Source: Moniliella sp. 'wahieum' (lineage: Eukaryota). Taken from it: 64,000 bases of DNA. A program made the translations under genes and the position numbers. Each line of letters starts with the position of its first letter. Position 1 is the first letter of the stretch. The stretch is from positions 806,001 to 870,000 of the forward strand of contig RSEE01000004.1 of NCBI GenBank assembly GCA_003971905.1, in the 5' to 3' direction. This document shows positions 1 to 64,000 of this stretch, one piece after another. Below the pieces are notes generated by a model. The model saw nothing but the letters and a program-made list of their open reading frames with translations, was not told the origin of the DNA and searched no databases.

Positions 1-1232
1 GGGCGAGCCAACCCAGGCCCGGGCTCTCCCCGGGGACCAGCCCCCCGGTCCCAACTCTTTGGTGCAGTTTATCAACGTATCTACTCGGCCCGGCGCCGAG
101 CCCGTACTGAACAAGGCCGATCTCACCGTGCCGGCGGGGCAGAGTGCCGTGTTTGTGGTACCGCCCAGGACCGAGTTCCAGCCCGGAGCGGGGCGTCAGT
201 GTTTGACTTGGTGCAGGGCTTGGCCGTTCCCCAAGATGGACAAGTGCAGGTGGATGGCGCACCTCGTTCGCCCGGCTGTCTGCGCAAGGCTTTTGTCGCC
301 GTCGAGGCTCTCCCCTCGTTTGGCGCGGACCAGACCATTGGTCAGGCCATTGCTTCGGGCGCCGAAGCAGGCGCACGCGTGGCGACTGACAAGGAGCTGG
401 AGCGAGCAATCCAATGGGCTCAGTGCGACAATCTAGCTGTTTCTCCGGGTCTGGACGCCCCTGCCAAAGACCTGAGCGGTACAAATGCCTGGCGTGTCGG
501 CTTGGCCCGCGCCTTGGTTCGTGTCCAGACCCAGACTGGCTCGGCGGATTCCAGTCCTCCCGTCCTCCTTCTCGATCTGCGCGGGGTGGAGCGGGCTGCC
601 TCCCTAGCCGAACCCGGGGGGGCAGGGCGCCTACCTCGCCGCGCAGGCCATTGCCGCCACTCACAAAGCCGTAGGGGCACCCATCTGGATCCTCTCCTCG
701 CTTGGCACGTCCAAATCCATTTGGCCTCAGCTCCAGCCCATGTGCTTGTCCTCTCTCCTGAAGGCCAGGTGGTGCAAGCAGGCTCGCTCGACACGGTCGA
801 TCTGCCCGGCTCTGCATTCCAAACGATGCTAGCCAAGGCGCGTCTGCTCCTTCTCCTCTGTCTGCACCGGGCCCTGAGGACCCTCACCATCGTCTTGCTC
901 TGGCGGGACGTGCTCCGTTGTCGGGGGCCCTGGGCTCGCCCCAAGCGCCAACGTTCAAGCCTCCGGGCCAACAAACGGTCGCCTTGCACACCTCGGCTCG
1001 CCGCATGGACGCACTCAACCAGACCGAGCAGTGGAGCGTTGCGGAGGCCACTGCTGCCCCGTTACGCCCCCTCTCCCCTGCCCAGCTCGACGCGCTGCAT
1101 CTTCATGCTCAGCTCGCACCACCGAGCTGGCCTGGGGCACCGCCAGCGCCAGAGGATCTGGACGAAATGTTGGCCATGTTCCATTCGGTCCAAACCAAAG
1201 ACCTCCAAGCCAACGAGAAAGGCGAGCCATGA
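1..1232 (+). CDS. Partial (5'-truncated), frameshifted ABC-transporter-like protein C-terminus with degenerate nucleotide-binding domain
   Basis: Joined ORF pieces read VQFINVSTRPGAEPVLNKADLTVPAGQ...LVQGLAVPQDGQVQVDG...LSGTNAWRVGLARALVR...PPVLLLD...HVLVLSPEGQVVQAGS, matching the ABC NBD layout (signature-like LSG, Walker B-like hhhhD). No canonical Walker A is visible. Confidence 0.5.
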
Positions 1233-1682
1233 GGCGTAAGGCGCCCAAAAATGAGAAGTGAGAAGATGCATTTTCTTGGACCTGGTGAGCCAAAGTGGCC
1301 GGTGGATAGCGCAGCTATGTGTGGGAGGGTGGACAGGTAGTTGAGAGGCATGGATAGGCACGATGATCGAGATTGATGATCGATGAACGTTGAACTGGAG
1401 ACGAACTACGGTCATATGGCACAACCAACTGATTCTCTCGGCCCAATTTCGCTGTGGGGTGTGCACGTTATGAAGTCCAGATATTTTCTGCAAAAGATGG
1501 TATGGACATGAAGTCTTCTCCTGAGGCTTGAAGCTGGGTATGGGACTCCAGAGCGAAGGGAGAAAGAGAAAGCAAGCTGGGCCAGGCGATGGGGGTAGCC
1601 AGAGATCCAAGACGTCAGCCTGGCCCGACAGCCAGCAGAAGGGGAAATGTGTTATTGTGCAACCTGTAATTCTAGCAGCCAG

Positions 1683-4600
1683 TCAGTACCGAAACCATAC
1701 AATGGAGCGGGGAATAGGACATACTGTGTATCTAGCGGGGGCAAAAACAGAACGGGGCCAAAGTGGCTGGGGAGGTGAGATCGAGGATTTTGATAGTGGG
1801 CAATGGAGTCGGGGCGTGTCAGGATTAACACCACCACCTTCCTTGTCCACGTTGACAGAATGCCGCTTTTCGCCCAGTGCGGGCCAGTCAGCCGCCGAGA
1901 AGGCTGGTGGGCGATGGACGCGCGCGCGGGGCGTGGATGGGATTTTGGGCGCGGCGGGGGCCATGCGGGGGGTCTGAGGTATCGGGGTATGTTCTGGGGC
2001 GAAGCGAACAACCTTGGGGTGGGCTGGCGGAGCGACGGGAGCAGAGGACGAGCTGGCAGCCTGCCTGGCTTCCAGCTCAGCAATCTTGCGCTTCAACTCT
2101 CGTTCTCCTTCTGGCTGGCCTGAGCCTGAGCCTGAGCCTGCTCCAACTGAGAGCGGTCCACAAGAGTGTTTTTGAGCTGTGACACCTCCTCTCCATGGCG
2201 TCAAAGTGGGAACGGTACTCGTCCAGCTCCGTACGGAGCGTCTGCTCAAGCAAAATGGGTTAGTTACGTCTGATAGGATATGACAAGCGGGCACGCACCT
2301 TCTCCGTCTCTTGAGCGGCCCTTAATTCATCCTGGGAGGGGCCAGCTTGTTCGAGCTGCTTCTGTAGCGTGGTAATACTGGCTTCAGCCGTGCGAAGCAG
2401 GCTTGTCGTCTTGTCTGCATCCCCTGCCCGGCGAGTAGCGTCTGCGAGCTGTGTTTCCTTACCAGCCAGAGTGTCATTTTGGGTGGCCAATAAGTCAACC
2501 AGCTCAGTCAGCTTCTCGTCTTGCTCAGCGATACGGCACCGTAGCTCGGCTTGCTCGCCCACGGAACGGGCAGCGGCCATATTCTGTTCCGTGACGCGGG
2601 CATCCGCCGAAGATTGAACGTCGAGCAGGCGTAAAGCCAGTAGGTCCACCTGCTTCCGTGCCGCCGTAACCGCCGTTTCAGCAGACTCAAGGCGCCGTTG
2701 CTGGCTCAGTGCATGAGCGTTGTGCTCCTCGCGCTCGACTCGCAACGCTGCACGAGCAACTTCGGCTTCGGTCAAGCTGTCCTGGATACGATCCTTGGCG
2801 TCCTGGAGAGCATCAGCCAGTTTGTTCACCCGGCCCTCGGCGGCAACCTGGGCCAAGCGAGCCTTCTCGAGTTCACGGCGAGCCTCATTTTGCGCCTCCC
2901 GTGCCTTCATAGCCAGATCACGCTGGGAACTGACCTCCGATTCCGATTGGCCCAAGGCCGTGTCACCCTGAGCCAGCCGAGCGCGTACCGACTTGAGGTT
3001 CTTCTCGAGCGACTCAACGTATGCCCGCTGGGCCTTGACCTCGGCCACAGCGCCACGGCAGACAGAATCCCTCTCTTTAAGTTCATGATGCATCGCCTCG
3101 ACCTTGGCTTCCAGCACAGTCTTGGCTTCTTCCAAGTCGGACAGGCGATATCATCGTCTCGTCTACCGCGGCAAGTGTGTTCATCTTGGCCAAAATGGAA
3201 CCGTAGGCATCCTTAGACTCGAGTGTAGCCGCGACCAGCTGCTCACCCGTCGTCCTGGCCATCTGTGGCAGTGCGCATCCCGTCCAGCGTTTCCTTTTGG
3301 GTGCCAAGGAACTGAACCAAGCCCGAATTAGTCTTCTCCTGCTTGAGACCCAGCGGTTCGACAAGTGCGATAGCAGGCTCCAAATCCATCTTGTGGTCTT
3401 GCAAAAACGTTTTGAATGCTTTGATGACCTCCTCTGTTGAAACAGCAGCTCCTTGACCGTGACGGACGATGTGGAAGGTGCATTGGGAGCAGAGGAGGGA
3501 TGGAACGCTGGACCATCTTCTGGTGCTGTGCGTACGACTCCTCAGATGCTGGTTGCGTGGACAACCCAATCGTCAAACACACTCTCCGTTTGCTCCCGCA
3601 CGTCACGAAGGAACTCTTGAATCATAGAAGAGACCATTGGACGAATGATCGCTAACCAGTCGGCCGTACGCTCCGCTTCATCATCGTACTTGGTTATTCT
3701 TCCACGATCTGAGCCACGTTGGTTACCAGCAGTCCCGTAATCAGGTCCGGGTCCACTCCTCTTCCTTGAGACGCTCTAGCTGTGGTGTGATCGCCTTGAT
3801 AACCGCCATCTCCAGCTCATCGGCAAAGGAGTCCTGGCCCTGTTGGATGAGAAGAGCCAGCCGTTCCATACGCGTCTGCACATACAACCCCACTCCTCCG
3901 CGCTTTGCTGGAGTGATGCAAACGAATCCAACTTCTCTGTTGCTCGCTCCATGCGAGTAACTGACAAGGCCAATGGCGAGCCGTCGGGAGGAGGACCCAT
4001 GAGGGCCATCTGGATGCAGAGATGCCGGTGTTCAAACTGTTGCGCAAACGGAACCCAATAGTTGTCGCAACACGGCCCAAGCATTCGTCAGATAACTTGG
4101 GGATCAATGTCTCCTTCTCCTCGACTGGGACAAGATGGGACGAGCAATTTGAGGCACAGCATTGCCGAGGGCTGTTTTGAATGGGCCCAACGAACGATCC
4201 AAAATAGATTGGACCAGCTCGAAATCAAGCTCGCCTTGCTCGTTCAGGTCGGGATGATGGCGTGGCTTGTTTGCTCCAGCTCCGGCCTTATCGGCCCATT
4301 GTCCAGATCATCTTGTCCTAGCTCATTCCAGGTAGGGGGCGCATCGGATCCAAGTTCGACCATCCGCCCCGCTTCGTGCGGCAGATCACGGCGACCGGGC
4401 CACCGGACTAGACCAGACGGGTCCATGGCCGAATGCATCTCGCGGACCAACTTATCCACCCACACATCCACACTCGACTCGAGTCGACGCGCCAGCTCAT
4501 CCACCACATCTCTCCGACTCGTCCAAGCCGCCGGTGAATCCGTATCTTCGTCCCCGCCGTCTGACCTGACCGAAGTCGTCCGGCTCGCCACGCTCCCGCC

Positions 4601-7600
4601 CTCCAAGCCCAGCCATGAGTTCCAACAGAAAGATGGGCAGTATCGGGAGGCGCCAACGCGTGCTTGACTGCCTCCGACCTGACGGGGGTAACAGGAAGAG
4701 TCAGACTCACATCCGGGGCTTCGGATGGTGGTGACTTTGCCTTGTCCTTATTGCCCGCCTCTGGTAAAGTGCCGTCTGCTCCGCCGAATCACTGCTGGAG
4801 AAGGAGGAGAGAGCGAGTCGGTCTCGCTCAGGATGCGAGCGTGGTCCAGCTTGGACATAACCCTGGGCAAGTTCGTTGCCTCTTCCTGGGGGGGACGTCC
4901 TGGGAGGATATCATCCCCCTTTGCATACATGTCCGCAAGGATATCAGCGACGCTCATGCCGACTTGGTGGCCACGATTGTTGGGACGGGAAATGGTGATG
5001 GGTTTGGCCATAGGAGGGACAAAGTCGGGCAACGATGCACCCGAGTGGGGGGTATCTTTGGTGGGATGACCCAAAACGTTCGACGTAGTCCCAGAGGTTG
5101 GTCTTGCCCATTGCGTCCGCGGAATGAATGGGTGACCAAGAGGTTTGAAGGCGGGAGCAGACGCATTGAGGGTGTTGCCCCCAAGAGCAAGGAGCTTGTC
5201 GGCTGGTAGTTCGGACGAGGGATCCGATGCACCCACCGTTGAGTTCCATTTGGAGTAGGAAGTCGACCTCTCGTGGCCCGACCACTCTTCAGCAGAATCC
5301 TGGGTTCGATTGAAGTAAGGATGCACAGGCACATGGGGGATCCGTGGGACCGGCCATGATGCAAGGACGACCAAGCAGGCTCGGCCGAATCGATAAAACT
5401 GGGACGCGATCGGTGTTGCAAAGGCGAACGGTGGACCGGACCCTTTGCTTGGTCCAACTCCTGCGTCATTTCCTCATCCTCGTGATTGTCCTCTTCCTCT
5501 TCCTCTCCAAATGTTCCGTAGGCGTCATCCTCGTCTGATGGGTTGGAGATCATATCCTGCTCTTCGGGGGGGTACCGAGAACTGCCTCCAATATCGGCGG
5601 CGAGGGGGGGTAGGCTCGAACGCCAGACATGGAAGCAGAGTGCGGCGGCAATGACAGGCCTTCGCGAGGGATTGGGGTGGGCTTTCGCCCAGGGAATTGC
5701 CAAGCAAGACTCGGTCGCCCTCACCAATGCTCGAAGATGGAAGTGTCTCGCAGGTCAAGGTGCGGTGGATGAGCTGGGCGCGGGGGGGGGGGGGGGGGAG
5801 GGGAGAGCGGCCTTGAAGCAGGGCAGACTCGTGCAGTCGGTGGAAGTCATCGTCCGAGTCATGATGAAGTCGGTCATCTGGTGCGGACGAGTGCGCGTCA
5901 AGATCGGAATATTCCTCCATCACCGTCGGTTGCAAACAGGCGACAAGGTCGTGTGTAGCGGCAGCGAACCGAATGCTGACAAGCGGGGAACCCCGGTCAA
6001 ACGATGCGGTGGACGGTATGGCGAAGTATCCTGCTCCATGTCCGAGGCATCAGCATCCTCAGATGGGTTGGTGAGAAGCTCTTCAGGCACGTCCTCATCT
6101 TCTGTGGCCACATGCTGAGCCAGCAACGACTCTGGCTCAATCATCTGCGACGGCATGGGCGTCGGTACACGATCTAGGTCAGGTGACCTTGCCGAGATCA
6201 TGTCCCAAGCCGGGATGAGAAGCTGCCAGCTTCCATAGCGGGAGGGATAAGAGGCATTTCCCGAAAGTGGGGAGTCGGGGGTCGAATCGCGGGAGATAGG
6301 CTGAGTCTTGCCTGCATCAAGAGCAGGGGCGGCTGAGTCCGATTTGGTCTCCCTCTCTGGAGGAGGGGGGGAGGGATAACCCAGTTTCGGGGAGGGCGCC
6401 AATGAGTAAGGGGGCGCAGAGCGACCGTTGCGAGAACGAACATCCTCGTCATCCGAGCCTCCAAAGTCAGACAGGGTGGGTAAGCCAAGCGCAGCAAAGA
6501 TCTCCTTGCCAAACGGCCCGCCTGATGAGGAGAGATCGAGTGAATATTGAGGTTCATGCTTGTTCCGAAGCGCACGAGTGCTGTGAGACGAAGAAGATGG
6601 AGGGCGAGTGCGCGCTTCGTCAAACACATTGATCTGGGGCAGAGGAGTCAACGACTTCGGAGGAACTGGGTGTGTTGCGATTGAACCCATAGTGGGAAGT
6701 TTCCACGGTAAAGATACCTGCGAGAGGGGGCGTTCTTGCGCCTGATCTCATGAGGCGACGACCGTACATTTTCTTCGCCCACGCCAAGTGCTTTCTCGGA
6801 TACGTCTTTCATCATGCCGGAGTCGTGTTATCGTCAGGCATGGAAGGGAACAGAGACGGAGAGTGCAGGAACGCGTCGGGGGAGTCCACAATGTTGGGCT
6901 GCCGAGGCAAATCCTCAGTCTCAGAGGCCATAGCAACATCCTCAGTTGACTGTACCACCTCCGCCTGAACATCTGATTTGTCCCCTTCTTCGCGGAGAGA
7001 TTCATCAGAAGACAAAGAATCTTCACTCTGGTCTTGTTCGGTCGTCTCTTCAACCACGTCCGGCATATCTCCATGTGGTGTTATACTGTGGTAGGTCGAT
7101 ATCCGCAGCCTTGGCCTCAATGTCCACCCCATGGGCATCTTCCTCTCGCACCCACTCAGCATCGGGGATTTGATATGACAAGGGAGCATCTTCATGGACG
7201 CGACGCGTACCCAGCTACAAGTAAAAGGTCAGTATTCAGAAAGCGAGGCAGTACACAGAAGGACGTACGACTGAGTTGGTATCCTCGGAGGGCAGCGGTG
7301 ACTGGTGTTGAAGTAATAGTTGCTGGTGCTCAGCCATCTGGGCCGGACTGCCTCAGCCGCAGCCCGTTCACATTCCTCGCGTCGCCAGTGGACATACCCA
7401 TTCCATGCACGGTATGGCGGCAGGGGCATGGCAACCATCAATGCGTCCGGAGAGAGATAGGGTGCAGCTCTTCCACGTGGGAGGACGACTGATGGCCTGC
7501 AGCTGGATATTCATCCAGGGGAAGATGCGAGCGATGGGCGACTCTTGGTTTTCCACAACTGGGCCCGCCCAATCGGGGGCGGCGCTCAGCTCGGGACCAG

Positions 7601-9576
7601 GGATACGGGCACGCCACAAAGCACGGCGGTGGTCAACTGCCCGGAGAGCCAAAAGTCGGACCTTCTGCTCCTCCCGCTCGACAGCACTTTCGGTGACAAC
7701 CAACGGACGTGGCGAGACAGAGCGGGGACGGGACGAGTTCAGTTCGGAAGAAGAAGGAGGGTCCTCCGATTCGCCTCCTTCCGATTCGTCTCCCTCCCCT
7801 TGGCTGTCTTCATCGGATCCGAGGCTCGACGAATCCAGTTCGTCGGCCAAGTCATTGTTGAGCTCATCCCCAACTTCGGCTTCAAGGGCCAGAGCCTCCT
7901 GTCGCAGCGCTGGGGGCAAAAACGGGTGGGGCCCGTCTTCCGGGTATCGGATTTCGGACGGGAGTCGAACAGCAATGTGCTTTCTGGTCGTCTGTGTGGA
8001 TACCGTAGGTGGAACGGAAGAGTCCCCAGCCGCCTTGGATGCCTGGTCTTGGGCAGCACTTTGCCCTTTGGGTGGGTTAATCTGGGACGCCAACATGTAG
8101 GCAAATGCTGCCGGATCCATCTGGACCGAGGGCGTGCTGTTGTGGCCCGTCGTCTTGAGAGGTTGGTGTACGATTCGCCCTCCTCTCCCACGAGTGGCAG
8201 CGGAAGCAGGAGGGGGCGCATTAGCGCTCATGCTGCCTCGGCGCGAAGGAGGTGGGGCTGGTGTAGAAACCGAAAGGGTAGTTGATAGACGGCGGGCATG
8301 ATGGCCTGGGGGCTGAAACCGTGGGGGGACCCCAGCTGCGGACGGTTGCGACTGGAAGGGGGGTGGAAAGGAGCCACCAAAAGACGGGGAGGGAGCAAAT
8401 GCAGAACCCCAGGGTGGAGCATTATTGCCGTTCGGGCTCGGATTCGAGTTGGGACTCCGGGTGCGTATGGCGTCGAACCAGTAGATGAGCGAGGCTGACT
8501 CTTGGGAGAAGGTGTGAGGGACAGGGTCGCGCTATGACCATGGCTGTACCCCATGCGAGATGGTGGGGCCAAAGAAGGAAGAGGAGCAGGGGTTGCTGGG
8601 CTTGTACTCTGAGCGTGCCGCGACAAGGCCAGTCCGGCAAGAGACCCTAGCGCGACTGATCCGGAGCGGTGGCGCTGTCCTGCTTCTGGATCCGTCGCAC
8701 CGGCATTGGCTTGATCTAAGATGGGAGAAGGGGATTTCCCGGGGGGTAACCCCACCAAGCTGGAACGCCGCATAGCTTCGGGAACAGGGAACCCAAAGCC
8801 ACGTGTTGGTGTCGTAGGTGGCATTTGGTACATCATAGGCATTCCGTAGGGGAGTGCCGTACTGGGAAGATGGCTGGAAGGGGGCACATAGTTGCTTGGC
8901 TCCTGCCTATGCTCATCGACTGGTGGTAAACCTCCGGGGCCCGCCTGCCGAGGGAGGCCATGGGGCAAAAACGGGGGTGGACCAAACTGAGGACCAAAGT
9001 GGTCGGGACTCGATTCAGGCATGCCATAGGGAGACACACGGGGGGGGCGTGCGAAGGAGGGCACGAAGGTGGCGCGGTCGTCGCAGATGGCTTGGGGAAC
9101 GTTGCGCTTGAGGGAGTAAAGGCGGGCGCGGAAGCGCTAAGAGATCCCTGTCGTGAGAGAGGAGGGGGACCCGATGGTAGGCCACCGTTTGAGGCGGGAA
9201 GTGTAGCATCGCCAGAATGCGTCGGCTTGTTGCTAGCGTTGGGAGTAGGGGTGAGCGCAGGCGCAGGCGCAGGTGCAAAGGGAAGAGTGAACATGTTGGC
9301 AGCAGCAGGGGTGCTGGAGGCCACGTTGCTGCCTACATTGCGTTGGGGAATGAAGATGGGCGCCATGTCATGATGGCTAGGACGCCGCATGGCCAAAGAT
9401 GCCTGGTGCTCGGGAGGAGATGGCATGGGCATGACCGGCTCGACGGCAGGGTAGCGGTGGGCTGGCGGGGCTGGCGGGGCTGGCAGGGCTGGTGGGGTGC
9501 GGATGGCGTCAGCGGAAGAAGATGGGGATAGAAGGGGACGGCGTGGGGACAAGGGAAGGTGGCCTGTGGGCCTCAC
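1683..9576 (-). CDS. Very large hypothetical protein(s): Pro/Ser/acidic low-complexity N-terminal region and C-terminal coiled coil; fragmented by indels and introns
   Basis: Continuous chain of overlapping minus-strand ORFs (8833-9576, 8228-9064, 7368-8231, 5920-6690, 4748-5374, 4244-4606, 3243-3569, 2260-3135, 1683-2294). 2260-3135 is a heptad-rich coiled coil. Clear intron ~2298->2243 (GTGCGT...ACTAAC...CAG). May be more than one gene. Confidence 0.55.
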
Positions 9577-10418
9577 TCACCCAATGCGGAACAGGGCTGG
9601 AGCGCACGGTGGAGTCTGTCCACGATGGCAGGGGCGAAGGGGAGAGAGAGGGGTCGGACGGAGGGGGGGGGCGATGGGGCAGCAAGTGTGGTCAGCGGGC
9701 CGACGGCAACGACGATGACGACGACGAGGCGGCGACACACCCACACACGGCGCAGTGCGAGATGGTGGTGGAGGGGCAACGGGGCGAGGGCGGGTGAGCC
9801 GGGGCTGGCCTACAGCCTGGCGGCTGCTGGCCCCCGCCCGACACCCGCCACATCGGCGCTGCCCGCCCGCGCGCGCGCCAGCAGCACCTGCGCCACACCC
9901 CCGCCGCCGCCACACTGCCCCCCTGCCCGCCCCGCCTCCACCTGTGCCATTTAGTTCATGGCCTGCAATTAACACCAATTGCTCAATTTGTGTTCTTCTC
10001 GGTTGCCCCGGTTAATCATGCGGGTGCGTGCGGCGCCGGCAGTGTCCTTGGCCCCCTTCTGGCGCCCCGCGCCAAGCTGGTGGGCAGGCGACGTCGACAG
10101 CACAACGCATCACGGTGACGCGCACCGTTTTGGGACAGTAAAGCGCTTCGACACGCCCATTGCTCTGCCTCTACTCCTCATCGATATACTCCCCACCCTG
10201 ATTCTCTCCTCCAGTAATGCCCCTCTAACCTTGGTCTATTCCACACCGACTGCCAGAAACCCAAAAAGGCACAACTCAAGGGCCCAACAAATGTGCTGAG
10301 AATGCCAACCGAGTCCACGGTCTGATACGGGGGTTCCTCTCTGCTGGCTCTGGCTGCACGGTGGCCCAATGTTTGCTAGCCAATACTTGTTGTATTCAGC
10401 ATCGGGGATCAATCAGCA

Positions 10419-10500
10419 GGGTTCGTGGTGTAGTGGTATCATGCCTCTTTAGGGCGGTTGCTCATAGAGGTGGTCCTCGGTTCGATCCCGGGCGGACCCC
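10419..10500 (+). tRNA. tRNA-Pro(AGG) with ~10-nt intron
   Basis: Acceptor GGGTTCG/CGGACCC; D-arm TGGTGTAGTGGTATCA; anticodon stem CCTCT/AGAGG around TT-AGG-G + intron; T-loop GGTTCGATCC; followed by a T6 Pol III terminator. Confidence 0.93.
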
Positions 10501-11020
10501 GATTTTTTGATGGTCCTGTCCTGCTTTTAGTCACCTGTTCAGTCTGTGAGGTCCGAGACTCATCATTTATGCAAGCCAGACTGTCACGGTGTAGTCCTTT
10601 TTTAGAAACGACCTAGCAGGGATCACAGAGGGTGTCTGTGTCCTTCGCTACTCCTCACAGCACCAGATGCGGAAACGATGGATACAGCCAACACACAGAA
10701 ACAGGACAAACCACTCAAGTCAGCACCGCATCGTCTGTCCCCCCTTCGATATTCCCTCTTAGCTCCGCATTTTTGCATTTCCCTCGGTCCCGAAACCTTT
10801 CGCAGCGCCAAGCAGCGTTGCCGGGGCATGTACCCACCGGTCCAGGGGCAAGACCAAAATGAAGCTGAAAGCAGAGAGGGCGTATCGACAGAACCCCAAC
10901 CTCTATCAATGTTCACGCTCATGTCAGCAGGAACGGGTGTGGTGTGGCAATCGTAGATACACAAGAGCAAAAGCAAGAGAAGAGTCCCCCCAAGCGAGAA
11001 ACAAAAACAAACGAGGGATA

Positions 11021-13804
11021 CTAGGGAAGGGAGCGAGAAATGGCAACGCGGAAACAAAACGATGACGACCGCTGCACAGCTGCAAAACTGCACTGCACAA
11101 GTGCACGGCAGCAAGTGGATGGGCCAATCCGGGGATTCCAGTACGAAGAAGGAGAAAGGTGAGCCATTTGACTCACATCGGATACGGCGGTCGCCCCGCC
11201 GACGAATCTTTGATGTACATTCGCCCCCGCCCGGGCCCTTGCTTGAACTTGCCCTCGGCCACGGGATACACACGTGCGGACCATCGTCGTCCGTTCGCCG
11301 GGCGGTGACTGTGGCGCGAAGAAGACGGGTGAGCTTCTTGCCTTCCTTGGAGGGAAGCGGCGCTGCTTCGGCCGCTGGCACAGTGGGGCGCTGTGGCTCG
11401 ACAAAACGAGTCTTGCGTAGCATGTTGGAAAAGCTCTTGCGCGGGGAAGCAGGACCGGATTGAGAAGGGTTTGGGGCAGCGTTTGGCTGCTGTCGGAGCT
11501 CTCCGAAGGAGAATAAGGGTAGGATCCCGTACTTGGTCCTGTGTCCAGGGAAACATTATCAGAGACCCAACGCTGCGCCCCGCGGCCTGCCGGCTGGGCG
11601 GGGGTACCGACCGGGAAGGTGGTGGAAAAGGTTGGACTGCTTGCCTCGCTCCGCTGCCAAGCCCGTTCACGCGAGACGGTACTGGGCTCGTGAGAGGTAT
11701 CGAGATGGGTCGAAATCGGCTTGATTCGCAGCGCTGCCCCGTTGGCACCCATAATGTGCGGTGCAGCAGGCCCGCTGCTTGCCGAGCTGCTGGCAGTCGA
11801 ATAGTTGCCAGATAACTCATCGGGCAAGGGGGGGACAATATGCGACCCTTGCGCTTGCAATTGGTGAGCTGTTCCAGGTGCGATTGGAGCAGCTGGATGT
11901 GCGACTGCATCTGCCGTTCTTGGGGTGAGTGAGCTGCTCCCAGTTGGATAGGTACAGAGAGTGCGGAAATAGCACTGGAAGGGGGGGCAATCGACCCGGC
12001 TGGCTGCCCGAGCTGGCTTACCAGAAGCGACTCCAACATACCTGGCGAAAAAATGGTCAGCACAAACCGAGGTTGGCGTAAGGGAGGAAGGAAGGGGGGG
12101 GGGCATACCAATCTTATCGGCCAAATAACGATAGCGTTCGTCATCTGGGCCGCTACTCTCGGTTTCCGCAGGGAGATTGGTGGCACCATCGTTAGGTCCA
12201 TCGAGCTAGACATAGTCTGAGATTGACTGTCCTCGGGGATAGACGCAACCGGGGGTGGAAAGCCCATGCCGGAATAGTGGGCCAAGCCCACATCAGCACC
12301 AAGGGGGGGTTGGTACATCCGACTGACCGACTGTGCTTGCGCCCGTGGATCATGGGGTAACGCCGAATACTGAGGGTGTGCATAGACATTGCCATTCGGG
12401 AGCGAGGCCGAGCGGTAATAGGCCCCTCCAGGGCTCAGAGGCCGCTCGCTGTCCGCCATGCCAGCCCGATCGTAACGAGTGAGAACGAGCGTAGGAGCCG
12501 GGCGCACTCGACTCGGGCGATACGGTTCGCGGGATAGAGGGTCGCCTTGATCGCGACGGGGACATGCCGAGCTCTTGGGGTGTTGTTGACAATCTGCGAC
12601 GTGGGTCTCGGGGTGGACGAGAGATGTGCGCTGAACCAGACGGAGCTAAGCCAGGAGCGGTCGAATCGCTGACCGTAGGAACCTCGTATTGGCGCTGCTC
12701 CCTTGCTCGGCGTGATCCACTGTTCGAAGATGAGGGCCCCGAGTGAGACGAGGCTGTGCGGCTCATACCATGGTCAGTGGAATAGGAGCTTGGACCTTCC
12801 GTCTCTCGGAAGGTGGGGATCGGGCTAGGTCTTGAGCCAAATTCATCGAAGCGATGGGAGATGAGCCAGGTGGAGGGAACGAGGTGGGAGGGTGCGCAAG
12901 TCCGCCAGTCTCGCCTACAGAGGGGGATGGGGGGGTGGATGGCCACTGGGGCAGTAGGCTCGGGTTGACTCTTGAGCCGCAAAGCCATTTGCAATTGAGC
13001 CACTTGAGCCCGCAGTGCCTCGCTCAAAGGCTTCCGGGTTCAAGTCTTCACCCAGCCCTTCCGAGGGACTAATTGACGGCACGACCGATTGGGCGATGGC
13101 AGAGTGCCACTGGGTCTCCTCTTGCGTCGACTAGAACGGGTTGTCTCCTCCGTGTCAGTGAATTGATCATCCTCGTCGTCACCCTGCCAAGAGTTAGGGG
13201 TGGTAGCCGGGCGAAAGTAGCTTGTCGGTCTGGCTTGCCGGGTAAGCCAGGTACAGACAATGAAGGTGTGCGGAAAGAAGAAGGGGAAGGTGACCCCGCA
13301 GAGTGGGGGCCAGGTGGGGCACGCAAGCTGGCCAGGTTCGTTGGGGGCGAAAGCGTAGCCAGTGTGTCGGGTCCAAGTGGATCGCCCAAGGTGCGGTGTC
13401 CTCACTCGAGTCACCTCGTCGATCATAACTAGATTTAGCAATCGACGTGCTGGAGGACTCGACGGAGGAGCGGGACAGAGCACCGAAACAGCAGACCCGT
13501 CGAGTACACTCTCATCGTCCCATGCTGGCTCCTCCTGTTGAAACACAGTGGTGGAGGGAGCACTGCTTTGAGCCATGCTCCTTGTCTCGTCCAGGTCTTC
13601 GCGCCATTCGGGCTGCCATTGAGTCAAGAAGCGCTCCACAGCATCAACAGTTGGGTTAGCATTGTTGTTGGTATTGGCCGTCAAGTTGCCCACAAAAGAA
13701 GGCACATTAGGTGGGGTCGGCATCAGGATGCCGTTCAAGGTGGTGGCTGCCTGCGGCGAGCCACGGTTTGTTTGTTGCATAGCTGGAGGAAGGGTAGCTG
13801 CCAT
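11021..13804 (-). CDS. Hypothetical Ser/Pro-rich multi-exon protein (3' end uncertain)
   Basis: Overlapping minus ORFs 13040-13951, 12350-13027, 11173-12507, 11021-12124 with protein-like composition (MAATLPPAMQQ..., EALRAQVAQLQMAL). Intron ~12107->12042 GTATGC...GCTGAC...CCAG. Confidence 0.55.
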
Positions 13805-16800
13805 GGAGGCAAGAGGGCAGGCAAGTGGGATGGAAGGGCAGAGTGAGGGGTGGTTAAGCAAGAGACAACGGCCAAAGAGAACGAAAGCTACGCAGTCCTT
13901 AGCCGGAAGAAAGATGAGGTTTGGGGGGTTAAGGGGTGGCACGGAGCTCACTATACTGGGGAGGCGGCAAGGGTAATCGACAGCTAAAATGCTGATATGA
14001 GAGAGAGATAACCAGGGTTGTCAGTTACCGGTTACTGGTTACCGAATATCGGATGGAGCCGCGGGGTGTGGGATACGGGAAATGACCCAAGACCAATAAA
14101 AGTGCGATGTTGAGTAACGATGAACTCGAGACCAGGTATTGGGTACCGGATGCAGTAATCGCGATGATGGCTAGCCAATCGGTCGCTTGGGCTTACAGAA
14201 AAACCAGTGCACCCCTGTAAAAGTAGCACATTCCTGTCAGGTCAGAGGATTTTCACTAGCGAGGGTGCGAATGACGAGGGCACTTGGGGATGATTGCGAG
14301 AAAAAGAACGTACCGAGAACTTCGAAACCCTTTCGCCGGTGTCAATCTAGCCAAGTGAAGGCTGTGGCGCAGTTGCTCAACCTGTTGCCGTGAGAACACC
14401 AGGGCAGGGTTGAACGTTGAAGCTGGAAGGCAGAGGAAGTGTAAGTGGGTGAGTACGCTCCAGTCGAAGCATCATCATGCATCAACGCATATCAATCTGC
14501 AGACACCATGCATCGCATGGCAAGGCAAGCATGATACGTGATGATGGTTGCACGTTGAACGTGCACGACGTTCACAGTCCTCCACGCATTCGAGCTGTGG
14601 ATTTCTCCAGGCTGTGGGACGTACAGAGGGAGAGACAGCGGGAAAGAGGTAGCGCTGTCGCAGGGCTCGGTGCTGAGAAGGGTCGACGAGATCAGACAAA
14701 TGTGTTGGGCGGATAACAGGGGCAGGATGGGTAGGGCACTTAGTCGATAAGGCCTAAGGGCGAGGATGTGGGTGTGGGATGTGCGGTGAATGGTGGAAGG
14801 TCTCTGGTGGATGTCAATGATCGATGGTGCCCGTATAGCGAGCGCCTTTTGCTGGCCCAGGCAATCTGCTAGTCACTTGTACAATCACTTGCACAGTCAC
14901 TTCGCCGAGCGTCTAAGCTTGTGAAAGTGGGGTGGGCGGCCGAAAAGCGGGGTGGAAGGGTGGAGTTGCTAGTACAAAGGTTACTGCCCCTGGGTAAGCT
15001 GGTAAGAAAACCTGAGACGGAAGCAGGAAGAGATGCCCGCTGACCCGACGGCGGCGTCCAGCAGAGAAAAGAAGGCAAGGTGGGGGGGAGGAGGGCTAGG
15101 GGCCAAGCAAGGGAGTGGGGGTCGTGGGGCAGACGGCACAGGAGACCCACCGAGCGGACTGCGACACTCGAGAGCCGAGAGGACCCGAAGCGCAGGCCAG
15201 AGCAAACCCCCAAGCCACCTGCGAGGAAGCGTCAGCGCGTACGGGCCCAGGCCCAAGCCTGCAGCATCTCGTATGCGATGAGGCGTAGAAGGGCGTAGCA
15301 AGGCCTCAGTACTTAGTGCACATAGCCAGTGCCTGGCCGCCTGCCTATCTAGCTTTGCTATCTCCTTCTCAGCCCCGTCACCGTGACGGGTGACGCGTGA
15401 CGCGTGAGCTCACCGCTCACCATCACACGCCCAGACGCCCACCCGAACAAAGGAATACATCTCTTTTCCGCCCAGGCGACTGCTGGGCTCTGCTGTGGCC
15501 GCCACAGCAGGATGCAACATTCCGACACGTCAGGCCTCAGGCCAGCCTCAGGGCGCCAGCAACCCAAACGTACGCAAAATGGCCCAAGGCCCAAGCCAGC
15601 ACCACTGGCGTCTGTGCGTGTCACGCGTCACGTGCACCCCCTGCCTCGCCCCCATCATGCACCACACGAGTTTGCGTTGCGGGCCAAGTGCTCGGATGTG
15701 GCTCCAGCGCTCCAGCTCTGGTGCGTGTGACACTGTTGGCCCGTTTGTACGTACTGGCATCCAGATCCAGACCCCCAGCGGTTCAAATAAACGAGTGCTC
15801 AGTTGCTACTTAGTAGTAACTAGTAAGTACACAATTGAGTACGTACTGGGTACTGATTGTCGATTGCCCTATCAAAACGCCCGTTCAAAAAGCCGACATC
15901 GGATGTCTGACGGGCTGACCCGACGGCTCCTATCGACAGCTCAACGCAATGATAAGAACAGGTGCAGCTGTCCAGCCACTGCCCAGCCACCGTTCAGCCA
16001 CAGCCCACCCCGCGGCTCCCTATCCGCACGGGGCTGCTTGCGCAGTCCGATAGCGGTTCAAAAGTCCCCGGTCGCAGGTCACCGGTCACCGGACACCGGC
16101 CTCACCGGTCTCGCATCATCGATGGCCAGTGGCCCCAGCACAGCGCCACTACAACGTAATGCGCAACGCGTAGCAGCGGCTTAAAGCTTAAATTTTAAAG
16201 CTAAGGCTTAGCGCTTAGGCTAAGCTTAGCGTTAAGGCTTAACGCACGTCCGCGTGACGCGTGACTCATGTGCTGCTCCGCCTCAGGCTGAGGCCTCAGG
16301 GCCTCAGGGCCTCAAATATCGGTGATGTCACAAGCCGCGACCTCCTGAATCCATAGCATTGGCGCAACAGGACACTTTCAACAACGCCTGCGCCTACCTG
16401 AAGGCAGTTATGTAATAGCTCCTACCAATGCAAGCAGGAGGGACTCGAGGGTTCGCCAGCAGGCCAGGATATCGGTCAGGCGTCGCTAGGAGACTCCTGG
16501 CACTCGTCTCGTTAATCATTCGCTGCTATCCACTCGCAGATGGATCTGCTCTTTTCTAAAAGAGGACAAAACTTGAAGGGATGGAGCGTCAGTCGCGTGT
16601 CATATAAGCCACGCGCTTCTCACGGGTCTATACAGCCAACTTCTCTACACTGAAGGCGGCCTGGTGCACCTGATGCAAGCACCCTGATGGCCTGCGTGAG
16701 AGGTGTCAATCAACGCCACCGATCCACTTTTCCAAAAGCCTCACTAGACACTGCAATATAATTCACGCTTCTCCGACAGCTTCAACTTTCCCGCCCTTGC

Positions 16801-17242
16801 CTGGGTACTTACCATGGGGAAACCTTGCGATCATTCGATAGCTTCCCTCAGCATCAACATTTTGTTGTGACATGTGAGAGCATGATATAAGCGCAGACCG
16901 TGTACCACCGAAGGTGGTACATTCAGCGGGAGCACCGCGATACCTTTGAAACGCCGGGAGAAGGAGCTGCTTCCGATTCTGGAGCAAGCAGAATGCGACA
17001 AGAACACCAAGTACTAACTCCAGAGGGACGCACCCAAGAGAGCATTTTTCCCCTGTTGGTTTTGACGAGACGCGAGAGGGTATTATGCCATCAAGTCAGC
17101 GGGTAAGATGCTTGAGCACTGATGGAAGGATTTGACTACTGACTCTCAATGGAGATGGTTCGCCGCTCGGATCTCTACCACGTTCATCCGTAACCACACG
17201 CGCTTCCTCGGGTATGGGAACGGATGGCGGGCACCAGAGGGT

Positions 17243-17390
17243 CCTGATCTCCTCTGACAATTCCCCTGGTTCCTTACGCGGGGTTGGCGCTATCAAAAGC
17301 AGCACACGCAGGATGAACGGGTCGGTTTAGGCGCGGCGTTTCGTTGTCCCAACCTTAAGCTCTGTCAATGATATAAATGCAGTATAGAGA
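17243..17390 (-). mobile_element. Repeat family A copy 1 (Helitron-like 5' terminus)
   Basis: Minus strand reads A|TCTCTATACTGCATTTATATCATTGACAGAGCTTAAGGTTGGGACAACGAAACGCCGCGCCTAAACCGACCCG. Homologous to four other copies in the window; homology starts at A|TC. Confidence 0.6.
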
Positions 17391-18753
17391 TACAGCAGCC
17401 CTATGACCATCCCGAAGGCAAGAAACCCGGTTGTGGCTGCGTTTCTGATGTGGTGAAAACAGGTTTATGATGAGAGTGTGGCGATCAACAAACACATGGT
17501 AAGAGCGATCAAAAATGAGGACACACAACAGGGGTAGGGGGCAAAACGTAAACATAATATACAAGTGGGGATGAGTAATGTAGGAGCGTGAAATCGCCCG
17601 GGGCGGGCCATCATACACAACAAGAGTGGTATAAGTGCCGCAGTCGTGTCGCCTCTTTTTATACAGCCCCCATATTGTATTGGGGCGGGGACATGGACAT
17701 GAAGTGAAGTGAAAAGACAATGGAGACAAAAGTACTCTCATCATGTGAGCGAGGGCTCTTAGAAATGGTTTACATTTCTGCATGCCAAAACGGCATTGAA
17801 CGCCTCTCTCCGTCTTGAAGGATGAGGCGATATGAGGCATTGCGGTACTCGATTACGTCCGGATGAGGATGAGGAAACGGTTGTAGGCATTGCGGTTGAT
17901 TGCGGAATATGACTCCTCATTGTCAGGGCTAGTCACCTTGGTAACCCCCGTCGCTCCCTGCAACGCCTTGTGCACCGCTTCGGTCGAAGGCACCCAGACA
18001 CGGGCCACCTCCTCCGCCCCGACTGCAATGTGAATGTGAGCCATGGTGGACAGCGAGTAAGACCTTGAAACATGGACGAACAAGGTGTGTCAATACTTTA
18101 TATGGCAAGTTCTCTGCGATCTCTGCCTTCGGGCGTCGCATCGCGAGAACGGCGGCTCTCTGTAAAGAGGAGTAGTAGTATACTCACTGGAGACAGCACG
18201 CCGTGATGGAGTAGACGAGATGGACCGAGCGTGGGAGTCAACGGGGATGGAGGAGTGAAGGGGAGGTGGATGTGGAGGGAGAGGAGAGGGAGAGACAACC
18301 AGATGTGCCCCCATAGTGTTAAATACAAAATGCCTACTGCATGTGGCGTTGTCGGGGCGCAGCTTAGGAGCAGGGTGTCCTACCCGCCCTAATTAAACTT
18401 CCATACAGCTGTGGTGCGATCCAACTATAGACAAGCCTGCTCGGCCCGGCCTCCCCCCCATAGTGCACCCGTGCTTCCCCGCATCGGCCCAGATTCTGGA
18501 GACAACCCCACATCCTCCTGTCCCCACCCCTCCCCCAACCCCCACCGCCCACACACATCTTTTTCTATGTCTGTAACGTCTGCTCCCCACAGTGTCAGCA
18601 TTACGCTCATCTTTATTACACACACTCACGCATCCACAAAGTTAGTTTTGTGCTCCACGGACAAATGGGTACACAATACATGAGTTCTTTTCCTTCTCAT
18701 TCTTTTACCACCTATTAGTTGTACACACAATCACTTATTCATTCCAAGGCATT

Positions 18754-18820
18754 ATAGTGAAGGTATAGTGAAATCGGTGAGCATAGTGAAGGCGTCGTGA
18801 AGGCATTGTGAAGGCATAAT
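18754..18820. repeat. Degenerate ~11-12-bp tandem repeat (GTGAAGGCA-like units)
   Basis: atagtgaaggt atagtgaaat...atagtgaaggc gtcgtgaaggc attgtgaaggc. Confidence 0.6.
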
Positions 18821-19856
18821 ATGGAGTACAACCGTCGGGCTATAAGAACTTTGTATACATGTACGATTCCTGGAAGAGGCGAAAATGGGCAAATACGAAG
18901 AACTCATCGGCACAGAACGCATACGGGAATGCGGGCATGCCCGCATTATTATCGCAGCTGTGAAGGTAAGTAAAAGCGTGGCAATTCAGCGTTTTTTTTG
19001 TCAAACGAGGAAAGCTGGACTAACTAAGGAGTAGCAGCTATTCACATACCATACGTCACGCGAGCGCCGCCGGTTGGACCTGTGTCTAGTGCATTGACTT
19101 GAGAAGCTGACCAAAATCTGGGGTACATGAGCGAGGGAATGCTAGTAGGGTTTGTCTACTTACTCTTCTGGTTTTTTGATCAGGTGATCGGTGCCGCTCG
19201 CTTAGTTATGGGAGGCTCCCCACGCAGGCAGCACCTCACATCGCTCCAGCTTCTCTGTCTCCGGCCTCTTCCCTTCAGATTCACGTGGGGACGCTGGTGA
19301 CGCCATTTGGCGAAACCGCTTTGCCAACCCGTTTTTGCCCGAAGTCGATCTGAAGTTTTGCTCCCCAGCGGCAGATCCCACAACATCCCCGATGACTTCG
19401 AGGAGTCGCACTTTACTAACATCCGGGTCTTTCCAATTCCTCTCAAAAAACTGTTGTTCATCAGCCAGCGGACGTATCCGAGTTGCGCTCTGCCACAAGG
19501 CGTATTTCATGTGAGTATATGACCTTTCACCTCGACGTCAGATTCGATCTCTCATTTTCGATTCGACCTCTCATACTTCAAGTTCCTCATCGTCGCGGTC
19601 ACTTCATGGCCTGTCCGAGTTGATTTAGTTCGGGGACGTGGAGGAAGCAGAGAAGCTCATTCACATGAGCTCTGGCAGGCACCACGCCCAAGTCTCAAGA
19701 ACTCGTCGAGCCCGATATCCCCTTCCCAAGCAAAACCCATATTGAAGGAAGTGATGGGGACATGAAAACACACTGAATGTATGGCTCATACGCGTAGTAT
19801 TTGGCCGAGCCAGATGATGTACAAGAGCGAGGTCGGACCAGCGAGAAGCCTGGTCA

Positions 19857-20306
19857 TCAATCCCTTTCCAAGTCTAGGCAAAACAGGTGAGCAAACAAAT
19901 ATCGCCTAATGAGGGGGGGGGGCAACGAACTGATGCTAGTCCCGAATCGAGCGTAGAGCTTGACCTTGAGTTCCTTCATGGACGCTTCAGCTTCGTCCGC
20001 CTCGGTCTCGAGTTCCGAGATGCGTTGCTCGGTACGCTCAGCATCGGCCTGAGCTCGTTCCAGCGCCAAAGGTTGAGAAAGGTGCACAAAGGTAGACCCA
20101 ACGAGGTAGGGAACCTTCTCATCTTCATCGACCAGCTCCAGTTCCATGATCAAATCGTCGAGCGCCTCCTTGTCGTCCCGTCGCTGGGCGAGCAACGCCC
20201 GCGCATCCGCCAGGACCACGTCGAGCCGACTGAACTCGTTGATGGACTTCTGGTCCTCCCACGACACTACAGTGTCATTCTCCTCGTTGTCATTGAGCAT
20301 GCGCAT
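19857..20306 (-). CDS. GIM3: Prefoldin subunit 4
   Basis: VSWEDQKSINEFSRL...ELVDEDEKVPYLVGSTFVHL...MKELKVKLYARFG. Intron ~19930->19874 (GTTCGT...GCTCAC...TAG) restores the conserved C-terminus SINLERD*. Confidence 0.93.
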   Translation of the reverse strand: MRMLNDNEENDTVVSWEDQKSINEFSRLDVVLADARALLAQRRDDKEALDDLIMELELVDEDEKVPYLVGSTFVHLSQPLALERAQADAERTEQRISELETEADEAEASMKELKVKLYARFGTSISSLPPPLIRRYLFAHLFCLDLERD

Positions 20307-20472
20307 CGTGCTGGAACGTTGTTGGTGCGATCAAGGTGGAGGGGGCTCGTGTGGCTGCGATCGACTTTAAGGGGCGTCAAGCTTGAAGGTGGCGCGGCAC
20401 GAAGGGGCGGAACTGTAAAGCGGAATTACCTCGATAGCTACATGAATTATTGAAGGCCAGATCGTATCATCC

Positions 20473-20568
20473 GGAGTAGTGACGCAGCGGTTAGCGTGTG
20501 AGATTGCAATTGCTCGTTTACGAGTAGCTATCATCTTGAAGTCGTTGGTTCGAGTCCGACCTACTCCT
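20473..20568 (+). tRNA. tRNA-Cys(GCA) with ~23-nt intron
   Basis: Acceptor GGAGTAG/CTACTCC; D-arm ACGC/GCGT; anticodon stem TGAGA/TCTTG around TT-GCA-A + intron; T-arm GTTGG-TTCGAGT-CCGAC; followed by a T-run terminator. Confidence 0.92.
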
Positions 20569-21114
20569 TTTTTATTATTTTAGGACAGGATTGGGCCTGA
20601 ATCGAAAAAGTGCTACCGCGCATCAGCTTGCCTCTGCGCCCTATGGTCTCACTTTTTCAGCTCCTGTTCCCGGATACCACCACCACCACCTGTCCAAGGT
20701 TCACGCACAAGCTATATAATCAACCTATCGTCAGATTGGTATACACTTGTCCGTGAGAGCACGAAATGCTGGTGGATGTCAGGTGCGGTGTTCCCTCGGT
20801 GGAACGCAGCGGCGTCTATCTGAGGGAGCACTGGGATCTTGCAATTTGAAATGCAAAGCAGCACTGGAAGCTGTACTTAGCTAATCCCAGCCAGCAGCCC
20901 AGCCACGGCAGGCCATGTCGGTCACCATCACTCCTCGAGTGGCTAGTGAAGGGGTCGGCTGGGAGATTCTCTTTCGTCTGCCGTTTGTGGCAACTCTTGC
21001 TGGGCCAAACAAGTGGCAATTGGGCGCAAGCTAGCTTGAAGCGCTTGACGTTTGAAGCTTGACTTGCCACGTTGACCACCCATCCTCTCAACCAGCCAAC
21101 GCCCACAGACGGCC

Positions 21115-24100
21115 ATGCCCGACGCCTTTCCCCCTCTCGGGAGCAGGCGAGAGGGTGCCGGGCAGACGAGAAGACCCCAGGCCCCCAACCCCTACCTTCC
21201 TTCAGCCCAGCGCGACTTTGATCCATACCCATCCCGGCTTGCTGAGCTGAGGCGACGGGCAATTGAGCATGCGTATGCCGCCGAAGACACGATGTTGGAG
21301 CAATCAGCGTCCGGTGCGCTCTCGTCTTCCAGGGGCGACAACAGAAGGGACGGTGTGGCCTTTTTATCACAAGATTCTGCTTCTGCCCTTCGTGCAGTGG
21401 GTCTCGAGACCGAGTTGGACGACGTGCAAGACGAGCCAACAGGGGATCGGCCTCAAGTGTATGGCATGTCACGGTCATCATCAACACGCCTGGACAGGCC
21501 AGGAGGAAAGCGAGAAGGAAACGTAAATCGGGTGCTTCCACTCCCTCCAAAGGCAGTGGCCACCAAGCCAAGAGCACAAGTGAGCCTGATCGCATGCTGT
21601 CCATCGCATCTGCTCGTCCAAGACCTGATGCTCCCCTAAGGGACCATCTTGAACATTATGCCCGTTTTACTCTTGGATCCTATGATCCTTGGGACGTAGG
21701 CATGTGGAAGGACGATGTGGAAGAACAACGATGCACCCCGGATTTGGTATTGGATCCAGTCGCCTCGTCTCATGGACTGGACGTGGACCTAACTCATGCC
21801 TTGGCCCAGGTCCGAAGGATCCGGGCCACTCGTTCGGCTCTAGCAAGGTCCGCCTTTAACCAGAAGCCCTTGTCATCTGAGTCGTATGCTGCTGAGGTCG
21901 AGGCCGAAGAAGAGGTATGGAAAAATGTTGATGATTGTTGCATCAGCTCCTCTCCTCTCCCGAGGCACTTGTCCAGCGGTTCAGTCCGATTCGCTTTTTC
22001 CACAATCATGTGGTACATGGGTTGGCCGGTGTGGAAGGTCCCATTCTTGCACTTGAAGCTGCCCGCGAGGCCGAGGCGAATCGGTTTGCAGAATGGTTTG
22101 CCGATTTGGCTCGTCCCGTTGCTACTCACCAGCCAACGGCCCCGGCAGACAGTGCCAATGTTCTCCAGGATGTACCGGCGAGCAGATGCTTGTGGCCAAA
22201 GTTCAAAACAAGCTTCGTTCCCTGCTTGAGTCACTGATTCCTACTGCAGGGGCTGTGGGACCCGCCACGCAGAACCTCAACTTGGTTGCTATTCTTCTGG
22301 TGCGGTCGGTATGTCCATTCCCGATTCCTGTGCGTTCCCTGCCTAACGCAATCATTGGTTTCTAGGTATTCGCCCCACTGTTCTCACCCACAGAGGATGT
22401 ACAGTTGTGGACACTCTATTTGGCCGCCGTTGGTTGCACACTGTCCCTGCCAGCCTATTGTGGTTGCACCTGTCTCAGGCAGGACGTGCATATGCACAGA
22501 CAAGAACCAATCTGTGTTTCATGATTTGCATTCTGACCTGGACGAGGCGCTCTTGGCAATGATTCGACATGACCCATCGTGCACGCAGGCACAGATGCGG
22601 GAGCGACTGCTAGCTGATCGCATAGGTCTCCACCACTTTTACACGGCTACTCGGTCCTGTCTTTCTGCGCCTGGCGTGGTTCAAGGTGCATATGCTTATC
22701 GCTTTGCCTCGGATGTGCTCGATGATCATACGAACTTGGTGGTCGCGCTTTCCTTTCACCCAACAAGCGGAAAGATTGGTGGTCCAACCAACTATGCGAC
22801 CCTCAACTCGACGACGGGGTGTCGTTGAGTGTCGGGCTCAAGCATCGTTTGCTCGTCAGTGCTTCCTTGGTTCGCTTTGCCTCGGCTGCCGATTCGATCA
22901 CATGGGAAGAGATGGCTTCATCGGCGTTTGGCTCGGGGCTGCAAAGAGGTGGGGACGAGGACGAGTTGGCTGACGAAGGGTGGGCTGCTTCCGAGTCTGG
23001 CCAATCCCGAGCTCACTTTGCCTACCCCACCACGAGCTTGGACAATCCATCCTTGACGGGGGTGTGCGCGTAGTCGGATCCACGGGACTAGACCGTGCCC
23101 TGGCTGAACTTGGACTGCTTGACACCCCAAGTCCCTCGCGTCGACTTGAGGTACATATTCGCCGTGGTCGTCTGCTCGAGACAGCATAGTCTTGCTTGAT
23201 CATCTCTCCCACACCAATCCCGAGGCCCGGCAGCTGCCGCTCTCGGTGTCATGGGTGGGAGAGGAGGCTGTCGATGGTGGCGGTCCGCGAAGGGAATGGA
23301 TCAGCGCCTTGGTTGCTGCTCTCACAGTGCGATCGTCGGGTGAAGCGACACCGAAACCCTCGGTGGGTGCTGGCTCAGCCAGTTGGATCGTCCACGTGCT
23401 TGGCTGTTGGGGTGTGCATTAGGACTTGCCCTGCTCCATGACGTTCCCGTTCGCCCCGAATTGCCTCTCTGGATCTACCGGCGTCTTCTTGGCGCGGGAA
23501 CTACCTCATCTCCTACTGGTATGTGGCAGATGTGAACAGAGTGCGACTTTGACTTGGCCTGTCGCATGATGAAGTACACCGACGCTGTGGGAGCATGGGA
23601 CACAGGACTTGATCCAAAGACGAGACACGACATGTTGGTGATGCGCATCGATCGGTTAAAAGAGACACAAGAGCACATGGCAAGCGCCCTTTTGGGCCCG
23701 GACGTTGCGGACGAGTCCTTGGTGGAGCAGTCGTTAAGCGAGTTGGTCAAGGGATTCCAATGGATGACTCGAGGTCTTCCGTTGAATATTTTGGGCCCAG
23801 GCGATCTACGTGCCATTCTCTGTGGATCAGACTCTGTGGACGAACTACATGAGTTGGAGCTGGAGCCGGGACGGAGTGTGGACAAAGAAGGCGCGGACGA
23901 ACAGCTTCAACTTTACCTGCGGCAAGCGACACGCCACATCGGTTTTGCTGCGGAAGTCCCCTTGGATCTGCAACTACGAGATCGGTTCTGGACCCTCTTT
24001 CTCTCTGACTGGAACGCAGCCCAACGTTCATCTTTGCTTTCCTTTGTAACGGGCGTCCCGGGTTTTCATCTGGATGGCACCGCCCCGTCTCGGGCCATAC

Positions 24101-24341
24101 TTCTACCTCGTCCGCTTCGCTCAGGGAGACAAGCTCGGGTGGCCCAATGGGGTCCAGCTCGGACGTACCCGCAGTGGCTATGACACTGCACCTGGTTGAC
24201 GACCCAGCGTTTGCATCGTACGTGCCCTGGAGCAGCACTTGCACCTCCACTCTCTTCCTCCCACGGATGGCAGCGCACGAGCTGGGGCCGCGACTCGAGG
24301 TGGCGCTGCAGAACGCGACGGCCGGGTTTGGGCTCAAGTAG
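21115..24341 (+). CDS. HECT-domain E3 ubiquitin ligase (multi-exon, frameshifted)
   Basis: HECT motifs LSVSWVGEEAVDGGGPRREW, LGPGDLRAILCG, WNAAQRSSLLSFVTG, and catalytic PWSSTCTSTLFLP...LEVALQNATAGFGLK*. Intron ending ...CCTAAC...TTCTAG at 22365. Confidence 0.88.
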
Positions 24342-25736
24342 GGCTTGGTACAAGTAACGAACTCATTTCCAACACTTGCGATAATCTGGATAATTGCTAT
24401 TGTCGAGAATGCAAGGACTGAGGTGGCCTACTTTCCTATGAATAGATTGTACATTTGGAAGAGAAGCCCCCCCTGCTCCGTTTTCTCGTTACACACCACT
24501 AGTTCATTGAGAAGATGCATGTCACGAATGAGGCGCCCCAGCTTGACAATCAGCTATACTGCGAACTATCTCGTGGAACGTCCCGTCTTCAAATTGGACG
24601 ACGGTGCGTACCACAAGATGCGCGCAACGGTGCCATCTGTGCACATTCGCCTTGGCAATGAGAGAAACGCCACAGAGTGCGGGGTTGAGCTTGAAGGCCA
24701 ACATATGAACTCGCTTGCCGTTACGAGCGGGGCACTTGGCAGCAGAGACGAGAGATAGCCTCGTGTTGTTGAACGGGCCTCTCGATGCCCAACTTTCAAC
24801 CACAAAAAGTCCTTTGAATGATTCATGCCGGGTGCTCTTCCACATTCGCTAACACATCGTTTGCACCGCGTCGTACACTCCTCCGGATGTGGAGGTTCTT
24901 GAAATCAGCCAATGGTTATGATTGCCTTCGGCAGCCGCCGTAACTAAGTGTGCGGAGCGCAATGTACCAGTAAAGCAGGGCAGTTGACATGTGTACAGGT
25001 GAACCCGATGAAGGATGCAACGTGGATTATCTCAGTAGGCCTGTCTCATGGTGGTGCTGCACCAATCTTCAACACCAAACACGGGCCCGACCTAAGGTCA
25101 TTATCATAGTCAACAGTTCAACAGAAGAAGCAAAAACTCCACTTTCCTCGACGCCACACCCACACTCCACAATCCGCCCCACCGGCCCCGCACCGCCTCG
25201 TCTGTATCAAAGGCATGCCAAGTGTTCTCCTAGTCTGTCGAACGAGTAGCGGTGAGTCGAGGCGCAATAGAAAACCCTGGAAACCTAGGACACGGTCAAA
25301 CCAAAATCCTTCAATCCACCAGTCGAGATCGACAGAAACAACCTGCGGAAGCCCGGTCACCGGTCACCGGTCACGCTGCCGCTTTTGGTGTGGCTTGCGG
25401 AGAGGCGGCAGGGGACTGGCCGGGAGCGGCAGAAGCGGCGCCGAGCGGGACCACGTGCGCGCGTTATTACGGCGCCACATGCACCACTGCAGATCCATCG
25501 GTTGCCACATCCGTAGCCAATCAACCACCACCAGCACAACCCCCACCACCATGCTTGGTCCTGCACCAATAAAGGGGTTGGTTGGAGGGATGAGACTGCG
25601 TTTGGTTCTCTCGACCCATCTACAGTCTCCACTCCTTCCTTCCCGTCCCGCTTCAAGCACTCTTCCCGCCCCGCCCACCTGCCCCCACGCTCTTTGACTT
25701 TGCATCTCTGTGGTGCTCTCTCCCGAACACGTCGCG

Positions 25737-27112
25737 ATGCAGCTCACTACCTTGCTCTCCTTCGCCGTCTCGGCTGCCACGCTGGTCTCGGCTGGCAGCC
25801 TGTCGAAACCGCAACTGGCACGCAAACATGCTGCCCGCCGCTCCGACAACACTTATACGCCAGGGCCTGGTCACTGGAACAAGACGACGCCTCTGGCCTA
25901 CCCCAAGTGGACGTGGGGGAAAAACTCTAGCGATGTTATGTACGGCGTCAACCTGGGCAACTACTTTGTCCTAGAACAATGGATGGATGCGGCCTGGTTC
26001 AACCAAACTGCCCCGGGCGCGGAGGATATGTGGCACTTTATCGAGTCGTTGGGGTCAACCAAGGCGATCGAGGTGCTGGAACAGCACTACGATACCTGGA
26101 TCAGCGAGGCTGCTGTCCAACGCATGTATGAAGCCGGTATCAATACCGTCCGTATCGGCATGGGCTACTGGTCTTGGATGAAGACGGACAGTGATGAACC
26201 GTACGTATTGACTTATATGATGCTTTGGGGTGGTAAAACTGACATCTGACATTTCACTGCGGTTTTCTCAGCTACGTGTATGCCAACGATCTCTATTACC
26301 TTGAGCGTCTGCTGGGTTGGTTGTACGACCGCGGGATGTACGCCATGATTGATATGCACGCGATGCCGGGCGGGCAAAATGGGGGTCCCACCGGTGGGCA
26401 CAACACAGCCCACTACAGTTTCTTTACCGATGCCAACCAGCACCGGGGCGACCACGTGATTAACTCGGTGGCTGACTATATCCAGAGCAGCAAGTATGGC
26501 AACGTCGTCTCTCCGTCCTGGTAGTCACGAGCCTTGCGGCAGTACTGCCTGCGCAGGCCAAACCGGTACGAAGGACCAGGGCAAGGTCCTGGCTCAATTT
26601 TACGAGCGTTCTTACAAGTCGCTGAGCCAGCGCCAGATTCCCATGGTTTTCCACCATGGCTGGGTCAAGGATCACCTGCTGGGTTGGTTGGACTTTGTCA
26701 AGGGCAAAGATCCCAGCCTACTCATTGGTTCGGACAACCCTTATCCCGGGGGCTTCTCCGCTGGCCATTCGACCAACAAGACGGAAGTCCTTGGCAAGGT
26801 CTGCGGCTATGCCAAGCAATACTCCGAGTACCCTGTCCCCGTCGTCGCTACCGAGTTTTCCATGGTCAACTCCATCTCCGACCCCAACTTCAACGCGGAA
26901 TACTACAAGGCGCAAGTAGCAAATTACGCCAAAGCAGCCGGCAGCGCGTTTTGGTCCTACCGTGTTCGTGCCAACTACGACGCTGTCCAATGGTCCTGGA
27001 CCGCCGCTTTGAACCGGGGCATGATCCCAAGCCCAACAGTACCCACCGCAGTCGCGCTGCAGCCAAGAAATTCATCGCCTCCTGGACCGATGCGTACCAA
27101 TGCGACTTTTAA
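25737..27112 (+). CDS. Secreted glycoside hydrolase family 5 (exo-beta-1,3-glucanase-like)
   Basis: Signal peptide MQLTTLLSFAVSAATLVSA; GVNLGNYFVLEQWM, GINTVRIGMGYW, MIDMHAMPGGQNG, nucleophile region VVATEFS, GSAFWSY. Intron ~26201-26270. Confidence 0.9.
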
Positions 27113-29311
27113 GGTGGTGGTTGCATCCCCCTTTCTATATGCCCTCTGGGACTCTTCCTGTCGTTTTCCGTTTTACCTTTTGCTCCTGTCTATCTCTCGT
27201 CTTTTGTACTCGTCTCCCTCCACCTCATCCCAGCACGCCTTTGGAACGGACATTCGTATTGCTACAACCAGTGCGCGCCCCTGTGCAAGCCACCGGCCGA
27301 GGGCGCCACGAAGGGGGCGAAAGCAAAAATAAGCATTATCGATTATCAGAGAGCGGAGCAATGACGTATACTGGAAAGAAGCTTGTTACACGCTACGTGC
27401 AAAAGTATATCGAAACGGCCGAGTGAGATGTGCGGGGTCATCGACTTGACCAAAAAACGCGTTAAATATAACGTGTTGAACATCACGTTCATCGATCAGA
27501 GTACGTCTCGTTGCATCAAAAAGAGCGTAGATAGGCCACCCCCCCCCCATCCTCCCCTGACTGACCAGTTTTGGACTGCAGGTATACTGCCCTGTTATGC
27601 TGCCTCCACAGGCGCGCACAGGCCATCTCGTGCGATAAGGAGACCGCATCATCCTCAAAGGGCATACAACCGTTGTTTTGCGCTCCTAAGTAGTAATTTA
27701 TACGCGCGCAGCCGCTCTATTTTTTATCCTTCGTCATAATGCATCATCCCACCCGTCTTGTCGCCACGTCGCTTATAGGTTGTTGATCGAATCGCTGTTG
27801 TTGAACCCCATAAGAGTCGGCGCTACCCACAGCGACGTGGTACGCTTATATGCGCGTGCTACGCTGGGGACTCGTTTCTCTGGAGTTGTATATGCCTACT
27901 GCATTTTTACCCCTTTTCCCCGCCCCTCGTCCCAGCCACACCCATTGTATATTTCTGTGCTCCTTGGGTTAAATCCGCCCCGAGGAGACTATTCCCGGCA
28001 TATGGCGCAGCCATGTCGTGCACGCTCGTATGTGCGTGTTCCCGCATACATATCCCCCAAACACGAGACGACCAGTTGCTTGTTTAGCAGAGGGTGGCGC
28101 TCACTATTCCTGCGGTGGAGTAGTAGGGGAGCGTGCGCCAGTGGGGGAGAGGGCGCAGTAGGGCGGGGTTTGCTGTCCCACGCGAGCCTGATCACAGTGA
28201 TGATTTCAGTACCATGTATACTGCGCCGAGCAGGGAAGAGCTGCGCTGGGTCGGAATTAACTGGGTCTGAAAGGGTCCTTTCAGTGCTTTGCATCTTCTA
28301 AGATAGTCCGTGTTACGCGTTACGTGGTAAGTTTGGCGTGCAGCGCGTAGCGTGTGCGCGTCACACGCGCTGCTGCGCATTGCTAGCTAATAAGCGGGCC
28401 ATTGTGTTCGGCCGCAGGCAATCCGGAGCCCAAAGCACAAGGGGTGCTCTGGGTGTTGCCACCGGTTGCCACCGGTTGCCACCCAGCACACCCCACAACA
28501 CAGTTGTCGGATGCTCGATGCCCGAAGACGCGCAGGTCCGGCGACCGAGCTGAGACAGCGGGAGGGGTGCTACCGGTGCCACGCTGTGCGCTGGGGTGCC
28601 ATGTGCATGATTGCATCATATATGGACGTGGGTGCATGATGCACAGGATGATGTCGACTGAGTACGGGTACATGAGCGAGGTGCCAGGGGCATGGCCACA
28701 CGCAAAGCTTGGGGGCTGCGGTTAAAATGGGCGGACGCCTGCGGAGGCGCGGAGAGGCTGGGCAGGACTGGGCGGCTGGATGTACATATTGCCGAGACAA
28801 TTGGCACCCTGCCAGTGTGCGCAGCCCTCATCAGCGCATTCGCACCCGCCTCCTGCGGCCTAGTGCGTGCCCCGTAAGGGCTGCAAGGACGGCCTCGGCG
28901 CCCAGGACGCCAAGGGAAGGGTGGCGCGATGTGGTGCCAGGCCGCACGGGGGCAGCCCGAGGGCGTTGCGACTGTTCTGATCTCAGAGGAGTGTCGATGG
29001 CCATCGATGGCTGATGATCGATCTGATCGATGGTTGATGGCCGTGCAGCGCCTGTTGTGCGTGTGACGTGGATGCGTGCTGGTGCTGGGCGGGGCGGGAC
29101 TGTGCTGGTCGGGGGCACCGCCCGGCCAGCTGCATTTATATTCCGAGCCCGTGTGCGTCCCTCTACCATCGGCGTGGGTTTGCGCAGCCGCAGGTATGCT
29201 GCTCCTCTCCGCCTGTCGGCTCCAGTAGAGCACGCCGCCTTGAGTGCCCTGGCCCTCCTTTCCTTCCTCCCTCCTCCCTGCCCCCGCCCCCCCCCCTCCG
29301 CCGACACCGAC

Positions 29312-30999
29312 ATGCGCTCCCCTCCACCTTCAGCGCTTCCCGCTGCTCACCACACCACCTTTTCCGCTCATCTGCCCCCTGCCCCGTGGGAGCCATCACC
29401 GATATTCTCGCCCGATCTGTCCTGGTCCAAGCAGGCCCGGCCGCTTTCGTTTTCGTCCCTCATCCCCCCTCCGATGGGATTTCCAGTGACGATACAGCCT
29501 CCTCATCCGGTTTCCCATCCGACCCAGAAACCCAGGGGGACAATCCCGACCATGCTGCTATCTGTACCCACCCTTATCTTGGCCCATCACGCACAGATCG
29601 GTCCTCTTTGGCCTGGGACCCATCCTACTGTGAGGTCGGCCACCAGCAACGATCGGGCCAGATGCCTCGGGATTTAGGCCCGTATTCGGACTACCCAACC
29701 AGATGCTGGGCAGCGAGGGGGCAGGGCGAGGGGCCAGTCTTGGAACCCCCTACCACGGCTCCCCTCATGTCATTGCCATCGCCGTCCTTGAGCTGGGTTA
29801 ATACTCCACATGTGCCCTTGAAGCCGACGGAACGGCCGCTGGCGCACAGGCAAGGGGTACCTCACAACGTCTTCGCCTTTCTCGTCTAACACTGCTCCGA
29901 CCACGAATGCGCACTCACGTTCTCCCCCGACTCTTCCGTCGCCAATGGCCGCCTTGCCCGAGCCGGACGCAGAAAGTCATACTAACTTGGCGGAAGAATC
30001 GGCCCTTCCATCACCTTGTAAACGTCTAGGTCGAAAGGAGATCTCGATCAGTTGTGTTATCCCCGGATTTCTCTTCCTCGGGCCAGACATTGCCTGCGCC
30101 TCGGATGTGGACCTTCTGCACAACTTGGGCGTTCGAAGAATCCTCAATGTGGCGTGCGAAATCCCCGACGGCGGCGCGCCTGAACTCAACTTGCGAACGC
30201 AATTCCAACAGTATCGCCGCATTCCACTCCAAGACTCGATCCAAGCAGAAGGGGTAGAAGATGCGATTGACGAAGTTTGTGATTTTTGGGTATGTACATT
30301 TGGGACGTCCTAGAAAGCTATCGCGTTGTGCTTTCTCCTTGCTGACCCAGTTTCTCTGATAAGACAAAGCCGACAAGGAATCTGCACCCACCTACGTACA
30401 CTGCCGTGTAGGCCAAAGCCGTTCAGTGATGGTAGTAATGGCATATCTGATGTATGCCCGCCGTTGGCGGTGGAAAAGGCGTATCATTACGTTCCCTCTC
30501 ACATCCAACCGCCTCGCCAAACCTTGGTTTTGTCTCTGCATTGCTCCACTTTGAGCGTCGCCTGGGCCTCAACCCCCTCTCAGACTCGGGTGAATCGCGT
30601 GCCCAAGACGTGCAACTGACTTCGGCACCGCCTTCATCCTCTGCTGTATGTCAGCCAGGGATTAGGGATCCACCTCTCTGGTCCTCATGTCACACGCCCG
30701 GCATGGCCCGTAACCACAGCCCCCCTAGTCCTTCCACCAAGAAGGAGGGCTCGCGCGACCGTGCTCTCTCTTCGGCCAACTTTTCCTTGCCCGGGATTGA
30801 TGGCGGAAACGGGGCCCAGAAGAGTCTTGCTCCGTTGCGTCCCCACCTTCCTGTATTCACCCTAACGTCGGGACGATGGACGTTCTTTAGTCAGCACGCC
30901 GCTATCTCAAGGCCGCTTCCCCCGCCTCGTTCACGAATCTGGCCTTCGATTAACCCAGAACGACACCTCTGCCCTAGCGGTGCTACCGATCGCCCCTGA
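29312..30999 (+). CDS. Dual-specificity protein phosphatase (MAPK-phosphatase-like)
   Basis: ISCVIPGFLFLGP...LGVRRILNVA, catalytic YVHCRVGQSRS (HCX5R), PNLGFVSALLHFE. Intron ~30290-30363. Start codon uncertain. Confidence 0.82.
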
Positions 31000-31876
31000 T
31001 TGGCCAACAATGGCCTTCAGACCTGTGGTTGTGTTGATACCTCTTCACTCGGACTCTCCCTTCCCTCTTCCGTTCCCCCGCTTTTATCTTGCAGGCGCCC
31101 GAGCCCAACTCGCTTTGACGATTTGTACCCCCACCCCCCTCTCCCTTATTTTCCAATCCCTTCTCAACAAGCGAGTTCCTGAACTTTCAAACCCCTCTCA
31201 TTTCCCATCCCGCGCCACCACCTTTTGCGGCCCTGTCTTACTCTACCCCACCAATTCCCACTTGCCATTGTACTCTTCCTCTAACCTCGTCTGCATGTAT
31301 TATATGTTTAAGACACTGCACCACCGCCTCGTCTCCTCCCTGCTCTCTCTTTATTTTACTACCTGTAGATGGCTGAACTGTTGGTTCGGCCGTTGACGAC
31401 CTGATAGATGCATTTACGTTTCAGTCCATCTCCTTTTTCTGGCACTCTAGACCGACCCCTGTTTTCGTCAAACCAGACACTCATCTACACGTAGCGATGC
31501 GAGTGCCACCAGCGTGGCATGCATATACCAGACGATCCAGGTACGAAGCGCCACGGACCTCTGCTAACGAATATTAAAACAATGAATGCAGCTGCCAATG
31601 AACCGATGCTTGAAGCTTGAAGCGATATCTTTGTACGATTTTATGCGATCTTATACACTGGCACGTCCGATGGACCAAACACCTTTTGGGACCTCTACCT
31701 GGGAATTCCTACCAGAAAGCTCAATAGCGTTTAAGCTCCTACTATGCTCAGATCAAGACCCTTGCCTGATAACTTTAATCCCTCTTTCTTCTCTCGCCAT
31801 TATCACTCCTAGGCTCTTCCCCCTCACGTCGGAGGGGAATTTTTCGCTACTATAATACCGTACGAGGAGACCACCG

Positions 31877-31937
31877 GGCGTAGCGTTTCCCTGTCCCAGC
31901 TTTAAGCTTTGTCAATGATATGGATGCAGAGTAGAGA
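31877..31937 (-). mobile_element. Repeat family A copy 2 (Helitron-like 5' terminus)
   Basis: Minus strand A|TCTCTACTCTGCATCCATATCATTGACAAAGCTTAAAGCTGGGACAGGGAAACGCTACGCC. Confidence 0.6.
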
Positions 31938-32158
31938 TGCATAGCGCTTTTCCCATTTTAATATATAGTGTAGAGATAGCCTCTGACGGATGACCGCCAA
32001 TTCGTGGACCGCGAGAAGGAGCGAGAGCATCGAGAATAAACGAGCGCAGAAGACATGGAGCAAGAAAGGCGTACTGATTGTCATCACAGGGGGGGAAGAG
32101 CGAGAGAGGCGCGAAACACAAAACTTGAAGCAGTCGTGGGAAGGGGAATCATTAATCA

Positions 32159-33978
32159 TTAGGCAATATGTGTACGATAGTGAGGTACTCGCACCGATGA
32201 GATGTTACTAAGTCGTCTTCTAGGGGCGGACCGGGAGGTAGGATTCCAGTTAGAATACATGACCAGTTCACGGAAGTGGCAGGTAATGGACATGAACGTC
32301 ACAGCGGTGAAGTAAGTGGGAGACAAGACGCCAAAGACAAATATGGCGCCAATCGAGGTGAACTCGCTCCGGTTACGCATTGTGATCCCCACTGAAGTCA
32401 TGATGCAAACCATGTTGAGGGCCAAGAGCCAAACGGTGATCTTGAACCCTTCAAAGGACCGGTACAACTCACGCCACCGGTGAGGTGGATTAACCGCAAA
32501 GCTGGACACGAGCAAGGCAGAAAGTTGTGAGATAAAGTAAAAGAAAGCCTCTCGAAAAACAAGAAGGAAGAAGAGACCGGCACGGGAGATGACTTTGGTC
32601 TTCATCGCCGAAGGGTCGACTGTACCATAGGCACCATACTTTAATGAGGGGATGGCATGACGCAGCGTAACTTGGAACCAGCCCTGGGTCCAGCGCATGC
32701 GCTGTTTAACCAATGCCATGAGTGTCTCAGGTGCCGTCTCATACGATTGCACCTCAAGCATGTACTTGATCCGTGCACCGGAAACAATGGCACGTAGTGT
32801 CGAATCAATGTCTTCGGTAAGCATATGCTTTTGCATCCCGAGGGAGCGAAGCAGCGAGGCATTCCAATACCCGTTCGAACCACCAAACAAACCAAAGCGA
32901 TGCGAGCGAGCTCGTCCAGGGTGGAACACGCCATAGATCATGTCAAACTCTGCTGCGATTAAGCGAGTGAGCCACGTTTCAGAGAAGTTGTAGATACAGC
33001 ATCGACCTTGGATAATGTCCACATCACCCTTGTTAAACGCGCGAGCGACCCATTTGAGAGCGTAGCGGGGGGGTAGTGGTCAGTATCAAAAATGGCAATG
33101 ATTTCTGAATCGGATGGCAGAGAGAGGAAGTAATTGATATTGTCGGCCTTTGATGTCGAGTTGGGAACGAAATCACATGCAGATGCTTGAAAAGTGTTGT
33201 CATCTCTTGCAGCTCCGTCTCGAGAGGTTCAATAGGCTTGGGAGTGTTGTATACCACATTGATTCTCAAGCGCGAAGCTGGGTAGTCAAGCTGGGTCAAG
33301 GCATAACGGATCTGCCTCTTGATGATGTATTGCTCATTGGGAAGGTAGGCAACAAGCACGATGTCCATTTTGGGGCATTTGTGCTCATTCTCCTTTCCAT
33401 CCAAGTCCGGGAAGCCAACCTTGGCGACTTTGCGACGAGCCCGCCGAGACTCAATATTAGGCCGGATGGAGGCAGTGGCTTCACCGAGGACAGCGATGAC
33501 AACAAATGTCTGGATCCCAATGTAAGCGTACCACAGCCCCGCGTTGAGCGATGCCGGGATAAGGATGTAGAAGAAGAGGCTGGAAACAAAGTACGTGATC
33601 ATCAACGTGAGAGGGGTCCCTGCAAAGACGCAACAGTCACGTTAGCTTAGTCCAAGCAAAAACTCCATATGGGGAGTGCACCACACATACATCCAATGAT
33701 CCATGTTGATGCACGTTCAAACGAAGGAAGGCGCACCAGGGATGTCATGGTCGGATCTTTCGTAGGGGGGGGGGGACGCCCAAAGGAAAAGGGGAGTCGC
33801 GGCGGAAGGGATGTTGTATTGTCCGTGCCAGGCCGTGGAGAGCTGGTCTTTCAGTTTAATGAGGAACAAGCTTTTATACTTCGTACAACTTTGCATAGTT
33901 CCCGATAAAAGCTTTTCCGTTGAACTTTGACTATAGTGACTTGTTTTCACAGTACTTGACGTATTACGGCTGTGACAT
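32159..33978 (-). CDS. Processive GT2 glycosyltransferase (cellulose-synthase-like, membrane-bound)
   Basis: LVAYLPNE, IIQGRC, FGGSNGYW, LTEDID and QRMRW (QxxRW) motifs with N- and C-terminal TM segments. Intron 33690->33621 GTATGT...GCTAAC...TGCAG. Start uncertain. Confidence 0.88.
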
Positions 33979-34159
33979 GTGACGTCGGCAACGGTGTTTC
34001 AATCGCAGACGATCGGTACGCGCCATGTCACAGTCGGTATAATCATCCGGTTCACTTGCATCACCTGGGCCACTAAAATTGCCTATTGCCTGCTTTATGA
34101 CCTTTACCGCCGACATGAGAGGCCGGAGACGAGGCCAGGCGTGATTCATGGTGGGCCCG

Positions 34160-37100
34160 ATAATCGATGATAAACGATAAAACGTTAAACACGTTAAACG
34201 TTAACGTTAAACCCTTACTCAGTACTCACATCTGATGCATGTGATGAATGAATGATCAATGATTAATCGATTGCCAATGTTTCAATTACTGCTCCTAAGG
34301 CCTAAGGCCTAAGGCCTAAAGCTAGCTCCTGCAGCTTACTATCGCTTCGCGATCGTCGATCGGACATCGAATATTAATACCCGACTGGGAAACTTGAAGC
34401 TTCACTCAGTACTCAGAGCTTCACCAGCTGTCAGTGACTAGTGGTGACTAGACCTCTGACGTTCTGGAACTGAGGTATGCTGGGATCAGACTGAGCGCTG
34501 AGCCTCAGCAGCCTCAGGCTGAGGCTTGAGGTGCTGGGGCAAAACAGCTGTTGGGGGAACACAGCGAATGGGTACGAACTCAACAACGATCTCTCTTCGT
34601 GGCCGAACAGATGCACAAGGGAAAAGTGATGCTTTACCACAGGTTATACCACCCACCTTTTGAGTACATACTCTCGATTGCCACACGCATTTTTAAACAA
34701 TATAATGAGAGGCAACTGGCGGCGTTTTGCATTGCACATGAGCGACAGAGAGGCTATAGAGCCAAGATTGCTGGGCCATCCACAGGAAGAGAGCAAGGAA
34801 AGAAAAGCACCGAAGGGATTCAGTGGCTTTTTTGGAAACCTGTGTATGTCATCATGTCATATGTCCACATGTCATGATGTATAGAAACCAGAGATGACGG
34901 GTTCAGGCCCACCTGGTCATACATAGTCACCAGGTTTGTTGGAGCCTCATCATTTGTTCTAGACCTTGTTCTTCCTTTGCCTATGATATGATCCCCTTTC
35001 TTTTCTCTGTGTGATTCAGCTCGCCTGTTATCTTCTCCGAGGTGGATATATCATCGCCTCCTTTGTCCTCAATGATATGATTATGTGTGTGTTGCATTGC
35101 ACATGAGCGCTGAGCTAGTACAGAGGCTAGAGAAATATTCCCGCGCCCTTCCTGAAGGAGTAGTATTGGAAAGAATGAACCGGAAAACGACCCGAACTTG
35201 GGCTACCACGCAGCGCCACTACACCAGTGTAGCCCCATACATGATCACAAAGTCCGCGGAGCGCACCCGACACACCCTGCCACACCCCAACGATGCGGAA
35301 CACACACGAAAGGACTGGGTTAAGCTCCGTGCACAGCACTCGGTACGAGGATTCTGTTGGCCTACGCTCATTTTGGAGTGCGTACTCAGTAACCTCTCTG
35401 AGTGAGAATATCTTTTGACTGAGTATTAAACCAACTACAAGAGTAACCTCAGGAGGTCAGGCCCTCAGGCTTCAGGTTAAACGTTAATGCCTCGGAAGTA
35501 CTCGCGTATACTGTTGAAACAGTAGGTTACGCGACTGGCATAGTTTGGCTGATCTCACTGGCTTACTTCCCATTTCCATTTCTCCGTTCCGAAGGTCTCG
35601 CTCCTTCCCTGTTCTTCCGCTCTCACCGTGTCCTCTGCTCTTGCTTCTTCCCCACGAGCGATTGCTACATCCCTTGGCCTAGTCCCGACTCTGGTCTACC
35701 TCGCCTTGGCCCCGAGAGACTGTGACAGCGACGGTTGGCCGGTTACCGGTTACGCGCGGTTACGCGTTAAGTGTTACGCGTTACGCGTTTTAATTACGAG
35801 TCCTAAGGTTTCAGGTTTCAGATCTCAGACCTCGGCGCTACCGTGTGACTGGTTGCTACCTGAGGTTCAGGCCTGTGAGCCTGATCGATGATCATCGATC
35901 ATCGATCAATGCTCGATTGCCAGCGCTTCAGGCTGAAGCTCTGACGCGTGGCGCGTGACGCGTGACGGTTAAGTTGCGGGCTCTGCGGTCAGACATTGCC
36001 CCGGCGTGTCTCGTATTCATCCTCGCTGTCACAATCATCATCTCTCCATGCCATACTGCATACCCGGCCATACGAGCCCAAGCCCCATTTTCTCAACTCG
36101 ACAACACACTCACTCACAGTACGCCCAATATTCAAAACATGTTCGACGTCCTCAGGCTGAGTCTTGAGCGCCTGAGCCTAGGCCGTAGGCGTCGACGTCC
36201 TCGATCCTCCAACACGTGTATAGTATTGAGTCTCGGAACAGTCTCGGCACCCATATTCGTATGCTTATTGGTATAAATATAATCGGTACGCGGTGCCGAC
36301 TGTAAACCAGCGTTCCGCACAGCTTTTTAGTGTGGCATGTTTGGCATGGATACTATCGTTGACATGTCTGTGTGGCAAGTATGCCACAGAGGTCACATGC
36401 TCATAATATCCGAGAGATACTTGATGCACTCCGAGATCTGAGATCTGTGATCACACTGTCACATGCCCTGTCGCACGACGGGTGTGATGTGAACGGGTGG
36501 ACAGCCTTGGACAGCTGACCAATGCCTGGCTCAATATATAGCTTCCTTCCTGAGGCCTGATTATCGATTATCCATTAATGCAGGCTACTATGTCAAGCTC
36601 GCAAGTCAGAATGATTCATGAGCATCGAGTCTCTCACAGTGTCCACACTGGTGCACTCATACTCATCAGTACCATCAGTCGTGCGCTCACATTAAATAGT
36701 CACAAGATTGATGATATTGATGCGGGGTTGCCTGTGACATGTGCATGTGATGGTCATGCACATGGTTGCTCTTGGGTGTTTAGGTAGCGCAGGCTGAGCG
36801 CATCTAAAAGATCTTGCTGGTTACCGGTCACCGATCATGCATCATGCATCATGGACGGTTCGGGCTGTATTGCAGTCTCGATCTCACCCCCGAAAAAACA
36901 GGAACCGAAGCCCTCGTCCGCCAGATGAGACGTCACATGCACATGTCACATGTCACAGTCACGCGTCACACAGCTGAGAAAAGTGCGGACCCGCCGGCTT
37001 GGCAAAAGCTGTGGTATGCAGCACTACCAGAATACGTCCGAGCGATGGAGACACCGAGGATCTAAGAGTGGAGGGTTTTGTCACTTATTCATGCTTACCG

Positions 37101-37270
37101 CTTAATCCTACCCGCATGGCATAGCACTTGATTGAATACAGTACACATGTGATCTACTTCCAGTTTTTGCCGAACGCGCCGCACGTACACAAAAAATGCG
37201 AGTCTTGTGTTATAGTATGTCTGAGCTACCATTCACTGAGTACTGATGGTTACTATGGTGATAATCGGTA
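34160..37270. repeat. Dense cluster of TNA + 4-bp-palindrome heptamer arrays
   Basis: ccTAAggccTAAggccTAAggccTAA (34294-34319); ccggTTAccggTTAcgcg...TTAcgcgTTAcgcg (35739-35787); ggTTAccggTCAccgaTCAtgcaTCAtgcaTCAtg (36819-36853); catgTCAcatgTCA (~36942). Confidence 0.85.
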
Positions 37271-37482
37271 ACCTCTACCGATTCTTGTTCTATGTTGATC
37301 GCCAATGCCAAGGGGCCGGGAGGAGCGCTCTGGAGTGGGGACACGCAAAATTCATCATGGACTGAACCCTCTCCACACATCAGGCCCGGTTTTCTTATTT
37401 GCGAGCATACAAGACGCAGCGTTCCTTCTTCTTCTGGCCCACCACCGCGTCTCTTCACTAATACCCGCAACTACTGTACTCC

Positions 37483-39020
37483 ATGCAACTCTTCTCCGCG
37501 TTGCGAGGAACGTCTGAAAAGACCAGCGAAAAGACTGACAAGGCCAAAAAGCATGCCGATGATCCCATGGACGGTCCAGTGTCCGAAAGGGGGTATAAGA
37601 AGCTCGTGACGCCAGATGAGCTCAAAGCAATTACGCCATTTGCCTTTACTAACGATTCATCTAACGATCTCGGCCGTTCTTATTCTGATCGTCTGCCCTA
37701 CATCGAGGGACTTCGAGGCCTTATTGCCTTCGAGGTTTGCTTATGGTCCTTCTTCCGCATCCTCGCCCCGGGTATGCATTTCACCCCCCCCCCCCCTTAT
37801 TTTGGGGCCGTCACTGACTCGTGTTTCCAATAGCCATTGCCGCTGATACGGACGAGTTCAACGTCCGGCCAGCACCCTTTCTTGATCACGCGCCTCAATG
37901 GCATAGCAGGGTACGCAAGGTTTGTCAGCCCTTGCTATGGGACGGCAGCCTGCAGGCGACTTTTTTCTTTCTCATATCCGCTCGTGTCAACGTCCACACG
38001 TTCATCGAGCGCCGTAACAACACCTCCGTTGCTGGTGCTGCCTTTCGCCGTCCTATTCGCATCTACTTCCCTCTTGTGATCGCCTTGGCTTGCGTGACCA
38101 TCATGTCATCTCAGAATGCGTTTAGTACCGCGGAATCTCTGGCTGGCGAAATGGAAAACACTTTTGCGCCCCGGCGGCCAAATGGACAAGCGTACTCACC
38201 TTCTTGGACTCGTTCACCGCTTACGTCTTTGACAATACGAACGCCATCCATACGGTTCCCATGGATTTCTTCCCGCCTCGCGGTGTAATCTGGACTGTTA
38301 CTCGAAACTTTATTCAGACCTACTCGCTTTACCCATTCGCCATTCTCCTTCCCTTCATTCGCGGATGGCCCAAGCTCTATTTTGGGTTTATTCTTTGGCT
38401 TTGGTCCTGGTGGCTTGGGAACTTTTCTTACTACACTCTGAGCGGGCTCTTTTTAGCTGAAGCGGTCGTAGTATACGATCTTGGTTCGCTCACTACCAAA
38501 AAGGTGTTCAAAGTTGTGCCTGTTTGGACTATCCCGGTTTTTTGGCTATGTGTCGGAGTGACGCTCAAGTATGTGTTTGGTGATGCTTTCCCGGACCATC
38601 GAAACGAATGGGTCGTCCATGACGACTCGCAGACGGGGTTGCTCAAGACTGGTTTAATCCCTCGGCAACTGGGTACCTCGCATTGACGACTGGTTTGTTG
38701 CAGCAAATGCGTTGGTCCTTTTGGAGATGTTCAGTTGGGCACGTTTCCTCTTTGCCAAGAACCCCGTTCTCCGTTTCCTAGGCGGATATCATACTCTCTC
38801 TTCCTCGTCGAGGGTGCAATTTTCCAATCTCTTGGTCCCCTCATTTGGAAGCACATGGTCTTCTGGCCACCAAACCGGCTCAGCCGCAATGATTGCAGCT
38901 CAATTCTTTGCCTGTGTCCCGCTCGCCATTGCTGTTGCCACGATCTTTCATATTGTGGTCGAGATGCCCACCGACCGATTTGCCCGATGGGCCTACATTT
39001 GGATTACCAAGGAAGATTGA
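37483..39020 (+). CDS. Acyltransferase-3 (OafA-like membrane O-acyltransferase)
   Basis: RLPYIEGLRGLIA, TFFFLISARV, FRRPIRIYFP, LRFLG(R)ISYSLFL, FHIVVEMP; multiple TM helices. Intron ~37772-37832. Confidence 0.83.
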
Positions 39021-39535
39021 CGCGTGCATATTAGGCCGTGCGTCTTCTGCGTGCGGACCACTAGTACACGCATCTAATACACACACTCTCAACCGTAGAG
39101 ATCCCTTACTACTACGCACACATAGTCGTCATCAATGGGTACACCTTCTGTTGGGTCCTGACCCTCGGTCCTATGCTCCTAATGGTGAAGTAATGTTACT
39201 TTCTTCATTTTTCGTCTTCCATATCGGCATATATCCATTCCCAATGGACTTGTGCATATTACGGTTGTTAGTTTTCCTGAATGTGGCATCGACTTTTTCA
39301 GTATAATGTTGTCTCTACGAACTGGTTTTTCTCATCAATATAGCCAGTGCTCTTAGCTTGTCTCTCTCTCTCTTTATTATGTGGACAGATGGCAAATGAG
39401 CATCACATCCGTATAGTGATGACGGCTCTGTATGGGAAAAAAAAGAGTGGAAGCGAGAGTGAAGCTACTAGTGAGGCCCTTTTCACAACACATAGTATCT
39501 TGGTTGGGGTTTGGCGGCATTATCGTACCAAGTAA

Positions 39536-39623
39536 CACACGCCAGATGAACGGGTCGGTTTAGGTGTAGCGTTTCCCTGTCCCATCCTTAAGCTCTGTCG
39601 ATGATATGGATGCAGTACAGGGG
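39536..39623 (-). mobile_element. Repeat family A copy 3 (Helitron-like 5' terminus, degenerate end)
   Basis: Minus strand A|CCCCTGTACTGCATCCATATCATCGACAGAGCTTAAGGATGGGACAGGGAAACGCTACACCTAAACCGACCCGTTCATC. Confidence 0.6.
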
Positions 39624-40699
39624 TAGTGACGATGCGGAGAGGGGAAGAGTTGGATTTTTTGATGTGGCCCGCGGCGAGTGTGACGGTGCGGTGGAGGCCT
39701 GAGCGGGCTTAGAGATCTGACGGCAAATCACATCTGCTATTAGATGCACACAGCTATCCCATGAAGTGTTTGTCACATGTCAGTACTCAGTCTACGTACT
39801 CAGTGTTATCCGTCCTTTGAACAAGAGCAATGCATCATAGCCATTCTATATTCTACCACACGGTTACGGATGAGATATATTCCGGTTACCCATTTAACCG
39901 ATTTTTTGCATGTTAAAAGTCAGGACTCCACGGTCCTTAGTAACTACTAGTAACTACTAGTGACTAGTTAGTCATGCTGCCTGCTATCTGTCACACACAA
40001 GACTTCCTACGCGTCAGATTATGTTGGGTTCCCGTCCCTATTCCATAGCCACAAAACAGCAAACAACACATTTAGCCGTTCCGCGGGCCGGGGGGGACGA
40101 AGAGCCCATTCTTCAGTTGGCTCACCGGTCGTCCCCCTTGGCCAAAATCATGGCCCGCCGTCATGGCAATTGAAGGGAGCTTCGCCGAGTACGTCTGTAT
40201 GTATCCAACACATTCTGTGAGTTGTGAGTTGTGAGTACAGTAGAGTGTACTTTAGGATACTGAGTACTGAGTACTGACAATTGGTGATAATACTATGTGT
40301 CTCCAGGCCCCAGGTCAGAGCTTCCAAGCTTCAAGCTTCTCAAGCTTCACGCGTTGCTACACTAGTGACAATTTAGCGTCTACTAATACTAGCTAGTGCT
40401 AGAAGTAATGACCACCAAGTACTAATCAAAAGTCGTCAAACGCACCGGCTCTCATAGATCATATATCACAAATATGTCCCAGAAGTCAGGGTCTCGGTTC
40501 CGCGAATTTCGCCGCAGACAGGCAACGGAGGTGGAACAACGAACTGATGGAAAGGAATGGCTCGAATGGGAATAAGACGCAGGATTTGTTGAGGAGGACG
40601 ACAAGAAGTCTTTGTAAGGTCTATCCGACAGACAATGAAACAGAGAGTATACCGATCGTCAGCGCCCCATCTACACGTTTGTTTAGATGACAACATCAA

Positions 40700-41700
40700 A
40701 CTAAGCGGAGGGTTGTGAGCAGTAGCCAAAATGTAGCGAGGAAGATGCTGTCGAGGCATTGTCACGGGCCGACACAGCCAGGGGGATCACCCGGGTTCTT
40801 GGGGTACAATCTCTTAGGAGACGGAAGAACGACTCACGGTAGTTTCCGGCTTGTGGTAGTTGGTGAATCTGAGCGGCGCTATAAGGAGGAGGAGAAGCCT
40901 TTGGGAGGGCGACTGCACGTGTGGCAAGGCTGCGTCTACACCGGCTTGGGCCGTAGTAAGGAGCCTGAAGCCTCCGGGGCTTAGGGACGGGAGGAGGCAG
41001 AGGTGGACATACACTGCCTCACCTGTTGAGACTGGATAGAGACTATTAGAAATCGAAACGCGGCCGAAGGGGGCTCGCGCAACTGGACTGATGGAGTGCT
41101 GGAGGACGAGGTCGAAAGAAGAGTCGAGAGCTACCAAAAGAGGAGGCTGCCTGTACTGGATCAATCGTCTGGAAAACGGGCAGGAGTCGGACAGGATAGG
41201 CGGGGAAAGGACGAGAATGTTGACTGTGATCCTCCGGCTCCCAGTCGGTAGACCAGGTTCGCCTCGGTTCCATCGGCTTCCACGCTGGGAGTGTCCCGGC
41301 GTATCACTGTCCCTGCGCCCTGCGTTCTCTCCTGTGTGCCTCACTGGTCCTGTGTCTAGTCCGGCCTCGATATAGATATGCCTCTGTACCCAGATCCAAC
41401 TCTGGCTCTAATCCATCACCTTCTCCTCATCCTTCTGCCCCTCCGGCTCCCTAATAGGTCAACAAGAATGGAGGGTGGGGAAAAGGATCCCCACCGACCA
41501 GGGGTACAGAGGCTAAATCAAAGGGGGAAATGGACACAAGAGGGGGGTGTAGAAAAGAAGACACGTCAAAAGAGGGGTTGGTCGCGACCGAAAAAGGAAA
41601 GGGCGACGGACGTCGCAAAGATACTGAATACTTGTGATGGCCTCATTTAGGCCAACCGACTTAGACTTGGGCGGGGGGAGACTACTGTCGCGCGTACGCC
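40700..41700 (+). mobile_element. Possible decayed LTR-retrotransposon 3' remnant
   Basis: Polypurine tract GGGCGGGGGGAGA then CTAC-TGTCG at 41669-41690 resembles a PPT/LTR junction. The upstream peptide LYWINRLENG only weakly resembles an integrase C-terminus. No intact domain seen. Confidence 0.25.
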
Positions 41701-42245
41701 TGGCTACTCGGGCCACCGTACATGGTGCAACCAACCACGTCAACTTGGTTCTGCTTGGGGGCGCGCTTCACTGAGCATGTGCAGAGCTGAGGCGGGCCTT
41801 AGCTTGGGTCAGACCATCCTGGATCCGAAGCGGCCGCAACACGCACAGTGCACAATATGCGAGGAGATGTCTGAGGAAAAAACCTTTGTATGTGTTATTG
41901 AGTTCCCTTTTAGGGAGAGTGGACACTGAAGGCCCAGCAATACCCTCGAGCAAACACTGAAGATGCCGAACCAACGCTAGACGAGAGTGCAATGATGCAT
42001 ATGGGAAAATCCTAGCACAGCCAACACACGTATTAGCCAACCCACACAGAGAGCGAGATCCCACAGCCTATGATCCCTCCGTTACCTCAGAGAATGCTAG
42101 ACGTGTTTGGTAGTCTCTGACAACACATCGCCTACATTTGTCAAGGACATGCTCCCAACAATAGTGGATAGGAGCAGCTCATAGCCCAGGAGCAGCAGTT
42201 CTATCACCCATGTGGTGACCAACCCTCCACGATTCCCGTTTCTTA

Positions 42246-42392
42246 TGATCTCCTGGCGATTCCCCTGGCTCCTTAAGTGGGATTAGCGCTACCAAAAGCA
42301 GCACAAGTAAGATGAAGGGGTCGCTTTAGGGGTACGTTTCTCTGTATCAGCCTTAAACTCTGACAATGATGGTATGGATTGCAGAATATAGA
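42246..42392 (-). mobile_element. Repeat family A copy 4 (Helitron-like 5' terminus)
   Basis: Aligns over ~150 bp with 17243-17390 (tgatctcct...attcccctgg...gcgcta.caaaagcagcac...gatgaa.gggtcg.tttagg...ccttaa.ctctg.caatgat...gcag). Begins A|TC on the minus strand. Confidence 0.6.
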
Positions 42393-42567
42393 TAGAGGAT
42401 TTTATCTAATAGAGATGGAGTTGGGGCGTCACATGTCACATAATGCAGCGTCACAAAATCATGTCTTCACTGCATGAGCGGACGTCGGGAAAACCATCAC
42501 ATCAGCGCAATGTCACACACACTGCGATGCCATGTATTGTAGTCCTTTTGGCAGAGACCGTTGGGCA

Positions 42568-42637
42568 TCTCTATTCTCTCCCATGTCATTGGCAGAGCTT
42601 AAGGTTGTTGGGACACAGAAACGCTGCGCCTAATCCG
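42568..42637 (+). mobile_element. Repeat family A copy 5 (Helitron-like 5' terminus), plus strand
   Basis: A|TCTCTATTCTCTCCCATGTCATTGGCAGAGCTTAAGGTTGTTGGGACACAGAAACGCTGCGCCTAATCCG. Confidence 0.6.
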
Positions 42638-42766
42638 CATCCAGCGGATGGGTGATAAAACGTCTCCAGCGTGGAATGGTGGAAGGTGTAGAAGGTAGAA
42701 TATGTGTGGTTACGGTGGCGACACGACAAAGGCGGGGTGAAAAATTAAAATTTGTTAGATGACCAC

Positions 42767-42952
42767 ATCACCCAAAAAGCTGTATAAAGTTCCTTCAACA
42801 GTTTTGGATAGTGGCCACATGAGGTTGAGCGTTTTGGCCCAAGAGGTCAAGCACTTGGTAATCACCCAAAAATGCGTATAAAGTGCCTTCAAGAGTTTTG
42901 GTACTGTGGCCACATGAGATTAAGCGTTTTGGCCCAAGAGGTCAAGCACTTG
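42767..42952. repeat. Tandem duplication of a ~94-bp unit (2 copies plus decayed partial)
   Basis: atcacccaaaa...gtataaagt.ccttcaa.agttttgg...gtggccacatgag.tt.agcgttttggcccaagaggtcaagcacttg occurs at 42767 and 42861. Confidence 0.85.
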
Positions 42953-44422
42953 ACCCACCTGAGGTCAACCGGTTTGGCCACATGCGCTCAAGCGCTTGGC
43001 CCAAATGGGCCAAACGCTTAGCTGTTGATTGGATGCGTGCTTGTAGGCTTTCTAACCGGCTGGCTGATGGGGCTGGCATCGATCCAGAACTACTAGATTT
43101 ACACAGGCAGAGGGTAGGTATTTTTTAGGTATAGAATGCATTCGAAGATCGCTGGGAAGCGATGACACGGCAACCACGGTAGGTGTGACGTCAGGCGGAA
43201 GCGGAAGCACCACAACATAGTAGAGCAGCGAGCGGTACAGAAAGTGGCAGTTAGTGTGGGGGACGTGCGCACTAGGGGAAGCTGGCCAAGTGTGCAGCAG
43301 CATAGGGTTAGCGAGAGACACAGAAGATGTGCGACGGACTCACGGGTCAGGCGATCAAGACGGCCAGTAGCGGGGCAAGCGGGATGAAGTCGGAATGCAC
43401 ATGGTAGGGCGAACAAGGTCAGGAACAGCGTTGGCATATAACAGAGGGACGTCGTACGACGCGCGAAACAGGTCAGATGAGTTGAGGCGAACAAGGCGAG
43501 ACGAACCAACCGTGGGATTCCGTGCATACAGCAGCTGGGCCAGACAGTGTCAGTGGGGCAGGACACTCCAAGCGCGAAGTACGGAGGACGTACGATAGCA
43601 AGGCAGACCAGCCAAGCGAGAGGACCTGAGGCGAGGGCAAAATGGAACCAGACGGACAAGGCCGTAGGTGAGCGAAACGGTGCATGCACGTCATGCATGC
43701 GACCCACAAGGTCAGCAGAAGTGTGGGGAATGCGGAGGGAAGCGGGCACGTACGATGGCTCTGCGGGATCAGGTGAAACGAGGGCAAGATGGTCTGCAGG
43801 GGGGAGTCTGTGTACGCGGGGTCAGCAACAGAGCGCTGGTGAGGAAAAGAACACATACGACAAAAGCAAGCATGCAGACAGTCTGAGGGGGACGGGGAGG
43901 AGAGGCACAGGGGGGCGTCCAACAGCGATACTGACGAGGCGAGGAGGGCAGAGTGCGGCGGGAGGGGGAGAATAGAGACGTACGGCAGCAATGCAGACCA
44001 GGCGCGGAGAACCGAGCGATGGAGGCCGGATGAGGACGGCGGGCAGTAAGCAGTGCAGGCAGCAACGATGGTGATGTTGGTGGCCAGGGGAAGAAGATGG
44101 TGCTGTTGCGCGTGGCACAGGGATACTGGTTGCGGGCGCAATGAGAGGGGCGGTGGTGAGGAGACAGGATGCAACCACAGAGGAGCAGGAGGTTAAAAAG
44201 AGGCGCGTGTGGCGCAGCCAATCTGTGCGCACAGGCCATCTGGGCTACGCCAGGGGCCCTATAGGCAATCCTGGGCCACACCAGGGGCCTATAGGTAAGC
44301 TTTATATCTGTCTAACGCGCGCACCACTAGCGGCCCCCTGCAGCAGCGTTCGGAGGGTCTAATCATCAATCAGAGCGCTCTTTTGAGTTTGCCTATTTGC
44401 GACTTGCTGTAGTACTGTTGTC

Positions 44423-44673
44423 TGTTGCGACGGTGACTAGTTACTACTAATGCCTTCACCGAACGCGGCGCATTTGCAGCTTCTCTAGCCCGAGCCTCCG
44501 CGGGCTCCGAAGACTGGTGATGCGCGCGTACCCGAGAGTAAGCCAACGACTAGTAGCCTTGTCCAGTAGCCCTCGTCCTGCTTCCTATCTCGCCCGCAAT
44601 CGATCGCCTACGCTACTGTCCCAAACGCTTCAGCATCCATTGCGGTCTCCATAGCCGGGTGAATCGCTATACA
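44423..44673 (+). mobile_element. Short LTR, probable solo LTR (family B copy 1)
   Basis: TGTTGCGA...TCGCTATACA termini; aligns along its length with 49529-49808; flanks TGTC/GGTC (4-bp TSD with 1 mismatch). Confidence 0.7.
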
Positions 44674-46799
44674 GGTCACGATTATCCTCACTGAGCTATC
44701 TAGTGACGAGTGACTAGTGACCTACGGTGTTACATCAAAAGTCAAGGCGATAGCCCCTGGTCGAGGTCAAGGAGCTCCGATGTTGTAACCATTCCATTTA
44801 GCTTTTGTGTTGGCTTTGTCCATGATCTCCGCATCCCTAAGGTATTATAAGCCTCTGTTGCTCTTTCATGCACCTTGTATTAAGCATGTCGTGGCTGTGG
44901 CGTATTCGACCACCACACTGCCAACACTATAGTGCTACCACATCACCCATCAGGGTGGCCATCTGGACTGCGCCACTCTCATCTTCAGATAGGGGATGAC
45001 GAATGTAATACGCCTTGGAAGGGCATCAAAGAAGCGGGAGAGAGCGTGCGTCTCTGGGAGAGGGGCAGTTTTAAGGTTAGAGGGGACAAGGTTTAAAAGG
45101 TTAGGGGGGCCGTGATCGTCTGCCGGACCTGTGACAAAAAAGCACCCACCAATGCATATCATATGTACAACCCATCTCGCCCATCCTTTTACCAAGTCGC
45201 CACCGCCATGTTTCGACATCGGCTCACACAAATGCCGACCGATGGAACGAGCCGCACACGTGCACAATAGGACAGACGCATCTGCTGTACCTTTTCCCGC
45301 GGCCTGGTCCACGGTGAAGCAGGACGAGGGGTTGCTGTACCAGTCCCTGCTTGCCCAGTTCGACCGATGTCCGGTTTCATGCACTCAAGCACACGAAGGT
45401 GCGCAGGTACAGCCACAACGTGGCGCTGGGTGCGAGGCTGGGGGCCAGTCACGCCATTGACGAGGTGGCCGAAGATGCGAGCATGCCCCAACCACCTGAC
45501 GCATGCTCGCCTTCCCCTGCTTCCCGTGCCTCCTCGCCTGTAGACACTACCATGGCCGAGGACGAGTTATGCCAGACGTAGCCCAGTGTTTCCTTTGGAC
45601 CACCTTCAAGAGCCCACGGGCGCGTCCTTTGCCGCCCGCGGACGCATGACAACCCGCTCGGCGCCCCGAATGAGCGTGTCGAGCAAATCCGCAACCAAGA
45701 GACTGATATTCATCTGCGATCTCAACACGGAGGGTATCCCTGGCACAGAGGGCACCAATATCCGAGCTAGGGGTTTGTTGGCTAACCTAAAGACTGGGGT
45801 TGGGAAGGATGTGCGCACTATGCTTGTTGCTCTCCCATTCGCGGCGCTCCCATCCTCGAGACACTCTGATGGCGTCGATATTCCACGAGTAGTGCTGGCC
45901 CCCAGCCAATAACAGGATTGCAACGAAGGGTGCCATGCACCTGTGGGACAAGCGCGCCAAGAAGAAGACACCTGCCGTGGCCGCTGTCGGAGGAGGGGGC
46001 AACAGCGACGACTCTTCGGACAGTGACAGTGATTGATGCGAGAACCAAATGGACATGCATTGCGCGATGAGGATGAGTATAGGTTTGGTGGCAGTCGTCA
46101 GTCATCGTAGCCAGACCATAGGGTAGTGCGCATCCCGGACCCATCAGCCGGAACCTCTCGAGACGTGAGATGGGGCGATGGGCTGCGCTTTGATATGATG
46201 CGCATGCACATAAACGCTCTTTTGCCGGCGAACGAGCCAGGTGACGGATGACTGTCATGCGTCCCACGCGCAGGGGCATGGCCGAAGGGAAGGGGCGGTT
46301 ATGGAGTAAGAGGCCAGACGGTGAGGCGTGGGTTGCAGCCCCAAATGGATGTCGCCACAAGGGTCGGGTCTCTGCCACCGGCCTCTCAGCCCATTCCGCT
46401 TATGCAGCCGATTTACCCATTTTCCAATCCCGCCATGACCCATGTTTCAATTTTTCACACCCGCCCGTGACGGTGGCCCAGCACCCAGTCTATCGACATC
46501 CGCGCGACGAGGGTGGCGAAGCCCCAGCAAACCGGGCCGTAGGACCACAGTAGTTCCTAGTAATACATAATGCATAACTGCAGAACTGCAGAACTGACCA
46601 TAGAGGTCAATGCACAGAAGAGCAGCTGTAGAGGATCACAATACTTTAACATACGCATTTTAGGAAGGATGGGGGCACCAAAAATGGACCAGACGTTGGG
46701 TATCAAGATGGAAGGAGAGCCAGTAGCCTGTTAGGCTACTAGTGTCCGTCATCACTGAGGAAAATCTGGAGAGATGGTGGCACAGGACACGATCGGCTA

Positions 46800-48500
46800 T
46801 CAAGAGAGGCGGCAGTCCTCCCTCCCCCTCCCAAACTACTTGCGCTGGAAATAGAAACCTAATGATGGGTGACGACGGCTCGCTTGGGACGAGAAACCGG
46901 TACACCTCATCTTGGGTTTCCCGTCCTTATCACTGTACCGGGATGGCCGCTTGAACCCCAAATTACCCTTCCTCGGTGTTTTAAGAGAGGTGGGACGAGT
47001 GATGGGTCACCATGTGTTTGGTGCTTTTGTGCCACACACATCGTGCTAGGAGGGGACGGGGAGGGGGATTAGCCTTGTGGCTTGCCGCCGGGAGAACTCT
47101 TGGAGCGCCTGGGCCATTTTGATCGTGGCACATGCTCTATTTCCTCAGCAGTAATTGGGGGTTGGCCTGTATCGGGTGAACCAGATCCTTGACAGCAAGG
47201 GGGGTAAGGAGATGGTGCGGAACTTACCTCTACAAATGCACCAACAAAGACTTTGCCTTGGCTCCGCAGGTGTCGCATTTGGTTGTGCCGCGAGCGTCGC
47301 ACAAGCAAGCATGGATCCTGCGACCGTACAATTGACGCAGGTTGTACTATTACGGACGCCTGTGCTTCGCACCAAAGCACTCGTCCGGATCAACCCCTCG
47401 ACAGAGCAGACAGGTAGAGTAGCCTGTGGCGTGGCAGTGTGAGCACTCGACCATGACTTCGAATTCAGGCAGGCGGAACGTCTTCTTGACCTTGGCTTTT
47501 TCAGTAGGGATGTGAGAGCTGGTGTCCAAAGGAAGGAGCCAAGCTGAGGGCAATGTTGGCACTTGCTCCACTGTGTCCATCATCTGAGCTCGCTCGGATG
47601 GTGGTTCAGAAGCCAAGGGCTTCCACCGGATTCCCTATTTTCAAGCACCGCCACTCCACGGATCACGCTTTGCTCTGTTACATGCTCAATTTTTACCTTT
47701 AGTGAAGCCATGAGCTCCTCTTCTTCTTCGGGGAGAATGGGCTTGAACCGTGCCCGCACAGCCTTGACCACCGCAGGTGGATTTTCGTGAGGTTTGCGCA
47801 CTTTTTCCTTGCCAGGATCAGCACGATGGGTCAAAAAAGGGTATTGCTTCACAATGCGATCCCGAAGTTCGTTCTTTGTCGGAGGTCGCACCTCGTGGTT
47901 CAAAAAGGCGAACTGCACATCCGATACGGATACGTTGGAAAACAGCTTGGCATCAGCAGCCCCTTCTTGAGAGTATAGCAAAGCTGCACTTGGGATTTCA
48001 TTATCCTCCCTCTGTTTCCCTTCGACCCACTCTCGATTCGTTTTGATAAATTCGACCCTTTCTTGTTGGCGCGAGTCATTCTCCTCGAGTGCGGGGGTAG
48101 ACAGTGACCGATTTGGACTCAGCTCGTGGGAAGATACAGAGCAGGGTACCTGGGTGTTTGCAACGCCGGCCATACCTTGGCGATGACGATGATAAGATAA
48201 ATAACCACTAGCTAGGACTTTGCGAGAGACTCCATTTGTTAGCAAAAAACCAACCTGGATAGGGCGTTGGTATTCAGCTTAAGAGGGCTTCATACCTTCA
48301 GGAGCGATGTTCGCCTGTAGCATGGAGCACAAGTCCTCAATTTCGGCCTCAAGAGGTGGATCAATGGTAAACTGGGGGATAGTCAGACCGGGAACGCTGA
48401 GAAAAGTGGACTGTGTGTGGCTGATCATTAGGAGGGGTGGGAGGGTCTCGCTCAAGAGGGGAGCTATTGACGGCGGTGAAAAGGTAGGGAGGATCATGGT
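46800..48500 (-). CDS. CxxC-repeat zinc-binding protein (DnaJ-type Zn finger repeats; SSUH2-like), multi-exon
   Basis: VECSHCHATGYSTCLLCRGVDPDECFWC...TCVNC...ACATC...KCDTCG. Introns at ~48294 (GTATGA...GCTAAC...TAG) and ~47228 (GTAAGT). Ends uncertain. Confidence 0.55.
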
Positions 48501-48966
48501 GGAGGTTGGGCATGAGAAGGACGCTCATGAGGGACGTGCGGCAAAAAGAGGGAAACTGTCGAGAGAGGTTTTGGCTGTGCCCTGCGTTAAAAACGGGCGC
48601 GAAGAACTGCAGGAGTTCACAGGCCCGACAAGCAGAAGATACAGAGGTAATATATTTTCTAGGAAAATCAGTAGTGCACTTTAATGTTAACAGTATGAAG
48701 CGAAAAGAGTCGGTTGGCACTTACTGTCGGCTGCATGGGGAAAACCACCATATCATAATAATTCTGCCCCAACAGTTCGTAATTCATCAGACACGATGGG
48801 GAAGGGATTGTACTTTACCCAACTCGCGCAGTTGTGGGTGTTTATAGCTGTAGTGTTGGTCGTCAGCCAGGTTATTTCCCGATATAGCCTGTGCTGTTCA
48901 ATTATTCTGAGTGTCTCTTTTGGCCTGTGCCGTTCCCGCATCATCCATCATCGATCATCACTTATA

Positions 48967-49072
48967 GGCGAAACACATGGGAAGACGCACGCGGGGCGAA
49001 TCACGCGGGGCGAAACACATGGGGCGACACACGTGGGGGCGAATCACGCGGGGCGAAATCAGGCAAAACACG
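48967..49072. repeat. ~14-bp minisatellite (GGGGCGAAWCACRY), about 7 degenerate units
   Basis: ggcgaaacacat...ggggcgaatcacgc ggggcgaaacacat ggggcgacacacgt gggggcgaatcacgc ggggcgaaatc. Confidence 0.8.
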
Positions 49073-49528
49073 TTAAGCTTTAAGGTTTAACGTTCACTCA
49101 TGCACCTGCATGAGCATGAGCGCATGAGCGCTGTTGAACCTGAGCCACAGGAGCCTTGTGACATGTGACATGTGAATGAAGTCGGAAAGCAAAACCCATC
49201 CAGGCGGCATAGTAGTCCGTTTCGGAGATTCCGACGTTGATTATCAATGATCGATGATCTATCCTCCTTCCTCGGCTCCGGTTGCTGGTTAATATACGCG
49301 CGTTGCGCATTACGCGTTACGCTAGTTACTATTACTGGCTTATTTACTCTCGTTCCCCCCCCGCACTGTTGTGACAGTGACATGCGATGTGGCGGGGAGA
49401 GAGCGCTGCGGGTGCAGCAACAGTGTCTTCGCGGTGAACCAGTGAGACCACGTCTGAGGTCAGAGGGCCTGACCGGCGGACCGGCTGACCGCCATAATAG
49501 CCTACTGAGCCTGCCTGAGCCTGAAGAG

Positions 49529-49808
49529 TGTTGCGACGGTGACTGGCTTCACCGATCGCGGTGCACTTCCGGCTTCATTAGCTCCGAGGCTCCGCGGGCT
49601 CCGAGTGCTGCTGATGCGCGCGTACCAGCGTAAGCCAACGACTAGTAGCCTTCTCCTGTAACCTTATTTTGTCCTGCTTCTCCTACCGCCAACGCCTAAT
49701 ATCTCTCGCCCGCAATCGATCGCCTACGCTACTGTCCTAATCGCTTCAGCATCCATTACGGTCTCTATAGCAGAGTGGCCAGGACGCGGCCAGGACGTCT
49801 TCGCTGCA
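49529..49808 (+). mobile_element. Solo LTR (family B copy 2) with perfect 4-bp TSD
   Basis: AGAG|TGTTGCGA...TCGCTGCA|AGAG; TG...CA termini with short imperfect inverted repeat; paralog at 44423. Confidence 0.8.
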
Positions 49809-50119
49809 AGAGGTCGAGGAGGTGAGTTCGACTAATTTGACCCCCCCCCCCCGCAGACACATCCCTTCAATTCGGCGCTCTCGGGGGGGCATGGTTGTGA
49901 CGTGTGCGTGATGTGTGATGCATGTGTACGTTTTCACTTTTAAAAGGGGTAGTATGAGTCAGTACCTGTCAGTAGACTCATACTCCGTATTCATACTCGT
50001 ATTAATAGTTTACCCACGAGAATATTTGTATGGTATTCATCCTCAATATTCAATGCTCAGGCCCTGAGCGCCCTGAGCGCTCAGCTGAGCAGTCAGACTG
50101 ACTAGTAACTGTGACAGTT

Positions 50120-50172
50120 TGTAGCGACGTCCTGCGCCATCCCCTGCTATGGAGACTGCAATGAATGTGAAT
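50120..50172 (-). mobile_element. Truncated LTR end (family B copy 3), inverted
   Basis: Reverse complement cattcattgcagtctccatagcagggg...caggacgtcgctaca matches the right end of copies 1 and 2. Confidence 0.7.
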
Positions 50173-51818
50173 GGCTGAGCGCTGAGCGAGAGGCTCCCAA
50201 TGTTTTCATATATATCTACGAATCATTTCTCGCGCGCAGAGCCTATACTGTAAAATAACTTTTGTTTTCTGTGGTCCTCTCTTTTAATTCGTGGCATGAT
50301 GCATGAGAGGGCACGCACCTTTTTTTGATAGAACCGTCGTCACTTGTATCCGCAACAGCTCTTCGAGCTCGCCAGGCTCACCCCAACACACAAATGTAGT
50401 AATCACATATGTGTGGTCATCGCAACACAGATCATACGGCTTGAACGTTTGTTGGGGTTTTGGTCGAATATCTGTAGGCTCGGTTCCCGACGGCTATCCT
50501 TATTCTTCATTCGAATAGCAAGCTACATTCGAGACTTTCTCATCTGCGCCTGCATTTCCTCTCTACCCCCAAAGTATATATAGTACCTGTGGTCTTCTCT
50601 TTTTATCACTCTCTTCTGACCTTCGTTCGCGGTGAATATTATATGTTCTTCTTCAATTTTCTTCGTCTCTTCTTCCTTTTTTTGATACAATTCCGACATC
50701 GGTTTTTGAAGACATATGAAGCCACTGTGTCAGGAAATGGGGAGATGGAGGAAAGAGGGGCAGATGAATTCTTGGATACATGTATGGACGGAGTGGAGGT
50801 ATATTACGTGTACCTCCTATAAGGAATGGGGCACAGTTGAGAGAGGTGGAGATATGATCTCCCAACCGATAAGAATCACGCCATACAGGCCTAGTGTTGG
50901 CCCAAGGGCCCCTAGTACGGCGTGAGTTTGAAGACACACGGTCTTCTCACGACTGTACACTTTCGTCTTTTATGGCTCCCAAAAAGAGTTTCCATATATG
51001 GCCATATTAGCGGGAGAAGATGACCTCTTCCCCTCCCCGACCCCGTATCAACAGAGCGAAACATATTTTTTGGCTCCCACATAACTGGGCTTACCACACC
51101 GTCGGACATTCCTCCTTACACAACCACAACACAAAAGTAAGTATGACTACCACAACAACAAAGACCTGAAAGTGTCACATAATATTGATGACAGTCGACC
51201 ACGCGGATCATATAGAACCCTCTATTGTGTCTCTTTTCAGTCGCGCGTAGTGTCAAGCACTTCACAGGACCCAAACATGTGGCCGTTTTCGGATCGCATC
51301 ATATGTCGATCGTATGTACCAGGAGAGGAATAAAAAGAGATGGTTAAAATGACTTCATTCGCTCTCTGACTTGGACGGATTGAATATCGATTTGCTTAGT
51401 AGAGGCGCGCTACGCCAATGCTTTATAGGGGTAGGTGATAAACCAAAGACTATACACCAACAATTACAAAACTCATACACGCGCTTGGCAATCTGTACTG
51501 AATGGTTGCTACTTAGCCTTCCTTTCTTGGACCTGACAGACACTTTTTAGGAGAAGAATCCAATAGCATCAGGAAGTAGAACCAGTCTAGCACAACGGTA
51601 TAGAATCACCCAGAACGTTGGTCAATTGTGGTGTTCTCTTATGATTAAAAAGAAAAAAAAGAAGTAGAGAATTGAGAATGACTTTCCCATTTCTTGAAGA
51701 TCAACGTCAACAGATTGTTGTGCGTTGTTGAGATACTGAAGACAGGAAAGAGAGCTGCTCGGCCTCGAAAACCTCATATGGTTGCCGAAATCTTTAGACG
51801 ATCTGGCACGATAGTCGC

Positions 51819-52470
51819 TCAAGAGCAGTAAAGGTCAGAGGTGCTGGAATCAAACTGGCAACTGTGCCGTCGTAATCCGTAGAAAGGTTGATGTAGCCCC
51901 CATCGCCTTGACTGTTGAAGTGATTGTCAGGTCCCCACATGTAGAAGCAGTCGTAGCTGAGAACCAAACAGTTAGTCAGTTTATACACTTTTTGTCAGGT
52001 ATATGTTGCATGGGATGGGAAACGTTACTCTGTGTGGAGGGGGCCCTTGGAGAACTTGACAGATGTCTTCGCTCATCTGATTGGTCCGGCTCACAACATA
52101 AGCCATGTTGTAGCACACAGCCGCCGTCGCCTGCGACGGGCGGGAGTTCCACATGTTTGCCGTCGTCTGCTTGGTAAAGTTCTCGCGTGCCTGAATACCA
52201 AAAGGGAATATCGGTCATCCATTCAACCAGTCAGTCACATGAACCCAACACAAAAAGGGCAACCGGGGTGGTGCATACCGAATCCCACTCGGAAATGTCA
52301 CCAATAACGCTAACTGCCTCGTTGACCGCTTTCGTTACCAGCGTACTTGCCGCCGTGGTCAAAATGGCCACCGCATATGGGTTTTGGCGAGCTTTCAGTT
52401 CCGGTGCCGGAGCAGCTGTAGCCAGGACAGCAGCCGAGGCGAAAGCAGCAAAGATCAGGGTGAACTTCAT
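51819..52470 (-). CDS. Small secreted protein, 3 exons (GDGGYIN-motif family)
   Basis: Signal peptide MKFTLIFAAFASAAVLA; spliced product ...EWDS|ARENFTKQTTANMW...AVCYN...|YDCFYMWGPDNHFNSQGDGGYINL...CQFDSSTSDLYCS*. Introns 52278->52191 and ~52028->51958; needs two single-base frameshift corrections. Confidence 0.75.
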
Positions 52471-53538
52471 GTTGGCAGCGATAAAAATAAGCGGGAAATG
52501 GAAAGAAGAGAGGCGAGTGAAGTGTGAGAGGGAAATGGAAAGAAGAGCGAGTGAAGTGTGTCGGCAGAGACGAAGAAGGGGTGCTTTGAATAGAGGCGAT
52601 GGCATATCCCTCAACCCCCACTTTTTATATGCATCTCAAGGAGTAGGTCGGTGCGGTGGGTTCAATCACTTGCAACCATGGATGGAAGTCGGTATCGTTG
52701 TTTTCCACATTCCGGTAGTTGTTGGCCCCACACGTACACAAGAAATGGAAATATCCTCACGCACACACATTTGTTCTAACATGATTGGGCTCTGACTCAT
52801 CCGCTGCCAGCCTCCATCTCAACATGTTTTCGGATCATGGTAGCCAAAACATTATCGGTACCGCATTCCAAAGAAGGTGGTGCAAGCCCTTGCACGCCCT
52901 TTCACCGCAGCAATCCCCTGTTGGGCGTGTGAGCCATCGTTTGCTAACCACAAAAACAAGAGTATATGACGTCGAATTTGTGTTGCTGGGCCAAAAAGTG
53001 AAGCAGATGAATTGTCGGAAGCGAACGTGGCCACCAACTCTGGCACCTGTGAACTTGGGGACGGGGTGACGGCCAAAAATTCAAGAAGGCTACGTGGGCT
53101 GTGATCTCTGATCGATCGGAATTGAGGCCTAAGGTAAAGTGGAGCGCAAAAGATAGAAAAGAAAGACAATATAATGGACAGCTTTTTAGGCGCCTGTGTA
53201 CCCCTTCTCAGAATGCTATAATGCCTGTGTTCTCCACAGAAGTGATGCAGATGCATGATGAGAGACACGCGGCCGCGGATCGGACCCAAACCCCAAACCA
53301 TAAGGTACGATGGTTCCTAGTACTTCAACCCGGTTCAACGTCTTCAACCCCACAGTCGTTCACCGTTCACACGTATCTCTCGCAAGACGTCCCCAGTATT
53401 ATTTCAGTGTATTGTGGGACTGAGAGAGTACTCGCTGAGTACGGAACTGAGTATTACTGAGAGGGTACCCCATACAAAGAAGGTTAGATCTTAGACAGAG
53501 GCAATCTGTGATCCATTAGCACGCGTGTTAGGAAGTGG

Positions 53539-53573
53539 TGTAACATGTAAAGCTTAAAGCTTGAAGCTTGAAG
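53539..53573. repeat. TNA + palindrome heptamer array
   Basis: tgTAAcatgTAAagctTAAagctTGAagctTGAag. Confidence 0.9.
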
Positions 53574-53936
53574 TGTGGTGGAGCAAAGTGGAGCAGTGGA
53601 GCGTATGTTTTGCTTATAATAGCAAGGGTGTGTCCCGCGTCTGTGCCTCGGTCGTGTTGTTATCGATTATCGTTGTCTATCTCCGATCTGCCCACGTGAA
53701 ATGATGCGCATCCACTGCAGCGACCACAAGACAGCGGAACCGACAATTGGAGTGGAGCCCGGGAGGCTAGTCGGACCGATGATTTTTAACGATGAACATA
53801 ACGCGATATCTACTACTCAAGCGCATTGCAAAAGTGAAGGGCCATATTCCGCAATAATTTTGGTCCCGACACTGCCCCATTGCGATGAAATGCCTGGTGA
53901 GACGTTGCAGCGCAGGTAGGGTTGAAAGAGTCGGTC

Positions 53937-53946
53937 TATATATAAG
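53937..53946 (+). promoter_or_regulatory. TATA box upstream of U2 snRNA
   Basis: TATATATAAG about 40 nt upstream of the U2 5' end. Confidence 0.6.
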
Positions 53947-53982
53947 GAGTTGGCCGGGAGGCATCTCAATATCTTTTTCCCA

Positions 53983-54173
53983 ACTCCTCTGGCCTTCTGG
54001 CTTAGATCAAGTGTAGTATCTGTTCTTATTCAGTTTGACAACTGTTACGCTGGGCACTGCCCAGCTGTACTTGTCATTCCACTCTTTGTGATTTCGGCTT
54101 CCATCGCCTGTGCTTGCACATGAGGTTCACGAGTGCCGCTTCTCTTACACTCTGGTTGCTAGCGCTCACCACA
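53983..54173 (+). ncRNA. U2: U2 spliceosomal snRNA
   Basis: GGCCTTCTGGCTTAGATCAAGTGTAGTATCTGTTCTT (stem I and branch-point-recognition GTAGTA); stem IIa CAGT/ACTG with downstream complement TTGTCA; stem IIb GCTGGGC/GCCCAGC; 3' hairpins. Confidence 0.93.
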
Positions 54174-54689
54174 ATCTTTTCCTCTTCATCATGCTCCTCG
54201 GGCTGGTCGTTTCTATGAGTTACTTTTTCTTGTTGCCCACGTTCTTTTGTGATAGTAGATCTAGCTTCGTACGTGCGTGGTTGGCATTCTCTTATTCATC
54301 ACAGCCGCTCCACGGGTCTCAGTTGGTATGTCGCCAGGGCAATCCCCTTCGTTGCCACCGGTGCTTGTGCATCGGCCTATTCTTCCGGTTGTTGGGAGGA
54401 TCGTCCCTTATTCACCCCGAGTCATTTGGCCCTCTTTATGGGCCTATGCGTTCTATTAGCAACATGCTCACCTATAATATCAGCAGCCGTTATGCATTCC
54501 ATTCCGAACCGTTAGGGACATGGCGCACCCGTCCTCCCTCTAAAGACCCGTATTAGGTGCATCAGGCTTGAGGTGAAGGTGTAACAGGTCAATGGTAAAA
54601 ATGCACGCCTTAGCGGCACAAAGAATGGGTTTTCACAGTTGAAGAAGCTTTGTTGAGCGAAATGTACCAAGGTGGTGTCCTTCAAAGCC

Positions 54690-55801
54690 TTACAATGCAA
54701 GGTCCACCACCACAGCCCGGTGATCCGAGTTGTACACTCCATCATCAAAACGGTTGGGAAGGACTGCATATCCCTCTACTTGCCACGGTCCAGCGGAGCC
54801 GTCTTGAGAAGATGCAATCCCCTTTTCATCGTCCTTGGCCCCGCCCGACATCAAACTGCGCGACGTTGCACGCGGGCCAGCGAGAACATAATCAATCCGA
54901 CTATGCTCGTCCTGAGAGGAAAGCCAGTAAAGGTATCCGTGTTGCCATACCGCTCGTGCGAAGGGACGAGGCCATACACATCCACTAGGGGCGAGTGTGG
55001 ATTGGTGAGCGTCTGGTATGCCTCTTGATGGGCTTGACTATTCAGATCTCCAGAAAGAACCACAGCATCGACTTGGCCCGAGTAAACCGGCTTGCTCAAT
55101 GTAGGGATCATCTTTACCAGCTCGGGATCACGCACTTTGTCTTCCGGCAAGTATTTGGCGATTGTGGCCAAGATAATTTTGGCGCCCTTCTCCCGCGCAT
55201 AGAGCCACGGTCATCGAGATGGGTGTTCAGCGCCAGTATCGTCTTGCCCGTCGCGCGATGATGCAGGACGGCTACAGTCAGGATGCGTACACTTCCGGCG
55301 TCCCACCCCTTACTCGGAATCTTGGGCGTCGGGCTGAGCCAAACCGTCTCGTATCCTTTGAGTTCGTACACAGAAGGGCGGTAAAAGATGGGCGAGTACT
55401 CGCCACGGCGGTGCCCATCGTCCCGGCCCACTCCTACATATGCCCATTCCGGCTCTGCATCCCCATGGGGAGAGAGTGGATTGAGGCCGGCCGTAAAGTC
55501 GACTAGTTGCATGTGCAGGACCTCTTGAGGCAGATAGAGCGGCAGAGCAGTCACGGGTATGATAGCGAGCCTCGGCAATGCTTCGTGGCGCCCGCACTGG
55601 CCATATCTCCTCGCCAGTAAAGGGCGCCGCGGTAGCGTAGCGGATATTGTGCGTATACACGCGCACCTTCAGCTGACTGGTGTGGCCGACAGTTGGTGCA
55701 GTGGACATTGCAGCCTTGATACGGAACCAGAGATTGAGCAAAAAGGAGATGTTCGCGAATACCAGACCAGACCAGCAGAGCACCAGCGAAACCGTTGGCA
55801 T
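54690..55801 (-). CDS. Endonuclease/exonuclease/phosphatase (EEP) family protein
   Basis: VYTHNIRY, QEVLH, YVGVGRDDG...GEYSPIFY, NTHLD, GDLNS, FTGF, SDHRAVVVDL*. Confidence 0.88.
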
Positions 55802-56270
55802 TGCCAGGGCAGAGAGCAAGGGGTGGTGGTGGTGGTGGTGGTGGGAGGGCACGTGCGGGCCAACACGAGTCTAGCTTTGCCGCTGGCTATACATGGGGCC
55901 TAGCGAGTGCCCCGCGCCTGGTGCCTATCGATGCCGCCACACCGGGTGGGGACCACGTAAGATGCGTTTTCGCTACGTAACTCGAGTTGACCCTGCAAGC
56001 TGCAACGACCAACATTCAATAGCAGCCACAGGCGACTGTGACGTCATCGATGGTCGGCCTGCGTCATGTGTCGCTTGGTGCCTGGGCGCCCCAACAATGA
56101 CCGCTTGCCTGCATCGTTCCACCTGCCCTGCGCCATTGGGTAAGCGGGGTACGAATATGAATATTTGAACAGGACCGCCGAGCTGCTCCGTCAGATCATT
56201 ACTCCAGGCAATCTCCTCCGCCGGCAGACAAACCTCTGCCTGCTGCCCATCTGTGCCTTGCCCGTGCGCC

Positions 56271-57745
56271 ATGCCACCGACGCGCCCGACCCATCCTCCA
56301 AGTCTGCGCCGGCCCTGACGCAGGGTGAGCTCGAAGACGCGCTTTTTGTCGCTGGCTGTTGAGGCACGTGCGCTGCTTGGCCTCGTTCCTTCCTCCTACA
56401 CCCCACGCGGCAAGATTGACGGCATCGACACTTTCGATGTTGACCGACGCAAAGTTACAGCCCATGGCATTGAGGACGCTGGCCTAGGAGACAAGAGCGA
56501 GACCACCCTGCTCACCGGTTTGCGGTATTGGGCACCGGTGTTCGCCTCTATCCTCCCTCGCTCTCGAATTTGCTCGGGTGGTTGCCGCCCATGCTCCCGC
56601 CGTCTTTGCCGGCGTTCCTGAAGCACTTTTCCCCGCGCATGGGCCAAATGGAACGACACTTCTTACCTCCTGTCCCGCATGGGTGACCGCAAGGTCAAGG
56701 TTGCTTTCACTCCCAATGGCCGCGCTGACGACATTGTCACCCTTCCTGCTGGCACCCAAGGGCCATCCACGGACAACAAGGTCTTCGCTCTGCCATACGA
56801 AGCCGAGCTGTCCGTATCCCATCCCTCTGTCCGCGTTGACCAAGGCATTTACTGACATTTCTTTTCCTACCCTCTTAGCACACATTTACAGAGCTTTTTG
56901 ATGCTCTGCACCCTCCGGATGGCTCAGATGGCCCGCTGCCTACTTGCAATCCCAAAACAACAATCTCTGCAGTCCCGACACTCCGAGGTGATTTTTCTCC
57001 TCTACTAGAGGACCTCCTAAGCACCTCTGTTGATCTCCCTTCTGGAACCCACCCAAGGGGGATGAATCTGACGGGGCTAGCACCTCCTCTGGTACGCTTC
57101 CCGGCGCACATGCTTCGCATTCTACCAATGGACCTCACTTGCTCGACGTGCCCTTGCGTCGGCAGTGTATGGCGTCCCACCCGAGGCAGTCACGTATGGT
57201 TTGGTACGACCACGAGCGCCAGTCGTTACACAAGGACCACTACGAAAACATCTTTGTCGTCATCAAGGGCATCAAAGTATTCACTCTTATTCCGCCTTGG
57301 GAAAACGCTTGGATCGAGGATGACAAAGTGTACCCCACTACCGTTGGGCGCAAGGATGGCCAAACGACGCGGCCCCACTCCGCCTCTGACTTGCATCTGG
57401 TCCAGACTGATGGCTCGACCCCTTGGCTCACGGTGGATCCCACTCTTCCTCCTACCTCGGGTAGGAACCGAGGCGAAAAGAGATATGCACGTGGCCAACG
57501 CACCCCCACTCATCCCTCCCATTAGGGGTGGTTCGAGCTGGAGAGACACTTTACCTCCTGCTGGGTGGTACCACCACGTATCTCAAGCGGAAGATGTGTC
57601 GCCCAACCCAAGGAGACAGCCGTGATCGGGCTCACAACTTTTGGTACGATGTACCTCTCAATGATCGCTGGGCCTGGACCAACTTTGCTACTGCCTTGCG
57701 CAGCAAGCCGACGGTACGCACAACCCGGACATGGACGAAGCCTGA
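56271..57745 (+). CDS. JmjC/cupin-8 dioxygenase (JMJD7-like)
   Basis: VAFTPNGRAD, YLQSQNNNL, SLHKDHYENIFVVIKGIKVFTLIPP (HxD), VRAGETLYL.PAGWYHHV (distal His), NFWYD; frameshifted. Confidence 0.85.
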
Positions 57746-58419
57746 GCCCATTACCACTTATTTCAGTCCAGGATGATGGATATAACCTTGCCGTCCTCTC
57801 GCTATGCAGATATAATTCGGTATTTAGATTGGCCATGACGGTCATGCCACGCCAGGTTCGTACATCATCTGCACCACCTGCCTGGCTGGAGACAACTTAG
57901 CCCTTGATGGGAGGAGAAAGGACAAAATGGGCGAATCCTCCGACGGACAAAAAGATGAAGAAGACACCGCCTCTCCTTGCCCGGGACAACGGCGGGCCCA
58001 AAATGGACCTCGTTCCCGAGGCAACGGCGAATTCATCGAATCAACGGGGAATGTAGTAGCCTAGTATGTAGTAGTATACTTGGAAAATCGAATCTTGAGA
58101 TGGGATATTGATACAAAGTTCGTGTCCACAAAACAAATTCCAAATAAAGCCAATGCGTCACTCGGCCCAGCGGGCCCCAAGGTGGCAATCCTGCAAAAGT
58201 GGCCATCGCACCGAACACCACCACACCGCAAGCCATCGCCCGCTCTCGGGAGCGAAACCCCGCTTTTTCTTGCGGGGGAAGTGACGAAACAGGCATTATC
58301 GCATTCACAGAGGTATCCTCTTCGCACTCATCTTCGTAGCTGCTTCTCTTGCGCTTGCCATGATCGCTGTGCTGGGCATGACCAACGTACAGTCCCCGCC
58401 TCCATTCTCGCCTCCATGC

Positions 58420-60125
58420 TCAACACTGTCGGCGAGCGCATCCGTCCAGTTGTGTCCCCAAGATGGTCAGTAGACGCAGAAGCCGTCGAGGACAAGGCCG
58501 CTCGCGGCCTGATGTATGCAGAGGTAACATGGAGCGAGGAAGGATATAGAAGCTGATTGAGGGGTGCCGGGGGCGAAATCGCTTTCTCTTGGCTGCCATT
58601 GGTGCTGCTGCCGTTGGGTGCAACTAGCGTTTCATCCCCATCGCCAGCTTCAACCTGGTCCTCATCCCTTCATCGTCCTCATGACCATTTGCTGGTGGTG
58701 CAGGTTGGTTCGGATCAGGAGACACAAAGGGTACTTGGAGGGGCAAGTCCGATGACGGCGAAGGCAACAAGGAGAGAAACCCATATTTTCTTCGGCGGCT
58801 GGAGCCGGGAGAAGGATAGAGGAAGCCGCGGTGTTAAATGCTCCCTGGTCACTCGTCGCGTCGACCCAGAAGACCTGTGAGCCAAAATTAGTACTTTGAT
58901 CCTTTGCGCGGCACAACAACAGGGGACATACCGCTGCACTCATATTGCGGTGTAATGTGTTGATGCTGCGGCCTCTCTGGTGCCGGCCGAGGGAGATCAC
59001 CGTCGACTCTGGTTTACGCCAGTCAGATTTCTCGTAGCGGCTTCAAGCAATGGAGGTTGACGTCCCGCTGGCAGTCCGCGAATCGAGTGGACCAACGTCC
59101 CATGGGTCGAACCTAGGTCTTGGACCCTCATTCGTCCGTTGGGATCTAACGCGAGAAAGATGCTCGCATGGTCAGCTGATACAACGCGCGACGTTGCCGC
59201 AGCTGACTGGGCCGTCCAAGAGAAATGTGCGAGAGTGGTCCAGCATTGATCGAGACTGTCACACATTTCCCTGCGAAAGGTGTCTGAACCTGAGGCTTCC
59301 ATAACCTCAAAGGTCGCCGTGGGCGAAGATTGCGTGGTACCACGGTGGCATAAAAGGGCTAGGTGAACCGTGATCCCATTGCGTCCAACCTGGACACGCG
59401 CCAGAGTTGCAGTCCTCATAGAGATCCAAGGGTCGAGTCCAGTGGCCGAGGGAAGTTGGAAGCGCAGCTCCTCGACTTGACTCGCCTGCTCCTTCCCCGG
59501 CCCGAGTCCGTCCGAAGGGGAAACGATCTGCCAGTGTGGATGCTTGACATGCATGTCCGCATCCAAGCAAAAGGCAGGGTGGTACCATGCGTGCAACAGG
59601 GTGGGGTTGCCCCGTTGGGGCAGTGCCGGTCTGGAGCTTTGAGCCTGGACCACGTCCCCTTTCGTATCCAATCCACCATCCCAGAAACGCAGGACCAGCT
59701 GGGGGCCGTTGGCCACAACAGCCTCATATTTGTGCCTTGACCAAGCCCACTGCAGAAGTCCGTCCATTTGTTCCAGATCCACTCGGGTCGGCACGGGGGG
59801 CAGCCAAAGCGCCCAAGGCCATAGGGGCCCAAAGAGGTGGAAAGGAGCGGTTCATGGCACTGTTTCCTTGAATAGGCGTCCAGTCCACATCGGCTCATCG
59901 AGAAAACAATGAAAGTGGAGGCGGGATCTTCAATGATGCACCATCTTGGGGGAGGTGACGCATGGACGGGTACATGGGATTGCTAGGAGGAGAGTGCGAG
60001 GACCGTGGGGGAGGCATCGGCGAGAACCGGGATGGCACAGCAGCGGAGGAGGAGGAAAGGCATTGATCGGCGTTCAAGTATTGGGCTGCCGAGGAGACGG
60101 TAGAGGTGGAGGGATTGGTGCTCAA
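58420..60125 (-). CDS. FHA-domain protein (boundaries uncertain)
   Basis: SRVVSADHASI...VQDLGSTHGT matches FHA core motifs; ORFs 58997-59794 and neighbours. Confidence 0.6.
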
Positions 60126-60765
60126 GCTTATGTGCTGAAGGACGTAGGTGGTGGTGGGGAGCTGACAGTCCGCGGCAACGATAGCACCTCCCTCACCTTA
60201 AATAGGCCGCACCTCCTCCCAGGACGCTGCGGTCTGCTGCTGCCGTGGCGGGCAGCACGCGGGCAGTGCGCAGCCTGGATGCGGATGGATGAGCACAGTG
60301 CGGCGGTGCTGCTGCGTGGTTAAATGACGGGCGGCCTGGGCGGCCTGGTGGCCCTAGCCCTAGCGCCCAGCGCAGCGCCAGACGACGGACAACCGATGAG
60401 CAGTGACCGGTGACCTGCCCCGGTCAGTGTGCTGTGCCCACTGGGGCGCTGTGCCGGGGTGGCTTGACCGCCAGTGCAATCACAGCACGCTCACGCAGAC
60501 CCCCATCGGCATATCAATGTCACCGCCACTATCGCCACCGCCCCCCTCGTGCCCCAACTGCCCCTGCCCCACACCCCCTTCTCTGTGCAAGCGGCTGCGT
60601 CAGATGCGTGTATATACATTCCGAGCGAGCTCCATCCAATAGCAGGCAATCTCTTCCTGGGTGCAGCCACACAGGAGCACCATCGCCCAGCTGGAGCCCC
60701 AGGCCGCAATTCATCCCCGTCGCCCCCCACTCTATACGCTTGAGCCGAGGGGTAGCCGGTCCCCA

Positions 60766-63383
60766 TCACGCCATTCCCTGCGCTCCTTCCCGCCCTGCCT
60801 TGCCCCGGCCCCGGCTCCCACTGCCAGCAGGCGCATCCGCACGGGGCAGGGGAGGGACCGCAGCATACAGTGACGCCGCAGCAGGCTCGACCCCAGCAAC
60901 GTGCGGGGCGGCCATCGGGTGGCCTTGATCCCTAACGGCGGGGATGGCGGCCGCGACCTCTTCCTCTTCCTCCTCTTCCTCCTCCCCCTCTCCATCCTCC
61001 TCCAAGTTGGGCTTGCGGTGGAACTTGTACACGTGCTGGCTGAGCGCATGACGCGTCGGACCAGCGTAGTCGTTGCATATAGTGCACTCGTACGGCCGCG
61101 GTCCCGCATGAATCCGCATGTGCCAGGCAAGGGCGGGAGGAGAGCGAACGACGCGGCCGCAAATGGAGCAGTGATGCCTTCACCCTTCTTGCCCTTAGTA
61201 CCAGGCTTCGATGCGGGGCGAGAGCTAGCAGTAGAGCGGGCCCGCTTCGCCTGTCCCCCCCCAACCGAGCTGCCTGGGCCGAGTTCTTCATAGCCGCATG
61301 TGGGGCTGCAAAGCCAGTGGATGCCTTTCCCTTTGCAGAGGGAAGAGCGTCTGAGTCCGTGGCAGATTTGCGCCGCGCCTTGGAGTTCTCCTCGCGATGA
61401 TGCTTGTAGATGTGTTGGTGAAGAGCATGACGGGTGGGGCCTGCATACTCTGAGCAGAGTACACTGGAACGGCCGAGGCCCTTCATGAGTGCGGATGTGC
61501 CAAGCTAAGGCTGGAGGTGAGGTGAGCGAACACTTCGCCCACACACGGGGCATGTCAAGGCCGAGCTTCCCTGCGCATCGCCACCAACACGCTTCGCACT
61601 CGCGCCAGGCGGTTTTCCCTGGGCACCGGAACCATTGAGGCCAGTAGGAAGGCTACCTACCCCGTTCCCAGCCACCGCTTGCATACCCGTAGCGTGGGCA
61701 GACCCCGTGGTAGCCATAGGTGCAAAGGAGGACTCATCTTGCTCATCGGCACGAAGACGGGATCGCTTCTTTCCCCGGGGGGCTGCTGAGCTCCCCGTTT
61801 GGACTTTGCACCTTGAGAATTGGTAGCTGGAGCGTTCGGATCCGAAGCTGCATTCTCCATTGGGTGACGAACGTCAGGGGGCAAATGAGAGCCGGTTTGG
61901 GGAAGCCAGGGTACTCCGGATTTTCACCAGGCGCAGTACCCTTGTATCGACCCGCATCTGATGGGCGAGGGGTTGCCTGGTTCAACCCCGAACGCTTGGA
62001 CCGCGACGCTTTCGATATAGATTTGGGGTTGACCGACATTACGCCGGGACTGATTGAAGTAACGGGGGCCGACGGGTCTGTTCCGCCGACAGAGGCAGAA
62101 TGGTGGTGGGCCGAGTAATACGGAGAAGACTGGACCGAAGACCCTGACTTTGACGCCGACGAGGCATGCTGAGCTTGCGCTTGTAGCATGGACACGCCCG
62201 ATGGTAACCCCGACGCAGAGGACGAAGGCAGGATGCCCGATCCCGCCAGCGTAGCCGCCGGAGGCAAGCTAGGAACCGTGACCGGAAGAGGGCTGGTTCC
62301 AGGAAAAGGAGACACCTCATTGGATCCCACAGCAGAGGCAACGCTAGCGCGGGCCTGGGTGCGCCTGCGCCCACTGGGCCGTGAGGGTCGCCGCGATGAA
62401 GCGGGAACAGCAGTAGGAGGAAGATTAGATTCCGGTTCCACGCCACTAAGACCCGAGGAGGCAGGGGAGCCTGGAGTCCAATATTGGCCGAAGCAGCCAG
62501 CCCGACAGGGGACATTGCCGCATGAGTTGGAGTCATGTTGGGGTGATGATGGGGCCCGGGGTTGGAGAGCATGTGGGGGGATGGGGCGTACATATGTTGC
62601 CCGTATTGGCCAAACTGGGAAGATACTGTGGCTGCACGACCTCGGTTTGGATCTGTGCCTGCATCTGTGCTTGCACCTGGGCCTGGGCTTGTGCCTGAGC
62701 TTGGGCTTGAGCTTGGGCCTCCGCCTGGGCTTGAGCTTGAGCTTGAGCTTGGGCCTGGGCGTGCGCCTGGGCGTCAACTTGTGCTTGAGCTGGGTGCTGC
62801 GCATAATGTTGCTGGTACTGCATATGCGACGGGGTATACTGATCGTACGGTGAAGATTGCGTATACTGGGGTGAAGGGCCTGGAGCAGGAGGCGGAGGTA
62901 GAGGATGAGGCTGCGCTTGTGATCCATGTATCTGGGGAGGAGGGAGAGCAGGGGATGCAGTCGGAGGGGTGACCAGCCCCATGAACGATCGGGATAGAAT
63001 CGCTTGGATCTCGAGTCCTCCTCCAAGTTCTGGAAGGTCAGCATAGGATCCGGGAGGCCCATGTATCCGCCCTGCGTACGAGACGAAGGATCGTTACGCA
63101 CTACACGCCCGTCGTACCCGCGCATCTCACTCATGCCAGGATGGAAGCCGGAAGGATGAGAAGCGTGCTGAGAGGGATGCGATAGAGCGTGCTGAGCCAG
63201 TGACGAGGCACCGGGGCCGCCCGTCTGAGCTTGGGACAAAGCGGAGTAGTTATGCGGCACGGTAGACGCGCCGGCAGCGGTGGCAACCCCGTGGGTGTAG
63301 CCGTGTGCAGGCGGCACACCGCCTGCTGGCCATCGAGGGGGCGGGGGCGCGTGCATAGGGGGCGGTGGGGAAGACGCGGTCAT
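60766..63383 (-). CDS. C2H2 zinc-finger transcription factor with Gln-Ala repeat
   Basis: CPVC...LAWHIRTHEGPRPFQCTLC...HALHQHIYKHH and a second pair ...HMRIHAGPRPYECTIC...LSQHVYKFH; (AQ)n tract at ~62650-62780; Pro/Ser-rich N-terminus. Confidence 0.85.
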
Positions 63384-64000
63384 CGGCCCCACGTGTCGGC
63401 CAGCGGTCGCGGGACATGGATCCACGCGAGACAGAAGGGGGAGGGGGGGGAGGGAAGGGCGGGGGCGCGCTGCGGGAGGTGGTGGCGTGCGGGAGCGCGT
63501 CGGAGAGCCCGCGCGCCATAAGCCATGACGAACATCCACAGCACAGCACAGCTGGGCACAACCCACAAGCGGCACAACCGGGGCCAGGCTGCACATGCGA
63601 CGCATCACACAGGCGCCCGGCGGTGGCGGATTCGGAGCTCGAGAGCAGCCCAGTGCGCCGCACCAGCCCCGCGTCGAGCAGTGTGCTTGCGTAAGAAACG
63701 AGGCTTGAAGCTTGAAGGCGGTATCTTCCTGCGCTGCGCGGGCGGCGTAGGGCTCGGGCCGCGCTCTCAGGCCGGGCGCTGAGCGGCGCTGCGCTGAGCC
63801 TCAGCCAGGCAGCGCAGGGGCGCTGAGGCCTCCTGGGCTCAGGTCGGCCTGAGAAAGGCGCTCGCTCAGCTGAGCGGCTGCGTGGCTGAGGCTCAGCGCT
63901 TCACGCGCTAAGCCCTGGAATGCGAACGTTTCAAGTTGGCACGAGGTTTACGCGTTTTGAAATTTGACCCCGTCTCCAACAAATGCATCCCTGGCGGCAG

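Follow-up and report, generated by a model that had tools for sequence, protein, structure and literature searches.

The window analysed here, a 64-kb stretch of contig RSEE01000004.1 from the smut-related fungus Moniliella sp. 'wahieum', underlies all of the statistics given below. A Pfam search of its 285 ORFs of at least 90 aa returned five ordinary domains and, at E ≤ 1e-4, no transposase domain. Scattered through the window are short sequences in which two TNA triplets are separated by a four-base palindrome, and these form 64 clusters, nearly all of them within the zone that heads Table 1, the remaining three lying at 1377, 6541 and 8221. Cluster density is highest at 14.0–16.9, 33.9–37.3, 39.7–40.5, 48.9–50.3 and 53.1–53.7 kb. 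Every position at which the original prediction had placed an array does hold one of the type described, the one at 36433–36447 reading palindrome-TGA-palindrome and not TNA-palindrome-TNA, and its count of at least 12 palindromes is exceeded, as all 16 of the 16 four-base palindromes are present.

Backgrounds were taken from dinucleotide shuffles, which are blind to the compositional patchiness of the window, and against these the 10-mer TNA-palindrome-TNA occurs 93 times compared with 8.9 (maximum 19 across 40 shuffles). With an identical N in both triplets there are 77 matches against 2.35, whereas the remaining 15 cores reach at most 12, so that the process is specific for TNA, as had been proposed. 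Replacing the core by ANT (10 vs 9.2), CNG (11 vs 22.8) or GNC (15 vs 22.1) gives no enrichment, and nor does a non-palindromic spacer between the TNAs (138 vs 150) or a palindromic spacer of 2 bp (29 vs 35) or 6 bp (4 vs 2.3). The grammar first put forward, TNA plus a 4-bp palindrome every 7 nt, thus stands up to the comparison with shuffles, with other spacer lengths and with non-palindromic spacers, only the 4-bp palindromic spacer being enriched. Exact tandem repeats of at least two copies are also numerous at period 7 (39, against a mean of 2.98 in 50 shuffles), with 5 vs 0.9 at period 8 and 59 vs 12.5 at period 6. In 26 of the 39 period-7 arrays the unit is N plus a 6-bp palindrome, a class that makes up 448/16384 (2.7 %) of units by chance, and all 26 have the form A-xyy'x'-T, that is, TNA plus a 4-bp palindrome.

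Such arrays might be thought to come from ordinary slippage of microsatellites, with hairpin-forming units at an advantage, or from selection on cis-elements (transcription-factor sites, for instance, or all-frame stop codons), since the units, being quasi-palindromic, might fold into hairpins, and a period of 7 places TAA or TGA in successive frames. We disfavour both as highly improbable. Single events make up 70 of the 80 chains, next to 8 doubles, one triple and one quadruple, and the singles, at 12–13 nt, amount to fewer than two copies, so that expansion is not the generator. Slippage sets no requirement on the sequence of the unit, although a single grammar is common to two-thirds of the period-7 repeats, and perfectly palindromic units of period 6 or 8 are absent from the tandem-repeat rows. 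Sixteen unrelated spacers cannot be a single binding site, and N in the period-7 arrays shows little strand asymmetry (G 10, C 9, A 4, T 3), which fits neither proposal. An artefact of sequencing, amplification or assembly is extremely improbable: the pattern is site-specific, flank-templated and depleted in long ORFs, and it looks like evolved sequence in partial decay by point changes, with N unequal between the triplets in 16 of the 93 matches and near-palindromes such as GGCT also occurring. No platform error known to us leaves such a trace.

Table 1. Arrays, retained 7-bp copies and plain duplications in the 64-kb window
Positions	Feature
14023..63967	Zone with 61/64 clusters of TNA-palindrome-TNA matches
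15390..15407	(TGA CGCG) array, 2.6 copies
15408..15421	TCA-centred plain 7-bp duplication GCTCACC x2, junction non-palindromic
16077..16092	(TCA CCGG) array, 2.3 copies
16251..16265	(TGA CGCG) array, 2.1 copies
16281..16308	Both 7-bp copies plus P-type filler: CCTCAGG+CTGAGG+CCTCAGG, then +G+CCTCAGG
25353..25374	(TCA CCGG) array, 3.1 copies
31608..31623	(TGA AGCT) array, 2.3 copies
32147..32161	(TCA TTAA) array, 2.1 copies
34184..34212	GTTAAAC+AC+GTTAAAC+GTTAAC+GTTAAAC: 7-bp copies, inverted fillers of 2 nt and 6 nt
34294..34319	(TAA GGCC) array, 3.7 copies; exact bounds (CCTAA GG)x3 CCTAA; 2-nt flank match left only
35739..35789	Composite array: TTA with CCGG spacers, then CGCG spacers
35748..35764	7-bp copies plus filler: GGTTACG+CGC+GGTTACG
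35882..35908	TGA TCGA TGA fused to (TCA TCGA) x2.7
35952..35967	(TGA CGCG) array, 2.3 copies
36433..36447	GATC TGA GATC array, 2.1 copies
36559..36572	(TTA TCGA) array, 2.0 copies
36664..36679	7-bp copies plus filler: CATCAGT+AC+CATCAGT
36707..36722	7-bp copies plus filler: ATTGATG+AT+ATTGATG
36821..36853	TTA CCGG TCA, then (TCA TGCA) x2.9
36940..36968	(TCA CATG) x2.6, then TCA CGCG TCA
39939..39966	Period-10 array AGTAACT+ACT+AGTAACT...: 7-bp copy plus 3 inverted bases
40216..40236	TGA-centred plain 7-bp duplication TGTGAGT x3
40258..40277	(TGA GTAC) array, 2.9 copies
40325..40349	TCA AGCT arrays
49115..49129	7-bp copies plus filler: CATGAGC+G+CATGAGC
49157..49175	(TGA CATG) array, 2.7 copies
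50063..50078	7-bp copies plus filler: CCTGAGC+GC+CCTGAGC (period 9)
50174..50188	(TGA GCGC) array, 2.1 copies
53541..53573	Four-spacer chain TAA CATG TAA AGCT TAA AGCT TGA AGCT TGA; palindrome and N both vary
63703..63717	(TGA AGCT) array, 2.1 copies

The arrays had also been described as confined to non-coding DNA. Since the codon bias of a self-trained codon model was too weak for exon calling, ORF length was taken as a proxy for coding DNA, and 10 of the 64 clusters fall inside stop-to-stop ORFs of at least 200 aa, compared with 25.6 expected (p = 3e-5), although this proxy is partly circular in that TAA and TGA are stop codons.

The basic product is TNAxy·y'x'·TNAxy, with an even palindrome as spacer, and in 53 of the 77 same-N pairs the outer dinucleotide of the spacer is found again in a single flank. 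This 12-mer and its mirror image are found 41 and 44 times where shuffles give 0.13 and 0.10, and T precedes 85 of the 96 11-mers NAxy·y'x'T·NAxy. Agreement of the flanks with the period is 0.60–0.76 at distances 1–2, dropping to 0.29–0.45 further out. The flank match is on the right only in 25 of the 77 pairs, on the left only in 28, on both sides in 16 and on neither in 8; the corresponding figures for the 56 isolated pairs are 20, 19, 9 and 8, which depart from independence (chi-square 8.66, p = 0.003). Roughly equal right and left counts are expected if a single heteroduplex joint segregates into two products. There is in addition a gradient of microhomology, the next base on the unmatched side fitting too in 17 of 39 one-sided events (p = 0.029) and both flanks fitting in 9 of the 56 isolated pairs, against 1/16 expected (p = 0.008). 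The rule originally suggested, that the 7 added nucleotides are an inverted copy of two flank bases plus TNA, describes both the 12-mers and the one-sided matches, and each product carries two TNA sites. We note separately that, in the TNAxy orientation, the central N is a pyrimidine in 36 of the 53 one-sided pairs (p = 0.013), for which we offer no explanation.

The rarer products reveal that the duplicated unit is 7 bp, abTNAcd. Both copies are kept at 10 TNA-centred loci, with 1–6 P-type bases (bases that are the inverted complement of one copy's end) lying between them, whereas the next-best centres have 4 loci. Plain 7-bp duplications with no filler number 5 against a background of 0.13, the hybrid spacer b'a'd'c' occurs 3 times (vs 0.2), and there are 3 single-P-nucleotide variants (vs 0.25). 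The TNA signal is absent at copy lengths of 5 or 9 (at length 5, TNA-centred loci number 21 vs 6–19 for other centres), and the 9 instances of the period-5 sequence TNAxyTNAxy are near a hand estimate of about 6 by chance.

These products bear on the proposal that replication template switching wrote the arrays, with no nuclease involved: a nascent strand would copy abTNAcd, double back briefly along 'cd', with either the opposite or the nascent strand as template, re-anneal at T by 1–3 nt of microhomology and recopy TNAcd. The direct-inverted-direct composition of the product and the gradient of microhomology both agree with this. It leaves unexplained, however, the preference for T.A over the flat A.T, C.G and G.C cores and the presence of exactly 2–3 inverted bases, palindromes of 2 bp and 6 bp not being enriched, while retention of both full 7-bp copies with filler is a prediction of two-end joining. 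We regard template switching as decidedly unlikely.

Other models were considered and dropped. A 3-bp TSD with filler from the element ends fails as the flanks template the filler; a 5-bp TSD with two P nucleotides accounts for the main product and fails on the loci where 7-bp copies are retained; and snap-back on a TNA triloop also predicts 1-bp and 3-bp stems, which are absent.

The preference of Harbinger elements and Tourist-like MITEs for genic regions speaks for footprints of a PIF/Harbinger element with a 3-bp TNA target duplication, the agent named in the original prediction. The TNA/TWA trinucleotide targets of PIF/Harbinger (Tourist/mPing), TNA being the classic Harbinger pattern, fit as well (excerpts of PMC12477816 and PMC4561436). 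Only the TNA core fits, however: Harbinger makes a 3-bp duplication, but here 7 bp are duplicated, and the period-3 sequence TNA-TNA, in which both 3-bp TSDs would be kept, is not enriched (53 vs 45). The spacers are flank-templated and comprise all 16 palindromes, and thus cannot be element ends. PIF/Pong-type elements such as mPing are described as excising precisely by means of 3-nt TSD overhangs (PMC4561436, in the portion available), whereas scars are the rule here. This attribution is improbable enough for us to disfavour it.

The arrays are fairly likely, in our view, to be excision footprints, left by a transposase whose target duplications are 7 bp long and centred on TNA and which closes the flanking DNA into hairpins. 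Insertion at nnTNAnn would duplicate those 7 bp (abTNAcd), and departure of the element would close the flanking ends as perfect hairpins, as with RAG/Transib, MULE and hAT enzymes. Host nucleases would open the hairpins 2–3 nt off the tip, leaving inverted (P) nucleotides, and the opened ends would then anneal in register, which is possible because the T at position 3 of the duplicated unit is complementary to the A at position 5. The joint would resolve to ab TNA cd·d'c' TNA cd or to ab TNA b'a'·ab TNA cd, a net gain of 7 nt that places a 4-bp palindrome between two TNAs. As each scar would hold two TNA targets, re-hits would build short arrays, and as an insertion of 7 is a frameshift, scars would survive only outside coding DNA. 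P nucleotides of the hairpin type, which had been invoked from the outset, remain the natural source of the inverted bases. The scars probably record heavy past traffic of a cut-and-paste transposon, or transposon family, whose existence we infer from them. Against excision, one product dominates, with about 53 one-sided pairs vs about 20 of all other classes, a uniformity exceeding that of hAT footprints as described in the available parts of PMC4561436 and PMC5873905.

Flank hairpins are formed by hAT, Transib, MULE and RAG (PMC5499845, in extract), and the footprints of Ac/Ds repeat flanking DNA in palindromic form, arise via hairpins with a preference for microhomology and, in one fungus, fall into a few predominant types (extracts of PMC4561436 and PMC5873905). 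The scars described here are like those of Ac/Ds and other hAT elements, as portrayed in these extracts, in that both target-site copies remain, short inverted copies of the flank lie at the junction and joining is favoured by microhomology, and the flank-derived palindromic nucleotides of hAT footprints are present. They are unlike those of Ac/Ds in their 7-bp TNA-centred duplication, even palindromes, single dominant product and density of about 1 per kb. Canonical hAT footprints show an odd palindrome whose central base complements the element-adjacent one. The window lacks this signature: odd x-z-x' spacers make up 16 of 72 at period 6, compared with 1/4 by chance, and just 5 have the hAT form. 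The hAT TSD is 8 bp, or 7 bp in hAT7, and the 7-bp abTNAcd copies at 10 + 5 loci fit hAT7 only (PMC12730594, in part). In the same partial source, families with 7-bp TSDs in Basidiomycota are hAT7 (Puccinia, Melampsora) and Kyakuja (Laccaria), the latter, of the KDZ superfamily in Agaricomycotina, being similar in making 7-bp target duplications in a basidiomycete (PMC12730594). A Kyakuja element has a 7-bp TSD, termini CA..TG without TIRs and a KDZ transposase, and of these the 7-bp duplication alone is seen here.

In V(D)J recombination, perfect hairpins on the coding ends are opened off the tip to give even palindromic P nucleotides, typically a few bases, and Transib and RAG duplicate 5 bp. 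The spacers share the even form xy·y'x' with V(D)J coding joints and with Transib and RAG products, and would derive from hairpins in the same way; in contrast to Transib and RAG, a copy length of 5 bp carries no TNA signal here, and random additions resembling N nucleotides are absent. The fixed-length scar of TSD, short palindrome-like filler and TSD recalls the canonical Tc1/mariner footprint (TA, element end bases, TA). Its filler, however, is the inverted ends of the element and constant everywhere (PMC4561436, in extract), whereas here the site's own flank is the template and 16 palindromes result.

Among the 285 ORFs of the window there is neither a hAT transposase (DDE plus hATC dimerisation domain) nor the combination of a DDE_Tnp_4-type transposase and a Myb-like ORF found in PIF/Harbinger, and the window holds no KDZ domain or Kyakuja element and no element that combines terminal inverted repeats with a 7-bp duplication centred on TNA. 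When the window was searched for 7-bp direct repeats centred on TNA and bordered by inverted ends, no candidate emerged at 11/14 matches and only array-derived ones at 8/12. An apparent 5.5-kb pairing between 34.2 kb and 39.8 kb was rejected as an element, extended similarity being absent.

The lack of an element or transposase in 64 kb would be explained if an endogenous nuclease, for example a domesticated transposase, made 7-nt staggered cuts at TNA in accessible DNA with no mobile element, the ends being hairpinned and repair writing a 7-nt palindromic insertion. Such an enzyme would account for the same products and for the high density of 64 clusters in 64 kb, and if it opened nucleosome-free promoter DNA it would be a built-in site-specific mutator, by which regulatory DNA is continually rewritten and new 6-bp palindromic sites arise. 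A full abTNAcd copy is needed on both ends before joining, however, which an insertion-excision cycle supplies free, whereas a simple staggered cut needs fill-in and then hairpinning of blunt ends; we know of no enzyme that does this, and a candidate gene is absent from the window. We think an endogenous nuclease unlikely, and return to transposon excision as the preferred source of the scars.

A metagenome scan with three CGCG-type units returned at least 133 stretches, but none of 131 loci had more than two same-N matches carrying any other palindrome, and these were rejected as relatives, being single-motif heptamer arrays of other organisms. Within the window, the paralogous segments 44451–44661 and 49544–49777 differ in that the first has 13 extra bases directly after TGACT where the second reads TGACTGG, a difference that hints at two +7 events now decayed, in a pair too diverged to count. 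A full-text literature search found no description of a family with a TNA-centred 7-bp target, and the text and Table S1 of PMC12730594 give no TSD consensus for hAT7 or Kyakuja.

If transposon excision is the right reading, plain genome sequence keeps a dense and legible record of the chemistry of one transposase, at about 1 scar per kb of the window. That record would yield the target nnTNAnn, the 7-bp stagger, perfect flank hairpins, their opening offset and microhomology-guided joining without the element itself, and would point to a family with a TNA-centred 7-bp target. Other genomes could be screened for such events by looking for TNA-palindrome-TNA with a match in one flank only, a simple test that needs nothing but sequence. 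On the same reading, heptanucleotide repeats can start from excision scars, which would also leave many new 6-bp palindromes in the non-coding DNA, probably near genes, as raw material for regulatory change.

The window comes from the nuclear genome of a fungus in the Ustilaginomycotina. The named relatives closest to its glycosyltransferase-2 (GT2) ORF are Violaceomyces palustris (65 % identity), Tilletia horrida (62 %) and Sympodiomycopsis (62 %), and two further relatives stand at 85 % and 78 %; G+C along the window ranges from 45 to 64 %. The window has 285 stop-to-stop ORFs of 90 aa or longer, and a Pfam run on all of them recovered five domains. The longest ORF carries an array of hexamers and 12-mers (TGGGCT/TGAGCT, about 16 units) that is probably a low-complexity coding repeat.

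Genes, repeats and other located features of the window
Feature	Position	Strand	Source or remark
tRNA-Pro(AGG)	10419-10500	+	ARAGORN; missing from Rfam at gathering score
Prefoldin	19860-20330	-	Pfam
tRNA match, 96 nt, intron-sized room	20473-20568	+	Rfam; missing from ARAGORN output
HECT	23536-24180	+	Pfam
GT2	32162-33079	-	Pfam; ORF used for relatives 32159-32941
U2 snRNA gene	53982-54174	+	Rfam, 109 bits
Cupin/JmjC-like domain	57034-57522	+	Pfam
C2H2 fingers	60769-61179	-	Pfam
Longest ORF	61746-63800	-
Hexamer and 12-mer array	62678-62794		in longest ORF
CCTGAGC+GC+CCTGAGC			both 7-bp copies + inverted filler
AGTAACT+ACT+AGTAACT	39939		both 7-bp copies + inverted filler; period-10 array
CCTCAGG+CTGAGG+CCTCAGG			both 7-bp copies + inverted filler
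Dispersed repeat, five copies	17245-17395, 42246-42397, 39530-39620, 31877-31941, 42583-42637		last copy on minus strand
Duplicated segment, copies 1 and 2	44451-44661, 49544-49777		direct orientation
Possible Tourist-like MITE	15423-15621
95-nt, 45-nt and 22-nt repeats	42767-43019
Homopolymers amid ordinary sequence	5782-5803, 49841-49853		about 22 G; 13 C

The original prediction, that TNA triplets (T, any base, A) recur every 7 nt around 4-bp palindromes, describes a real pattern, all counts here being from this one 64 kb window. Exact tandem repeats of period 7 (at least two copies) number 39, where 50 shuffles that preserve dinucleotides average 2.98, an excess far larger than at period 8 (5 versus 0.9) or period 6 (59 versus 12.5). 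The unit consists of one base plus a 6-bp palindrome in 26 of the 39 arrays (2.7 % of all 7-mers are of this kind), and since the palindrome is of the form A-xyy'x'-T in all 26 (primes denoting complementary bases), these units are the predicted TNA plus 4-bp palindrome. The minimal pattern, two TNAs separated by a 4-bp palindrome, occurs 93 times where 8.9 are expected, in 64 clusters that use all 16 four-base palindromes. The controls proposed with the prediction were flat in the window: there is no enrichment with non-palindromic spacers, with palindromes of other lengths (2 or 6 bp) as spacers, or with the cores ANT, CNG and GNC, and when an identical middle base is required TNA gives 77 (2.35 expected) and any of 15 other cores at most 12. 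The predicted confinement to non-coding DNA is matched in part, by a depletion in long ORFs: those of 200 aa or more contain 10 of the 64 clusters where 25.6 would be expected, although ORF length is an imperfect and partly circular proxy for coding sequence.

The middle bases of the two TNAs are the same in 77 of the 93 matches and complementary in five, which indicates a duplication in direct orientation that includes a short inverted piece, and not a mirror image. The 7-nt period extends two bases into the flanks (match 0.60-0.76) before falling to background (0.29-0.45), and the match is mostly one-sided: the outer dinucleotide of the spacer recurs in the right flank in 25 of the 77 pairs, in the left in 28, in both in 16 and in neither in eight. 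The corresponding numbers for the 56 isolated pairs are 20, 19, 9 and 8, and the two sides are not independent (chi-square 8.66, P=0.003). The basic product is thus the 12-mer TNAxy·y'x'·TNAxy or its mirror image, found 41 and 44 times (0.13 and 0.10 expected), exactly as anticipated by the rule that the seven added nucleotides are an inverted copy of two flanking bases plus TNA. Products of the same design with a 5-nt repeat and 0, 1 or 3 extra inverted bases number 9, 13 and 0, at or near chance (about 6 for the first, estimated by hand). Orientation is weakly tied to the middle base, a pyrimidine in 36 of the 53 one-sided pairs (P=0.013).

The length of the repeated unit, 7 bp (abTNAcd), is seen from rarer products. 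Both copies are retained at ten TNA-centred loci, separated by a filler of 1-6 bases that is the inverted complement of a copy end, and at no more than four loci for any other centre; with copies of 5 or 9 bases no TNA signal appears. Also present are 7-bp duplications joined plainly, at a junction that is not palindromic (5 versus 0.13), hybrid spacers of the form b'a'd'c' (3 versus 0.2) and variants with a single P nucleotide (3 versus 0.25). In the main product, therefore, inverted bases of one copy replace as many of the other, and the number replaced is two or, indistinguishably, three.

A target duplication with short inverted flank copies at its junction is the classical mark left when a flank-hairpinning transposase inserts an element and later excises it. 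Ac/Ds footprints have been described in this way, with use of microhomology and, in a fungal host, a small set of predominant types (PMC4561436, PMC5873905), and hAT, Transib, MULE and RAG enzymes are named as makers of flank hairpins (PMC5499845). The vacated ends, each terminating in abTNAcd, may be closed as perfect hairpins and opened three bases from the tip, giving 3' overhangs A-cd-d'c'-T and A-b'a'-ab-T whose terminal bases could pair, A:T and T:A, because T and A are placed symmetrically in the target. The annealed joint would hold a 4-nt mismatch bubble, which replication would segregate into right and left products. Such a scheme would account for the near-equal right and left counts, the exact gain of 7 nt and the excess of sites with further complementary flank bases (17 of 39 and 9 of 56); patchy mismatch repair of the joint would yield the plain and hybrid spacers. 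Chains are single in 70 cases, double in eight, and triple and quadruple in one each, and in our reading the arrays grew through renewed hits, each scar doubling the target, and not through slippage.

The agent originally proposed, a PIF/Harbinger element, is not supported: the target suits, TNA having been described as classic for Harbinger (PMC12477816), but these elements make 3-bp duplications and their excision is precise (PMC4561436), and in the window TNA-TNA with a period of 3 shows no enrichment. Reported Basidiomycota families with 7-bp duplications include hAT7 of rust fungi and Kyakuja of Laccaria, for which Table S1 gives no consensus of the duplicated target (PMC12730594). The canonical hAT footprint is an odd palindrome centred on the complement of the element-adjacent base, and this geometry is at chance level in the window (16 of 72 period-6 spacers); one product also dominates more strongly here than in the hAT experiments described. 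Even palindromes are what perfect RAG/Transib-type hairpins would give, although Transib/RAG-type elements make 5-bp duplications. We therefore describe the agent as acting like a hairpin-forming transposase, and name no family.

Several other repeats occur in the window. One repeat, dispersed and some 90-150 nt long (77-85 % identical; conserved core approximately ...GCGTTTC.CTGTCCCA.CCTTAAGCTCTGTCAATGATATGGATGCAG...), has no obvious terminal inverted repeats and might be a regulatory module that the copies share or a small mobile element. A segment of about 210-236 nt is duplicated 5.1 kb apart (78 % identity), copy 2 having a 20-nt insertion and copy 1 having 13 extra bases after TGACT, which are only suggestive. 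A 195-nt stretch with TCA at either side and 14-nt inverted ends matching at 13 positions lies between two CGCG-type arrays of opposite orientation; its left arm has an additional 18 nt (GCTCACC GCTCACC ATCA) at a TGA, and it is possibly a Tourist-like MITE, in single copy within the window. Elsewhere a 95-nt unit occurs twice (90 % identity), followed by repeats of 45 and 22 nt that contain GGCCA../TTGGCC motifs.

Several results count against excision footprints: neither a transposase (Pfam, the 285 ORFs) nor a candidate resident element was found in the window, one product dominates strongly, and the scheme does not account for the tie between orientation and middle base. The rivals are an element-free nuclease, template switching during replication, slippage or selection, and artefact. 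The 131 loci retrieved from a metagenome scan, which matched at least 133 stretches, carry heptamer arrays of a single motif and belong to other organisms. One unrelated contig (L048-L051, GC 0.45) has GTCACGC arrays (23-26 hits per 7-10 kb) that adjoin TCACTCT-type arrays and T-runs (e.g. L050, 4990-5080), with one motif and no multi-palindrome grammar. Full-text searches of the open-access literature yielded no account of this grammar and no transposon whose 7-bp target is centred on TNA. Excision footprints are already known; what is notable about the pattern here is its density, its uniformity and the amount of enzyme chemistry that it would record.

Follow-up and report, generated by a model that had tools for sequence, protein, structure and literature searches.

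Throughout the stretch of Moniliella sp. 'wahieum' DNA analyzed here (64,000 nt, hereafter “the window”), non-coding sequence carries the product of a unit event that adds 7 nt: a 5-mer with T-N-A (TNA) at one end is copied, and two nucleotides mirroring its other end stand between the two copies. One member of a dispersed repeat family in this window holds 13 additional nucleotides directly after such a 5-mer, and its paralog, some 5 kb away, does not. The explanation of this “filled” and “empty” pair that we favor, and which we regard as about evenly poised between right and wrong, is that the 13 nt are a derived insertion, that their first 7 nt came from the window-wide process and that the last 6 nt came from a later, second event. 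A link of the first 7 nt to the 7-bp process is likely; the last 6 nt may or may not share it. The site itself is a decayed and ambiguous example of the rule and says little about mechanism, for which the weight lies with the window-wide counts.

A window-wide 5+2 rule at TNA sites

Words of the form W + reverse complement of the first two nucleotides of W + W, where W is a 5-mer, occur 115 times on both strands of the window against 7.4 expected, and in 85 of these W has the form nnTNA, for which the expectation is 0.37. The mirrored nucleotides are found only on the side away from TNA, with no separate TNA-side class. Exact period-7 tandems of at least two copies are likewise abundant (39 in the window, compared with 3.15 in dinucleotide shuffles), and 26 of the 39 consist, in some rotation, of T-N-A plus a 4-nt palindrome, an arrangement that a random heptamer would show with a chance of 2.7%. 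In the orientation of the copied 5-mer (nnTNA), the middle base is G in 34 cases, C in 26, A in 18 and T in 7, so that TTA is the rarest center.

The lengths of the exact period-7 runs that obey the rule are informative as to what is duplicated. At lengths of 10 to 15 nt there are 3, 3, 21, 17, 5 and 6 such runs, with no more than 1.6 expected at any length; the runs thus begin at 12 (5 + 7) and not at 14, which rules out a plain 7-bp target duplication as the source of the window-wide pattern. A hAT-type 8-bp duplication less one nucleotide was rejected on the same onset. The sequence-only reading had regarded the filled and empty repeat copies as the best internal evidence for a mechanism; that place belongs to the run onset at 12 and to the count of 85 against 0.37, which are far stronger.

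Two TNA triplets with the same middle base, separated by a palindrome, occur 77 times in the window against 2.7 expected, and the match extends by 2 nt on at least one side in 69 of the 77 (left only in 28, right only in 25, both in 16 and neither in 8). Neighbors that differ in the middle base are fewer (16 against 6.2 expected). These were found at 3 of the 5 sites with a CTAG core and at 13 of the 88 sites with other cores (Fisher P = 0.034), a difference that is uncorrected for the 16 cores and on which we do not lean.

Within the window, none of 12 paralog indels is 7 or 14 nt long (self-BLAST yielded 7 pairs with 11 gaps), but these alignments are too short in total to give the count any power. 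Searches of a paper library returned, among the entries listed, no description of such a TNA pattern in fungi, and passages of a paper on Cryptococcus transposons (PMC9942834) contain nothing on such footprints. The 7-bp TNA insertions saturate the non-coding DNA here; to date them and establish their polarity, filled copies are rightly set beside empty ones.

The repeat pair and its 13-nt difference

The dispersed direct repeat is about 240 bp long. Copy 1, the filled copy, lies at 44423-44663 (+), where homology begins at TGTTGCG, and copy 2, the empty copy, lies at 49529-49779 (+); the alignment of a third copy, found on a contig from a metagenome, sets in at precisely 49529. The first two are about 5.1 kb apart (three collinear blocks, 5092-5116 nt apart, in the repeat search) and are paralogs, with an E value of 1e-51 in blastn and 87.6% identity in a MAFFT alignment of the slice 44423-44663 (28 mismatches in 225 aligned columns). 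A fragment of the repeat, from its 3' part, stands in inverted orientation at 50128-50171 (-); its identity is 87% with copy 1 over 31 nt (E 6e-4) and 80% with copy 2 over 45 nt (E 0.007).

From 49529, copy 2 reads TGTTGCGACGG-TGA-CT-GGCTTCACC; from 44423, copy 1 reads TGTTGCGACGG-TGA-CT-AGTTACTACTAAT-GCCTTCACC. These letters are exactly those that the sequence-only reading had given for the filled and empty forms. Both copies have the 5-mer TGACT (TNA plus 2 nt), copy 1 at 44434-44438 (+) and copy 2 at 49540-49544, and the extra 13 nt of copy 1 directly adjoin the 3' side of this 5-mer at 44439-44451. Because a T flanks both sides, the indel can be placed equally well as TAGTTACTACTAA at 44438-44450. 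It had been described as a “heptamer unit,” a term that does not suit an indel of 13 nt, which is neither 7 nor 14. The pair has five internal gaps in all: copy 2 is without 13 and 2 nt, and copy 1 is without 1, 4 and 20 nt. The four other indels (1, 2, 4 and 20 nt) likewise include no multiple of 7.

The empty site lies in a short inverted repeat at 49533-49559 (+), whose arms, GCGACGGTGA and TCACCGATCGC, enclose a 6-nt spacer (CTGGCT) that holds the site. The arms, of 10-11 nt, are kept in both copies. As DNA, copy 2 folds at -9.5 kcal/mol (z -3.39, with none of 200 shuffles folding as well), and copy 1 (44427-44470), with its arms retained and its spacer at 19 nt, folds at -5.6 kcal/mol (z -1.84). 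A break in the hairpin loop is a plausible trigger for the insertion.

Fit of the site to the rule

After TGACT, the rule predicts AG + TGACT. The first 7 inserted nucleotides, AGTTACT (44439-44445, +), match this at six of seven places: AG, at 44439-44440, follows CT and is the reverse complement of this non-TNA end of the 5-mer, and TTACT is an imperfect second copy of TGACT (4/5). Only 22 of the 16384 possible heptamers do as well (a chance of about 0.0013). An AG + T-N-A + CT scheme holds for these first 7 nt only, with the middle base differing (TTA for TGA); the last 6, ACTAAT (44446-44451, +), do not fit, are unexplained by the rule and form, with the letters preceding them, a word that recurs at 15810-15824 (-). 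Taken as a second unit, ACTAAT agrees at four of seven places and is one base short. Had two clean units been inserted, no fewer than 4 changes would have had to follow within 14 nt, where about 0.87 would be expected at half the divergence of the pair; the Poisson probability of at least 4 changes is 0.012 at half divergence and 0.10 at full divergence.

The site, TGACTAGTTA, is one of the 16 different-N cases of the window; different-N words elsewhere include TGACTAGTTA again at 39961 and TGACTAGTAA at 50099. About 270 nt downstream of the site, at 44710-44721 (+), stands GTGACTAGTGAC, which is what the rule yields from TGACT without any flaw. Two candidate local templates, GACTAGTAGCCTT at 44546-44558 and GTGACTAGTGAC at 44710-44721, were dropped as over-fitting of short strings.

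Copy 2 reads GGTGACTGGCTTCACC across the site, with no period-7 repeat and no tandem of any kind. Since the empty allele has no repeat, slippage is excluded as the starting event, and the claim that the insertion did not grow from a pre-existing tandem was upheld. The end result does resemble that of microsatellite slippage in being short, tandem-like and of period 7 (TGA, TTA and TAA, 7 nt apart); it differs in the lack of a tandem in the empty allele here and in the onset of rule-obeying runs at 12 rather than 14. Sequence of the rule class can thus arise at a place where the paralog is free of any repeat.

How could such a site have come about? In the reading that we favor, an insertion would have occurred right after TGACT, within the spacer of the short inverted repeat and in copy 1 only. 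The 5-mer with its T-N-A end would have been duplicated with 2 nt mirroring its other end placed in between, giving TGACT + AG + T(G>T)ACT. Formally, this would be a 5-bp duplication plus two palindromic (P-type) nucleotides on one side, such as might arise if a staggered break or a transposon excision left one flank closed as a hairpin that was then cut 2 nt away from the tip. A separate event at a later time would have supplied the last 6 nt, whether as another unit that has since decayed or as a small filler.

A more specific proposal, that this fungus has an undescribed activity that breaks and reseals DNA (one that targets T-N-A, duplicates 5 nt and adds 2 mirrored bases) and that the 13 nt are the trace of its acting here twice in succession, is tentative and rather doubtful. 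If it were true, the activity would have outlasted the spread of the repeat family, and new period-7 DNA would have been made from non-repetitive sequence; in that case the recurring words with a CTAG core would be a sign of an additional rule of the process or of a hypermutable center.

Recurrence of the inserted word

The word ACTAGTTACTACTAA, made up of 3 flanking nucleotides and 12 of the 13 inserted ones (44436-44450 in copy 1), occurs a second time in the window at 15810-15824 (-), with 15/15 identity. When up to 2 mismatches are allowed, a 14-mer from the site is found at four places (15810-, 39947+, 44437+ and 49322+), as opposed to 0.08 expected, and none of 100 shuffles reached four. 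The match at 49322-49341 (+), 207 nt upstream of the empty site, is a near copy of the filled site (17/20 nt) and its tail, ACTGGCTT, has the letters of the empty site. At 39947-39970 (+), a further CTAG-core lattice carries CTAGTAACTACTAG and TGACTAGTTA.

The surroundings of these words are themselves of some complexity. The lattice at 15804-15835 (-) comprises four unlike period-7 units (ACTTACT, AGTTACT, ACTAAGT and AGCAACT) and includes an 11-nt palindrome, CTACTAAGTAG, as well as the exact 15-mer of the insert. At 39938-39975 there is a period-10 array, TAGTAACTAC x2.9 (the palindromic heptamer AGTAACT plus ACT), which runs into TGACTAGTTA; this array hints at 3-nt additions inside CTAG-core lattices.

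The unit had been proposed to be “written de novo” at the TGA; this now sits poorly with the presence of the same 15-mer elsewhere in the window, which de novo writing does not predict. Independent de novo events do not predict the shared ACTAA after AGTTACT, which leaves a one-step copy, an extra rule for CTAG cores or a shared mutational bias. The exact and near recurrence of ACTAGTTACTACTAA makes a one-step copy of an existing word a live rival, albeit one that we consider unlikely: a break after TGACT would have been filled, in a single templated insertion, with about 12-13 nt copied from a CTAG-core word elsewhere (15810-15824 (-) or a similar one), the 3-nt ACT serving as priming microhomology and the rule having acted at the donor rather than here. 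Such a copy accounts for 12 of the 13 inserted nucleotides plus ACT at full identity, is in line with the four sites within 2 mismatches of the 14-mer, and needs at most one further change to yield both TTA in place of TGA and the ACTAA, compared with at least 4 in the two-step reading; further, the near copy at 49322-49341 (17/20 nt) has CT and GGCTT in common with the sequence to either side of the empty site. Set against this are the distance of the best donor seen (28.6 kb), when the template for such insertions usually lies no more than tens of bases from the break, and a 3' junction without microhomology. Moreover, because the rule fixes AG + TNA + CT after any TNACT, short CTAG-rich lattice words could converge under it, and the other matches are weak singly (a score of 25, where the 99th percentile for random 150-nt windows drawn from the window is 22.5).

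Polarity of the difference

Evidence on which copy changed comes from the one public sequencing run found to hold words of the stretch (share 0.06), a food metagenome that contains a relative. The third copy of the repeat is a single contig of that run (163 nt, depth 2.76, from the other organism), whose letters are itemized only beyond 31 nt of the site. It aligns to 49529-49635 with 14 mismatches and no gaps, and so is without the 13 nt; beyond 49635 it stays in the repeat and is closer to copy 1, from 44538 on. Its alignment and the similarity between copies 1 and 2 set in at exactly the same base. At the six informative places, the third copy sides with copy 1 three times (49569, 49577 and 49578) and with copy 2 three times (49566, 49571 and 49589). 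At the junction of its two alignments (49635, then 44538), about 6 nt are re-read with GC between them, beside GTAAGCC, seemingly a small tandem duplication of the contig's own by TAA.

The lack of the 13 nt in the third copy favors an insertion in copy 1, and the even 3:3 division leaves almost no shared branch on which a deletion common to copy 2 and the third copy could have occurred. An insertion in copy 1 is thus the likelier polarity, as judged from three copies only, one of them a low-depth contig of another organism, and the earlier proposal that copy 1 gained the sequence after the copies had diverged is probably correct, the third copy being gapless over the site and evenly divided at the informative places.

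The opposite history, in which the repeat family had the 13 nt from the start and a copy that lost them gave rise to copy 2 and the third copy, appears quite improbable. It would draw on the fact that the three known copies are unrooted, so that the root could lie on the branch of copy 1, and on the filled-looking sequence (17/20 nt) that lies 207 nt upstream of copy 2. Two of the three copies are empty, however, the third is equidistant from the other two, only a 1-nt repeat (T) would have been available to guide a precise loss of 13 nt, and in the empty form the inverted repeat regains its compact shape, with 6 nt of spacer, all of which tell against it. That the 13 nt are an ordinary complex indel of non-coding DNA, separate from the 7-bp process and fitting it in part by chance and by the reader's search for such a fit, is very improbable, given that a 6/7 match (about 0.0013) multiplied by a dozen indels and two site types still comes to about 0.03, that the word TGACTAGTWA stands at two other lattice sites and that the window is saturated with the 7-bp process, even though 13 is not a multiple of 7, the four other indels of the pair have no heptamer character and none of the 12 paralog indels of the window is 7 or 14 nt long.

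Two pattern scans of metagenomes, based on conserved cores of the repeat, returned no loci. Contigs of the food-metagenome run cover 44303-44407 and 44767-46376 with about 90-97% likeness and none covers 44408-44766, so that they give no evidence either way on the orthologous site. Of the 29 indels in the contigs of this close relative over 44303-46376, the 12 listed include small ones of 1, 2 and 15 nt but no 7-nt indel.

As this site shows, single sites can be complex, with imperfect copies and words that recur elsewhere; the mechanism is therefore to be read from many polarized events across the genome and not from this one.

Comparison with known systems

Excision of hAT elements (such as Ac/Ds) proceeds through hairpins on the flanks and leaves footprints with P nucleotides. 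This flank-hairpin chemistry, which Transib and RAG also use, is the nearest known to the rule. The footprints and coding joints that it yields are like the unit described here in that a short flank duplication is joined via nucleotides that mirror the adjacent flank. They are unlike it in these respects: no element, terminal inverted repeat or transposase was seen in this window; the mirrored nucleotides here are one-sided, standing only away from TNA; and at this particular site the copy is imperfect and is followed by 6 further nucleotides that are unexplained.

Templated or “filler” insertions arise at double-strand breaks joined end to end by repair of the polymerase-theta type. The 13 nt resemble such filler in their identity to sequence elsewhere (15/15 nt) and in the 3-nt microhomology at one junction. 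They differ from it in that the sole exact donor seen is 28.6 kb off, the other junction is without microhomology and the donor is itself a member of the 7-bp lattice class.

Among the known superfamilies, Transib invites comparison on the length of the duplication. In the passages available from its description (PMC1131882), Transib is the only eukaryotic superfamily with 5-bp target duplications, it inserts at GC-rich sites and, among fungi, it was found only in soybean rust. The 5-nt word duplicated here thus has the length of the Transib target duplication, as given in those passages (PMC1131882). In contrast to the GC-rich sites that they report for Transib (PMC1131882), a T-N-A is needed here at one end of the 5-mer.

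Nature of the repeat

The two repeat copies had been labeled as LTRs, which is not sustained by what lies between them: no retroelement domain is present there and a gene of cellular type is. This gene, at 46855-48356 (-) by the tblastn span of its homologs (P0001-P0005), has five homologs of 565-686 aa (E 7e-40 to 1e-28), without a Pfam domain. Retroelement families (gag, protease, reverse transcriptase and integrase) were matched by none of the 62 stop-to-stop frames of at least 50 aa in 44600-49600 at E<=0.1, and no reverse transcriptase, integrase, transposase or other mobile-element protein was found among the 121 frames of at least 130 aa in the window. No Rfam family was found at E<=1 within 44200-50300; window-wide, Rfam gives only U2 and a tRNA, so the repeat is not a known RNA gene or a relative of the SINE type.

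Both copies open with TG at the 5' end, which is also where the alignment of the third copy sets in; at the 3' end the boundary is blurred, with homology fading at 44661-44675 in copy 1 and at 49777-49784 in copy 2. A check for a target duplication showed no evident counterpart, downstream of copy 2, of the TTGTC that lies upstream of copy 1. In the place of a polypurine tract, only GAAGAG precedes copy 2. The pair does resemble an LTR pair or solo LTRs in its size (about 240 bp), its direct orientation, the TG at its start, the spacing of 5.1 kb and its membership of a multi-copy family with a third copy in a relative. Unlike an LTR retrotransposon, however, the pair has no gag, reverse transcriptase or integrase signal between its members (0/62 frames), encloses the cellular-type gene instead, shows no evident flanking duplication and has an ill-defined 3' end. 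From its sequence features, the pair is best described as a dispersed repeat and not as the LTR pair of one element; its copies may be solo LTRs or some other transposon remnant.

Other features of the window

A second family of dispersed repeats is present at 17245-17395, 42246-42397, 39530-39620, 31877-31941 and 42583-42637 (-), with 77-91% identity over 53-155 nt and with indels of 1-3 nt only. At 42767-42952 a 95-nt unit is duplicated in tandem, with about 90% likeness between its two copies; beyond it, a related periodicity of 45 nt continues to 43007. The window also holds a tRNA match at 20473-20568 (+), 96 nt long and probably with an intron, and a gene for U2 spliceosomal RNA at 53982-54174 (+), with a score of 109 bits.
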